Numbered from the stretch's first letter, positions 1 to 63,712 are shown. The stretch is 63,712 nucleotides of DNA from Chiloscyllium plagiosum (GCF_004010195.1 NC_057719.1:22652252-22715963), one strand, 5' to 3'. A program made the numbers and translations. Notes: a model not told the origin generated them from the sequence alone.

Positions 1-226
1 AGGTATAGGACAGATGTTAGGGGTAGGTTCTTTACTCAGCGAGTCGTGAGTTCATGGAATGCCCTGCCAGTAGCAGTGGTGGACTCTCCCTCATTATGGG
101 CATTTAAGTGGGCATTGGATAGGCATATGGAGGATAGTGGGCTAGTGTAGGTTAGGTGGGCTTGGATCGGCGCAACATTGAGGGCCGAAGGGCCTGTACT
201 GCGCTGTATTCTTCTATGTTCTATGT
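1..226 (+). mobile_element. CR1/HER1-type LINE, 3' end (ORF2 C-terminus, 3' UTR and tail)
   Basis: Frame +1 reads RYRTDVRGRFFTQRVVSSWNALP...FKWALDRHM, the CR1 ORF2 C-terminus. It is followed by GGGCCGAAGGGCCTGT and a (TTCTATG)n tail. Confidence 0.9.
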
Positions 227-1690
227 AAAACTGCTCACCATGTTCCAAATCTGATAACAGCCTTACACAGCCTTTGCATTTGTATTCATTCACTCTTGAA
301 TTGAATGTTAATATTTTATTTGCTTTCCTCACTGCCAACTGAACCAACATGTTAACCTTGAGAATCTTGAATGAGGATTCACAAGTCCCGAAATGTTTCA
401 GATTTCCAAAGTCTTTCCCTGTTTAAAGAATAGCCTATGCTTTGATTCTTCCTATCAAGATGTATAATTTCATACTTCCTCAGATGAATTCCATTTACCA
501 CTTCTTTTTCTACTCTCCAAGCCTGTCCTGGTTCTTCTCCAGCCTCCCTGCCTCCTCAACATGTCCTGATCTCCACCTATACTTATGTCATCTACAAACT
601 TAGCAACAATACCCTAATTCCTTCATTGAGATTGTAAACACTGACACTTCTGTATCTCCACTAGTCACCAGCTCTGATCCTGAAAAAGACCCATTTATCT
701 CTACTCTCTGCCTTCTGCCAGCCAGCTAATCCTCTATACATGCCTGTACCTTGCCCTTAACACCATGGGCTCTTACGTTATTTAGCAGCCACCTGTGCAA
801 CACCTTGTCAAAAGCTTTTTGGAAAACCAAATAGATCACCTCCACTGGCTCTCCAAAATCTAACTTGCTCCCGAGCTTGTCAAAGAATTCAAACAGATTT
901 GTCAAGCATAACCTCCCATTGACAAATCCATGCTACCTCATCCCTGCATCAACATGCACTTCCAAGTATTCTGCAATGTCATCCTTAATAATGGACTCTA
1001 ACATCTTATCAACAAGTGAGGTCAGGCCAACCTGCTTATAGTTTCTAGCCTCACTCCCTTCTTAAACATTAGCCATTTCCCTGTCCTCTGCAATCCTCCA
1101 TGACTCCAATGATTCCTGAAGGGTCAGTACCAATGCCTCTACAATCTCTTCAGCGATCTCCTTCAGAACTGTGAGGTATAGAGCCTTTGGGTGATTTATC
1201 CAGCTTGAAACTCACCAGTTTCCCCAGAACCTTCTCCTCAGTGATGGCCCTGATACTCACCTCTGCCCCCGACACTCATGAAGTTCTGGTATGTTGCTAG
1301 TGTCTTCCACCGTGAAAACCAATGCAAAGTACTATTCTGTTCCTCGGCCATTTCTTTGTTTCCTATTCCTACTCCTCCAGCTTCAATTTCCAGTGGTTCA
1401 AAGGTCACTCTTGCCTCTCTCTTACTGTGTATGTACTTAAAAAATTCTTGCAATCTGCTTTAATATTTATAGCAAGCAAGCTTGAACTCATATTTCCCTT
1501 TGCTCCACCCCATTGACCCTTAATGCTTTCTTAGTTATCCTCTGCTGGGTTTTAAAGGCTTCCTAATCATTTGGCTTCTCACCAATCTTCACCACTTTGT
1601 CTGTTTTTACTTTTGCTTTTATGCTGTCCTGATGTCCCTTGTCAGCCATGGTTGCCTCATTCTCCCCTTAGCATGTTTCTTCTTCCCTGG
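227..1690 (-). mobile_element. Decayed CR1 LINE ORF2 fragment (linker and RT)
   Basis: Minus ORF 1238..1453 reads FFKYIHSKREARV...NKEMAEE (CR1 linker). Other RT-like pieces occur on the minus strand with many stops. Confidence 0.8.
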
Positions 1691-1954
1691 GATGAATATC
1701 CCCAATAACAACTACATTTCTCTTTCCTTGTCCTCTCTTGAATAGCTCCCTGTATCACGGTACTATGGTCAGTTTGCTCATCTTCCCTACAACCCCTGTT
1801 CTCATCCATTCAGGCAGCAAGAATATTAAAACTGTTAGACAAATTCAAGGGCTGAGGTTCCTTCAACACTATCTCCTGGATCTCTCAACCTGCCTTGCTC
1901 ATAGTCGCTTCCTCTCCCTGGCCACTAACCAAACTGAGGTTATAAAGTTGTAGT

Positions 1955-2070
1955 CTCTCCTACACTACAACAGAAATTGCACTTCAAAAAGCATGTAATT
2001 GATTGTAAAGTGTCATCAATGTTCAGATGTCACAATCAGTGATGTAAGAACACAAATGTTTTCATTTTTA
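1955..2070 (+). mobile_element. Old SINE or L2-type 3' tail
   Basis: CTACAACAG...CACTTCAAAAAG...TTGATTGTAAAG resembles the L2-related tails of old vertebrate SINEs, but is very diverged. Confidence 0.35.
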
Positions 2071-2519
2071 AAACATGCATGATACGAGGTTAATCTGTTG
2101 AGAAAATCTATTATGTCTGAAGGTGTCATACCTCTTTACAGTTAAAATGAAGAGTTTTAGAAAAAGATTAACTTCAGCTACAAGTGATGTAAGTGTAAAT
2201 TGAAGGAGTGCAAAATTAAAGTGGATTAAGTTCATTTATTTGAATTCAATTTACCAGATTCCTTTTGATGGTGGAGGAATTCTTTTTATCTTTCTGTCTT
2301 CACTGAAAAGAATTTTGAACAAATCACATTTATGCATTGTATTCTCTGAAAAAGAAATTGTCTTTTTCTTAAAAGTCACTGATTACAAGCAATAAAGTTA
2401 CCTATTAAAGATAAATGAGTCAGTTTGTGAAATGTCTATTCATATGAAAAGCATTACAAATCCATTCACAGAAGTTTAGAAGAGTTCAGACAGAAGAATG
2501 TCATTCCACCCATCAGGTA

Positions 2520-2645
2520 ATTATTTTTTTCTCATTCATTTTGTGGGATGTGGATGTCACTGGATGGCCAGTATTTATTGTCTGTTACTATTTGCCTTTG
2601 AGATGGTGATGGTGAGCTGCCTTCTTAAACTGCTGCAGTCTAAGA
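2520..2645 (-). mobile_element. LINE 3' end (second CR1/L2-group family)
   Basis: Reverse complement of the AATAAATGCTGGCC...CACATCCCA tail also seen at about 5280-5330 and 43140-43200. Confidence 0.6.
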
Positions 2646-3399
2646 GGGTTTTAGTTCCTAGCCACACAATTGTTAAGATTAACCACTGCGCAATTCAAAT
2701 ATACTCCTGAACTTAATATGCTCCTATTACTTTCAAGTCAAACACAATTGTACTCAAAATAATGTCCAAGTCAGTCATTAAACTTGTAAGTTTTACCTTT
2801 TCCCCAAATGAATCTGTTGAAAAGAAAATTTACTTGCCCTTTTGGACATCCCTGAAGTTGATGAAATGTCATTCTGCGCACACTTGCCAATTTGAACCCT
2901 TCTGTTGTTTTAGTTATTCTCATGGCATCAGGCTAAAGCCTTTGTGACATTTTACAAATAGACTAAGACAATTAAGAGAGATTATTCTGATAAAGTCAAT
3001 GAAATGTGATGGAAATCATTATAATCTTCTTACCGCACAAGTGTGTAAGCAGATCTTAGTGGTGTATTGATTACAGTGGAGAAGTTCCATTATGTATAAT
3101 AATTACCTGGCAGCATGTGTGCTAATGCTTACTTTCCTGACGGTAGTAAAGATGAGCTCAGGAATGTTATAATGACTATCATGTTGTCAGTGCCTCTAAT
3201 TTTAGAGGTAAGTTGTTTCCGATCTGCTGGAAGCCAACTCTAAACATTTTTTGCAATGTTTGCTTTTCAAAATAAAGTGTGATGGTGGACTAGGGAGAAT
3301 AGAACACATCCCATTTCATGGAAGCAAAATGTCGTGCACCAAGGTGACACAATCCAAATTATTTCATGCCAAATAACACAGAAGCATCTCTGCAGCCTC

Positions 3400-3960
3400 C
3401 TCACAGCTCATTTCCTGTCTAACTTCATAACTGCAAATTTGCAGATATTACATTTAGTTCCCTCACCAAAATCATGAATCTGTATTGTGAATAGCCAGAG
3501 TTCAAGCGTTGTTCCCTGTGACTCCCTATTTGTCACTGTTTGACACTATGGAAAAGATTTGTTTATGATCACTCTTCCTTTCCTGTCTATCAACCAATTC
3601 TCTATCCAGGCCAGTTTACTGCCCCTTATCCCATGTGCTTGAATTTTATATGCTAATATCTTATCATGGGACCTTATCAGAAGTCTTCTGAAATTAAACT
3701 AAATCAACTAGATCCCCTTATCAAATTTACCAGTTACATCTTTGAAAAATTCCAAGAGATTTGTCAAACACAATTTCCCTTTCATAAATCCATGCTGTCT
3801 TTGTCCAACCCTGTCATTCATTTCCAAGTGCTTTGCAATTAAATCTTTTATAATTGACTGCATCATTTCCCCTTTGTTTGTATCAGGTTAACTAGTCTAT
3901 AATTCCTTGGTTTCTCTTTGGACTTTTATTTTAAATCATGGAGTTACATTAGCTACATTC
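3400..3960 (-). mobile_element. Decayed CR1 RT fragment
   Basis: The minus strand gives QHGFMKGKLCLTNL and DFQKTSDKVP-like RT motifs. Confidence 0.75.
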
Positions 3961-4089
3961 CAATTCACACTATATTCTTGCTCTACTACAACATTTTCCC
4001 TCTCTTGCTGTCATCCACCTCATTCCTGACACAACAAACCTGACAAGAGATCTTCACTGCCTGCTCACTCAGCATTACAAAGATGATTG

Positions 4090-4297
4090 TTGAAAGTGTA
4101 GTGCTGGAAAAGCACAGCAGGTCAGGCAGCATCTGGGGAGCAGGATAATCAACATTTTGGGCAAAAGCCCTTCATCAGGAATCTTTTGCCCAAAACGCCG
4201 ATTCTCCTGCTCCTCAGGTGCTACCTGACCTCCTGTGCTTTTCCAGCACCACAGTCTCGACTCTAATCTCCAACATCTGCAGTCCTCACTTTCACCT
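4090..4297 (+). mobile_element. Fold-back mini Penelope-like element (inverted pLTR ends)
   Basis: The two arms are reverse complements. A 16 bp TSD ATTACAAAGATGATTG lies at 4074-4089 and 4298-4313, with a degenerate HHR at the turn. Confidence 0.85.
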
Positions 4298-5104
4298 ATT
4301 ACAAAGATGATTGCCATTGCACTCAGAAGTGGAGTATTGAACTGCAGAAGTGTACTGTAAATGGATTGGAGATGTGCCATCAGAGTTCTTAGAGGCTGGT
4401 ACATGACTGACATCAATCTTGGGTCTATGTGGCCGAAGCCTATGGAGCATGCCTTCAGATATTGTTGCCTGGAGTCTATCATGGAAGTACTGTGGAGCAA
4501 GCAGTGAACTGAAGGAGTTGGAGACCTGCTCTATCTTCCATGTTGAGAATTCTCAGAACTTAGTTTGCTTGAGGCAGCTAGCACAATAGGAAGTTCTGTA
4601 TTAATGAAGTGAGATCTGCAATTAATAAAAACCTTAACAAGCAATAATCCCTCACAGGAGGCAACCCACCTCTGCTTAACCAGAAACTCACATCAAAGCT
4701 GGGAAAGATGCAACATGTTCTTCCCAATGTCAAAATAGACCTCACTGGATTTCTCGCACAATTCTCTTACGTTTCTTGCCATTGCCTACATTATTCAGAG
4801 TTTCATACAATTCATGCCAGAATTTACTTTTCAAGTTCAATGACTCTTCTTTATACCTTTTAATCTCCAACAGATCTTTTAATGCAACGTCCCATCCTAC
4901 CTTAGACAACTCATGACTTACAACTCCATAATTTGCTTGTTCAAAGTTAAGACCCTCGGTTTGATCTTGACTAAATCAGTTTTGAATTTACAAAATTCCA
5001 AAAAAAGACCTATAATTTGATGGGAAACTCTTTTACCATATTTTACAGATTGTACAATATCAGATTTAAAACAACCTGTTACCCAATTGATTCCTTGAAA
5101 TTCC

Positions 5105-5340
5105 ATGAACACCACCATTTCCACGATTCAAACTTTGGAAATATTTTGTTATTTCTTAAGTGTCTTTGGGTCAAAAGTCTGGAATTTCTTCTCTAATAGC
5201 ATTGTTGGTCTAGTTAAAGCAAATAGACTGCACTGGTTCAAGAAGACAGCTCACCATGACCTTCTCAAGGGTAAATAGGGATGAGTAATAAATGTTGGCC
5301 ATCTAGTGACAGCCACATCTCATGGATGAATTTTAAATTG
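5105..5340 (+). mobile_element. LINE 3' end (second CR1/L2-group family)
   Basis: GGTTCAAGAAGACAGCTCACCA...AATAAATGTTGGCC...CCACATC tail, shared with 42790-43210 and 52640-53390. Confidence 0.65.
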
Positions 5341-6029
5341 AAGTCTGACTCCATTGCTTTCCACGCCTTCTTGTTTCTTAGCTTCATCCAAATTGATCTG
5401 CGTCCTGATTTTCCTTTTTCACTACTGTCTTTATTCCACTTTGTTTTCTATGTAAACTGTACAGCTCTTTGTCAATTTTCCTATCTCTTCCAAAGATTGA
5501 AAGTGGCTCCCAAGCTCCCAGTTCCAAATGAGTTCTCTCTTCTTTAGTGAAAATTTAAGGGGACAATATTCATTCATGTCTACTCCTAACTATCTGAGAA
5601 GGCATTTGACCTTTGTAAAGGGCACTTGACATCTCCCAAAGTCATTTTTAGATTTATCTAAAAGGGTACCTTAACTCTTCAAAGATTGTTGACAATATCA
5701 AACCCTTTCCTGAAAGATCTAAAGCTCACAAGCTGTGTTTTGAACCTCCCTGTTAGGAAAACTGATTTATTCAGTTAGCTGCACTTTCACGCATATTGCT
5801 GCTTCCTTGAACCACGGGAACATGCAAAGTTCAACCTGTTCTCAATTTGTCACGGTGAAACAATGAGTGTTAATGGGGCTGGACATTTAGAATTGACTCT
5901 CTGATGGTGTCAATTATCCTGATCATAACAACCCCAATAACTACCACACTCCTTGTCACACCAACACTTAAGTGATCACGGGCAACACAGTAAGATTTCC
6001 TCAGCTCTCGCATGGCAGGCAATGAAGCA

Positions 6030-6447
6030 GAATCATAGGCCATTCAGCATACTACTGCTCCTCGGATGGTGCCTGAACTGCTGTGCTTTTCCAGCACCGC
6101 TCTAATCTAGACTCTGGTTTCCAGCATCTGCAGTCATTGTTTTTACCTATTCAGCATATCAAGTCCACACTGACCTTCTGAAGAGCTTCCCACCCAGAGC
6201 CACCCCATCCCTGTAACACTGCATTTCCCATGGATAATTCACCTAGCCTGCACATCCTGGACACTATGGGCAATTTTGCATGGTCAATCCACCTAATATA
6301 CAGATCTTTGGCAGGAAACTGGAGCACCCGGAGGAAACCCACACAGCCACAAGAAGAACGTTCAAACTCCACACAGACAATCACCTGAGGGTAGAATCAA
6401 ACACTGGTGCTGTGAGGTAGCAGTGCTAACCACAGAGCCACCGTGCT
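6030..6447 (-). mobile_element. HE1 SINE interrupted by a PLE end
   Basis: Reverse complement of the HE1 head (CACGGTGGCTCTGTGGTTAGCACTGC) at about 6420-6447 plus the HE1 body. Confidence 0.85.
6052..6148 (+). mobile_element. Penelope-like element 3' end fragment
   Basis: Matches the pLTR end ...CCAGCATCTGCAGTCATTGTTTTTACCT. A 10 bp TSD ATTCAGCATA lies at 6042-6051 and 6149-6158. Confidence 0.8.
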
Positions 6448-6494
6448 GTGCAAAGTAAGGGATGGGGCAAGGAAAATAGTAACTACCTACAACT

Positions 6495-6956
6495 GGGTAG
6501 GTTTTCCAGCAGCAAGACCAGATGTGCAGCAGACCCGATGGAAGGAGGAGGGTAGCCATTAAAATAAATAAAGGCCCCATGAGGGTTGACTTATCAAGTC
6601 TGCCAGCCTATTGCCAGTCTGGGCACACCCCCACCGTCCTGAAGTATGCTGAAACTGCCAGCATCACTGAGGTGGCCATGAGGCCACTCTGCTTTTAACT
6701 TTCTTTACTTGGGTCTTCAAGGGCACATCCATGTAGCGATGCCCTATAAAAATGATCTGCCTCAGTAGCACTTAGCTCTCTCAGTGCCAGTCCTCTGATG
6801 GAATCTGCAGTATCCGCCCTCTGTCCTTAGTCAGATGGCAAACTCAGAGGCGATCAATTAGCTGACGACCTCTGGCATTACTGCTGTGTGCACGAGGTTA
6901 GGCACCAGATTTCGTCCCAAAGTCAGGAACCTAAAGCCAAGGGGAGAATCCTGACC
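6495..6956. mobile_element. Possible old MITE (non-autonomous DNA transposon)
   Basis: Imperfect terminal inverted repeats GGGTAGGTTTTCC ... GGAGAATCCTGACC flank a GC-richer non-coding body. Confidence 0.35.
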
Positions 6957-8034
6957 ATGGCACCATCCAATTTGTAGGAATGAAATTATAAACTCTATTA
7001 AAATGTTCCAAACCTGCAGTATTAACCCAGCATTTCCTGTGAAGAGCCAAAGTGAACTGAGAATGAACCACTTTAGAATTCACTGCAGTTCTGGGGAACT
7101 GATTTACAACTCCCAGTCTCAGCTAATCAATTAAGAGGCTTTGGAAATGTTAAGATAGTATCATCAACTTGGCAGAGTAATGAGACAACTGACAGGTTCA
7201 GCTTCAGCAGAAAGAGTGTGGCAGACTGCAACTTTATTTTGTCAGCTAAAAATGATTTGACAATCAGTGATTTAGAAATAAATATTACAATGTTTTGGTT
7301 GGAAACATTTTAAACATGAATTGATGTTGTAACTTAAGCTTTGATTGTTTCGGCATCACAGACTAAAGTTGATATTTTAGCAACACTTCGATACACTGTA
7401 GAAGAACCGAGAAGAGGGAAACACAAACTATACACTCATTGGAAGAGATTGTCACTCTGTTTTCATTCTTCAGTAGCTGTTTTTATTTTCGCATTCCAAC
7501 TACAACATCTCAACAGTATGGATACAACAACCGTTCAAAAGTTGGGGAACAAAATTATACTTAGTTGCTTATAGGCGTATCTTTATTTCAATATTTTTTG
7601 TTCCTACTTGTGTTTTATTGCAGTATTGGGAAGTGCTAACATTTGTGATTTCTTGACAAACTTATTTATATGTTTTGCAAACCTTTGAAAACATACTTTT
7701 CAGACCTTGAGAGTGCATCATAAACAATACTGTGTAATTATGTTTTGCACCAGAGTGTTACTCATACAGCAAAATAATTGTTGTTATGTTCTCATAGATT
7801 ATTAACATCGGATTCTTCTTTCTCATTGTTGCTGCGCCTGAGATTTTTCTGCGTGTTGTAATTCTATTGGTGTGTGGAACATTTCTCGGTGAATGTAGCC
7901 TTGTTCTCATTAAGTGCTGCTTAGTTTTCATTTGCTTGTGCATAGATTGCTTCAATTAATGTGGGTTCTTGTGAAGGTAGTGTGATGGATTACTTTCGTA
8001 TATTTATTTTTCTAGGTTTATAATTTATTGAGGG

Positions 8035-8220
8035 AGGTTTTGTGGTATTATTCCTGCCTTTGAACAAGAAGCTCCGGTTTCAATTATCACTCCAAGACTT
8101 GATGGCCAAGGAAGGTGCACTCACAACCCAGCTAGTCAGGTTGAATTATCAACTAGCAAATCCTTCCAACACATGCTAGAGGCAGGCAAGAGGGGGAGAG
8201 ATGCCTGAATCACAATGTAG
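8035..8220 (+). mobile_element. Old tRNA-derived SINE fragment
   Basis: Degenerate B-box-like CCGGTTTCAATT after a GTGGTATTAT A-box-like head. Confidence 0.35.
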
Positions 8221-8689
8221 TTAAAAATTTAGCTTTATTAATCCGTAATTCCAGGCTAAAATATGCATGCAAAAGTGGATGTTGTCATAGAAACTGAGAC
8301 TACTTGAATCATGTGATGGGTTGGCTGGGCTGCTGGTGAGAATCAGATTGGGGCCAGCAGCATGAAGATCGATGTCTTCTACCTGGGGTGGATGCAGGGC
8401 ATACTTATTTGGCCTGTCTATGGTGATGATTACAATGCCATGGATTACACTTGCCTTTAGGCAGAGAATGAAAGAAATGCATGAAAAATTTGTTGCTCTT
8501 GGACTGCCTTTACTTCGCTGTGTTTTTGATCTAATTTTATGATTTATTGATATACATTTCCAAATTACTTTTATTTCTTTTATATTTTTCCAAATCTGAC
8601 ATCTCATTAAAGGATTTTTTTGCCTTTTTGCCCATCCCTTGCTTCTCAGTAACTTAACCAAGTGTGAAGAGTTTATTGATTGTTAAACC

Positions 8690-9125
8690 TGAAGGTTGAG
8701 ACAATTCTGCAGTTTTTGCTGCCAATTCCTTGTCCTCCTCTCAATTCTAGCTATTCACTTTGCCCAGTCCATGATGCACTTGCTTCTCTATTCATCTGTT
8801 ACCTTACAGTTTCTCACCTATTTCCCTTCAAGCTCTTCTATGGGGCCAATTAAGTCCACCACTCAGTCCACCATCTTATTAATCCCTGATCTGGCTGTCA
8901 TTTCTAAGGGTTATTTTTAAAAAGCAGAGCTCTGTTCTCTGTCAGAAGGATCCTTAAGCTTTCTCTCCTTTTTCATAATTTTTCACTAAAAATACCTTTT
9001 AATTAAAGTTTCAGTCAACCCTTCGAAATTACCTCCCCTCCCCCATTGTTTCATATCGGTTCCTAATTTTTTTAAAAAATCAATCATCCAGTCCAGTTTT
9101 GTAAAGTGTCTTGGGATGTTTCTAT
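8690..9125 (+). mobile_element. L2-type LINE 3' region, split by a solo LTR
   Basis: Ends in GTAAAGTGTCTTGGGATGTTT (L2-type tail), which resumes after 9813. Confidence 0.5.
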
Positions 9126-9813
9126 TGTTATGAAGATGTGGGTGTACTGTACCTTTAAGAAAGTTAAAAGCTAGCAGAACTACCTGACAGCGCCAAGTGT
9201 TCTCAACAAGGTATAATGTAACGTGTGGTCCAGCAGTTAGTGTGACTGGTTGCCTGGAGACAAAAACAGATTCAAATCAGGCCAATCAGTTTAAATTATA
9301 CCCCCAAAAAATACCAAATTCCAATCAAGTTTGGATTTAGTATATTGACAATCTTAAAAGCCAATGACATAATTCAATGTTTTGGGGTATAGAACGAGGT
9401 AAAATTGAACAGTTGGGACCAACAGATGTAGACATCCAGTCAGAACCTTCGGAGAGGTACCTGTCTGGAGAAGGAGTTTGCACAGAGAAAGACACCGACA
9501 CTGACGTGGGGAGCAAATCTGCAAAGAGAAAATTCGACAGCTGACCAGTTTTGAAATTTGAATTTTTCAGTAAATCTTAATCGGGGAGTTTTATCGGACT
9601 AGTAATATAGAAAGGAAGATAAAAGGTAGGTTAGAGGAAGGAGTTATAAATAGTTGTTAGTTAATTATTCTCTGTTATACTTTAAGAAATAAAGTTGCTA
9701 CTTTTACTTTAACTAGTTCTTGGCCTCTTGAATTTTCAGATTACTGCACGGGATAAATCTTTTCTGTATTGTTGGCTTAAATTAAGCAGGAGGGTTTACC
9801 CCATGTCATAACA
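9126..9813 (+). mobile_element. Solo LTR (Gypsy/ERV-type)
   Basis: Terminal 8 bp inverted repeats TGTTATGA...TCATAACA (TG...CA) and AATAAA at about 9688. The 4 bp flanks CTAT/CTCT look like a TSD with one mismatch. Confidence 0.8.
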
Positions 9814-9859
9814 CTCTGTTTAAATTGTTGTATAACTGAATATTATGTTTTTAAGATGA

Positions 9860-10640
9860 CAGAAGCATACTTAGAAACAGGTGTAGGTTTAAGCCATTCA
9901 GCCTCTTGAGCTTTCTCTTCCATTTAACAAAATTTAAATGTAGGGTTAACTCCAATTTTCTACTTGCCTCCCAAAACCAACCCCGACAGCCTTTTTCAGT
10001 CAATGATCTTATAAAATGAAAACACTCGAAATTTGGAGCAAAAACAGAAAATACTGGGGAAAGTCAGCAGGTTGGGTAGAATCTGTGGAGCGAAAAAAAA
10101 TCAAGTCAACATTTCCAATTCAATATGACACTCCTTCAGAACTCAAGAACCTAACACAACCTTGAATATATTCACTGTTTTAGCCACTCGCACCTTTCTG
10201 AGAAAGAGAATTCCAAACCATCAGCCTTCTGACAGAAGAAATTCCTCATCATATCTGTCTTAAATATGAGACTTCTTGTTTTGGAACTGTTCTTTGTAGT
10301 TCTAGATTCCTCCATCAGAGGTATCATCGCTTGACATCTATCCTGTCAAACTTACTCAGAACCTCACACATAGCAATACTGTCAACTCCAATCTGTTTAA
10401 ACTCTGAGTATTGACACATTGTAAACAAACCATTTCACCCCAGAAATCAGCCCAATAAAATGTTTTGAACTCTTTCTAACGTCAGCAAATCCCCACATAG
10501 GGATCCAAACTAAAACTGTACACAGTACTCTCGGTGTGGTCTCATTAACCTCCTGAAAAGTTGTAGTTGGATTTACTTAATTTTGTAGTACATCCCACTT
10601 GCAACACTGAATTTGTCTTCCTCATTACTGTTGTAGCTGT
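9860..10640 (-). mobile_element. Old CR1 3' region containing an old PLE pLTR piece (about 10020-10143)
   Basis: Reverse-complemented CR1 3' end motifs are present. The internal block AAAACAGAAAATACTGG...CCTTCAGAACT is a pLTR with a decayed HHR on the minus strand. Confidence 0.6.
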
Positions 10641-10902
10641 ATACGGTGGGTGAAATTCAATGCATTTTGGAAGATGTGTTTGGTGGCAGGGTGTAGTATC
10701 TAATTGGATGAGAATGTGGTGGATAAGGGCCCACCCCTTTGGAGTTAGGAGACAATTTTTAGTTCAAGTAGGAGTACTCTGATACGGGATGGCCTGGTGT
10801 TTTCTTTATTGTGTGGCCTCACACAAAAAAAAATGCTTTTTTAAAAAACTTAATTCAGCAGATTGGAACAGTTAGCCAGTATGTTCTCTTTCTAACAAGG
10901 GA

Positions 10903-11243
10903 ATCATAGATTCCCCACAGTGCAGAAACAGGCCATTTGGCCCAACAAGTCTACACCGACCCTCCAAGGAGCATTCCACCCAAGACCAATCCCTCTACCC
11001 TATATTTCCTATGCTTAATGCACCCTAACGTACACATCCCTGAATACTATGGGCAATTTAGCATGGCCAATCCACCTCACTTGCACATCTTTGCTCTGTG
11101 GGAGGAAACCGGAGCACCTGGCAGAAACCCATGCAGACATGGGGAGAATGTGCAAACTCCACACAGACGGTCACTTGAGGCTAGAATCAAACCCAAATCA
11201 CTAGCACTGGGAGGCAGCAGTGCTAACCACAGAGCCACCATTC
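10903..11243 (-). mobile_element. HE1 SINE, near full length
   Basis: Reverse complement of the HE1 head, body and LINE-derived tail. Confidence 0.9.
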
Positions 11244-12020
11244 CAAACAGTTGAGTGGAGTTGAATTCACATGGAGATACTGTAGCTGGAAGCTCTTGAT
11301 GAGCTCTTCAACCCTTTGATTAGTGTTACTTGGAGATTGAAAAGGATCATGATGTTGGCCTCCCCCTATTCTAGTGAACAGTGTTGGAAATGGCATTGGG
11401 GCATATTGGCAGTTGCCAGAATCTTTGGGCCTTTTGTACTTCCATTCCCACCCCTAGTGAAACTGAAAAGTGAACCTGATATTCCTCCTATCTGGGCCTC
11501 TCCTAGTTTGCTTCCTACGCCCTTTTATAACTACAGATTGAAAGCTGATGATTAACTCTCAAACTTACATGATCAAAACAGCCTTTATTTTAAAGGGACT
11601 TTAATATTTCCCGGTCAATGTTAACAAAAGTAAACCAAATTTATCTTCAGTGAAAATACATAGAAAGCAGCAGCGTGTGTTTGGACCAACACAGCACTAA
11701 AAAGTAGTTGAGATAAATCCAACATTTACTGGCAGCATAAAGAGAACCTATTTGATCTGTTAGGCAGTTAAGCTCATTAATAGGAGTAGGGTGAAAGGGT
11801 AAACTCTGAGCTCTTGCCTCCTGCCCCACCCCACTAAATATGCTGAAACAGATTTCGAGGGATACTGTATTGGGAACCAGTGGCTTATTGGGAGGAAATG
11901 ATAGTGTGTATTTTTTTGTAATAGATTTGATGTAGTTGCCTTTAAGAGTATATGTCTTGCAAACTGCTTACCACCATAAAAAAGAAGAAAGAATCCAGGC
12001 TAAAGTGTGCATTGACTGGA

Positions 12021-12437
12021 TTTTTAGATTAGATTATATTACAGTGTGGAAACAGGCCCTTCAGCCCAACAATTTGTGGGCGGCACGGTGGCACAGTGGT
12101 TAGCACTGCTGCCTCACAGCGCCAGAGACCCGGGTTCAATTCCCGACCCAGGCGACTGACTGTGTGGAGTTTGCACGTTCTCCCCGTGTCTGCGTGGGTT
12201 TCCTCCGGGTGCTCCGGTTTCCTCCCACAGTCCAAAGATGTGCAGGGTCAGGTGAATTGGCCATACTAAATTGCCCGTAGTGTTAGGTAAGGGGTAAATG
12301 TCGGGGTATGGGTGGGTTGCGCTTCGGCGGATCGGTGTGGACTTGTTGGGCCGAAGGGCCTGTTTCCACACTGTAAGTAATCTAATCTAATCTAAAAAAA
12401 AACCCATGCAAACTCCACACAGTCAGTCGCCTGAGGC
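12021..12437 (-). mobile_element. Partial antisense HE1 copy flanking the plus-strand HE1
   Basis: 12021-12072 is the reverse complement of the HE1 tail and about 12407-12437 is the reverse complement of an internal HE1 segment. Confidence 0.8.
12078..12402 (+). mobile_element. Young full-length HE1 SINE with intact Pol III internal promoter
   Basis: A box TGGCACAGTGG at 12089-12099 and B box GGTTCAATTCC at 12133-12143. CpGs are retained and it ends in a (TCTAA)n tail plus an A-run. Confidence 0.95.
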
Positions 12438-13246
12438 TGATGAAGCCTAATTTATTTTACCACCAACTTGGATGCTCATATTAGCAACTGTAAGGAAATG
12501 CTGTTAAGAATGATATCAGCAACAAATTGGCTTGCCTGAAGAAATTTTTCCCCCAATGTATTTTAAATTACTCTTGTCCTCACCTAGTCTTGCTGCTTTC
12601 TTATTGATTGCTGCACTATTATTTGGGAAAACTGCAGTCATTCCTCAAACTTAAGCTGTCTTCTTTCAACTTCCACTGGGATTTGATCTATTTTCTAAAA
12701 CTACTTACATGGAGCTGAACTTACATCAGATGTTTCTTAATTCTGGCTTTCTTAATTCCAACCTTCTCTTTATCCATTAGTTCATGTCTTGAATTTCTCC
12801 CATTTCATTTCTTGAGCCTTTCCCTCCTGTCATTTTCTTTCCTGCCATGGTTAATAGGAGATTATCATAGTTTTCTGCATACGCTCCTCTATACTACAAA
12901 GCAGGGTTACTATGAGACACTTCAAAACAAGGGTCGAGATGTTAGCTGAAGTAGCAGATAGGATTAATTTCTAAGTGTAACAGGGCTAGCGGGCATCATT
13001 AAGTATGGACTTCAGTGCATTACATTGATTTGCATAATTAATAAGCTGTACATTATTTTCTTTGAAGGGTGGAACTTATTTGAAAAATAAAATATTTGAG
13101 AATCTCAGTAAATGGCAAAATGCACGTGTCCAAAAATTCAATCAATATATTGTTTAAATTGTGTTTATCCAGGTACCTTTTAGAATTAAATTCGACAAAC
13201 AGATACAAGGCAGATACTGATAAAACAGTCACAACTTTATTCAGCC

Positions 13247-13887
13247 TGTTATGGACCAGACCAGACCCCCTTAAAATATTGTAAGAAGGTAGCTTAAACC
13301 CTAATGTTTGCTTATTTTAAAGGCAAATGTAAAGTGTTGTGTTCCAGATACAATTCGACTGGTCACACTAATCAGCAGTAAGCAAACCACAATTTATTCA
13401 AACACTGTCGTTAAAATACAACCAAAGAAAGAAGAACTTAGAATAACTTACCTCTAGCAAAAAAATTAGGATAATAGGTACAGTAACTATTATTAATTAA
13501 CTGTTCCCATACAATAACATCCCATAAACACAACCTTTGACAAAAAGGCAAATTCAGAAATCAGATTTTCTCATATGCAATGCTCATAGTAGGAAGATAA
13601 ACCGTACCTACTAACTGTAACTGGGAGTGGGGAAAATACAGCTTCTACTCCTTCAAATCTCCAACAGGTTCTGTTCTATCTAAAAGCTAAAAAAAAAACT
13701 AGAAATCCTGCTCTGTAAGAGCTGGCCACAACCATCCAGGCTGCTTTTATTTCAATCTTATAAAAAAACTCTTAAGGCCTCATAAGCTGTTTACATTATC
13801 TGACTGCATGCTACCACTCAGTCAATCTCTTTCTTAAAAGAAACCAGGGCAAAAATACATCACAAAATACAGCATCACCATAAAACA
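13247..13887 (-). mobile_element. LTR-like element, probably nested in an older LTR-like repeat
   Basis: Begins TGTTATGGACCAGACC (reverse complement ...GGTCCATAACA) with TTTATT near 13392. The right boundary and TSD are uncertain. Confidence 0.5.
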
Positions 13888-14597
13888 ATAATCAAAAATA
13901 AACAAGCTATTCAACATTAAGTTATTAAACTCTTTCCAGCTACCCAACATTCCCAGAAATACTTTCTATACACACACAAGGAGACAGGTGAGGTTTGTAA
14001 AGCTGAGTGGTCTTTTTTTCTCTCTCTCTATGGTGGTAGGTCTTGCATGTTAGTTAACCTCTCTAGGTAGTTTTCTTTCACTTAAGCATTTTCGTTCTGT
14101 CAGCAGAGTCTCTGCTGCTTTCCAGGGTCAAATCTGGGACCAAATATTTCCAGAAAGTTGTGTTATGTTCTCCAGTCAGAATGAAGCCCTTAATGTGCAG
14201 ATGTCGCCTTGATGTTTCATGCAGCGGTAATAACCGAGGTGCCATTGTGTCCCAGGCAAGGATTAAAATGTAACTGGTCCCTTTGTTTCCACTGATATCA
14301 GGTAATTGTTGCGCCCATTAATACTCTCTTAGGCTCAGAGGTTCTTGTCCATGTCCTATTGTTGTGGCCTGATTACATTTGCAAACTGTCTGCATTTTGC
14401 AGAGTTTATTCAACAAGTTTTTCATTACTTTTAATTAGATCCCATAATTCCATTTGGTTAACCAATCCTTAGATCTGGGAGCCCAGCAGCCTTCTGACTA
14501 CAGAATGTTAATAGAAAATTGTGTTTTTATATTCAGCCTATTGAGTACTGAGCTGAAAGTGCAAACAAGCAGTTCTCTTAAAACATGAATACAATTC

Positions 14598-15910
14598 CTA
14601 AATTCCTGGGAATTACAGGCCAGTCAGTCTTACGTCTGTGGTGGGCAAATTATTGGAGAGAGTGCTGAGAGACAGGATCTATGATTACTTGGAAAACCAA
14701 CATTTGATTACTGATAGTCAACATGGCTTTGGATGGGGCAGGTCATGACTCACAAACCTTATTGAATTCTTTGAGGATGTGACAAAACACATTGATGAAG
14801 GTAGAGCAGTGGTTGCGGTGTACACGGATTTCAGCAAGGCATTTGATAAGATTCCCCATTGTAGGCTTATTCAGAAAGTAAGGAGACATGGGATTGAGGG
14901 ACATTTAGCTGTCTGGACACAGAATTGGTTGGCCCATAGAAGACAGAGGGTGTTAGTAGAGGGAAAGTATTCAGCCTGGAGCTTGGTGACCAGTGGTGAT
15001 CTCCAGGGATCTGTTCTGGGACCTCTGCTCTTTGTGATATATAGAATTTTTGGATGAGGAATTGGAAGGGTGAGTTAGTACGTTTGCCGATGACAAAAAG
15101 GTTGGTGGAGTGGTGGACAGTGAGGAGGGCTGTTGTAGTTTGCAGTGGGACATTGACAGGATGCAGAATTGGGCTAAGAAGTGGCAGTCGGATTTCAACC
15201 TGGAAAAGTGTGATGTGATTCATTTTGGATGGTCAATTTGAATGCAGGATATAGGGTTAAAGGCAGGATTCTTGGTAGTGTGGATTTTGGGAGTCCAAGT
15301 CCATAGATTCCTCAAAATTGCCATGCAAATTGATAGAGTTGTTAAGAAGGTGTTGGCTTTCATTAGCAAGGGATAGAGTTTAAGAGCTGCAAGGTTATGC
15401 TGCAGCTCTATAAAACCCTGGTTAGACCACACTTGGAGCATTGTGTTCAGTTCTGGTCACCTCATTATAGGAAGGATGTGTGAGTTTTAAAGACTGTGCA
15501 GAGGAGATTTATCAGGATGCTGCCTGGACTTTGGCATGTCTTATGAAGAAAGAGCTGGGGCTTTTCTCATTGGCGTGAAGGATAAGATGTGACTTAATAG
15601 AGGTGTACAAGATGATGAGAGGCATAGATAGAGTGAATAGTGAGAGACTTTTGCCCAGGGCAGAAATGGCTATCACAAGGGGACATAAATTTAAGGTGAT
15701 TGCGGGAAGGTTGAGGGAAGATGTCAGAGGTTGGTTCTTTACACAGAGAGTGGTGGGTGTGTGAAATACACTACAAGTCATGGTAGTAGAGTCAGATACT
15801 TTAGCGACATTTAAGCAACTCTTGGATAGGCACATGGATGATAGTTTTATGAAAGATGAAAGGTCAGCACAACATCGAAGGACAAAGGGCCTGTACTATG
15901 CTGTACTATA
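14598..15910 (+). mobile_element. CR1/HER1 LINE, RT to 3' end, frameshifted
   Basis: ORF 14779..15057 reads YTDFSKAFDKIPH...QGSVLGPLLFVIY, followed by a FADD motif and the CR1 C-terminus and tail. Confidence 0.92.
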
Positions 15911-16129
15911 GGAGAAAGTGAAGACTGCAGATGCTGGAGATCAGAGCTGAAAATGTGTTGCTGGAAAAGCGCAGCAGGTCAGGCAGCATCCAAGGAACAG
16001 GAGAATCAACGTTTCGGGCATGAGCCCTTCTTCAGGAATGAAGAAGGGCTCATGCCCAATACATCGATTCTCCTGCTCCTTGGATGCTGCCTGACCTGCT
16101 GCGCTTTTCCAGCAACACATTTTCAGCTG
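15911..16129 (-). mobile_element. Fold-back mini Penelope-like element inserted in a CR1 tail
   Basis: Inverted arms of about 90 bp. A 12 bp TSD TGCTGTACTATA lies at 15899-15910 and 16130-16141. Confidence 0.88.
16008..16035 (-). ncRNA. Minimal hammerhead ribozyme core (PLE type)
   Basis: The minus strand reads CTGAAGA-A-GGGC-TCAT-GCCC-GAAACGTT: CUGANGA, stem II, GAAA, palindromic ACGU and an NUH triplet. Confidence 0.65.
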
Positions 16130-16489
16130 TGCTGTACTATACTAGGTTTAAAAAGAAAATAGTTTTGCCATTGCTGAATGAATGTTGTGATGGAAGTTGA
16201 ATAAGTTATATAATACATATATCATTTTGGGACTAGGATTTCAAAGTAGAGGCAGATGGATGTTAATTATTTCTGTGAAGAGTTTTCTTATGAACAGTTA
16301 GAACAGTCCTTCCACAACAGTGACCGAATATGCCCATGTGTCATAAAGCAGGTGACTGCAGGCCCCTAGTGGTGTTAATGAAAAGGTATGGTTAGGTTTA
16401 AGACAGGTCGGGGAAACAGTTAAAGCCATTAACTTTGCTACCAGCTCAGAAGAATCTAGGATTCATATTTTTTGTTTAATTTGGTCTTT

Positions 16490-16738
16490 GTGTCCCAGCT
16501 ATTTACAATCTGCATTAATGAGTCGGATACAGAGACAGGAGGCTCTACAGCCAAATTTGTGGATGACACTAATATAGGTAGGACAGTAAGTTGCAATGAG
16601 AAAATAAGAACCTTACAAGTGGTTATAGATAGGTTAGGAGAGTGGGCCAAAATGTGGCACATGGAGTTTAACGTGGCTAGGTGTGATGTCATGCATTTTG
16701 GTCAGAAAAATGGGAAGGCAACCTATTATCTAAATGGG
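16490..16738 (+). mobile_element. CR1 RT fragment, left half (continues at 19158-19836)
   Basis: ORF 16472..16753 reads AKFVDDTNIG...WHMEFNVARCDVMHFG...YYLNG. Confidence 0.85.
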
Positions 16739-16796
16739 TTGGAGTGGTGCTAGAAAAACACAGCAGTTCAGGCAGCATCCGAGGAGTAGGAAAATG

Positions 16797-16824
16797 GACG
16801 TTTCGGGCAAAAGCCCTTCATCAG
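16797..16824 (-). ncRNA. Minimal hammerhead ribozyme core (PLE type), intact
   Basis: The minus strand reads CTGATGA-A-GGGC-TTTT-GCCC-GAAACGTC with a GUC cleavage triplet. Confidence 0.7.
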
Positions 16825-17760
16825 GAATAAGGCAGAGTGCTTGCAGGGTGGAGAGATAAATGAGAGGAGGGTGGGGGTGGGGAGAAATAGCGTAGAGTAC
16901 AATAGGTGAATGGGGGTGGGGATGAAGGTGATAGGTCAGAGAGGAAGGTGGAGTGGATGGGTGGAAAGGAAGATAGGAAGGTAGGACAAGTCATGGGGAC
17001 AGTGCTGAGCTGGAAGTTTGGAACTGGGGTGAGCTGGGAGAAGGCTCTGCCTGCCACAGTCAGCCCTGCCACGGCTGAGGGCCACACTCTCTCAGAATTG
17101 CAAAGGAGCCCACCTTTACTATATCCTCAGGAGAATTCATACTCTCAACAAACAGTATTTCAACACCATCTCAAACATCAAAAACTGTAAGTACAACAAA
17201 CTTTTATCTACCCCCCTCCATAACCAGCGCTCTTCAAATATTCCAGTAGATTCCTCTGGCCTCTGGAACTGCTCGGATGCCATTAGCCATGTGGCTGGTG
17301 CAGCTACCATCCCCACGGTGATCGATGACGTCACTTCTGACCCCATCGTGGCCGCTTCCACAGCCACTTCCGCCCCTCACAGTTCCTCATGCACCACACG
17401 TGACATCACTTCCGCCCCTCACATCATTGCTGATGTCACACACTCAGTGACTTCCGCCCCCCCCCCCCCCCCACTGCCGTGGTCGCCACCACTTCCGTCC
17501 CCATCAATGCCATTCATCTGCATTCTGCTGACACGCCCCGCGCAGATCCCACTGTCACCATGCCCGCCCCCCAGAACCCTGAGGGGAACACCACCCCTGC
17601 TCATGACTCTACCCCCATTCCCCCCACCACCACACCCACTCCAGTTACAGGCTCCGCCCCCACACCGGATCCCTGCTCTCAGCCTTGCCGAGTTTTCACC
17701 ATCCCCCCCCCCCTCCCCCTCACTTCGCACGCATGATAGCAGGCAAGTTATAGTCAGAGG

Positions 17761-18277
17761 GTCATAAAGTCAGAGATGTACAGCATAGAAACAGATCCTT
17801 TGGTCCAACTTGTCCACGCCGACCAGATATCCCAACCCAATCTACTCCACCTGCCAGCACCTGGCCCATATCCCTCCAAACCCTTCCTATTCGTATACCC
17901 ATCCAGATGCCTTTTAAAATGTTGCAATTGTACCAGCCTCCAATCACTTCCTCTGGCAGCTCATTCCATACACGTACCACCCTCTGCGTGAAAAAGTTTC
18001 CTCTTAGGTCTCTTGTATATCTTTCCCCTCACCCTAAGCCTATGCCCTCTAGTTCTGGACTCCCCCAACCCAGGGAAGAGACCCTGTCTATTTATCCTAT
18101 CCATGCCCCTTATAATTTTATAAACCTCTATAAGGTCACCCCTCAGCCTCCAACACTCCAGGGAAAACAGCCCCAGCTTATTCGACCTCTCCCTATAGCT
18201 CAAATCCTCCAACTCTGGCAACATCCTTGTAAATCTTCTCTGAACCCTGTCAAGTTTCACAACATCCTTCCGATAGG
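17761..18277 (-). mobile_element. Young CR1/HER1 3' fragment inside the PLE filler
   Basis: ORF 17961..18260 reads RVQRRFTRMLPELEDLSYRERSNKLGLFSLE...RGDLIEVYKI. Confidence 0.92.
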
Positions 18278-19157
18278 GTACAACCTGATCTAAACTCTGC
18301 TCAAAATGGACAAAGATGAGCTGTTGAGCAGCAGCAACAAAGGTCTTATTTACTGACTGGCCTTCAAAGTGTCCTTAGCACATTTACAGAAGAATGCAAG
18401 TCAAGCATGAGCAGAAAGGGAGATGATGTCAGAGCTCTGAAAATGATGCACTCTGTTTTGGCAGAAGGGCCAGTGCACTCAGCCAAAGTCTGTGAATATA
18501 ATCTTTAATCACCAATCTGCAAGTGAGAAGACTCACCAAGTGTGAGCATATTTACTGAAGCAAGCTTCGGCCCCATAATTAACACTGTCTTGATTCACTG
18601 GCAAATTTCAGTAAGTTAAGAAAACATGAACTGAACATTGAAGTGAAAAATGTGTCTGTATCACTGAAATTTAATGTTATTTGTGTGCATGAAAACTCAC
18701 ATAAATCGGTGTTAAAATGTGAAGACAGCATATTAAAATGAGCTTCTGAACGCAATGCCAATTTCACAAATTTGAGACACTTCCCTGCACCCAAACCATG
18801 TGGTCTTTGACACCAAAATACAATATTTTAATGTTTAAATGAGGAAACAACGTTGTATGTTTGACAAGTTATTCTGAAGCAAAAACAGGTAATTTAATCA
18901 ATGTGGACTTCACCAGTTTCCTCACTTCCTCTCCCCCCACCTTACCCAGTTCCAAACTTCCAGCTCAGCACTGTCCATGACCTGTCCTACCTACCTATCT
19001 TCCTTTCCATCTATCCACTCCACCCTCCTCTGACCTCTATCACCTTCTCCCCGACCTTCATCGACCTATCGCCCTCGGATGCTGCCTGAACTGCTGTGCT
19101 TTTCCAGCATCACTCTAACCCAAAATCTGGTTTCCAGCATCTGCAGTCATTGTTTTT

Positions 19158-19836
19158 ACCTATTATCTAAATGGGGAGAGACTTCATGATGCTACATTAC
19201 AGTGGAATCTGGTTATCTTTGTGCATGAGTCACAGATTGTTGGCTTTGAAAGCTAAAGGACTCGAATATAAAGGTAAGGAAGTATTGTTGCAACTATACA
19301 TGGCATTGGTGAGACTGCATCTGGAGTATTGTGCACAGTTTTGTTGCCCTTTTTTTGAGGAAAGATATAGTGGCATTGGAGGCAGCTCAGAGGAGGTTCA
19401 CTAGATTGATCCCAGAGATGAGGGGTAAGTTGTATGAAGAGAGATTGAACAGTTTAGGTCTATACTCTCTAGAAATAAGAAGAATGAGGGAAGATCAAAT
19501 TGAGGTATTCAGGATGATAAGAAGTATGGGCAAAATAGACGTGAAGTAAATACTTCCTCTTGTGGAGCATTCTAGGATGAGAAGTCACAGTCTTATGATA
19601 AGAGTTGAGGAGAAACTACTTCTCCCAAAGGGTTGTGAATCTGTGGAGTTTGCTATCCCAAAGTGCAGTGGATGCTGGGGCAATGAGTAAATTTAAGGAG
19701 GAGTTACACAGATTTTTAATTGGTAACAGGTTGAAGGGTTAAGGACAGAAGGCAGGAAAATGGGCGTCAGCCATGATTGAATGGCAGAGCAGACTCGATG
19801 GGCCAAATGGCCTAATTTTGCTGCTATATCTTATGA
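19158..19836 (+). mobile_element. CR1 RT to 3' end, right half
   Basis: ORFs 19171..19404 and 19331..19549 (LVRLHLEYCAQF, QRRFTRLIPEM) followed by a CR1 tail. Confidence 0.88.
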
Positions 19837-19839
19837 ATT

Positions 19840-20430
19840 TAGTTCAAAAAATAGTAGATCTGAGCTTAGAAGTAATTATAGTTTCTTTACCATAAGAAGT
19901 TCACAGCAGTCCAACAAAGTTATCTCTTTGCAGATGAGTTTAGTTTGTAAAACATTCAAACCAGGAACATTTGGTAAGAAATTTATAACTTATTAGAGCT
20001 GAGAAAGTTAGACTCTGAGATTTATGAAAAGTTCGCATAGGCAGACCTCAAAAGAATTCGCCAAATTACCTTCACAGTCCAGTCACAGTTAAAGATGACA
20101 GTTAAGTAGAGCCAGAAAGGTTAAGATAGGTGTGTAATTTATTGAGATTTGAGTCTGTATAACAAGTATCTTGGGAACCAAGTTGCAACTTTATTTCACT
20201 GTTATTTTTAGATTTTGCTAGCTCCCTTTTATGTTTAGATAGGACTTTAAAAATATTTTCTTGTGCGCAATAAACTTCCCTTGTTAAAGAAAATGTGCCG
20301 AAAAAGTTTCAGGGTCTAACTAACATATAAAACAAGAACAAAATTGTGATCTATCAAGCCAAGTTTTATTTTGGAATCTGAATTGTCCAGTAGTGGCACC
20401 AGCAAGGATCATAATAGTTGGATCATAACA
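19840..20430 (+). mobile_element. LTR-like 3' portion
   Basis: AATAAA at about 20269 and a terminal ...GGATCATAACA. The last 100 bp or so resemble 44100-44165. Confidence 0.45.
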
Positions 20431-21140
20431 GTGTGCAAATGCTTTATGAATTTCCTTGACGTATTCTTTAGTCAAAAGTCCAGCCCATTTAAAACAAATT
20501 GGAGAACGTCTCAAAAAAAAGCACAGGTGTATGTTATACAATATGTTATACATTTGCCTGCTAATGTCATCAATGTACTGTTTGTACTGTTATTTTATCA
20601 AGGAAGACATTGTACAGTTGCTAAGACCAAATATACAAAAGGGAAATTAGTAATCTAAAGGTTTACATTAAAGTCAATGTTTCAGATAATCTACACTGAA
20701 TTCTATAACTCCCAAGACTCACTAAGATTCATTCTCATTCTCCTGTAATTTTCTTGAGATGAGTGTTTCCTTAGGTGCAGGGAAATAACTTCAAGTAATG
20801 AACTAAAAACTTCCATCTGTAGTTTGATAACATGTTAAAATTCTATAAAACTGGTATCATTTTATTGCAGTCTTCAATTTTCAGTAACTAGATTCCAGTT
20901 AGTTTCTTTAAAACAACTTCAAAATTCATTGGAACTCATTGATTTTGCATATTAATGTCATGGAACATTTGATTTGTTGGCCTCAACAGTAACTCTCGAC
21001 AGGCTAGAATTTATTTGCAGAGAGAAACTCAACAATAATCTTACAGATCCTGATTATTTTAACAGCAGGATTTGTTTTAAATATCTTTAATAAGTTTTCC
21101 ACCTGACCAGCATCTAGCTTGACATTTAGACTGGCTGCAA

Positions 21141-22061
21141 TTTTTGAGAAGATTTGTAGCTCAGGTGGAGGTTCAGGTTGTAAGTTTGCTCGCAGAGCTG
21201 GAAGGTTTGTTTTCAGATGTTTCATCACTATGCTAGGTAACATCATCAATGAGCCTCCGGTGAAGTGCTGGTGTTACGCCCAGCTTTCTATTTGTCTGTT
21301 TTGGTTTTTTAAGGTGGATGATTTCATTTTTTCATCAGTTGGTAAAGGAGGTCCAAATCGATGTGTTTATTGATGGAGTTCTGTTTTGAATGCCAGGCTA
21401 CTAGGAATTCCCGTGAGTGTCTCTGTTTAGTCTGTCCTAGAATGGATGTATTGTCCTAGTCAAAGTGGTGTCCTTCTTCATTTGTATATAAGGATACTAG
21501 TAATGTGTTTTTGTGTCTTTTGCTGGCTATTTGGCATTCATGTATCCTGGTGGCTAGTTTTCTGCCTGTCTGTCCAATCTAGAGTTTGTTACAGTCCTTG
21601 CAGGGTATTTTGTAAATGACATTCCTTTTGCTGGTTGTTTGTATAGGATCTTTTAGGTTCATCAACCACTGTTTAAGTGTGTTGGTAGGTTTGTGGGCTA
21701 CCATGATGCCAAGGGATAGGAGTAGTCCAGTAGTCATTTTCAAGTGTCCTTGGTGTATGGTAATGTGGCCAGAGTTTCTGGGCGCATTGTATCTGCTTGT
21801 TTGGGTCTGTCATTTAAGAATTGGCAGATTGTGTTTATTGGGTACCAGTTCTTGAATATCCTGTATTGATATTTTTCTTCTGCTGCTTGTAGTTCCTGGG
21901 TGCTGCAGTGTGTTGTGGCCTATTTAAAAATGTCCTGATGCAGATCCATTTGTGCAAGAGGATAGAAACCTCACCGGAGGAGCACTGGTGATGTTACTTA
22001 GCATGGTGATGAAACATCTGAAAACAAACCTTCCAGCTCAGCCAGCTAATTTACAACCTGA
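21141..22061 (-). mobile_element. Penelope-like element (Poseidon-like) with GIY-YIG relic and inverted pLTR
   Basis: Minus strand at about 21510-21623 reads NVIYKIPCKDCNKL*IGQTGRKLATRIHE. Inverted arms at 21174-21263 and 21971-22061 each carry a decayed HHR. Confidence 0.88.
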
Positions 22062-23480
22062 CATAGAATGGCTTGCAGACAGGATTTCAGCTTGGTGGTG
22101 ATGACACCAAGGTGCTTGGATCATTGGAGTGAAACAAATGTTTAGGTTAGTTGGGGTTTGATTTAAAGGGGCAGGGAAGTTCTCGTTCTTCAAAGTTTGA
22201 TTAGGGGGCAGGAGTAGGCTAAATGGCTCCTCAACCCTGTCCTACCATTCAATACTTTACTCCTTTTCCACATACACCTTTGGGTCCAAGTATTTATCCA
22301 TCTAGGCCTTGATTATTTCAAACAACAGCATCCTGGGTCCTCCTGACAGCATGTTGGTCGCCTAACTCTAACTCATAAGTCTGATCTCTATAATGTTTCT
22401 AGGTGCATGCTAAGAGGGGCAATATTGTTTAGGGAAGGAATCATTAACTGTCTTAATCAGCTGAAGACATGGCTAATGTTCTAAGCTAAGGGGGTGAGGA
22501 TGAACGAGTGGTCAGAATTGAAGGATTGTAGAGTTCTTGAAAGATTGTAAAGCTGGAGGTGTTTCCAGAGATAGGGAGGAGTGAAGCAATACAGGCATAA
22601 GTAGCCAGTAGTTTAGGGCAAGGGTACTCTTTAAGGACATGATTCCATCTCTAAAAAACACAAAATGTTAATTTGCCATAAGAAACATTCTTCCACAATG
22701 ATAAATAAAACAAATACTTATGTAGTATGTTGGAACTGGGTAACCTGGAATCAGCTTTTCTATAATTTCATTTCTAATTGCAACCTCCCACCTACCCCTT
22801 GGCCCAAACTTGCAGGTAAAAACTCCCGCTGTTGTCTCCCCATTTTTAGGTGCATAACTTTATAGGATTTAATCATATTTAGTTTTCAGTTGTTCAGAAA
22901 TTTTACCCCTAGGTCCTCTGCATGGCCCATTGCTAAAGTGCTCTAATATTTTAGGGTTCTGAATTATAACTCACTGTTCTCTGATAAAATGCTTTTTTGT
23001 TGCATCCCTTCTCAAAAGAAAACCAAATGCCTTTCCCTCACTGAGTGATGTGCTATCTTTTATTCATTAATGGCACTTGCAGCTCATTTCTGAATTCTAG
23101 TATCAGTTCCTGACAAAAGGTTCACTATCAGAGTTTCAATTTATGCTCTAATTCTAAGAGTTCTTGAAGTGCATTGAGAATCCTATCACTTTGTGAGAAT
23201 TATTTCCTCTTTCGGAGCATGTTGCATTCTGAATAGGTCCAGATGGGGTTTGATAAGTTTATCGATTGTTGGATGGTTAGATTATTCTCAGGAATATTCT
23301 TGAAAGTCATGGATGCTGTAATCCTTATCTATTCAGGTATTTTGTATTCGTCATGCAGTTGTGAACTGTAATGATTTTCTCATGAGCTTTTTGGTTTGCA
23401 CATTGATTGATTTTTGCCTTCTAATATTTCAGTCTCTTGATGAAGCTTGACGTTTGTAAGCCTGTGATTGCTAAAATCAT

Positions 23481-24082
23481 AATTGGTCAGAGTATTGAGT
23501 GCAGGAGTTGGGAGGTCATGTTGCGGCTGTACAGGACATTGGTTAGGCCATTGTTGGAATATTGCATGCAATTCTGGTCTCCTTCCTATCAGAAAGATGT
23601 TGTGAAACGTGAAAGGGTTCAGAAAAGATTTACAAGGATGTTGCCAGGGTTGGAGGATTTGAGCGATAGGGAGAGTCTGAACAGGTTGGGCTGTTTTCTC
23701 TGGAGCGTCGGGGGCTGAGAGTTGACCTTATAGAGGGGCATGAATAGGGTAAATAGGCAAAGTCTATCCCCTGAGGTTGGGGAGTCCAGAACTAGAGGGC
23801 ACAGGTTTAGGGTGAGAGGGGAAAGATATAAAAGAGATCTGAGGGGCAACTTTTTCACACAGAGGGTGGTACGTGTATGGCATGAGCTGCCAGAGGAAGT
23901 GGTGGAGGCTGATACAATTGCAACATTTAAGAGGCATTTGGATGTGTGTATGAATAGGAAGGGTTTAGAGGGATATGGTCCGGGTGCTGGCAGGTGGGAC
24001 TAAATTGGGTTGGGCTATCTGGTTGGCATGGATGGGTTGGACCAAAGGGTCTGTTTCCATGTTGTACATCTCTATCACTCTA
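23481..24082 (+). mobile_element. Young CR1/HER1 3' fragment
   Basis: ORFs 23437..23718 and 23740..24003 (LVRPLLEYCMQFWSP, RGNFFTQRVVRVW). Confidence 0.92.
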
Positions 24083-24706
24083 AACAAGACCCTCTACTCA
24101 TTAACCCAGTTATAGAAATCCAGCAACAGAATTAAAAACTTACAATTGTTCCCCCATAACATATTATTACAGCAACTGTAGATAATAGGCAAGACATCAG
24201 AAGGCATGCAACCTCAACAATGTTGAAGACAGAAAAAAACGTTAGCAAGATATATTTAGTCATGTACCACATCAGAAGCTCACACCCCAATAATTCTTGT
24301 AGATACCACAGGACCACTGCCCCGGTGCCAATAAAAGTCTATCTGAATCGGCCAAAATATTCCTCCAAATGCCCACAATTTTCATAAGTTCCTGAGTTGT
24401 TTTGCAATAGGTGGACATTCATCTGCCCCATACAAGACTTTGTGGAGGTGCTGGGGAGGATCAGAACAGGAATGTCTGACTTGCTCACAGGCTCAGACTG
24501 GAAGGTAGTAATCCTAGAGCGATGAGACATACTAGTCTGTAGATAGACAAAGCAAGCCACATTAAGGTCATCCAGGCCAGGAAAATTGTCCATACCTGGG
24601 AAGGCTAGACACTAAGTTTTGTAGATTAAATTGGGTTTGGTTTCCAGAAGCTGGAATATTCTGCACTTAGTCTTTGCCAGAACCAAAACCAATGGTGGAG
24701 CCATTA

Positions 24707-25414
24707 ACAGATTGGAAACCTGTTTCATTAATGGCTGGGCCTCACTGAGGCTCATTCCCAGATCCACAGCATTAGCATCATGCTTCAAGGCTTAACAAAC
24801 AATCTGGAAGTACAGGAGGGTTTATAGAGCCATTCCATCATTGACGTCATCTGTGCTTAAAAGCAATACTTGGAGTTTTGAGATCACAGAAGTGGCAGGT
24901 GGATCTGAGAGAGTGTTGCTCCTTGGGTTTCTCATGCTTAATTGAAGATGCTGCTGCAGGAGGGATTACAGTGAGGTGAGTTCTCCAAAGATGGATGGAA
25001 GTAGCTAAGGAAGTCAGTGGCAGATGTTTCTCCCTCCAATCTGGAGATTGCGCTCCAAAAGTATCTAGGACAACAGAAAGGCATGCCAGATGAGAAACAT
25101 ACCACTTCCAGGTTCCAGGTCGCACACTTTCACTTTCCTTTTGTTCTCCTGCACAGCATGCCTTGGATTAACATGCATTACAGCTCCAGTCATACCTCCT
25201 TCTACAGACAATTCCTCAAACTCTGCAGCTGAGCAGCCATCACTTAAACTCAGCCTCCAGCCCTCTCACACACCATGTCTCAATGTTACCCTCAACAAAT
25301 AGTATTCTCTCTTCATAAATACAAGGAAAAATTCCAACCATGATGCTAATGCTGTGGATCTGGGAATGAGCCTCAGTGAGGCCCAGCCATTAATGAAACA
25401 GGTTTCCAATCTGT
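24707..25414. repeat. Perfect 76 bp inverted repeat pair (24707-24782 and 25339-25414)
   Basis: ACAGATTGGAAACC...AGCATCATG and its exact reverse complement, separated by a 556 bp spacer. Confidence 0.95.
24900..25090 (+). mobile_element. Decayed Myb/SANT-like DNA-binding domain, probably from a PIF/Harbinger transposon
   Basis: With frameshifts it reads VAPWVSHA*LKMLLQE ... QRWMEVAKEVSGR ... W, resembling the APRFSDxxLExLL / WxEVAxEVS / WxQCRKR pattern of Harbinger Myb-like proteins. Confidence 0.5.
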
Positions 25415-26094
25415 CCTGAGGTACATGTTGAGAAAACTGGCCTTTGCCTGTAGACCCTGCAATGGTGGTCCCAACACTCTCATGATGGTTGTCTATGTCC
25501 ATCTCCTCAGCTATGTGTAGAGGCAAGCTGCTGAGGACAAGACACTTGCTACTGTTTCTGGTGTTTCTTCTTCCACTGGTGGATTTTTTGGTGGTGTTAT
25601 TGTTCTGTTCCAGTTGCTCAGCAGGAGTGGAAGTTGTATCTGCAGAAGATGCACTCACCCTGTGGTGAAAACTGATAGCAACGAATTGAAGATTACTGAA
25701 GTGTTCAGGTGAAGTGCCTTCCAGGAAGTTCTAAACACTTGTCAAGCTGTGAGAGCCACTATTTCAGAGAGCAAATATTATTAGCTATAGTCTCTCATCT
25801 GGCCCTGTCTGGAGCTCTTTAATTTCATGGTGACCTTGGCAAGTTTCTGACAGCTAGGAAACTAGTTCTCTGACAGGAAAATCCAGAACCTTGTATTAAC
25901 TGGTCATTTAATTAATTTCTTGCAAAACAGATTTATTAAAGTGTTATTCAATTACATTCAATGTCAATTCACAAAAACCCAGAAGAAGGTATGTTGGTAT
26001 TTTATTGCCAACCTCATGTAATTTTCAGGGAATTTAAATCCCTGCAAGCACACAAACAAACCATCCTATGCTTCTGATCTTTTGTCCCAGAATG

Positions 26095-26455
26095 ACTGAG
26101 TTATAGAGTCACAGAGTGCTACAGCTTGGACTCTGACCTTTCGGTCCAACCAGCCCATGCTGACCATAATCCCAAACTAAACTGTTCCCACCTGCCTGCA
26201 TTTGGCACATATCCTTTCAAACATTTCTCATTCATGTCCTTATCCAAATGTCTTTTAAACATTGTAATTATACCCACATCCATCACTTCCTATGGAAGTA
26301 CATTCCACACACAAACCACATTGTCAAACCAAAAATTTGCCCCCATGTCTTATTTGAAACTTACTGCTCTCACCTTAAAAATATACTCCCTAGTCTTGAA
26401 ATCCACCTCGTATGGAAAAGACACTTGCCACTCAACTTATCTATACCCCTTGCAA
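26095..26455 (-). mobile_element. CR1 3' end
   Basis: Reverse-complemented CR1 tail (TAGAGTCACAGAG...CCTTTCGGTCCAAC) and ORF2 C-terminus. Confidence 0.8.
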
Positions 26456-26789
26456 AGGTATGTACTGATATTTCTTTTTAAAATGCATCAATTTGTGCAG
26501 AATAGGCTCCTTTTGATTAGCTCAGTTGAAAATTTTAAAGATACCACTTCTGTGCTTGCTTGAACATTGTACATGTAGAGTTCTGGAACATGTTTGATGA
26601 GGCTCTATGCAAGACAATTTTAGCTAAAGAGTGCATGGGTTTTCGGGTCACCTTGTGATAAGGATCAGTTATTGACAGGGAGGCAGAATACAGAGAATAA
26701 GAATAAACAGCAAGAGAAAGTACTTCACAACAAAACAAGCTTAAAGAATCTCCAGTCTGAGTGCAGTTGGTGATCAGGATGCAAACTGG

Positions 26790-27446
26790 GATCAGAATTA
26801 CACTTGCTTTGTGAAGTGAACATTTTGTTCAAGTTTCCACACAAACTACTTTCACATAACCATTTGCAAAATCCGCTATGAATCACTAAAAATAGGTGGC
26901 TTTTAGAAAGTGTATATATCTATTCAACAAAGTGGAAAACTGCTCAACTATGTCCTGTCTACAAAATGTAGGACAAAAAGGACAATTACAATTCAGGCAA
27001 TCACTTTTCCATCAGTCCACTTTCGATCATAAGTAAAATGATAGAGGGTGTAATCAACAGCGCTCTCAAAAAGGACTCACTTAGCGATAACCTGTTTATT
27101 GATGATAAGCTTGTGTTTGGTCATGACTACTTGCTTTATCTTGGTTACAGCCTTGGTGCAAAGACAGTCAAAACAGCTGACATCCAAACCTGAGGTGAGA
27201 GTGAGAGTTGTAGAGTCATACAAGATTCAACCAGGTCCTTCGGTCCACCACATCTATGCTGGCTGTGATCAGAATTACACTTGCTTTGTGAAGTGAACAT
27301 TTTATTAAAATTTCCACACAAACTACTTTCACATAACTACTTGCAAAATTTGCTATGAATCACTAAAAATAGCTGGCTTTTAAAAAGTGTTTCAATATAT
27401 CTGTCCAACAAAGTGGAAAACTGCTCAAATATGTCCTTTCTACAAA
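26790..27446 (+). repeat. Local direct duplication of about 177 bp (26790-26965 and 27267-27446)
   Basis: GATCAGAATTACACTTGCTTTGTGAAGTGAACATTTT...CTACAAA occurs twice with scattered mismatches. Confidence 0.92.
26915..27200 (+). mobile_element. LINE RT fragment (CR1/L2 group)
   Basis: Reads KWKTAQLCPVYK...PISPLSIISKMIEGVINSALK. Confidence 0.6.
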
Positions 27447-28075
27447 CAAACACCAAACTACACTGATCCCATTCACCTGTACTTGGTCCAAAGCCTATTA
27501 TTCCTGAGCATTTCAAGTACCCATCCAGATGCTTTTTAAATATTGCAAGAATGCTTGCCTCCACCACATTCTCAGGCGGTATGTTCTAAATATCTATCAC
27601 TGTTTGGGTAAAGGAATTCTCCAATCTCCTCTAAACAACTTGCTGCTCACCTTGAACTGATGGCCCTCGTATCATACAGTGCAGAAAAGGCCCTTCAGCC
27701 CATCGAGTCAGCACTCACAATAACTACCACTAGAGATGTGTTAATCCCAATTTCCTACACTTGTCCTTTATCCTTGAATGTTATGATATTTCAGGTGCAG
27801 ATCCATTTTTTTTTTAAAGGTTATAATGTTTTCAGCCTCCATTACCTTCCCAGGCAGTGCATTCCAGATTCTCACCACCCTCTGAGTGAATTTTTTTTTC
27901 TCTCAAATCCCCTCTGATTCTCCTTCCCATTACCCTAATACAATGCTTCATCATGATGGACCCCTCTAACTAGTCTGTAATTTCCAGTTTATCGCTAACA
28001 CCCCTCTTGAAAAGTAGAACCACATTTGTCATCCTCCAGTCCTCTGGCATTTCCCCCATGGCCAGGGAGGACTTT
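27205..28075 (-). mobile_element. Two or three adjacent CR1 fragments
   Basis: ORF 27337..27567 reads IFKKHLDGYL. A second tail lies at about 27670-27960, and ORF 27970..28185 reads GEMPEDWRMTNVVLLFKRG. Confidence 0.75.
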
Positions 28076-28619
28076 GGCAGAAAGGCAATATTTGACTGGC
28101 AGTAAAGTCTAGGATCCTGAGTAAATTTGAAGTCAATGAGAATCAGGGATATCAACACTCCCCAGTGGAGACATAAAGAGCACAAAAGAAGAAGATTGTG
28201 ATTGTTAGAGGCCGATTGTCACAGCCCCAGGATATTGTTGTCTGTGTTCCTCATGGCAGAAACATCAATTGCTTCAAAATGACCTTTTCCTCAAAATGTC
28301 AGAAGAGGAGATGTTCACGAATGATTGCATGGTGTTTAGTTATATTGGTGACTACTCATACAATGAAGCAATCCATGCCTGATGTTGCAGTACCTGGAAG
28401 GGTGGAAGCTCATGAGGAGTAGAAAACACTGGCATGGGCATGTTTGGCCAAATGGACTGTTTCTGTGCTATAAATATTTGGCAGCACTTGGAATCCGAAA
28501 CTTCAGAGCAGGGACATTTAATAATGAAATGACAATGTAATATGCCTGTCAAGTGACATAGGTCTGCTAGGAGAAAGGAGAATCACTGCTTTGCTAACTT
28601 TCAAATTACCATTGTAATA

Positions 28620-29170
28620 GAGAGTGATCAGAAGATGCATGGCTCAAAGATTGATGTGGGAGAAATGGGCTCGAATTGGTACCAGTACTCAGGAAAGATC
28701 AAGTTGTTTCAAAGGGATGGGCTCCACCTGAATCATTCTGGAATCAGAATCCCATGAATTGCATAACTAGGGGTGTAGGTAGGACTTTAAATTAAACAGT
28801 GGCAGTGGGGTGGGGGGATGGGTTAGGTTCACTTCCATGGAAATTTATATAATCAAAAGAGAGAGAGAAGGTAGGATTGCAGATTAGCGATGGGATTGAT
28901 TGTTACCACAAAATAAAAGGAAGGGACCAAATGTGTGAAAGTGATATTGTACCAAGGAACCATAATGGTGTAGGGAAACCTGAATATAGAACAAAGTTCA
29001 AGACATTGTATCTGACTGGACAAATCATTTGGAATAAGCTAGATGAACAGATGCTGCTAATCGAGGTCACAAGGACTTTAAACTGGTTAATGGTTGTGGA
29101 AGGGAGGAGCAGGGGAGTGACAGGAGATTGATGAGGGGATAGTTCAAAAGAGATTATTAAAGTTCCCACA
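28620..29170 (+). mobile_element. CR1 ORF1 esterase end and ORF2 start, decayed
   Basis: About 28678-28750 reads WYQYSGKIKLFQRDGLHLNHSG, containing the SGNH-esterase DGLHL motif of CR1 ORF1. Confidence 0.7.
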
Positions 29171-29384
29171 AGAAGTAACAGAACAGAGAATATAGAAAGC
29201 CTTAGAGATCAAACTTCAGGCACAGCAGTTAAGGGAACAAATATGATTTTGGAAAACAAGCTGGATTCGAAAGACTAAGATATGACCTTTTAAGTCAATG
29301 TTTAATGCAATGAAATTAATCCACTAAAACACAGAGTTAATGAAATCCACCTGTTGAAAGGGGACCCTGACCAAATCAAAATAT

Positions 29385-29510
29385 TTCTGATAAAGGGCTT
29401 TGCCTAAAACATCAATTATCCTGCTCCTTGGATGCTGCATGACGTGCTGTGCTTTTCCAGCACCACACTCTCGACTCTAATCTCCAGCATCTGCAGTACT
29501 CACTTTCACC
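29385..29510 (+). mobile_element. PLE pLTR end starting at a decayed HHR
   Basis: CTGATAAAGGGCTTTTGCCTAAAACATC...CACTTTCACC, flanked by the imperfect repeat AAATCAAAATAT / AAACCAAAATAT. Confidence 0.8.
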
Positions 29511-29740
29511 AAACCAAAATATCGGCTTTGCATTTTGCAATACTCTGAGGCAAATAGATCATAGAGATATAAAGCTTGTTTCTTTAACTCCACTTACTGT
29601 AACAGGTTCATGAGCAGAGGTCAGTGGTGACTTTGTAATGTGACTACTGAGGTGATGTCATCACAGACATCTGCCCGACAGTTTAAACAAATAAAAAGGG
29701 ATTATAGAATGGGAGACGATGAATTGATTTTCAGAGAAAA

Positions 29741-29770
29741 AGAGAGAGAGAGAGAGATGGAGACAGAGAG
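29741..29770 (+). repeat. (GA)n microsatellite
   Basis: AGAGAGAGAGAGAGAGA run. Confidence 0.85.
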
Positions 29771-30293
29771 AATAAAGCCTGAAATAGAACCATCAATACA
29801 CATTAGATATACCTTCTAAAATAAATTCAGAAATAAATTGTAATCCAGGGGGTTTGAGATATTACAAAAGAGAGAGGCAGAAAGAGCGAAAAGGCTCATT
29901 TAAGGTTGTAGGTAGTGACAAAAAGCACTAGGTTTAGAAAAAAAACAATTAAATAGGGTGAATTCCTTGAGGTTAATTGGCACTGATTATTCAGAATCTG
30001 AACAAGTAATAGAAAGTGATGAAGCACCATTCACATTATCTGCTGGACAATTATGAGGAGCAGATCATGCAGATAAAGAGATGAGCCTGTATAGACAAGG
30101 TGATGCAGAATAACAGGATAAGCCTATTTCTCCCATATTAAAATATTAATGGAAGTTGGCACTCAAGTAACATTTCTGCCAGAATGAGCCAGTGAATGAA
30201 AAATTGCCACTTTGGCAGGGAAGGTCACCAGCAAGTAGAATCATTGGCTAAATGTGTGTAATGATTGCTGTGGTTAATCACCTACATTCATGA

Positions 30294-30615
30294 GTGGCAT
30301 GGTGGTTAGCACTGCTGCCTCACAGTGCCAGAGACCTGGGTTTGATTCTAGCCTTGGGCGACTGTCTGTGTGGAGTTTGCACATTATGCCCGTCTCTGCA
30401 TGGGTCCCCTCTGGGTGCTCTGGTTTCCTCCCACAGTCCAAAGATGTACAGGTCAGGTGAATTGGCTATGCTAAATTGCCCATAGTGTTAGGTGCATTAG
30501 TAAGGGGTAAATATAGGGTAACAGAATGGGTCTTGGTGGGTTACTCTTCAGAGGGTTGGTGTGGACTTGTTGGGCTGAAAGGCCTGTTTCCATATTGCGG
30601 AGAATCTAATCTACA
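30294..30615 (+). mobile_element. HE1 SINE
   Basis: HE1 head, body and AATCTAATCTA tail. Confidence 0.9.
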
Positions 30616-31629
30616 TAGATTACAGGAGGACCGAGGCATGCAGGTTCATTTCTAGGTTTCCTGGACCCATCCCATCTCTATCCAATGCATAAATAAAACC
30701 ATCAACCTTTAAATCTCAAATGAAATGTAAACAATGTATAGAGATTTTCTCTCATAGATCTTTCTCTTATCCTGTCTGCAGGAATCTGCTTTTCTTCTCT
30801 AGTCTGCTCCCAAGGCCAATACAGGCTTTCAGGTGCAAAAGACCCTCTCCTGTTGTTTTTGCTCACAATGACTCAGAGGATTGAAGGGCCATACAGGCTA
30901 CAAATGTGCCTAATGGTGGTATGTTGTAAGATGTGGTCTTTTTCCTGTTGTAACATCTTTGTATAAATTTCCACTACATTAGGGACAGGTGGTAGAATCC
31001 ATAAAGTAAAGACATAGAAAGCTAAAAAATGCAGTAAGTTTTGAAAGTGGACCTGGAACTGAACATAGTGTTGAGGAAATATCATGGACTGACAGAAAGG
31101 AAGTTAGATTGTAGAAGAGGGTGTTTTATAGGAATAGTCAAGAACAAGATAGGAGGTTGTTTAAAGATCAAAATTGGATATGACTAAGGATCATGGAACA
31201 GGTTAGGAAAAACACTAGACATAGAAGCCCTTACAATTGCAATATTTTACAATATCTCCGAACAAATTAGAAGATAAATTGATAAGGATGCCAAAAATAG
31301 TTAGAAAGCTGAAAGAATTCAATGCATACATTAAGTTGCCTGACAGGAGAAAGCCATCTTTATCACACAGAAATGCACAAAAAACAGTCCTTTCTGATGG
31401 GACATATGAGACTAAAGCTGAACTAGTGGCTATTGGTTTCAGAGAGAGACCTGGTGATCATAATACTGTATTAGAGTCAATTCTTCTACAGCATGAAAAG
31501 TGAGTCTGAAAATATTTTAAGCTCTTTTAGCAACATGTTTGTGGGAATGCAATTGATACAGAGGTTACATTTTTGTAACAAATTGAAATACTTTTGACGC
31601 CACCTTTAAAAACTGTCAATATGGAGGAA

Positions 31630-31840
31630 GTTAAAAATCGCACAACACCAGGTTATAGTCCAACAGGTTTAATTGGAAGGCCACTAGCTTTCAGAGCATC
31701 ACTCCTTCATCAGGTGATAGTCCTGATGAAGGAGCAACGCTCCGAAAGCTAGTGAGCTCCCAATTAAACCTGTTGGACTATAACCTGGTGTTGTGCGATT
31801 TTTAACTTTGTACACCCCAGTCCAACACCGGCATCTCCAA
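31630..31840 (+). mobile_element. Fold-back mini Penelope-like element (second family)
   Basis: Near-perfect arms of about 85 bp. A 12 bp TSD AATATGGAGGAA lies at 31618-31629 and 31841-31852. Confidence 0.9.
31723..31751 (+). ncRNA. Minimal hammerhead ribozyme core (second PLE family), intact
   Basis: CTGATGA-A-GGAGC-AAC-GCTCC-GAAAGCTA, with palindromic AGCU in place of stem III and a CUA triplet. Confidence 0.65.
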
Positions 31841-32199
31841 AATATGGAGGAAATGTGTGAAAATTAAACGTATGTTTATGAGCTGAATCAAGCATCAAGG
31901 GTGTTGTATTTCTCAGTTAAGTCCATCCTACTAAAAATGAATTGTATTCGGTTAAAAGTAGCCCCACACGCGTTTTATTGGTATCAATAGGAGACACTAG
32001 CAGACATCTTTATGAAGCATATTGATAATCTTCTGTGGAGAGGTTCTGCAGAATTCGAGCAAAGTGTGATAGTTATAATAAATAAAAAATGTTTAAATCA
32101 GTAGTCAGACTTTATGGCCCTTTCAATACATCGGATAAGATATCAAGAAGATTAAGTCAGGAATGACCTTGCATCAGAAATCTTACTTAGAATAACATA

Positions 32200-33755
32200 A
32201 GGTGTCACATTGAAGGCTGTGCAATAAGACAAGAGCCCATAAGGGCAAGATACTGGCATGGGTGGAGGATTGGCTGACTGGCAGAGGACAGACAGTAGGG
32301 ATAACTGCATCTTTTTCAGAAAGACAGTCAGTGATTAGTGAAGTTCCACTGAGGTCAGTTTTGAGACCGCAACTGTTCACATTATATATTAATAATCTGG
32401 ATGAAGGATCTGTGGGCATTACTGCTAAATCTGCAGATAGTACAATGATAGGTGGATGAACAGATAGTGTTGAGGAGTTGGGGAGGGTGCAGAAGGGCTT
32501 GAACAATCAGGAGAGTGGACAAAGAATAGGCAGATAGAATACATTGTGGGAAAGTGTGATATTATGCACTTTGGTAGAAAGAATAGAGGCATACTCTATT
32601 TTCTAATTGGGGTAAGGCTTTGAAAATCTGAAGCACAAAAGGACTGAGAAATCATAGTTCAGGATTCTCTTAAGGTTAACATATAGGTTCAGTTGGCAGT
32701 GAGGAAGGCAAATGCAATGTTAGCATTCACTTTGAAAGGGATGGAATACAAGTGCTGGGATGTACTGTTGAGACTGTAACAGGTTTTAGTCAGACTGCAT
32801 TTGGAGCATCGTGAGCATTTTTGGGCCACTTTTTGATGGAAGGATATGCTTTGGGGTGCAGAGGAGGTTTACATGAGTGACTCCAGAGATGAAAGACTTG
32901 TCACATATGGAGCAGTTAAGGATGCTGGGTTTGTACTCAGCGAAGGATGAGGGAGGATCTCATTGAAGCATACAGAATACAGAGAGGCCTGGATAGAGTC
33001 AGCTTGGTGAAAATGTTTCCACTAGTAGAAGAGACTAGGACCTGAGGGCACAACCTTAGAGTGAAGGGACAGTTCTTTAGAACTGAGTTAGAGTCATAGA
33101 GTCATGGAGATGTACAGCATGGAAACAGACCGTTTGGTCCAACACGTCCATGCCGACCAGATATCCCAACCCAATCTAGTCCCACCTGCCAGCACCCGGC
33201 CCATATCCCTCCAAATCCTTCCTATTCATATACCCATCCAAATGCCTCTTAAATGTTGCAATTGTACCAGCCTCCAATACTTCCTCTGGCAGCTCATTTC
33301 ATACACGTACCACCCTCTGCGTGAAAAAGTTGCCCCTTAGGTCTCTTTTAAATCTTTCCCCTCTCACCCTAAACCTATGCCCTCTAGTTCTGGACGCCCC
33401 GACCCAAGGGAAAAGACTTTGCCTATTTACCCTATCCATGCCCCTCATAATCTTTTAAACCTCTATAAGGTCACCCCTCAGCCTCCGACACTCCAGGGAA
33501 AACAGCCCCAGCCTGTTCAGCCTCTCCCTATCGTTCAAATCCTCCAACCCTGGCAACATCCTTGTAAAATTTGGTTAATCTGTGGAACATAGTCATTGAG
33601 TTTATTTAAGACAGAGCTCGATATGTTCTTGATTAAGAAGGTTTACAAAGGGAAAGTAGGAGAATGGAGTTGAGATACATATCAGCCATGATCAAATGGT
33701 GGAGCAGACTTGATGGCCAACAGCTGAATTCTGCTCCTATTTCATGTAGTCTTAC
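32200..33755 (+). mobile_element. CR1 RT to 3' end, inserted in the Copia relic and itself interrupted
   Basis: ORF 32262..32459 reads EDWLTGRGQTVG...PQLFTLYINNLDEG. The tail resumes after 33567. Confidence 0.85.
33087..33567 (-). mobile_element. Young CR1/HER1 3' fragment
   Basis: Closely similar to 17761-18230 and to the reverse complement of 23630-24082. Confidence 0.92.
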
Positions 33756-34228
33756 AAACTTAATTGACCTCAATAAATGTGCCAGATCCTCACAGAAAGA
33801 AGACCTGCATCCAAGGTAAAATTAGATCAATTAGGATGTTTGATTTATCAGTTGAATAGATTACACTCTCAGACTAAACTTCCAGTATCACCTGTTGGAA
33901 CTTATTAAGCACCGTGACAGAACATGCCATGATTGAGGAGTTTCTGAGAGTAAATAAACCATTAAATAATTTAAATTGAAAGAAATATGCTCTTGAGTTT
34001 CCAGCCTGAGGTAATCCAGAAGATATGAAGTCAATCATTTTTAGTGAAGCTTCACACACCATTCTGCCTAACAGATTTTGTGGCTTGGTTGACAATCATA
34101 GTCCTGGCAGAAAACAATAACTTTTTTTCCATTGGCCTGGGAAGCCAAGAAATTAAAAATAGTCATTCCTAGCACTTTAGCTATTTAAAAACTGGTACTA
34201 GAAGAAGCAATAGATATGAGAAACAGCA

Positions 34229-34447
34229 TGGAGAAAGTGAGGACTACAGATGCTGGAGACCAGAGTCAAAAAGTGGCTGGAAAAGCACAGCTAGTCAGTC
34301 AGCATCTGAGGAGCAGGAGAGTCAATGCTTCAAGCATAAGTTCTTCATCAGGAATGTCATTCCTGATGAAGAGCTTATGCTCAAAACATTGACTCTCCTG
34401 CTCCTTGGATGCTGCCTGACAGGCTGTGCTTCTCTAGCACCACACTC
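34229..34447 (-). mobile_element. Fold-back mini Penelope-like element
   Basis: Inverted arms turn at GGAATGTCATTCC. A 12 bp TSD TGAGAAACAGCA lies at 34217-34228 and 34448-34459. Confidence 0.88.
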
Positions 34448-34994
34448 TGAGAAACAGCACACCTAATATTCTGAATGCAATCATGTAATGGGGAATCTGA
34501 AAAACCTATGCTCACAAAATGTAACAGATTACTATTATTTTTGGGAAAATGCTAATTTAACGAAGGGCATCACAGAGAAAAGGTTGAGAATGGAATCTGC
34601 TAGTGCAAACAAAACGTCAAAATGGAAAGGTTTTCTAAAATGAAATGGACTGATTGAAGTCACTGATTGTCAGCCAGTTTTACAATAAAAATGCTTATCT
34701 CAAACCTATCATTAGATACCTCCCAAAAGTGATGCCTTGAGTCTTAATGAGAATATGAAATATTATGATATATGAACATGGATAGTAATTTAATTGAAAA
34801 TTGTTTTGTAATTATGTTTAAATATCATATTTTTAAAGGAATAATATGTAGTCTGTTAATGATTGGTTATATTATAATATGAGTCATAGATTAAAATAAT
34901 TTTATTTCTTTTTGATTAGTTTTGAAGACATTGTTATTAACGTTTATATTGAATGGTCTAATCTGTTGCTATCTTGTCACCTCATTGTTAAGGA

Positions 34995-35110
34995 AAGAAG
35001 GACTTATGCCCGATTCTCCTGCTCCTTTGGTGCTGCCTGACCTGCTGCGCTTTTCCAGCAACACATTTTTCAGCTCTGATCTCCAGCATCTGCAGTCCTC
35101 ACTTTCTCCT
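34995..35110 (+). mobile_element. PLE pLTR end fragment
   Basis: GAAGGACTTATGCCCGATTCTCCTGCTCC...CACTTTCTCCT, with the imperfect flanking repeat ACCTCATTGTTA / ACCACATTGTTA. Confidence 0.8.
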
Positions 35111-35127
35111 ACCACATTGTTAGGATT

Positions 35128-35372
35128 TGTTAATGTCATTGTTAAGATTAAGAGATATGGCTAATGGATATTAATTGTTCTTGAGCAGATATACGTAAAG
35201 GACAGTAAGGACAATAAGATGATTGAGGTGATCTAAGATGGCACAAGTCAGTAAGTACGGTTTATTAAAGAAAAGCTGTTGTGTTTTGGTGTTTGCCTCT
35301 CTATCTGGCTTGGGGTCTCTTATTAAGGAGCCTGTTCAATTAAGTTGATCCAAAAATATGGAAATAATAACA
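35128..35372 (+). mobile_element. Putative Copia 3' LTR
   Basis: TGTTAAT...AATAACA ends, about 245 bp, internal ATTAAA, located downstream of the RNase H relic. Confidence 0.45.
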
Positions 35373-35594
35373 ATTTATTTATCTTGATATTTTATTTGTT
35401 TTATCTTTTATAGAGAGAAATATACAGAGTACTAAAAGACAAACAATGTAACTGAGTCTCATAAGGAGATACTTCAGTCTTCTGTCCAATAACTTGATCA
35501 AAGAGGTAGATTTTGAAGAATACCTTAAAGAGAAGCAGTGGATGTAATTTAGTTGAAAATCAGAGGGTGCTTGATAAGGTACAACACTTAATAA

Positions 35595-36650
35595 CTTACT
35601 TAGTGTTGGGGGTAACTTTATGAGTTATCATGGAGGATTTGAAAACTAGTAAAAGGCAGAGTGTGGTGATAAGGGGCCCGTTTTCAGGCTGACGATCTGT
35701 AAGCTGTGGTGTTCTACAAGGGTCAATGCTGGAGCCACAGTTATTAATAATGATGTGTATAGAAAAATTATTGTACAATAACCAAGTTTGCAGATTATGA
35801 CACAAAAGTAGGTGGAAAGGCAGTTGGTGAGGATGACGCAGTCTGCAGAGGGATACAGTCAGTTTGAGAATGGGCAAAAACGTGGCACATGGAATGTGGG
35901 AAATGTGAGGATATGCATTTTTTTTAGCAAGAAGAATAGAAGAACTGAATATTATTTGAGTGCAGGAAGATACAGATAGATTTGGGAGTCCTTGTCCAAG
36001 AATCACATAAAAATCTAGCATCCAAGTTCACTGTGTAATAGGGAAGACAAATGGATTGTTGGCCTTTACTTCAAAGATAATGGACTGTTATGTGAGGAGG
36101 TTTTGTTAAATCTCGTGAGGGTATGAGTCAAATCATGCATGGAATATTGTGAACAGTTTGGGCTCCCTTATTTAAGGAAAGATACGTTGCATCCTAAAGA
36201 AGATTCATTGGGCTCATTTCATTTGTGGAGAAACTATCTTCTGTAGAGAGGTTGAATAGATTGAGAATTAACTTTTTGGAATATAGAAGCATAAGATGTG
36301 ACCTCATTGAAACATACATAGTTCTTAGTGAATTTGACAAGGTAGACACGGAAATGTTGCTTCCCTACGTGGGAGAATCTGAGGGCATAATCTCAATAAG
36401 GCATTTTCACATTTTAGTGCAGATCAGTAAGTTCTCCTCAAAGGGTTGTGTAACTATGGCAACCTTCACCCCAGAGGGCTGTTGACTCTAGTTATATTCA
36501 AACAGAGGCTGATTTTAGTCTGCAAGGGAATCAAGAGTTCTGGGGGAAAAGGTAGGATATTGGAGTTGAGGATTATCAGATCGACATGATCTCATTGGTG
36601 GAGCATACTAGATTGAACGGCCAAATTCTGCTCCTATGTTGTTTGGTCTT
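35595..36650 (+). mobile_element. Old CR1 RT to 3' end
   Basis: GVLQGSMLEPQL, KFADYDTK-like and RCDLIETY motifs, followed by a CR1 tail. Confidence 0.8.
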
Positions 36651-37480
36651 AAAGAAGGAAAGCAATGTAGAGAGGTGTGGGGAAATAATTTCCATCTTGA
36701 CTCCTTGCATCTGAAGACACAGCCACCAAGAGGAGAACAATACTTACAAACGTCCAAAAGACCAGAATTTGATAAACACAGGCATCTTTGAAGGTCATGG
36801 AGTTCGAAGAGATTAAGAGATAGGGAGGGAGAAGGTCATGGATGGATTTGAAAATGAGAATAAGAATCTTCAAATCAAGTTGCTGTTTGACTACGAGCCA
36901 ATGTCAGTGGGTGAAAGTAAGGTTAATAATGGGACTGGACTTTGTGTAAGTTAAGTCGTGGGTGGCAAAGTTTAGATGACTTCAGTTGATGGAGGGTAGA
37001 ATGTGGGAGACAACTAGTAATATGTTGAAGTAGTCCATTCTGGAGGTTACAAAGGAAATGGTGAGAGTTTCAGTAACACATGCCGAACAGCTTAATTACA
37101 GAACTTGAAATAAGTGCTCGTAGTCATGGCACTTAATTTTATAAACTAATTGCTGCATCAGAATTGACACCAAGGTTGGAAATGAAAAGGTTTAATTGCA
37201 GACTGTTGTCATGGAGTGGAATAAAGGTCTTAGCAAGGGAACAACATTTGGATTGGGAACCAAAAACAATCATTTCTGTCTTGCCAAGTGGAGGAAATTT
37301 CTGCTCATTTGTTACTTCATGTCAGCTAAGCAATCTGGTAACCCAACAAGTGGATGAGTCCAGGCAGGTGATGGTGATGTAAAGTTGGAATGATAACATT
37401 TGAGTGTTACTATGAAGACAAAGGCTTGGCAAGGAAAAGCTTTGTTGAATATAATGGATAAGTAACCTCCAAAGCACATA
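36650..37480 (-). mobile_element. L2-type LINE fragment (probably continues at about 35420-35540)
   Basis: ORF 36649..36873 reads KILILIFKSIHDLLPPYL, similar to the L2 ORF2 C-terminal FKILLLVFKSLHGLAPPYL motif. Confidence 0.65.
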
Positions 37481-37589
37481 CCTGGCAAAGATGTCAACGT
37501 TGAAACTCACATGTCCCATTTGATCTAGAATAGAATATATTCAACTGCAGGCCACATGAGCAGCTGGTTGTCTCAAATACTTACTTGAT

Positions 37590-38050
37590 GCATGCAAAAG
37601 GCAGCAGAAAAATAAAGTCACTATAGTCCTACCGGATAACAGAGCAGCACTCTCATTAGAGAGAGTTTAGATTAGAGTGGTGCTGGAGAAGCACAGCAGG
37701 TCAGGCAGCATCTGAGGAGCAGGAAAATCAACATTTCGGGCAAAAACCCTTCATCAGGGATGGAGCATCTGATGAAGGGCTTTTGCCCAAAACGTCGATT
37801 TTCCTGCTCCTTGGATGCTGCCTGACCTGCTGTGCTTTTCCAGTACCACTCTAATCTAATCTCTGGTTTCCAGCATTTGCAGTCCTCACTTTTGCCTCTT
37901 ATTAGAGAGAGGCAAGATTTGGTAGTTTATCCTGAGGGTCACCATGCCTGAGGCGAAGGGGAAAGTTGAGAAGAAGAATCCTTCATGATAATCTCAGCTG
38001 GAATTGAACCCAGTCTATTGGCATCACCCTACATTGTAAACCAACCAATA
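37590..38050 (-). mobile_element. Non-HE1 tRNA-derived SINE, interrupted by a PLE hairpin
   Basis: Minus-strand B box GGGTTCAATTCC at about 37999-38010. Confidence 0.55.
37666..37895 (+). mobile_element. Fold-back mini Penelope-like element
   Basis: Inverted arms of about 90 bp. A 16 bp TSD CTCT(C/T)ATTAGAGAGAG lies at 37650-37665 and 37896-37911. Confidence 0.88.
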
Positions 38051-38767
38051 GATTTAGTTACATGCATACAAAATACAGTGAAAAATGTCTTCTGTCATGC
38101 AAAACGCAATGGTACCATTCTCCAGAACCATCTTGAATCACTGAACATAATGCAAGATTTTCCTACAATAGAGTTCATTTTTCCCTCTTCTTGTAACTCT
38201 CAGTTCTCCTCCATTCACTGCTTGACATCGACCATGGTCTCTGTAACAGCCTCCGGGGTCTCTGTTATGGGCCTGCCTCCATCATCACTGCCCCTCCCAT
38301 AATCGCCATATCTGACCTGGAGCCATGGGCCTCATCTCAAGCCTCTTGCTTCCCCTCTGATGCTCCCACAGGCACTGCCGCTGGTCATCAATTGATAGGA
38401 TCCTGGCTCCAGGCTTCCTCACTGCTGACCCTGAAGTTCCTGCAACCTTATTGGCAAAGCTAGCCATGGATCTGGGGCCACATGGGGCCCAGCCACAGCA
38501 CTGCCTGGTGAAGATGTGTGAGATGGTGTGGATGTGGCCAGCTCCACTCTGCCCGTGAGCTGCTGAGAGCTGGGCTCAGGAGCCAAATGCTGCCAACCCT
38601 ATCCTCAGTACTAAAGGTGAAAGAAGCAAAAAGAATAATAGGTTAGGTCATAATAATTTATGGTAAGAGTAGTTGTAATTCAGCTCATTGCTATCATTAA
38701 TCAGCATCTTATCATTTTTACAGAGTAGATCTTAACTCAAATGATCAACCACCCTGACATGTGCCAG

Positions 38768-38957
38768 GCTGGAGTTTTCCTTTGACTGTGGTCCCAGTGC
38801 TCCTGGTTTGTTCGAGATCTCATTAAGATCAGTTGTTAACCCTCTCCACAGGATAGATTTTCAAATCACCACCTGACTGTGAAGCTGGCATTATTGATCT
38901 GCGGCCTGCTGTTGCAACCCTTCACTTCTCATTTCTACAGAAATGAAAATCAGGCCA
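38768..38957. mobile_element. Possible small MITE
   Basis: Imperfect inverted ends GGCTGGAGTTTTC ... GAAAATCAGGCC. Confidence 0.3.
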
Positions 38958-39744
38958 TTTCAACAATGGTGGTTCACGTACAGTGCCAAACGAATAGTTG
39001 GCTGGTAACTTGGTGTTGGCAGTTATAAGTACGATTCAGGCTTGATGCTGTTGATTTAGATGCATTTGTCTGTTGTTTTCACAGGCAAAGCCCAAAGTTG
39101 ATATCCGATTTCTTGTGCAATGTTATGCCATGGCAAACCAATCTCCAATTTCAAGGTACTTAGTCAGTCGGCTGCCTCAAGCTTTTTGACAAGCATTCTT
39201 ATGAGACCACAGTTGAGCCTGCAATTGAATATAAGTTGCAAAGGTATTGACAAGAAAGCAGAAATCTAACGATGCAGTTTGAATGTCTGGCCACAGAGGT
39301 CAATTAGCAATTAATTTGCTAATTGTATCCACCTTAACAAATGCATTCAATTAGATTAAGTGAGTGATGGAATGATTTTGTGTAATGGAAACTAGCCCAC
39401 AAGACGGATCATTTCTATTGAACAAGCTAGATGTTCTGGCTTTTGTGCAATTTAGTCATAACTACTTACAAAACACATGCAGATTCACCTATCGTTTAAC
39501 AATGTGATTGTATTTAAATTTTTCAATGTCGATTCATTGTCATAAGTAATATAGCTGGAGGTTCTAGTAGTTGGCTTAATGGACTGACTGAGTAATTGCA
39601 ATTCAGGTGAAATTTGAAGGGAAATGACCTCTTAAAGGGAGAAGGGCAAAACTAAACCTAAAGTTTAAAAACTTTTCAAACCCAAAGTTGAAGGCAGTGA
39701 AATTGCTACAACTGAACTAAAAAGAAACTCAGTATGCAGACAGG

Positions 39745-40352
39745 AAATCTGCTGATGGTAAAATAGGTTTATAGAATGCTTGCCTTCATTTGAAGGGGTA
39801 TTGAGTGCATGGATAGACAAATTATGCTGCAGATTTATTAAACTTTAATTAGGCTACACTTAGAATATTGTGTATTGTTCTGCTCACCGCACTACCCGAA
39901 GGATATGGATGCTTTGGATAGGGTTTACCAGGATGTTGCCTGTTATAGGGGATCTTAGTTATGAAAAAAGGTTGGATCGACTCGGTTTGTTTTCATTGGA
40001 ATGCAGGAGCTTGAGGGGTGATTTGACAGAAGTCTATAGGATTGTGAATGGCATGGATATAGTGGATTATGAGGGGATAGAGGTTGAATGTGCAAGGGAA
40101 GGGACAAGGAGTTTAAGAGATGTGTGAGGCAAGTTTTTCACAATGAGTGGTGAGTGTCTGAAACGTGCTGCCACAGGAGGCAGTATTCAAAAAACACCTG
40201 GATGAATACATGAATAGGAAGGGACAAGAGGGATACAAATCCTATAAGTGAAGACAGTTTTAGTATGGAAGGGAAAAATGTAGCAGCACAGGTTTGGAGG
40301 GCCAAAGGACCTGTTATTGTGCTGTGTTGTTCTTTGAATGACTCTATGGTCA
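39745..40352 (+). mobile_element. CR1 3' fragment
   Basis: ORF 39870..40127 reads FTRMLP...RLDRLGLFSLECRSLRGDL. Confidence 0.85.
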
Positions 40353-41780
40353 CAACATGAAGCCTGAAAATTATCCACCAGCAAAGACATTCAGGGCCAC
40401 CATCACTTTTTCTGAACCATTAGCATTTGCCATTCTCCTATGCAGTTCGAGGCTATCTCCCAGGCAGCAGACCACAATGAGACAAAAGAGACACACAGTG
40501 GCCAGGGAAAGCCTCAATCTCCATGGCACTATGGCTCAGCCATTTACAAATAGTTCTGTTTAATCCTGTAAATACAGCTGGATGCACAATGCTTCATGGC
40601 CCATCTCTGAGAATCCAACATCCCTTTTTCTGCTGTCCCTTCACCTTGGGCATTTGGAGAGAATGATATTGCTTCCTGCACTTGAGTTTCTGCCCTTCTT
40701 CCTCTTCTGGCTCTACTCTTCCTCAATTTAGCTGGTGTTTCCCAAAGACAATCTATCACCTTTCTCAGAGTAGCACATGGCATAATATGTAGATGAGACA
40801 TGACTTTGACAATTGTGCAACTTTCAAGCTTCACATTGCTGCTAAACTTCTTCTCAGAAACTTTCACATGTATAAGTAGACAAAATCATTAAAGATATAG
40901 CACTGATCCTACAGTTGGTTTTCAATCTGCCCTGACAAAGCAATAAATTAAAAATTGAGTTCCTCATCTTGCAACATTCACACCTATTGGCTGTTTATGA
41001 CTGAGTGAACATTTTATTGGAGTTGATTAGACTCTTCATGATCTTAAATGCTCTTTAACAGTCACTTTCCAAATGGTGGGAGGTTGGAGGGCCATCCACC
41101 CTACATATTATTGATATTGCAGCGTGTGAACATTGAGAATGAGGTCAGGCATAATCATCTTGGATAAAGCATCAACTTGAAACTGAGAATTGACCCAACC
41201 AGATAAGGAATACCCCCAGCCAGATATTTCATATGAAGGAATGTTAACCCAATGCTTTGTTAAGACTCAAACTTATGGTTTCTACTTATCATGCCACTTA
41301 TTGTCTGACAATTTCCATGTGGTCACACATTCTGCTTTTATGAGGCATCTCCCAACTCAATTAATGTTGTTAACTCCATTCCCTTTCAAAATATAAGCTT
41401 ACTTAAATCTAGGAGAAAATTATCCACAATTGAAGACAATGGTTTCAACTTAACCGTGTTACAATAACTAATGGGATGGGTCAGAAAGAAGGAGAACCAG
41501 TTAATCCCTTTTCACCCTGGAACTTAATAGTTTGAAATCATCTGTCTAGAACTGTAATGAACCAGGGTCTAGTTGAAGCAATGTTGTCATAATAGTGAGA
41601 GTCACTAGTGCCCAAGAACTGATCTGGGTTAGTCATATAAACTCTATGGCTACAAGGGCAGATCAGAAGAAAATAGTTCTGCCCAAGTAACTCACACTTG
41701 ACTCCCAAAAGCCTGTTCACATCTGCAAGATATAAGTTAGGAGGGCGATGGCAAAATCTTGACTTCCTGGATGAATGGAG

Positions 41781-41822
41781 TTCCAACAATGTTCAAGAAG
41801 CTTCCAACAATGCTCAAGAAGC
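41781..41822 (+). repeat. 21 bp tandem duplication
   Basis: TTCCAACAATG(T/C)TCAAGAAGC occurs twice. Confidence 0.85.
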
Positions 41823-41902
41823 TTGCTGCTATCCAGACAGCCTTCCATCATACCACTTCATTCTCTGTTTTACTGCTCTAAACCTCCCCTTTCTCTAAAT
41901 GC

Positions 41903-42783
41903 AATAAAGACATAGTCCCCCTTGTCCTCACCTACCACCCCACTAGTCTCCAAATCCAACTCATCATCCTTAAGCACTTCCGCCAACTCCAACTAGACTC
42001 CACCCCTCTCTGCCTTCCTTTTGCCAATATTTTGGTCGAACCACTCTCCCCACCAACCCCTCCGAACCCCCAAGTACCTTTCCCTGCAACCATAAAAGAT
42101 GCAAAACCTACTGGCACACCACACTTCTCAAATCCATCCAGCACCCCAAACAGCCCTTCTGGGTGAGACAAAGTTTCATCTGCCTCTCCTCCAACCTAGT
42201 TTACTGCATCAGGTGCTCCCTCTGAGGTCTTCTCTACATCGGGGAGACCAAACATAAACTTAGGGAACGGTTCACCGAGCATCACAGCCGGGCTGCAGGG
42301 GCTGACCGGACCTCCCAGTCACCACCCATTTTAATTCCCCTTCCCACTCCCTTTCTGACATGACCATCATTGGCCTCCTTCACTGCCACAGCAAACCAAA
42401 CTGCAAATTGGAGAAACAATACTTCATCTTCCGCCTGGGCAGTCGATAGCCCAGAGGACTCAACATTGAGTTTGCCAATTTCAAATATTCTCCCTTCCCA
42501 TTCCCTGACTCCATTCACAGTCCCTCCCCTTCCCTTCCATTCCTCTCAGGTACCTACCGGATTCATCCCTCCTATCGACCAACCAGGTCATACCCTGTGC
42601 CTGTTTTCATTTATCCTTACCTGCCCCTTACCTCTTTATCTGTAGCTCCCCCTACTCCCACACACAATCCTGAAAAAGGATTACACCTGAAACATCAACT
42701 CCTCTACCTCCTGATGCTGTCTGGCTTGCTGTGTTCACCCAGCATCCTGCTCGTCTACCTTTGATTCCAGCATCTGAAGCATT
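41903..42783 (+). mobile_element. Penelope-like element (Neptune-like): Cys linker, GIY-YIG and pLTR
   Basis: Reads VPLVLTYHP...TFPCNHKRCKTY...NLVYCIRCSL*GLLYIGETKHKLRERFTEH, with a decayed HHR at 42670-42696. Confidence 0.88.
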
Positions 42784-42789
42784 AATGTC

Positions 42790-43210
42790 ACTATCCAGAA
42801 CAAAGGAGCCAATTTGATTGGCATTCCCTCCACTATTAATGCTCAATAGCACCAGTGTACCATCTACAAGATGCACTGGAGAAATTTACGAAAGCTCCTT
42901 TACACCACTTTCCAAACTGATGGCCACTACAATTTAGTAGAACAAGAGCAGCAAATACATAGGAATACCATCACCTGCAAGTTCCCCTCAAGACATTCAC
43001 CATCCTGACTAGGTACTACATCAATATGTCTTCAATCTTGTTGGGACAAAATCCTGCAACCCTCTGCAATTTGGGTGTACCTACACGAAATGAAGTGTAG
43101 CAGTTCAAGAAGGTAGCTAACTACAACCAGCTTTTGTGCAACTGGGATGGACAATGACTATTGGTTGAACCAGTTGGAGTCCAAATCTCATGGCTGAATA
43201 AAAAGAAGAT
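42790..43210 (+). mobile_element. LINE 3' end (second family)
   Basis: TACCATCTACAAGATGCACTG...CACCTGCAAGTTCCCCTC...GTTCAAGAAGG, shared with about 53040-53330. Confidence 0.65.
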
Positions 43211-43439
43211 TAAAAAGTAACATAAAGTTGTCGTGCTTTGATTCATCTTGACATTTGGTAATGAAGAAAAGGTATTGACCATTACATGGTATTGACATGT
43301 AAGATGTGTGATTTATATCTATATGTATATAATTTATATTTCTTTTAATTTTAGTGTTTGGATTTGGAATGAATGGCATTTGGGTTTTGATCTATGCGTA
43401 TGATGGAATTTAATGATTAACTTTTCAGTATTTCTGGAG

Positions 43440-44165
43440 ACATGATGTTTAAATCAATATGAGAACGGGCTCCTGGGGTGAGAATGGGATTCTTTTTTGC
43501 ATTAGGAGAATTTTATGAGTGAACTGACTGAAAGTTGAAAAATAATAAATAATTTTCTGACAGAAGAATATATATTCATTCTGTTTAAGTTTTTTTTCAG
43601 TTCACAGCAGTTCTGATTGAAGTTAGTTGTGTGAACAGTTTCTCCTGAAAGAATGAAGAAAGTGTTCTCAAAAATAATGAAATGTGTTACCTCAGTGTAA
43701 AGATTTTAGTTTGAAAGTATTGGACTAGAAGATATTGGTTTGTACTCTAAAGGGGTTATTAAAACTGAGAAAGTCTAAGCTCAGTTGTGTGACTAATCAA
43801 CATAAAAGGACATTAACTCCTTAAGACTGTGAAATAAAGAAAACAAATCAGTCAAGCCTATAGATGTGATGCAGAAGGGAATTCTCTCTGGTGTATGAAT
43901 ACTGTAATGTGATCATGTTGGGGTAGCTGGGAATATAGTTTATCATGTGTTTTATCATATTTCAAATTGTGTTTTTAAATAATTTGGTTTATTCTATCTT
44001 AACTTCATTTCTTTTGATTTTTTTTTGTTAAAACAAGTCAGCAGCATTTCTTGCTTGTGTTTCAGTGATAACCCATCTTGTTAAATTTAAATAAAAAAAC
44101 TATCAGGCCAGATTTCAATCTGATATCTGTCTTGTCCAATAATAACATTAGCTGTGATCTCAACA
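43440..44165 (+). mobile_element. LTR-like element
   Basis: The 3' end TATCAGGCCAGATTTC...GTGATCTCAACA resembles 20350-20430. The left end is uncertain. Confidence 0.4.
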
Positions 44166-45156
44166 GTATGATGCTACTGGCGTTAAAAAAAACAGTGTAT
44201 AACCCAGTGACTTGTTTAATAGTCCATATTTTACTAATTACTCCTCATTAATTTTATTTCCTGTTATTATGATTTTTGGTCACATTGATACATCATTGTT
44301 TAATAGTGAAAATCATTATGTGATCATATTCAATGTTCTTGCATTAACATTGATTGTCTGCATAAATATTCAGCTTCAAATTATAAATATCAGTAAATTA
44401 TTGCTTTTAATTGTCTTTGCATGAGAGACACAACTAGCAGGCAGGAAAAATTTTAAAAAATCTGGTTGTTGCAGATGATCTTGAAACACCTATCAAACAA
44501 GAGGGGAGAAGACCTGTCAGACAGAAAGTTGCATTTGGAATGAGCTATCGATGGAAATTTTCTCTGAAGTGCATCGAATGTTTTACACTACTTCAAAGCA
44601 AATACGTCTCGTACAGACAGCCATGGAGCTGCGACAGGCCGGAGGTTTTAAAAAAGTCAGTTTATAAAAATCACAGACTTCTAACAGTCTGGGCTAATGT
44701 AGAAGGTCTGCAATTGACAGGAATCAATGAATGTAGCCAGACATTTTTTGACACTGCAGGTTACTAATTTGAAGAAGGCATTGCTCTTTCTAAAGTAAAT
44801 CCAAGATAAATAATTAATGGAGTGCCTTGTGAAATGTAAAAGATTCTAAATTCATCTTTTTTGTAAAAGCCTGAAGACCTTTGCAGCATTCTTTCATTCC
44901 TCTCTGAACTTATAAATGAATGGAAATAGGGATCCTATTTTTTTCTGAATATTATCCAATCAGGGAGATTGCAATCTGTGCAGACCATTGCCATTGGGGA
45001 ATACTGGAGTCTATAGGCAGAATTGTTTCCAGGGTATACCAGATGGTAATGAACTCTTTCAGCTGTTCCAACTATGTATGTTGGTAGCACTCTTGTCCAG
45101 GATCTAGAGCTAATGGGTTTGGAATGCCACTTCAAGATGTCACATAAATATAGGAA

Positions 45157-45424
45157 GAATGTCTCATCTTCCGCCTCGGAACACTTCAACCCCAGGGCAT
45201 CAATGTGGACTTCACCAGTTTCCTCATTTCCCCTCTCCCCACCTTACCCCAGTTCCAGCCTTCCAGCTCAGCACTGCCCTAATGACCTGTCCTACCTGCC
45301 TATCTTCCTTTCCACCTATCCACTCCACCCTCCTCTCTGACCTATCACCTTCCCTGCTGTGCTTTTCCAGCACCACTCTAATCCAGACTTAGGTTTCCAG
45401 CATCTGCAGTCCTCGTTTTTACCT
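45157..45424 (+). mobile_element. PLE 3' fragment with internal deletion
   Basis: ECLIFRLGTLQPQGINVDF end of ORF plus pLTR. The HHR-bearing segment is missing, as in 18897-19160. Confidence 0.85.
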
Positions 45425-45699
45425 TCTGACTCAGTGATGGCTATGGGCAAGATCCAGGGAGCAAGAACATATATTCAAAATTGCTTATAACCAGCACTTG
45501 CACTCCCTGTAATTTCAGACTGAAAATATTTCATGTACGATGGCTTCTCTCATCCTTATCATCTGAGCTCATCACTACAGTTTAATCCTGTCGTCTAGTA
45601 TGATGCATATTCTCCACCCCCATTAAGCTCACAGTGGTGATAACCATCGATAGCCCCTCTCTGTAATATCCTGTGGCCCCCACTATTACATCTCTCTTT

Positions 45700-46450
45700 C
45701 ACAGCCCTTGTCCCCTCTGCACCCCAGAATCATGCACGTACCCCGAGTTCTGTTGTGTTGCAGTTTTTTTTTCCATTTAAATAATATATTGTTCTTTTGT
45801 TCTCCCTTCAAAATGAACAACTTCACATTTTCTCACATTATACATAAGGTTCCAACTTTTGGCCACTTACCTAACCTTTGAATATCTCTTTGTAAAATGT
45901 TTGTCTCCCTCTGCCAACTTGCCTTTACAACAATTTCTGTGTTGTCTGCAAATTTGGCTATAGTATATTTACATCTTTCCTCCAAGTCATTAATGTATAT
46001 TGTAAAAATGTCCCTGAACTGATCCCTGTGAACCCCACTGGACACAGATCGCCAATCTGAGAAAGAACCACTTATCCCCATTTGCTGTTTCCTGTCCATT
46101 AGAAAATTCACTATCTACACCAATGTACTGCCTCTCAATCCAATATTATGACATAATCTTTTGTGAGATACCTTGTTGACTGTCGTCTGGAAATCCAAAT
46201 ACAACACATCTACTGATTCCCTATATCCACATTGATTGACACTGCCTCAAAACACTCTAATAAATTAGTCACACACAATTTCCCTTTCATGAAACCATCC
46301 TGACTCTGCTTGATTAGATTATGATTTTCCAACTGAGCTGCTATTACTTCCTTAACACTTGATTCCAGCATTTTTCCAATAATAGATGTTAGTCCGATTG
46401 CCCTATAAGTACCCAATTTTTGCCTCCTGCCTTTTTTTGAAGAGGGGTGT
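45700..46450 (-). mobile_element. CR1 RT fragment
   Basis: ORFs 45833..46111 (IAKFADNT) and 46210..46533 (YRAIGLTSIIGKMLE...GFMKGKLCVTNL). Confidence 0.85.
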
Positions 46451-46782
46451 TGCATTGATATCCTCTTGACTGATGACTGCTGACAACCACGACAAGCTGT
46501 CTGATTTTGCGTCAGCTCAAAACAGCGAGGCAAGGCAGCATCTTGAGACTCTTTAACGTTTGGCTAAGGGGAGAAAATGCATAAAGACAAGGAGAGGCAA
46601 AGCAGGAATGCCATGACCATCCAGTTTGTTGCAAACTGAGTGTGAACTAAGAGTGAGTGAGCAGCCCTGATAAGTAACCTGGTCCAATCCATAAGCTAGG
46701 TGTTTATCCCAATAAAAAAAATGACCTTGCTGCAGCATTCCAATGAGAGATATCAAAGTGCTCCAGAGTACAGACAGTGGTA

Positions 46783-47105
46783 GTACAGTGGCTCAATGGT
46801 TAGCCCAGCCGCTCATAGCACCAGGCACCCAGGTTCAATTCCAGCCTCAGACAACTGTCTGAATGGAGTTTGAACATTCTGCTTGGGTTTTTGCCAGATG
46901 CTCTGGTTTTCCCCACAGTCCAAAGATTTGAAGGTTAGGTGGATTGGCCATGCTCATAGTGTCAAAGGATGTGCAGTTTAGGTGGGGTAGCTGTGGGAAA
47001 TGCAGGGTTACAGGGATGGGGTAGTTGGTGTGTCTGGGTGGGATCCTCTTCGTAGGATCAATGTGAACTTGGGCTAAATGGCCTGTTTTCACACTGTAAG
47101 GAATC
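46783..47105 (+). mobile_element. HE1 SINE
   Basis: A box TGGCTCAATGG, B box GGTTCAATTCC, HE1 body and tail. Confidence 0.85.
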
Positions 47106-48957
47106 TATTGTACTGTGCTATGATGATGTGGTGAGGCTGGTACACATCTGATGCCAATATCAATAGCTGAGGGGAGTGTACAGTCACTATTCATGGAATG
47201 TGCCCTGAGATGTTGGTGCTGGGTGTCTAAGATAGAGATTTGGAAGAGTAGGTGGGGAGTTGGAGTCACGAGGTACCTGTTCAGACTTTCATGTCAGAAA
47301 TTCTTGGGATTTAGTTTCTATTGGGAATCAGGGAGAATGGAAGCCTGCATATTAATGAGCTGAGTTTAATTAATACTGTTGGTGATAATGAGTAATAATC
47401 CCTGATAATATTTTATTTCATCCCTTATATGGATCTCTTGATCCCATGTGTAGCAGTTTGGAGATATCTAGACTAAAAGGATCAAAATTCCATCTGAATT
47501 TTCTTTTTACCCTTGCCCATCACCATGCTGTCCAGAGGGAAATAAATGATCCTCTCTCTGCACCATCTCACCAGCCAATGTGGAATCTAATGAATGAGGA
47601 ATAAGTGCCCACATGTAAAATTTCACTCATACAGAAGCACTAAAGAAAAAACAATGACTAGAATGTAACCTTTTACATTGTGCAGAAAATAGATTAATTC
47701 ACAACATGAAGCAAGGATAATCACGTATATAGTTGAGACCGAAACAAAAATTAGCATTGGAGTGATTCCAATTAAATTGTGAGCAGAAAGATTGAATCTA
47801 AATCAGTAGTTATGGGCTTAATTTAGAGGGCTGAATTATAATTGAAAGGGATGGATATTTAGAAAAGCTTTTTAAAACATAGTCACTCATGCATTTTAAT
47901 TTCTAAATTCTGGTGTGTAAGTTGCTGGGAGAACGTACCTTGTTCCAGGCAGGAACATAATTCAAATGCACAGTCAGGCTGATGTTTTCAATGAAAGAGC
48001 AAAGTATAGATACAGTGGAATCATAAATTAAAGAGTTTGCACTTTCTTTGAAATGAAAAAAACCATAAGGCATTGAATTGACTATTATCTATTCTATTGT
48101 AGTCAGTATTATGCAAACATCAATGACAGAGGTGGCGTTTTGGAAAGATCAAAGGAGTCTCTTTTTATGACTGGTGTTCACAGCTCCAAACCCTTAGCTG
48201 CTATCAAAATTATCCTTAACATAATGATTTTACACTTCTTTGAATGGCATAGTACAACTGAAGTGATTTGAAGCTTCAAAAAGCTGTGTTGTGAAATGGC
48301 AGTCACAGGTTGGCAAATGTGACTACCCATGTGATGTGCCAATATTTGATGTGCTATCATGAGGCAACACTGAGAGCAGATTAGACAGATCTTGCCTTGG
48401 ATCATTCTGCACACCACATTGATTCATGATAGATTGGCACAGGCAGAAGGTTGGAGCAGGTGCTCTGCACACCCTGCAGCTGACCATTAACTGGCGAGGC
48501 ATACTTTATTAAAAGTGGAATGACAGAAAAATAAATATCATGTTACACCACATTCTACTACATAGGAAATACAACACTAAAAAAATTAGCCCTTTCAGAA
48601 AAACTGGCCAAGCTGATGTTTGTGCTCGATTCAACCCTCCCAACATTCTATCTGCTGGACTGCATCCTTTCAAAGTATTTTTCTCATCTTATTTTCCCCG
48701 ATGCACTCACCTGCTTGCCTTTTGAAACCTTCTTTGCCATTTGCCTCAAAGATTTTGTCCAACAGCAGAAGAAGAAACAAAAAGTATGTACAGGAAAAAT
48801 AAAGGCAGTCCCTTGTTTTGGAACTAAAACTTAAGGAGCATAATGATTCCAAGATGCGAACAATGTTCAGCACAGTGAACAGTTTCAGCTCCTTCCCTAT
48901 GGAATATGATGATGATGATAATGTGTGGCAACAAAATGGCAAACACGGTGGCAAAAT

Positions 48958-49022
48958 GGGCGGCACGGTGGCACAGTGGTTAGCACTGCTGCCTCACAGC
49001 GCCTGAGACCCGGGTTCAATTC
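48958..49022 (+). mobile_element. HE1 SINE head only
   Basis: GGGCGGCACGGTGGCACAGTGGTTAGCACTGCTGCCTCACAGCGCC...GGGTTCAATT, then truncated. Confidence 0.85.
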
Positions 49023-49029
49023 AAGAAAG

Positions 49030-49675
49030 CATACCGCATGCTTGTTTTCATTGGTCAAGGCATCGAGTATAATAATTGTCGAGTCATTTTGTAGCAGTAT
49101 AGAACTGTAGTTAGGCTACACTTGGAATATTGCGTATAGTTCTGGTTGCCACACTACCCGAAGAATGTAGAGGCTTTAGAGAGGGCATAGGAACGGTTTA
49201 CCAGGATGTTGCCTGGTTTGAAGGGTAATAGCTTTGAGGATAGATTAGATAGCCTGATTTGTTTTCACTCAAATATCAAAGTATGGGAGGGAGGGGGTAG
49301 GTGTGGACCTGTAGAAGTTTACAAAATTGTAGGAGGCATGGATAGAATGAATAGTCGGAGGCTTTTCCTCAGACTACAAAATTCAGTTACTAGCAGACAT
49401 AGGCTTTGGGTAAAGGGGTAAGCTTAAAGGAGATATGAGAGGGAAGTGTTTTACACAGTGAGTGGTAAGTGTCTGGAATGCACAGTCAGAGGAGGTAGTG
49501 GAGGCAAATACAATAGCAAGATTTAAGAGATATCTTTACAGATACATGAATAGGTAGTGAATAGAGGGATACTGGTAACATAGATCTAAAAGATATCTTG
49601 TGCTGGCACATTCTTGGTGGTCCAAAGGGCCTGGTTCTGTGCTGTACTATTCTTTGTTGCACTCTTTGTTCTTCA
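49030..49675 (+). mobile_element. CR1 3' fragment
   Basis: VRLHLEYCV*FW and FTRMLPGL motifs followed by a CR1 tail. Confidence 0.82.
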
Positions 49676-50321
49676 TAGATTCTGATAAACATCATTTAGT
49701 ATTCCCCAGGAAGCAATACCAAGTCATTCCATGTGGAAAGTGTAATGGCAAATAGACTGAAGGGGCTGTATCTGTGCTGTGTGACTTTGAGTGGGTGAGG
49801 ATTCAATGTGCTGAGGCTGGTCTGGTGTGGGTGAGTGGAAATGCTCATAAACCACAGAGAAGGGTTTGGATTACTGAGCTTTGGCAGTGGGTACATGTCC
49901 GGAGAGTTAATGAGAACGCCATCATCAAGGGTTCATCAACTTTCTGTTAGTTCTTTACCAGTAGATGCTACACTGACCAATTCCCGAAGGAACGACAATC
50001 TAACCAGTGGAAATAACTTTTAATTAGATTTCCCTGTGTGAATCAACAATTAATTAGCTTGGAGTTTGTGCAAAAACTAAAAGTGCACAGAAGGGGAACA
50101 ATTGATTAGTCCCCTGAGGCTATGTAATAGCAGCTACTTATCAGCCACCTGCCCATTCTACCTGGGGGGTCAGACAGTTCATAAGGAAATGGCCCCCTCT
50201 TGTAATTGGCAGTTTGAAACCAGATCATTAATTTGAGAGAAAAAGCACAGATGTAACACCTTTATGAGCAGTTCATCGGTGTTTGGCTTTCCTGTACTAC
50301 AGTGGCCATTTTGGCTCCAAG

Positions 50322-51085
50322 ATGTCATGGAGCTGTACAGCACGGAAACAGTCCCTTTGGTCCAATACGTCCATGTAAACCAAATGTTCTAAATTAATCT
50401 AGTCCTATTTGCCAGCACTTGGCCCATATCTCTCTAAACCCTTCTTATTCATATACCCATCCAGATGCCTTTTAAATGTTGTAACTGTACACTCTCCATC
50501 ACTTCTTCATTCCATACATACACCACCCTCTATGAGAAAACGTTGCCACTTAGGTCCCTTTGAAATTTTTCCCCTCTCATCTGAAATCTACCCCCCTCAA
50601 TTTTGAACTCCCCTGGGAAAAAGACCTTGGCCATTCATCGTATTCATGCCCCTCAAGATTTTATAAATCTCTATAATGTCACCCCTCAGCCTCTGACATT
50701 CCATGGAAAAAAGCCCTGCCTATTCAGCCACTCCCGATAGTTCAAACCCTCCAAACCTCGCAACACCCTTGTAAATCTTTTCTGCTTTCTTTCAAGTTTA
50801 ACAATATCTTTCCTATCAAAGTGAGACTAGAATTGAATGCAGTATTCCAAAACTGGCCTATCCAATGTCCTGTACAGACACAGCATGACATCCCAACTCC
50901 TATACTTGATGTACCGACTAATAAAGGCAAGCGTAGCAATGCCTTCTTCCCTACCCTGTGTATTTGAGAATCCACTTTAAAGGAACTATGAACCTGCATC
51001 TCAGGATCCTACCATTATGTGTATAAGTGCTGTCCTGATTTGCCTTACTAAAACGCAACACCTAATATTTATCTAAATTCAACTC
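50322..51085 (-). mobile_element. CR1/HER1 3' fragment
   Basis: Same subfamily tail as 17761 and 33087. ORF 50742..50999 begins QVHSSFKVDSQI. Confidence 0.85.
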
Positions 51086-51239
51086 CTGTTACCCCTGGCA
51101 GACAAAGTTTAATTTTCTCCTTTTTAGAAAGAGAATCAGTCTGGGGTACAGACTGGGGTACAGACAGCCTCACACCTTCAGTCCATTATCTGAGCAGCCA
51201 TGGCACCTGTTGTTAAAGTTCACTTGACAAAGTAACCTA

Positions 51240-51530
51240 AAAAAAAGTTCTGATTTACATATGAAATAACTGAAACCAACATGGTAATTCTAAAAGATGA
51301 GAGACTTAACAAACAATCTAGGTCTTTTTCAATATATAATTTCAGTTGCATCACACAGTGAACATTTGCTATAAATTCTGTGTCTTACAATCTTATACTC
51401 CACAACCACGTGATGAAGGAGCAGCACTCCAAAAGCTAATCATGCTAAATAAACCTATTGGATGATAACCTGGTGTTGTATGATTTTTAACTTTGTCCTT
51501 CCCAGTCCAACACCAGCACCTCCAAATCAT
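51240..51530 (+). mobile_element. PLE 3' end (second family)
   Basis: Homologous to 31722-31840, with a decayed HHR GTGATGAAGGAGCAGCACTCCAAAAGCTA at about 51410-51438. Confidence 0.8.
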
Positions 51531-52069
51531 TTCTTCACTGTCCACTACACCACTGATTTTGGTGTCATCTATTCTCCATTGTATTTAGATTCCACTAGCT
51601 GCCATTCTGGAATTTAAACCTGTTTGTCCCAGCATTTGAACTTGGTCTCTGAATTGCTAGTCCAGTGGCATTATCATGAAGCCACTATCTCCCCAAGACT
51701 AACACAAGTGCTATTTGTAACATTTGCCAGTCACTGTCGTGTAAGGGTCTGTATACTCCAAGAGAGTGGAGTATACAGATTCTTGAGAAAGAAGTTAACA
51801 GACCAATCAAGTGACTTTTTCACAGTGTGAACAGATAGTGATTGCAAATATATCACTGTGCAGATGCCACATGTTAGTCCTGCAGTTTACTGCAAGTAAA
51901 AGACATTCCTCGTGCTTTGTGGTGCTATGAATGTTGGCAGATTATGGCTCTTGAAGATACATTCACTGACCATGATCACTCATGTGACATTATTGAACAT
52001 TTTGTGGCACTGCATCCAGACCCTTGGATAGTTTATTAATTGTTTTGTGCAATGTAAGTGTTATATCCT

Positions 52070-53390
52070 ATCAGTATTTGCCCTTGAAAAGATGGAGTTG
52101 AGCTACTTTCTTTAATCTCTGTGTTCCATGTACTTTAGGTACACCCATAGTACAGTTAGGAAGAGAGTTGCAGGAGTTTGACCTATGACAGTGAAGGAAC
52201 AGTGATACAGTTCCAAGTCAGCATGGTATATGGCTGGGAAGGTCGTCATAAATATTAGTGCTCCCATGCATTTGCTGTCCTTGTTCTTTTAGATACTCTT
52301 GGCCCACTCACTTTGACTTCCTTCATCCATGACCTTCCCTCCATGTTTGCTGCTGATTACAGTGTTTGGCATTATTCTTTCATGAATCCTCAGATACTGA
52401 AGCGGTCCAAGCCTTATGGAACAAAACCTCTTACAATATTAGGTGGATTAGGTATGCTAAATTGCCCATAGTGTCCAATGAAATGCAGGCTACGTAGATT
52501 AGCCATGGGAAATGCATGGTTAAAGGAATAAGGTTGGGATGTGGGTCTAGATGGAATGCTCTTCAGAGGGTCAGTGTGGAATTGATGAGCTGAGTGGCCT
52601 GCTTCCACACTGTGGGGATTCTCTGATTCTATGATATAACGTGTTCAATTCTGTCCAGACTTGAGCTGAGCAGTGACAAGTAACATTTGTGCTACACATG
52701 CGCCAAGCAATGATCAACACAAACGCAAGAGAATATAACCATTGGCCTTTGCCATTCAATGGTCGCCGCATCATTGAAACCCCCAGTATCAATATCCTGG
52801 GTGCTACGTTTGATCAGAAGTTGCATCCTGGCTACCAAAGCAGGTCAAAGGCTAGGAGTCACTCATTTCTTGGTTTCCCAAAACTATCCACCATCTACAA
52901 GGCATAAGTCAGAAATGTGATGGATGAATGCAGCTCCATCAACACTCAACAAGCTTGGAACCATCCAGAACATAGCATCATGTTTAATTGATACCATCTA
53001 AACAAACATCTACTTCTTCCACCATTGATGTACAGTCCCACCAGTGTGTGTCACCTGCAAGATGTACTGCAGAAATTCATTAATGATCTTTAAAGAACAC
53101 CTTCTAAACCCATAACCACTTCCATTGGAAAGACAAGGGCAGTAGATACATGAAAATACCACCACCTGCAATCTCTCCTCCAAGCCACTCACCATACTGA
53201 TTTGGAAATATATCACTGTCCATTCAGTGGGTCAATGATGGGTCAAAATCCTGGAACACCTTCCCAATGATGGAATTTTGGGTCTAACCACAGCCCATAG
53301 GCTGTAGTGTTCAAGAAGACAGCTCATCACTCGAGATGGGCAATAATTGTTGGACCAAGCTGTAAACACCCAACTCCCGCAAAGAAAAAG
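52070..53390. mobile_element. Second-family LINE fragments (minus about 52070-52290, plus about 52300-53390) with an HE1 3' half at about 52441-52635
   Basis: FIHDLPS...FAADY RT motif and the shared 3' tail. The HE1 piece contains GCTAAATTGCCCATAGTGT. Confidence 0.65.
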
Positions 53391-53952
53391 GTTCTTTTAA
53401 ATCTTTTCTGTCTCCTGTCTGATGCATTTTAATCGTTCCTAAGACTCGAGTGTTCAGAATTGGACATAATACTCCAGATGAGGCTGACCCATTGTCTTTA
53501 TAAAGATTTATCAGAATTTCTTTTCTATTTTATGCAGTTATTCAGAAAGCCAAAACATATTTTCCTAACTACAAATCTAACTCAGAGTACAATGGTGAGC
53601 ATTCAGATTTTAACCCCAATGCCATCACGTCACTAACATTGAAGGTTCCATGGATAAAACCATGCTTTGATATAATTGTGCCCTTGTACACAAACCTCCT
53701 TGTGAAGGTAAAGCAGAGTGCTGTATGTACACATTCTATTTAAATGTCAGTGGTGCTAAATTGAGATCTAATTTTTCTGAAAAAGGCAGGTTGTGAATGG
53801 AAAATAGAAATAATCAGGCTTAACTTTCCATTTTTATTTCATATTGGAGAGAGGGAGAGAGAGACAATATTCTAGATAATTCAGGCTGCAACCACACCCC
53901 ATGGTCTTAAGCATCTCAGATCTCCACTGACTTACTAAACAAACCTGCTGCT

Positions 53953-54219
53953 AGGTAAAAACAATGACTGCAGATGCTGGAAACCAGATTCTGGATTAGT
54001 GGTACTGGAAGAGCACAGCAGTTCAGGCAGCATCCGAGGAGCAGTAAAATCGACGTTTCGGGCAAAAGCCCTTGAACAAGGGTGAGGTGGGGGAAGGGGA
54101 AATGAGGAAACTATTGAAGTTCACATTGATGTCCTGGGGTTGAAGTGTTCCGAGGCGAAAGATGAGGCATTCTTCCTCATGGTGGTGAGGGAGCGGCGGT
54201 GAAGGAGGCCCAGGACCTG
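53953..54219 (-). mobile_element. PLE 3' fragment
   Basis: Reverse-complemented pLTR plus EEECLIFRLGTLQPQDINVNF (ORF 54023..54283). Confidence 0.85.
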
Positions 54220-55440
54220 ATGCTTTTACACAGTTAAGGTTCGATTTTGTGAATTCATCCTCCTGCTGTGGAGCTTTGTGCATTAGCAGTGCACATTACA
54301 AATGCAGGCACGAAGCTATTAATTCTAAAAAATGGGCACCCCTGTGAAATCTGCCAGCCACCTCACTCAGATTCCAAAATTGCACTTCCAACATGGAAAT
54401 CCCTGCTTGCAGAGTGCAAATTTATAAAATTGATCCAGCGGTTGTAAAATTTGGTAGGAGTGTAGAAAAGATGACAACATTTGGGCATCCATTATACATC
54501 GTGCCCAAATTTCACTAAATATCAGATAGAATGCTTGCAGGCAGCCTGTCCAACTTCACTCATCCTCCACACTGCCAGAGGTGAAGGTTTTAATCTCCTC
54601 AGAAATTCATGTGAGAAAGTAATCCTGGCAGTTACAAGATCACACTGAGCAAGGACTTTCTTCCATTGATTCCCGATGGCATATGCAGAATCGGAGAGTT
54701 CACCACGTTTTCCTGAGGTTGATGGCAACCATAAGGTTGATAACCTATAGATTATCTTGGCCATCATTTATATATGTTCTAAGTCCAAATAGTCGATAAT
54801 TCTGTTGGCACTCTATTTGTTAAGTTAAAGCTTTGTTGATGCTTATGCTATATTTTCTTGTGACTCATAGTCATTTTGTTTGATTGGCAATGATAAATAT
54901 ATTGTTCCTGTGAATGGAGCTTTACGAATTGGCGCTAATCTTGGCATATTTTCCCTTACCTCTGCTGTGCCTAAGTGAAAAGGGGCGAATCTGCTCCCTT
55001 CTTTTTAATTCCCTCTGGCGGAAACAAAAAATTTTAAAACCTTTTTATCATGCAGCTTACCTCACTTGATTAGAAATATAATTCACCAGTTCATAAGGAT
55101 CAAATGTCAGCCAGTTATAAAGTTTTCTTGTTTGAAAGATAAAGCAGTTTTAATACTTGCCAAATCAAGAAATTAATAAATCAAAATGAGACAGCAAACA
55201 TGTACTCACACGCGAATATTAAGTTTAAAAAAGGGAGAGAGCCAAATATAAAATGGGTGATTAGAAAATGTGCAGGATAAAAGTCTTTACAGTCTCCTTG
55301 GATTATTAACTTTTAAATTCAGACTGCAGTCAGTTAAAATTATGTCTTGCACTTTCAGCAGCTGTGAATGTTGAGATAGCATTGAGTTCTTAGGAAAAGG
55401 TTAATTTTCCAATTGGCTTTATCAAGGATTGAATCATTTG

Positions 55441-55492
55441 AGAGAGACTGAGAGGAAACGGAGAAAGAGCAAGAGAGAGAGAGAAAAAAAAA
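55441..55492 (+). repeat. GA-rich low-complexity tract
   Basis: AGAGAG-rich run followed by an A-run. Confidence 0.7.
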
Positions 55493-56139
55493 TTCTCCCT
55501 ATGTCCAGATGCAAATATGTTGCTCTACCAAGGCAGCTGCTTGAAATATAGTTCATTCATGTATCCCATGCCTGGGTTCATTGTTTTCTAGGCTACATCA
55601 TTTGTAGATGATTCTTTTACCTGCAATCTACAAAACATATCCATAAAGGCTGACCTCAAAGAAGACCTCCAAATCTGAATTTCAATGCCTTTCAAAAATG
55701 TTAATTTTCAGAATCAAAAAGTCATAGATTGTTACGTGCAAAAGGATACCATTTCACCTGTTGTAAATTTTGGCACAAATTCTTTGATTATCTCGCACTG
55801 TTTTTACAAAGCTGGGTTCATCTGTGGTCATCTAATTGCTGTGGCCATTTTAAGTCTATCCCTTTCCTTTTTAAAAAGATTTTAGTCTGTGAAGGTTACA
55901 AGTATCAAAATCAGGTCAAGGAGTTTGAAAAATGATAGCCCATATTTTATCACTATCATGACATGTGTCCTGGATAAATTAACATTAGTTATAGCATTTC
56001 AATCAGGTGAAATCCAGAACAATGCAAAAATCATAATGGCAACTTTCTAATCTGTGTGACTCAGTGTTAAATCACATTTTAAAAATTGTCTTCTTTAGGT
56101 GTGGCTATTGGTAGCAAGGCTGGCATTAATGCAAGGTAA

Positions 56140-56760
56140 GAATGTAAGAAATAAGAGAGTAGTAGGCTATTTAACTCCTTCAGCCTGCTCTGTTATTCAA
56201 TAAGAGCATAGCTAATCTGCTGATAACCTCAACTCCACTTGCCTGCTGGCCCCAATAACTCTCATTTCCCCTATACCCTATCATAGACCAGAAATGTACC
56301 TCTCTCAGCCTTAAATATGATCAGTGTGCTGGCCTCCATTATTCTCAGGATTTGACAATTCCAAAAATTAAAACCCTCTGACAGAAAACATTCTTCCTTA
56401 TTCCTGCATTGAATGGTTGATCCCACTGTGCTAGCAGTTTCACGATAAGAGAATTCTGTGAGGAGACTAAAGAGATTCTCTTCTTCTTTGGTTTTTTTCT
56501 AACTTTGTCACTATTAAACCTAACTACTCTGACAGGGAAATTGTGGAATTATTGCAGGAGAAGGAGACCATTTGGCCTTCATACCTTCATCGGTTCTATT
56601 ACCTAGGGCTGCAGCTTTGCCTTTTTCCCATATCCCCCAACATCATGTCTACCCAAATTATCATCTCATGCCCTCTTGAATGTCTCAATTGAACTTGCCT
56701 CTACCACAACTTCAGGCAGTGGATTCTGGGCCATTCTCAGTCCATGGAAAGAAGAAAGCT
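56140..56760 (-). mobile_element. Two old CR1 3' ends
   Basis: Reverse-complemented tails start at about 56140 (AAGAAATAAGAGAGTAGTAGGC) and about 56545. Confidence 0.6.
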
Positions 56761-57029
56761 GTTGGTGAGTATCTCATAAATGGCTAAATTCTATACTGTT
56801 CTTAAGTTTTAAAATAATATAGGAACTGATGGTAAGGTTAGTAAACCAAATTCATTACAATATGTGACTACACAGTCATGCCAAATTGATCCAGCCATCA
56901 TGAGTTTCAGCCAATGTTCTTTGATTCATTTAAAATTTACCTTTTTTTTAAAAAAAGTTCATTGTATGAAATAGCTGATGAAATTACTATCTAACATTTG
57001 ATATGAGGACACCTTCAGAACACAGGTCT

Positions 57030-58240
57030 AAAAGAGACTATTTCCTGGTTAGTTCTAAGAATCTGTCCCAAATACATTCATAACCTCCAATGCTACTTTT
57101 GCCGATTTGCTTTGTCCAATTCACATGAAAATCACATTCGCTTGTGATTATTGTAATACCTTTCTTACAAGCTCCTATTATTTGCAATCGTTGTATAGTG
57201 TAGCTTTTGTTGGACAGTCTATAAACATCTTCCACCAGTGAATTCTTTGAATTGTTATTTCTTATCTCTATTTAAAATTGTCTTCACATCTTGATATTCT
57301 GAACCAAGATTATTTCTCAGCATTGATCTAGTGTAATCTTTGGTTAAGGGAGCTGCACTACATCCTTTTTCTTTCTGCTGATTATTTCAAAATGTTAGAT
57401 ACCCTCTGAATATTTAGTTCCCAACCTTGGTCACACTGCAACCAAGTCTTTGCAATGGCTACCTTACTGTACTCACTCATGTATATTTTTGCTATCAGTT
57501 TGTCTAATTTCTCTGGAATCCTGCATGATTTCAGAGGAAGTACCTTTAGTTCTGTATTTTTACCATTTTTCTGTACTCAGACCTTATCTACTGGCACACT
57601 CTTATTAATATATGGTCTGTTCCTTTCAGTCATAGTCTGTGTACCATTTTCCATCTTAATACTCTGCTCAGTTGCCTTTTCCTTACACAGTGACTATCAA
57701 AATTTCCCCTCAAATGACCTGTCCCCCACACCACCCACTATTTAGATTAAATACTTCTCTACAGTCCTGATCATATGGTTTGCTAGGAGACAGTTCCCAA
57801 CAAAATTCAAATAAAATTCATCTCAACATCTCAGCTCCCCTTCTTCCCTGTTCTAATGCCAATGGCCCATAAATCAAAACCAGCTTCTTGCATACTAAAC
57901 ACAAAACCGCACATTTGACTTTCTGATCTAATTTATCCTCTGCCAATTTACTTGTGGCTCAAGTATTGATGCAGAGATTATTGTCTTTGTGGTTCTGTTT
58001 TTTAATTTAGTCCTTGACTACTGATTGCCCCCGAACACATTATCTTTCTCAGTATTACCTATGCTGTTGTTACCTACATAGTTAATGATAACTGGAGACT
58101 TTCCCTCCCAGTCAAGTTCCTCTGCAGCTTCAAAGAGATGTCCTTAGCTCTGACACCAGACAGGCAACACAGCCTTTGGGATTATGCTCTTGGTTGCAGA
58201 GAACAGCGTCAATTTCTCTTAATACTCTCTCAGCAAGTTT
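57030..58240 (-). mobile_element. CR1 ORF1 end and endonuclease, decayed
   Basis: ORF 57038..57235 reads VYRLSN...DFHVNW. IAKTWLQ-like and VGNNSIG-like motifs also occur on the minus strand. Confidence 0.7.
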
Positions 58241-59491
58241 CCTTCTCAAAATGACAAGAGTGAATCAGTAACAATTGACAGCTACATGAGCATTTTTACT
58301 GATGGCTTTGTTTTATTCAAACCATTAAAAATTCTTTCAAGCTGATTTTTTTCTTTATATGTTGATGATTTGAATAATTTCAATTAACACTGCCAGATAA
58401 TTCTAGCTCTAAATCTTTTTATTTGCCCTACAGCAAAAAGAAGCAATTATAAAATGTAATATTGAATGCAGTAACCTTGCTGAAATACTTGAAACACTCT
58501 CATCAGTGTCTTAAACTGATGTATTGTATTTTGAAAAAGTGCTGAAAGACTTAAAGGAAGCTCAGTCACTAAGATCAAACAGGTGAAAGATTGCCTCAGT
58601 GCAGATCACAGTGATAAGTGATTGAGCACATTGAGCACATAATGTGCCATTGTTTCATCTGTATGCCCTATCTAGCTCGAGACAAAGTAATTGATTGCAA
58701 GAAACTTGAAGCTTGCATCTAGACTTGCAAAAACTATACTCCTTACTGAATTTAAATCATCAGCCACTATTTTCAGAAGCTAGATACATTTATTCTTAGA
58801 ACTGCAACTTGTAATGTTACTTAACTCTTGGTGCTGATGAGTGTCTTTGCCACTAGAAAGAACTGATAGATTCCTAATGATGTGTGATAGAAGCACAGTG
58901 GAATTTGGAATTTTGAAATTTCAGTAGCACAATTCTGCCTTTGGAAGAGTTCTTATGGAAATGTAACCAATTTTACTTGGTTAAAATTGTCACCGACCGT
59001 TGCCGACAATAAGAAAATGGCCTGAATAGATGAGAAAGAGTCAGGATAGCAGATATAATGAACTAGAAATAGAGATATTGACCTCAGTTCAACTGGCACA
59101 TGCCCACCACCAATCACCAGTTGATTTTTTGGCATATGCATATAGGATTTGGAGCTTCACAATATATTTAAAATCAGACTCTTCTCGTACAATTGGAAGA
59201 TCAATGTAAATTTGACTTTTTCCTTTTCAGGTGTCTGATTTGTCTCAGAATTTGGCAGCATCAGGGAGATGTAGGAGGGAAAAGTAGGAGTGCTTGTTCC
59301 TCTGACTTGTCTGTATCCATTCTCCAGTCTCCAGACCCACCTCCATCTGATTGACCTTGTCCCGCAACCCCAACTGCTTTCTAACCACCGTTCCCCCAGT
59401 TTGTCCCAATCACTTGCAAAACTCACTTGCCCTGTCTTGACTGTCAGATTCTAAATACATTTTTAGGCTTCCTTGTGTCCCCCTACTCTCT

Positions 59492-59655
59492 AGGAGAAAG
59501 GGAGGTCTGTAGGTGCTGGAGATCAGAGTCGAGAGTGTGGTGCTGGAAAAGCACAGCAGGTCAGGCAGCATCCGAGGAGCAGGAGAATCGACGTTTCAGA
59601 CCTCATGTTCCTCGGATGCTGCCTGACCAGCTATGCTTTTCCAGCAACACACTCT
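59492..59655 (-). mobile_element. Fold-back mini Penelope-like element (short)
   Basis: Inverted arms and a 14 bp TSD TCCCCCTAC(T/C)CTCT at 59478-59491 and 59656-59669. Confidence 0.85.
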
Positions 59656-59879
59656 TCCCCCTACCCTCTGCCCACGCAGTGGTTTATCAATGCATTTATT
59701 TTACCCAGTACATCGATAATCAGGATGAGGGCAACTTTCTATGTTTATGCTCTTGGCATTGAACCTTGAACATTAATCACATATATTTAAGGAAATAGCA
59801 AAGGCATGTTTCCAAATTAACACAGTTGCAGTTTCTTGTTCCAAGCTTAAACTCAGAAAAATGAGTTATACATCCAAGA

Positions 59880-60330
59880 GTTGTGCATTAAAATCTGATA
59901 ACTTTTTTCAAGGGTCCTTGCAGTCAAAGATGACCAACTTCCACTATAGTTTGATATGTTCTAAGCAACTGATAATTCCAATGCACAATGTCTGGGCCAT
60001 CTCATATGTGAGGCAGGTGATACTTGAACAGTTGAGTTAGGTGGGTTGTCTGGAGGTCTGTGTCCTCTCTCCATCTCATTGACTGGGCTTAGCTCCTCGG
60101 ATGCTGCCTGAATTGCTGTGCTCTTCCAGCACCACTGATCCAGAATCTGGTTTCCCGCATCTGCAGTTATTGTTTTCACCTTACTTCCAACAGAGTTTCT
60201 TGATATGTTGATGTCTTCCCAACTGAGTTTTCTCCATTTTGAATGAATGCAGGTCAAGGTCAACCATGAATTGATGGGCACATTTAGCCTCTTCAGGGAT
60301 GCTTTAACGATGTGCACATTGGAGGAAATT
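59880..60330 (-). mobile_element. RTE-clade LINE C-terminal fragment containing a PLE end (60092-60182, plus strand)
   Basis: ORF 59961..60317 begins IVKASLKRLNVPINSWLTLTCIHSKWRK, similar to the RTE KDTLKASLK...W..LA.DR..WR motif. Confidence 0.5.
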
Positions 60331-60398
60331 ATGAACTTGGTCTTCTATGATTGCCTCATCAGGCAGATGAGGCTCCCAAAATACAAACAATGGTCAAA

Positions 60399-60718
60399 TG
60401 GGGCAGCATGGTGGCTCAGTGGCTAGCATTGCTGCCTCACAGCGCCAGGGACCCAGGCTCGATTCCAGCCTTGGGTGGTTGTCTGTGTGGAGTTTGCACA
60501 TTGTCCCCATGTCTGTGTGGGTTTCCTCTGGTTTCTTCCAGTTTTCTCCCACAGTCCAAAGATGTGCAGGTCAGGTGAGTTGGCTATGCTAAATTGCCCA
60601 TAGCGTTAGCCACAGCATTAGTCAGAGGGAAATGGGTCTGGGTGGGTTACTCTTCGGAGGGTCGGTGTGGACTTCTTAGGCCAAAGGACCTGTTTCCACA
60701 CTGTAGGGGAATCTAATC
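60399..60718 (+). mobile_element. HE1 SINE
   Basis: A box TGGCTCAGTGG, B-box-like GGCTCGATTCC, HE1 body and AATCTAATC tail. Confidence 0.9.
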
Positions 60719-61068
60719 GTATTAGCCAGGACTTTATCATGGATTTTACTCAATGATGTTGTACTGTAGGAGCTGTTTGGAAGAAGACCATAGTTTACCA
60801 ATGTAGCCAATATGTGTTACATAAAGACTATCCAGAATTGGTATCCTACCCACACAGTCTGATCCTATTCCATATTCTGCAGAATTCCATTGATCTACTG
60901 CAAGCTGTTTATCTAAAATTGTAGTAACTTGCTTATTTTACATGGACCAGCATTTTCTGCATATTCAGCGTACTTTTTAAATACTAAGTGCAGTTCGTTT
61001 AATTCTTTTTGTTAGATTTTAAATGTTGATAGCTTGAGTTAATACTGCTCCTTGTTTGGATTTTGATG

Positions 61069-61420
61069 TTGTTACGATTCCTGTGGAGACCGATACATTT
61101 AAAAAGAAATACGAACTTCCAGTTAATAGCTGAACGGATGACATGGCAAAATACATGTACAATGACTCAAGATGTTTAGTGTAACAAATAAACTAAAGGT
61201 ACAACTGACTAAACATTATTTTTTGTAAGCAACTTGTACTTTAAACTGCAGAACAGAACTTTTAACAAACCTGATAAAAAAACACTATGAGGTATACATC
61301 ACACTGTCGTTTAAGTAAACATTCAATATTTTCAGAGTCAGTTCTAAGTGTTACAGCTCTCCAGGGTTTACTTACGTTATTTTTCTTTTTCGACCTGATG
61401 ACATCTCACCCCAGAACTGT
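61069..61420 (-). mobile_element. LTR-like fragment
   Basis: TGTTACGATTCC start, like the other TGTTA-bounded LTRs in the window. The other end was not found. Confidence 0.3.
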
Positions 61421-61599
61421 TCTCCACAGGAAGAGTGGAGGAGGCGATGATGTGGTGCTTTTCATTATTGGACTAGTAAATCAGAGACCGGGAAATGAAG
61501 AAGGTATGAATCCCAACATAATAAACTTAAAAGCTAGTGTAACCAATATCACATAACTATTGTTGTTAAAACCTCTCCTTGTTCATTAATGTCCTTGGG

Positions 61600-63712
61600 G
61601 GAGTTTTTGCTACTGCTGTTGGGGAGGTTTTAAAATAATGTGGCAGGGGACTGGGAACCAGAAGAGGAAACAAGTAGGCAGCGAATTGGAGACTGGAGAC
61701 TTTAAGAATCATGAAGATACCATTAATAAAGGGAAAAGTAGGCAGACAGCAGATGAGCTCAAAAGAAATGGTGGCCTGAAATGCATCTACTTTAATCAAG
61801 GAGTATAGTGTGTAAGGCAGATGAACTTAGGGCTTGGATTGGTGCCTGGGAGTATGACATTATTGCCATCACAGAGACTTGGTTGAAGGAAGGGCATAAT
61901 GATTGGCAACTAAATGTTCCAGGATAAAGATGCTTCAGATAGGACAGGGAGGAAAGTAAAAGGGGGGGTGAAGTTGCATTGCTCATCAGGGACGATATGT
62001 GCTAAAGGAGGACACTATGGAGGTCTTGGGTAGTGAGGCATTATGGGTGGAGCTGAGAAATAAGAAGGGTGCAGTTACATTGTTGGGGCTGTATTACAGG
62101 CCTCCCAACAGTGAGCGTGAGGTAGAAGAACAAATAGATAAACAAATTACGGAAAGATGTAGAGGCAATGGGATAGTGGTGATGGGAGATTTTAGTTTTC
62201 TCAACGTTGACTGGGACACACTTAACGTCAGAGGTCTGGATGGAGTAGAATTTGTAAGAAGTATCCCAGAGAGTTTTCTAGAGCAGTATTTCAATAGTCT
62301 GACAAGGGAAGGGGCCATATTGGACCTGATACTGGGGAACGAACCAGGTCAGGTGGTAGAAGTTGTAGTGGGGGATTTCTTTGGGAAGTGTGACCACAAT
62401 TCTGTAAGTTTTACAATACTCATAGATAAAAATGAGAGTGGTCCTAAGGGAAGGGTACTAAACTGGATCAAGGCCAATTATATCAAAATTAGACAGGAGC
62501 TTGGAAATGTGGATTGGACATAGCTATTTGAAGGGAAGTCCACATTTGATATGTAGGAAGCTTTCAAAGATAGGTTAAAGATAGTGCAGGATGGGCATGT
62601 CTGGTTGAAGGCAAAGGGTAGGAAGGGCAAGATTTGTGAACCATGGATGACAGGAGAAATTGTACAACTAGCTAAGAGGAAAAGGAAGCGTACATAAGGT
62701 CTAGGCAGCTAAAAGAAAAATGGGCCCTGGAGGAATATTGGGAGAGTAGGACAAGTCTTAAACGAGCAATCAAGTGTGCTAAAAGGAGTCATGAAATAGC
62801 TTTAGCAAGCCGAATTAAGGAAAATCCCAAAGCATTTTATTCTTATATAAGAAGCAAGCGAGTAACTAGAGAAAGGATTGGTCCACTAAAGGATAATGAA
62901 GGAAGGCTGTGTGCTGAACCTGAGAGAATGGGTGAGATTCTGAATGATTACTTTGCATCAGTGTTCACTGAGGAGAGGAACATGATGAATCTTGAGATTA
63001 GAGATAGAAGTTTGATTAGTCTGGATCACGTTGGCATAAGTAGGGAAGATGTGTTGGGTAGGCTAGAGGATATTAAGATGGACAAATCCCCAGGACCGGA
63101 TGGGATCTATCCCAGGTTGCTGAGGAAGGTGAGAGAGGAAATAGCTGGGGCCCTGACAGATATCTTTGTGGCATTCTTAAATACAGGTCAGGTGCCAGAG
63201 GACTGGAAAGTTGCTCATGTTGTCCCCCTGTACAAGAAGGGTAGTAGGGATATTCCGGGTAACTACAGACTAGTGAGCCTGACGTCGGTGGTGGGAAAGT
63301 TGCTGGAGAAAGTACTGAGGAATAGCATCTATTTATATTTAGAAAAGAATGGGCTTATCAGTGAAAGGCAACATGGTTTTGTGCGAGGGAGATCATGCCT
63401 ACCAACTTAATAGAGTTCTTCGAGGAAGTGACCAAGTTGAAAGATGAAGAAAGGGCTGTAGATGTCATATACATGGACTTAAAAAGGTATTTGATAAGGT
63501 TCTCCATGGTAGAGTAATGGAGAAAGTGAAGTCACATGGTGTGCAGGGTGTTCTAACTAGGTGGATAAAGAACTGGTTGAGCAACAGGAGACAGAGAGTA
63601 GTAGTTGAAGGGAGTTTCTCAAAATGGAGAAAGGTGACCAGTGGTGTTCCACAGGGGTTAGTATTGTGGCCACTGTTGTTTGTGATATACATAAATGATC
63701 TGGAAGAGGGCA
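61600..63712 (+). mobile_element. CR1/HER1 LINE ORF2 (APE endonuclease and RT), disrupted, runs off the window
   Basis: Motifs LKCIYFN...YDIIAITETWL, GLYYRPPNS, VVMGDF, LDLILGN, CDHN, KSPGPDGIYP, NYRLVSLTS, QHGFVRGRSCL and GVPQGLVL. Several stops and frameshifts. Confidence 0.95.

Follow-up and report, generated by a model that had tools for sequence, protein, structure and literature searches.

In the work of Frangieh et al. (2024; PMC11167929) on the Anolis element Poseidon, a protein of Penelope-like elements (PLEs) nicks and extends both target strands, and reverse transcription has two internal starts whose interval is the tail and which lie near the ORF start, just downstream (∼110 nt) of the hammerhead (HHR), the cleavage of which is dispensable for insertion; inverted mini-insertions and a fixed 5′ end are not derived in that text. 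Units of endonuclease-bearing PLEs are described as a 5′-truncated inverted copy standing head to head with a direct copy, with a tail of 30-40 bp at one end, a target-site duplication (TSD), an HHR in the pLTR and, where the two copies meet, an overlap or short palindrome (Craig et al., 2021, PMC8557442; Arkhipova et al., 2013, PMC3846280). The origin of tandem and inverted PLE structures is still termed undefined in the former source (PMC8557442).

The 63,712-nt stretch of Chiloscyllium plagiosum DNA analyzed here (the window) contains short fold-back insertions, or hairpins, that share these features and are minimal forms of the published unit, consisting of inverted copy, direct copy and one-ended tail. 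Since the inverted PLE structure is already known, the hairpins are not a new class of element; they are very probably ordinary inverted PLE insertions. In the published units, as these sources present them, an ORF separates the repeats and arm size varies, whereas the hairpins mostly hold only the last 95-130 nt and their 5′ ends pile up where the HHR begins on its upstream side; their TSDs measure 12-16 nt, compared with 8-10 nt given for rotifer PLE. Of possible importance is the sharp edge that the 5′ ends form shortly before the HHR, seen in three organisms; it argues against the ribozyme cut as the feature that delimits the copied RNA and suggests a fixed, mappable end of the template.

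Inverted insertions and parent families

Inverted pairs no more than 300 nt apart occur eight times in the window, and the six fold-backs reported in an earlier note on this DNA are the six longest of them (Table 1). All six are indeed present, with arms of 93, 96, 87, 87, 81 and 54 nt that are 83-94% complementary, and the TSD lengths of 16, 12, 12, 12, 16 and 14 nt had been given correctly, the last two each with one mismatch. Their assignment to PLEs, and to two families, is likewise upheld: five loci belong to family A and only 31630 to family B, which as a query matched no family A copy in the window. The earlier inventory had overlooked two long inverted insertions and three long single copies.

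The hairpins have a common plan of TSD, antisense arm, junction, sense arm and TSD, with the element 3′ ends pointing outward, and the head-to-head arrangement of an inverted 5′-truncated copy and a direct copy recurs in all six and in the two long insertions. Exactly one arm carries the tail in each of these eight inverted insertions (P = 0.004 if independent); its length is 34-40 nt in all seven measured, the one-sided tail of the family C insertion being recognized by alignment, and all seven single copies are tailed as well. TSDs of 12-18 nt were found by script in seven of the eight; for the family C insertion the script detected none, and a degenerate duplication of ∼13 nt was seen by eye only. 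A MITE or DNA-transposon reading was rejected on sequence and established knowledge, given arms unequal by a fixed tail, non-reciprocal element ends and long, variable TSDs, as was an assembly artefact, given arms that differ by 6-17% and the presence of TSDs.

Table 1. PLE-derived insertions in the window. 5′ ends are counted from the C of CTGANGA; junctions were read by eye (±2-3 nt).
Feature	Coordinates	Strand	5′ end	Remarks
Fold-back 4090, family A	4074..4313			TSDs 4074-4089, 4298-4313; both arms with a broken or missing HHR core
4090, tailless antisense arm	4090-4182		-4	
4090, tailed sense arm	4183-4297		+12	
Fold-back 15911, family A	15899..16141			TSDs 15899-15910, 16130-16141; ≤3 nt in common at junction; same subfamily variants on both arms
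15911, tailed antisense arm	15911-about 16041		-4 to -6	intact core
15911, tailless sense arm	about 16039-16128		+2	
Fold-back 31630, family B	31618..31852			TSDs 31618-31629, 31841-31852; sole locus with HHR cores of both arms intact
31630, tailless antisense arm	31630-about 31720		about -7	
31630, tailed sense arm	31722-31840		about -1	
Fold-back 34229, family A	34217..34459			TSDs 34217-34228, 34448-34459; loop-free blunt joint; HHR cores broken in both arms
34229, tailed antisense arm	34229-34356		-5	
34229, tailless sense arm	34357-34447		-6	
Fold-back 37666, family A	37650..37911			TSDs 37650-37665, 37896-37911; short spacer between arms
37666, tailless antisense arm	37666-37762		about -5	intact core
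37666, tailed sense arm	37769-37895		about +1	
Fold-back 59492, family A	59478..59669			14-nt TSD, 1 mismatch; turn downstream of CTGANGA box
59492, tailed antisense arm	59492-about 59601		about +17	
59492, tailless sense arm	about 59602-59655		about +33	
Inverted insertion 16739-19161 (2.4 kb), family A	16721..19175			18-nt direct repeats at its ends
16739-19161, tailless antisense arm	16739-about 17038			∼215 nt past HHR; intact core, C at 16824
16739-19161, ORF N-terminal remnant	17039-17737			
16739-19161, LINE-like repeat	17758-18277			
16739-19161, without assignment	18278-18896			
16739-19161, far end	18897-19161			ORF end and tailed pLTR end, internal deletion
Inverted insertion, family C	21139..22062 (start approximate)			tailed antisense arm ∼800 nt, decayed ORF end
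Family C, tailless sense arm	from about 21968		about -17	
Single tailed arm, family A	29385..29510	+	about -2	13-nt TSD, 1 mismatch
Single tailed arm, family A	34995..35110	+	about +5	
Single tailed arm, family A	6049..6149	+	about +34	10-nt TSD
Single tailed arm, family A	60092..60181	+	about +38	TSD looked for, none found
Long copy, family A	45152..45424	+		ORF end, 3′ UTR, HHR-removing internal deletion, tailed end
Long copy, family A	53953..54240	-	about +7	ORF end joined to pLTR end at this position; tailed
Single tailed copy, family B-related	51340..51530	+		reaches upstream of HHR motif

The decayed ORF end of family C is related to RT/GIY-YIG proteins (nine relatives, seven with RVT_1 and one with PF01541), Pfam itself giving nothing on this remnant. 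The family A remnants matched the unnamed proteins P0001 and P0004 only, with no Pfam match and nothing named by the protein atlas, and they carry apparent PLE-like motifs; none of 153 candidates was a full-length family A protein, and no coding remnant of family B was identified in the window. The family A arm is a putative ORF start, as in Anolis and rotifer elements: an open frame runs through most family A arms, yet the nearest protein has a different N-terminus.

The hammerhead motif

The claim that the PLE ends contain a minimal HHR is borne out as a prediction from sequence: the CUGANGA/GAAA/UH core is present with a bulge before G10.1-C11.1, and 15.2-16.2 is palindromic in four of the five intact cores. 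These five were found among 17 arms examined, four of them in fold-back arms (three of the six loci) and one in the arm at 16739; in the other eight of the 12 fold-back arms the core is broken or absent. Helix I is predicted to be weak (two pairs, a mismatch, one pair), and the predicted cut lies between +28 and +29 (16797/16796). Metazoan PLE minimal hammerheads are described with the same CUGANGA core, unpaired base before G10.1-C11.1, palindromic 15.2-16.2 and short helix I, and as mostly solo motifs from truncated PLEs, as here (Cervera and De la Pena, 2014; PMC4209133). The same account places opposite-strand HHR pairs of Schistosoma ∼100-700 bp apart, whereas the opposite-strand arms with their predicted HHRs abut here (0-16 nt apart), and helix II, with 4-5 bp, is also unlike that of the hammerheads described there. 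A search of Rfam gave no hammerhead match; six matches to miRNA hairpins or precursors, below gathering scores, reflect the hairpins only.

The earlier note had further proposed a dsRNA stem that masks its own ribozyme. Folding is supported (-97 to -182 kcal/mol), but most of the cores that such a stem would mask are already broken. As PLE-derived DNA makes up ∼7% of the window, intronic hairpins may be an abundant source of dsRNA. Places with A>G numbered 47 in RNA and 30-32 in DNA, which is indistinguishable from paralogue variation.

Position of the 5′ ends

Ten of the 12 fold-back arms have their 5′ end within -9 to +12, the exceptions being those of 59492, so that the clustering of turns at the HHR claimed earlier is found in five of six loci; the single arm at 29385, said to begin at the same point, does so. 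The main cluster, at -4 to -7, falls on the upstream border of the HHR, ∼30 nt from the predicted cut. Of the 23 arm ends in the window none falls into the predicted cut zone (+25 to +32) and six are situated upstream of the HHR by over 60 nt; three outer ends and an internal junction (+41) occupy the stretch from +33 to +41, immediately 3′ of the fold. A zone of 22 nt holds 12 of the 23 ends (P = 1e-4 to 4e-8 under a uniform null), or seven of 15 when counted per insertion (P = 0.15 to 0.004, two tries allowed), the zone in both cases having been picked after seeing the data. Breakpoints are unevenly spread both in this tally and in public contigs and reads, and the latter support the cluster more strongly than these statistics. 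The clustering of breakpoints at the HHR motif is confirmed and located at the upstream edge, away from the cleavage site. Bases -6 to -1 resemble an initiator motif.

About 10% of the partly aligned public contigs stop at this one place: 363 of 3388, 389 of 3781 and 300 of 3189 contigs from three organisms end loosely behind 16828 (-4), and their continuations are long and heterogeneous (median 255 nt, agreement 0.31-0.32). RNA-read depth falls 10-fold across the edge, from 724 to 71; part of the step stems from sister subfamilies that diverge there from the reference (joints 16828 to 16894-16930), and in DNA contigs the depth over the upstream 3′ UTR is still 25-46% of that over the HHR region. 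The RNA run gave no pile-up of molecule beginnings or ends, a point on which a poly(A) single-cell library is uninformative. The best-supported 15 of 107 joints included no RNA-supported (circular) joint in this library and no strand change, the latter a weak result with inversion junctions unsampled, and the 24 of 1165 loose-end rows listed showed no peak 3′ of the HHR. A 19-nt family A motif had no match in viral contigs and 15 in metagenome contigs, all of them similarities of only 17-22 nt, i.e., chance. No paper stating an edge just upstream of the HHR was found in the literature searched, which was largely without subscription journals, supplements and figures.

Relationship between arms

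Arms of one locus are closer to each other than to those of other loci (distance 0.097 in six pairs vs. 0.176 in 60 pairs); six of the 12 arms are closest to their partner, which ranks only 7th to 10th for three others. Between loci, arms of the same type (0.178) and of opposite type (0.174) are about equally distant, i.e., there is no clustering by arm type. CpG and C>T account for 27 of the 53 differences between arms and A>G plus T>C for seven, as in neutral CpG-type decay. No junction recurs: the six loci have six different ones. The tailless ends match the 3′ end of the target by 1, 2, 2, 0, 4, 0 and 4 nt at seven loci (sum 13; chance of ≥12, 5e-4), which would be expected for priming or annealing.

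Origin of the hairpins

We read each hairpin as a dead-on-arrival insertion of an endonuclease-bearing PLE, made anew at each site. Two staggered target nicks would prime one cDNA apiece, which would begin at the tailed start in one case and at the tailless start in the other; over ∼95-130 nt the two cDNAs would reach the point where the template RNA has its fixed 5′ end, in the simplest case the transcription start, and end joining would link them head to head. A lone cDNA would leave a single tailed arm, and a longer or tandem template would give rise to long copies. The turn would then coincide with the HHR by virtue of the ribozyme's place at the leading end of the template and not through cutting or blocking, and the stub ends a few bases before the motif may mark the start of the copied RNA. 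We partly infer this sequence of two nicks, two starts, template run-off and head-to-head joining, and consider it as a whole moderately probable. In LINE-1 twin priming, too, both target nicks prime cDNA and produce a 5′ inversion inside the TSD, the two pieces being neighbouring parts of one RNA; unlike these, both hairpin arms cover the same segment, so two templates or two rounds would be needed.

The main rival likewise treats the hairpin as an ordinary PLE insertion made anew per site: the cDNA would stop near -6, snap back on its own 3′ palindrome and be copied back, and the endonuclease would resolve the product at the tailless site. Palindromes at inverted junctions were interpreted as self-priming by Arkhipova et al. 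(PMC3846280) and the tail was attributed to endonuclease resolution by Craig et al. (PMC8557442); a 3-bp inverted repeat spans -6 to +4 in some copies of family A, the junction of 15911 is exactly this fold and 59492 also fits, both loci agreeing equally well with snap-back and with the two-nick origin, and variants common to partner arms would follow directly. It is nevertheless rather unlikely, as the tailless arm carries 5′ sequence absent from the tailed one, so that a copy of the tailed cDNA could hardly have supplied it, at 4090, 31630, 37666 and 16739-19161, and by 1 nt at 34229, where the arms reach -5 and -6 without a loop. The earlier note had instead let the HHR set the stop of reverse transcription. 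The 5′ end of predicted helix I falls on the edge, the Anolis HHR is described as protein-assisted (PMC11167929), and the ends just 3′ of the fold could be such stops; but reverse transcriptase halted, or switched to another template, by the fold or a protein on it should stop on entry, from the 3′ side, whereas the main cluster lies on the far, 5′ side, where the partner strands would already have been copied. Together with the weak helix I and the absence of a 3′-side peak among the loose ends listed, this makes a stall improbable.

Self-cleavage of the template as the cause of the breakpoint is barely credible: three outer ends (+33, +34, +38) do fall 5-10 nt past the predicted cut, on its downstream side, as trimmed run-off of a cleaved RNA might, but it was rejected on position, given the empty cut zone and a main cluster ∼30 nt upstream, and HHR mutants are reported to leave in vitro PLE insertion unaltered, with no RNA-seq ends found at the cut in Anolis (PMC11167929). 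[quoted passage not shown] This is very improbable here: the single family A read-through copy has no AG immediately before -5, arms abut each other or the TSD at -2 to -6 without exon-like filler (34229, 15911, 4090, 29385), and the loose ends at 16828 show no coherent upstream-exon consensus (agreement 0.31-0.35). A self-propagating hairpin-retrozyme class, transcribed and retroposed as a unit, had also been suggested; density (six in 64 kb), uniform size and TSDs speak for it, as do the two cores kept by family B copy 31630, and with a sample of five family A loci a rare replicating lineage could escape notice. Non-LTR retrozymes, as described, resemble the hairpins in being non-coding, pLTR-derived, equipped with type I HHR and commonly dispersed as monomers (Li et al., 2026; 10.64898/2026.07.22.740005). 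They are, however, defined there as direct tandem arrays with at least two consecutive complete HHRs, whereas the units here are all inverted or single, mostly with broken cores, and were rejected as retrozymes on this ground and for their unique junctions. With no grouping of arms by type, CpG-type decay and, weakly, no strand-change joint among those best supported, this reading is extremely unlikely and, locally, largely refuted.

Returning to the two-nick, two-start origin, we tentatively suggest that the stubs could be PLE ‘strong-stop’ footprints, left by a dimeric protein that primes both target strands at two internal starts close to the 5′ end of its own mRNA, runs off at a transcription start 4-7 nt ahead of the core and links the two short cDNAs. 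If true, this step would explain together why one arm is inverted, why only one side has a tail and why the turn is fixed, and long PLE copies would require a tandem template or a template jump. Tip deletions after insertion could imitate any junction. The many shark copies would make the strong-stop reading directly testable.

Fold-Back Insertions and Their Hammerhead Motif

The fold-back PLE insertions described in the earlier note are real and mostly ordinary, and they hold one testable mechanistic clue. A search for inverted pairs no more than 300 nt apart recovered all six at their positions as the longest of eight pairs, with arms of 54–96 nt and 83–94% complementarity. The target duplications of 16, 12, 12, 12, 16 and 14 nt were confirmed (one mismatch in each of the last two), as was the presence of two PLE families, with five loci in family A and 31630 (loci are named by their start in the window) in family B, whose query matched B copies only. 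As had been claimed, the inversion turns near CTGANGA: with the C of this box as +1 and junctions read by eye to within 2–3 nt, 10 of the 12 arm 5' ends fall between -9 and +12. Since the predicted cut of the hammerhead ribozyme (HHR) lies between +28 and +29, the turn sits some 30 nt away from it, at the upstream edge of the HHR fold. The units are also predicted, as anticipated, to fold into dsRNA hairpins from either strand, with folding energies of -97 to -182 kcal/mol.

Intact HHR motifs in the window have the core boxes, an unpaired base before G10.1-C11.1, a short helix I, a helix II of 4–5 bp and, in 4/5, palindromic 15.2-16.2, features that they share with the minimal PLE hammerheads as these are listed in PMC4209133. 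The core is intact in only four of the 12 fold-back arms, spread over three of the six loci, and an Rfam search gave no hammerhead match.

Fold-back arm ends and internal joins in the window, relative to the C of CTGANGA (+1)
Feature	Window position	Family	Position relative to +1	Basis
Fold-back, arm 5' ends	4090 (start)	A	about -4/+12	read by eye
Fold-back, arm 5' ends	15911 (start)	A	about -6/+2	read by eye
Fold-back, arm 5' ends	31630 (start)	B	about -7/-1	read by eye
Fold-back, arm 5' ends	34229 (start)	A	about -5/-6	read by eye
Fold-back, arm 5' ends	37666 (start)	A	about -5/+1	read by eye
Fold-back, arm 5' ends	59492 (start)	A	about +17/+33	read by eye
Internal join	19069/19073	A	about +41	
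Internal join	45352/45353	A	about +57	
Internal join	54074/54075	A	about +7	

Other Insertions of the Same PLE Ends

At least 15 insertions of such PLE ends lie in the window, including two long inverted ones that had been overlooked. The first (16739-19161, family A) is flanked by 18-nt direct repeats; its tailless antisense arm continues ~215 nt beyond the HHR, its tailed end has an internal deletion, and its ORF remnant shares 64% identity over 239 aligned residues with the unnamed protein P0001. The second (~21139-22062) represents a third HHR-bearing family, C, whose short arm has its 5' end ~17 nt upstream of the HHR core and whose antisense long arm bears a decayed ORF end with relatives that carry an RT domain (7/9) or GIY-YIG (1/9). 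Relatives of the coding remnants in the window include a protein of Chiloscyllium punctatum (71%) and proteins of Stegostoma tigrinum (69–75%), which makes a carpet shark the probable host. Of the seven single copies, four begin near -2, +5, +34 and +38 and three far upstream. Given these long inverted and single copies, the short fold-backs are one extreme of a size range.

Across the window, 12 of 23 arm ends lie within -9 to +12, six are over 60 nt upstream of the HHR, and none falls at +25 to +32, around the predicted cut. Against a uniform null, and for a zone chosen post hoc, this clustering has P = 1e-4 to 4e-8 when counted per arm and P = 0.15 to 0.004 when counted per insertion with two tries allowed. 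A minor cluster of 5' ends (6049, 19073, 59602 and 60092; n = 4) occupies +33 to +41, close to the predicted cut on its downstream side.

In three family A copies, internal joins lead from 3' UTR/ORF-end sequence into the pLTR end and represent either internal deletions or template jumps. Most family A arms have one open frame (~+45 to +128) that runs from a Met codon through the tail, in which length differences between subfamilies stay in-frame; it may be the ORF start, and P0001 gives no confirmation. The ~600 nt at 18278-18896, between the 18-nt direct repeats that flank the long family A insertion, have no repeat match in the window and could be captured host DNA or a remnant of another element.

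Mechanism of Insertion

All eight inverted insertions combine one arm with an extra outward tail (34–40 nt in the seven measured) and one tailless arm, and all seven single copies are tailed. This inverted architecture is already known, the shark families being new examples of it: the window's insertions match the unit that Craig et al. (PMC8557442) depict and that of Arkhipova et al. (PMC3846280), the latter with a 31-bp tail, junction overlap and TSD, and hammerhead pairs on opposite strands, 100–700 bp apart, were noted in 2014 (PMC4209133). Our literature search found no publication that describes a fixed edge on the upstream side of the HHR.

In vitro, the protein of an Anolis PLE nicks and extends both strands, and reverse transcription has two internal start sites that delimit the tail and lie ~110 nt into an ORF beginning inside the HHR; cleavage by the HHR is dispensable (PMC11167929). 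If each of two staggered target nicks primed one antisense cDNA, the observed arrangement would follow directly, with an antisense and then a sense arm on the top strand between the two TSD copies. Over seven loci, matches between the tailless ends and the 3' end of the target add up to 13 nt (chance 5e-4). We favour a mechanism in which two cDNAs would run to a fixed template end and then be joined, because the tailless arm holds 5' sequence absent from the tailed arm in five loci and because both arms of 34229 extend to the same edge with no loop. The main rival, snap-back self-priming of one cDNA as suggested by Arkhipova et al. (PMC3846280), is consistent with 15911 and 59492 but does not readily yield the longer tailless 5' ends or the loop-free 34229. 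For two run-off cDNAs, the fixed template end would presumably be the transcription start. In D. virilis Penelope the start lies ~120 nt upstream; the intron of that element terminates at helix I (PMC4209133).

The Edge in Public Reads

The read-through arm 16741-17040 was compared with three DNA runs, each from a different organism, and with a single RNA run. An even spread of breakpoints, which the earlier note held would remove the link to the ribozyme, was not found: the edge just upstream of the HHR is real and appears in all four runs. Among the 24 of 1165 loose-end rows listed, partly placed contigs of the DNA runs end behind 16828 (-4) in 363 of 3388, 389 of 3781 and 300 of 3189 cases; a private change at 16829 in the reference arm pools ends from -4 to about -8 there. 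This is ~60 times the average for one side of a single place, and on a par with the element's 3' end. Continuations past 16828 are long (median 255 nt) and heterogeneous, as would be expected of unique flanks, with an agreement of 0.31–0.32 as against 0.67–0.79 for ends into known repeats. DNA-contig depth of the upstream 3' UTR is still 25–46% of that of the HHR region. No strand-changing joint occurs among the 15 of 107 joints listed, and inversion points are thus unsampled.

In the RNA run, 93 and 91 of 1105 partly placed reads stop at 16828-16829, and crossing the edge lowers the depth from 724 to 71. Sister subfamilies that diverge at this point contribute to the step. Both strands are represented among the RNA reads, whose source is most likely genomic copies within host transcripts. 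On the minus strand, 16840-16870 holds a pyrimidine tract followed by CAG (majority letter of the reads), ~16 nt before the HHR core, by analogy a possible splice acceptor like that of the D. virilis Penelope leader.

Propagation of the Fold-Backs

A self-propagating hairpin class, considered in the earlier note, is not borne out in the window, where the six loci have six different junctions, the outcome that the note tied to ordinary truncated-inverted insertions; a rare lineage could escape a sample of five family A loci. Partner arms are 0.097 apart (six pairs) versus 0.176 between loci (60 pairs; CpG columns excluded), and tailless-tailless and tailless-tailed distances (0.178 and 0.174) reveal no clustering by arm type. 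An arm's own partner is its nearest sequence in six of 12 cases, ranks within the top three in nine and 7th to 10th in three. The 53 differences between partner arms, 27 of them CpG or C>T and seven A>G or T>C, read as neutral decay without an editing signature. Retrozyme membership was rejected, since the units are not tandem, against the definition given in 10.64898/2026.07.22.740005.

Other Repeats

The window also contains a 79-bp inverted pair (24707-24785 and 25336-25414; 98.7% identity, 550 nt apart) without a hammerhead motif, and a direct repeat of ~180 bp (26786-26965 and 27263-27446; 90% identity). Decayed LINE-type endonuclease/RT frames, with a weak RVT_1 match, occupy 61972-63410, and many related LINE 3' fragments are dispersed across the window.
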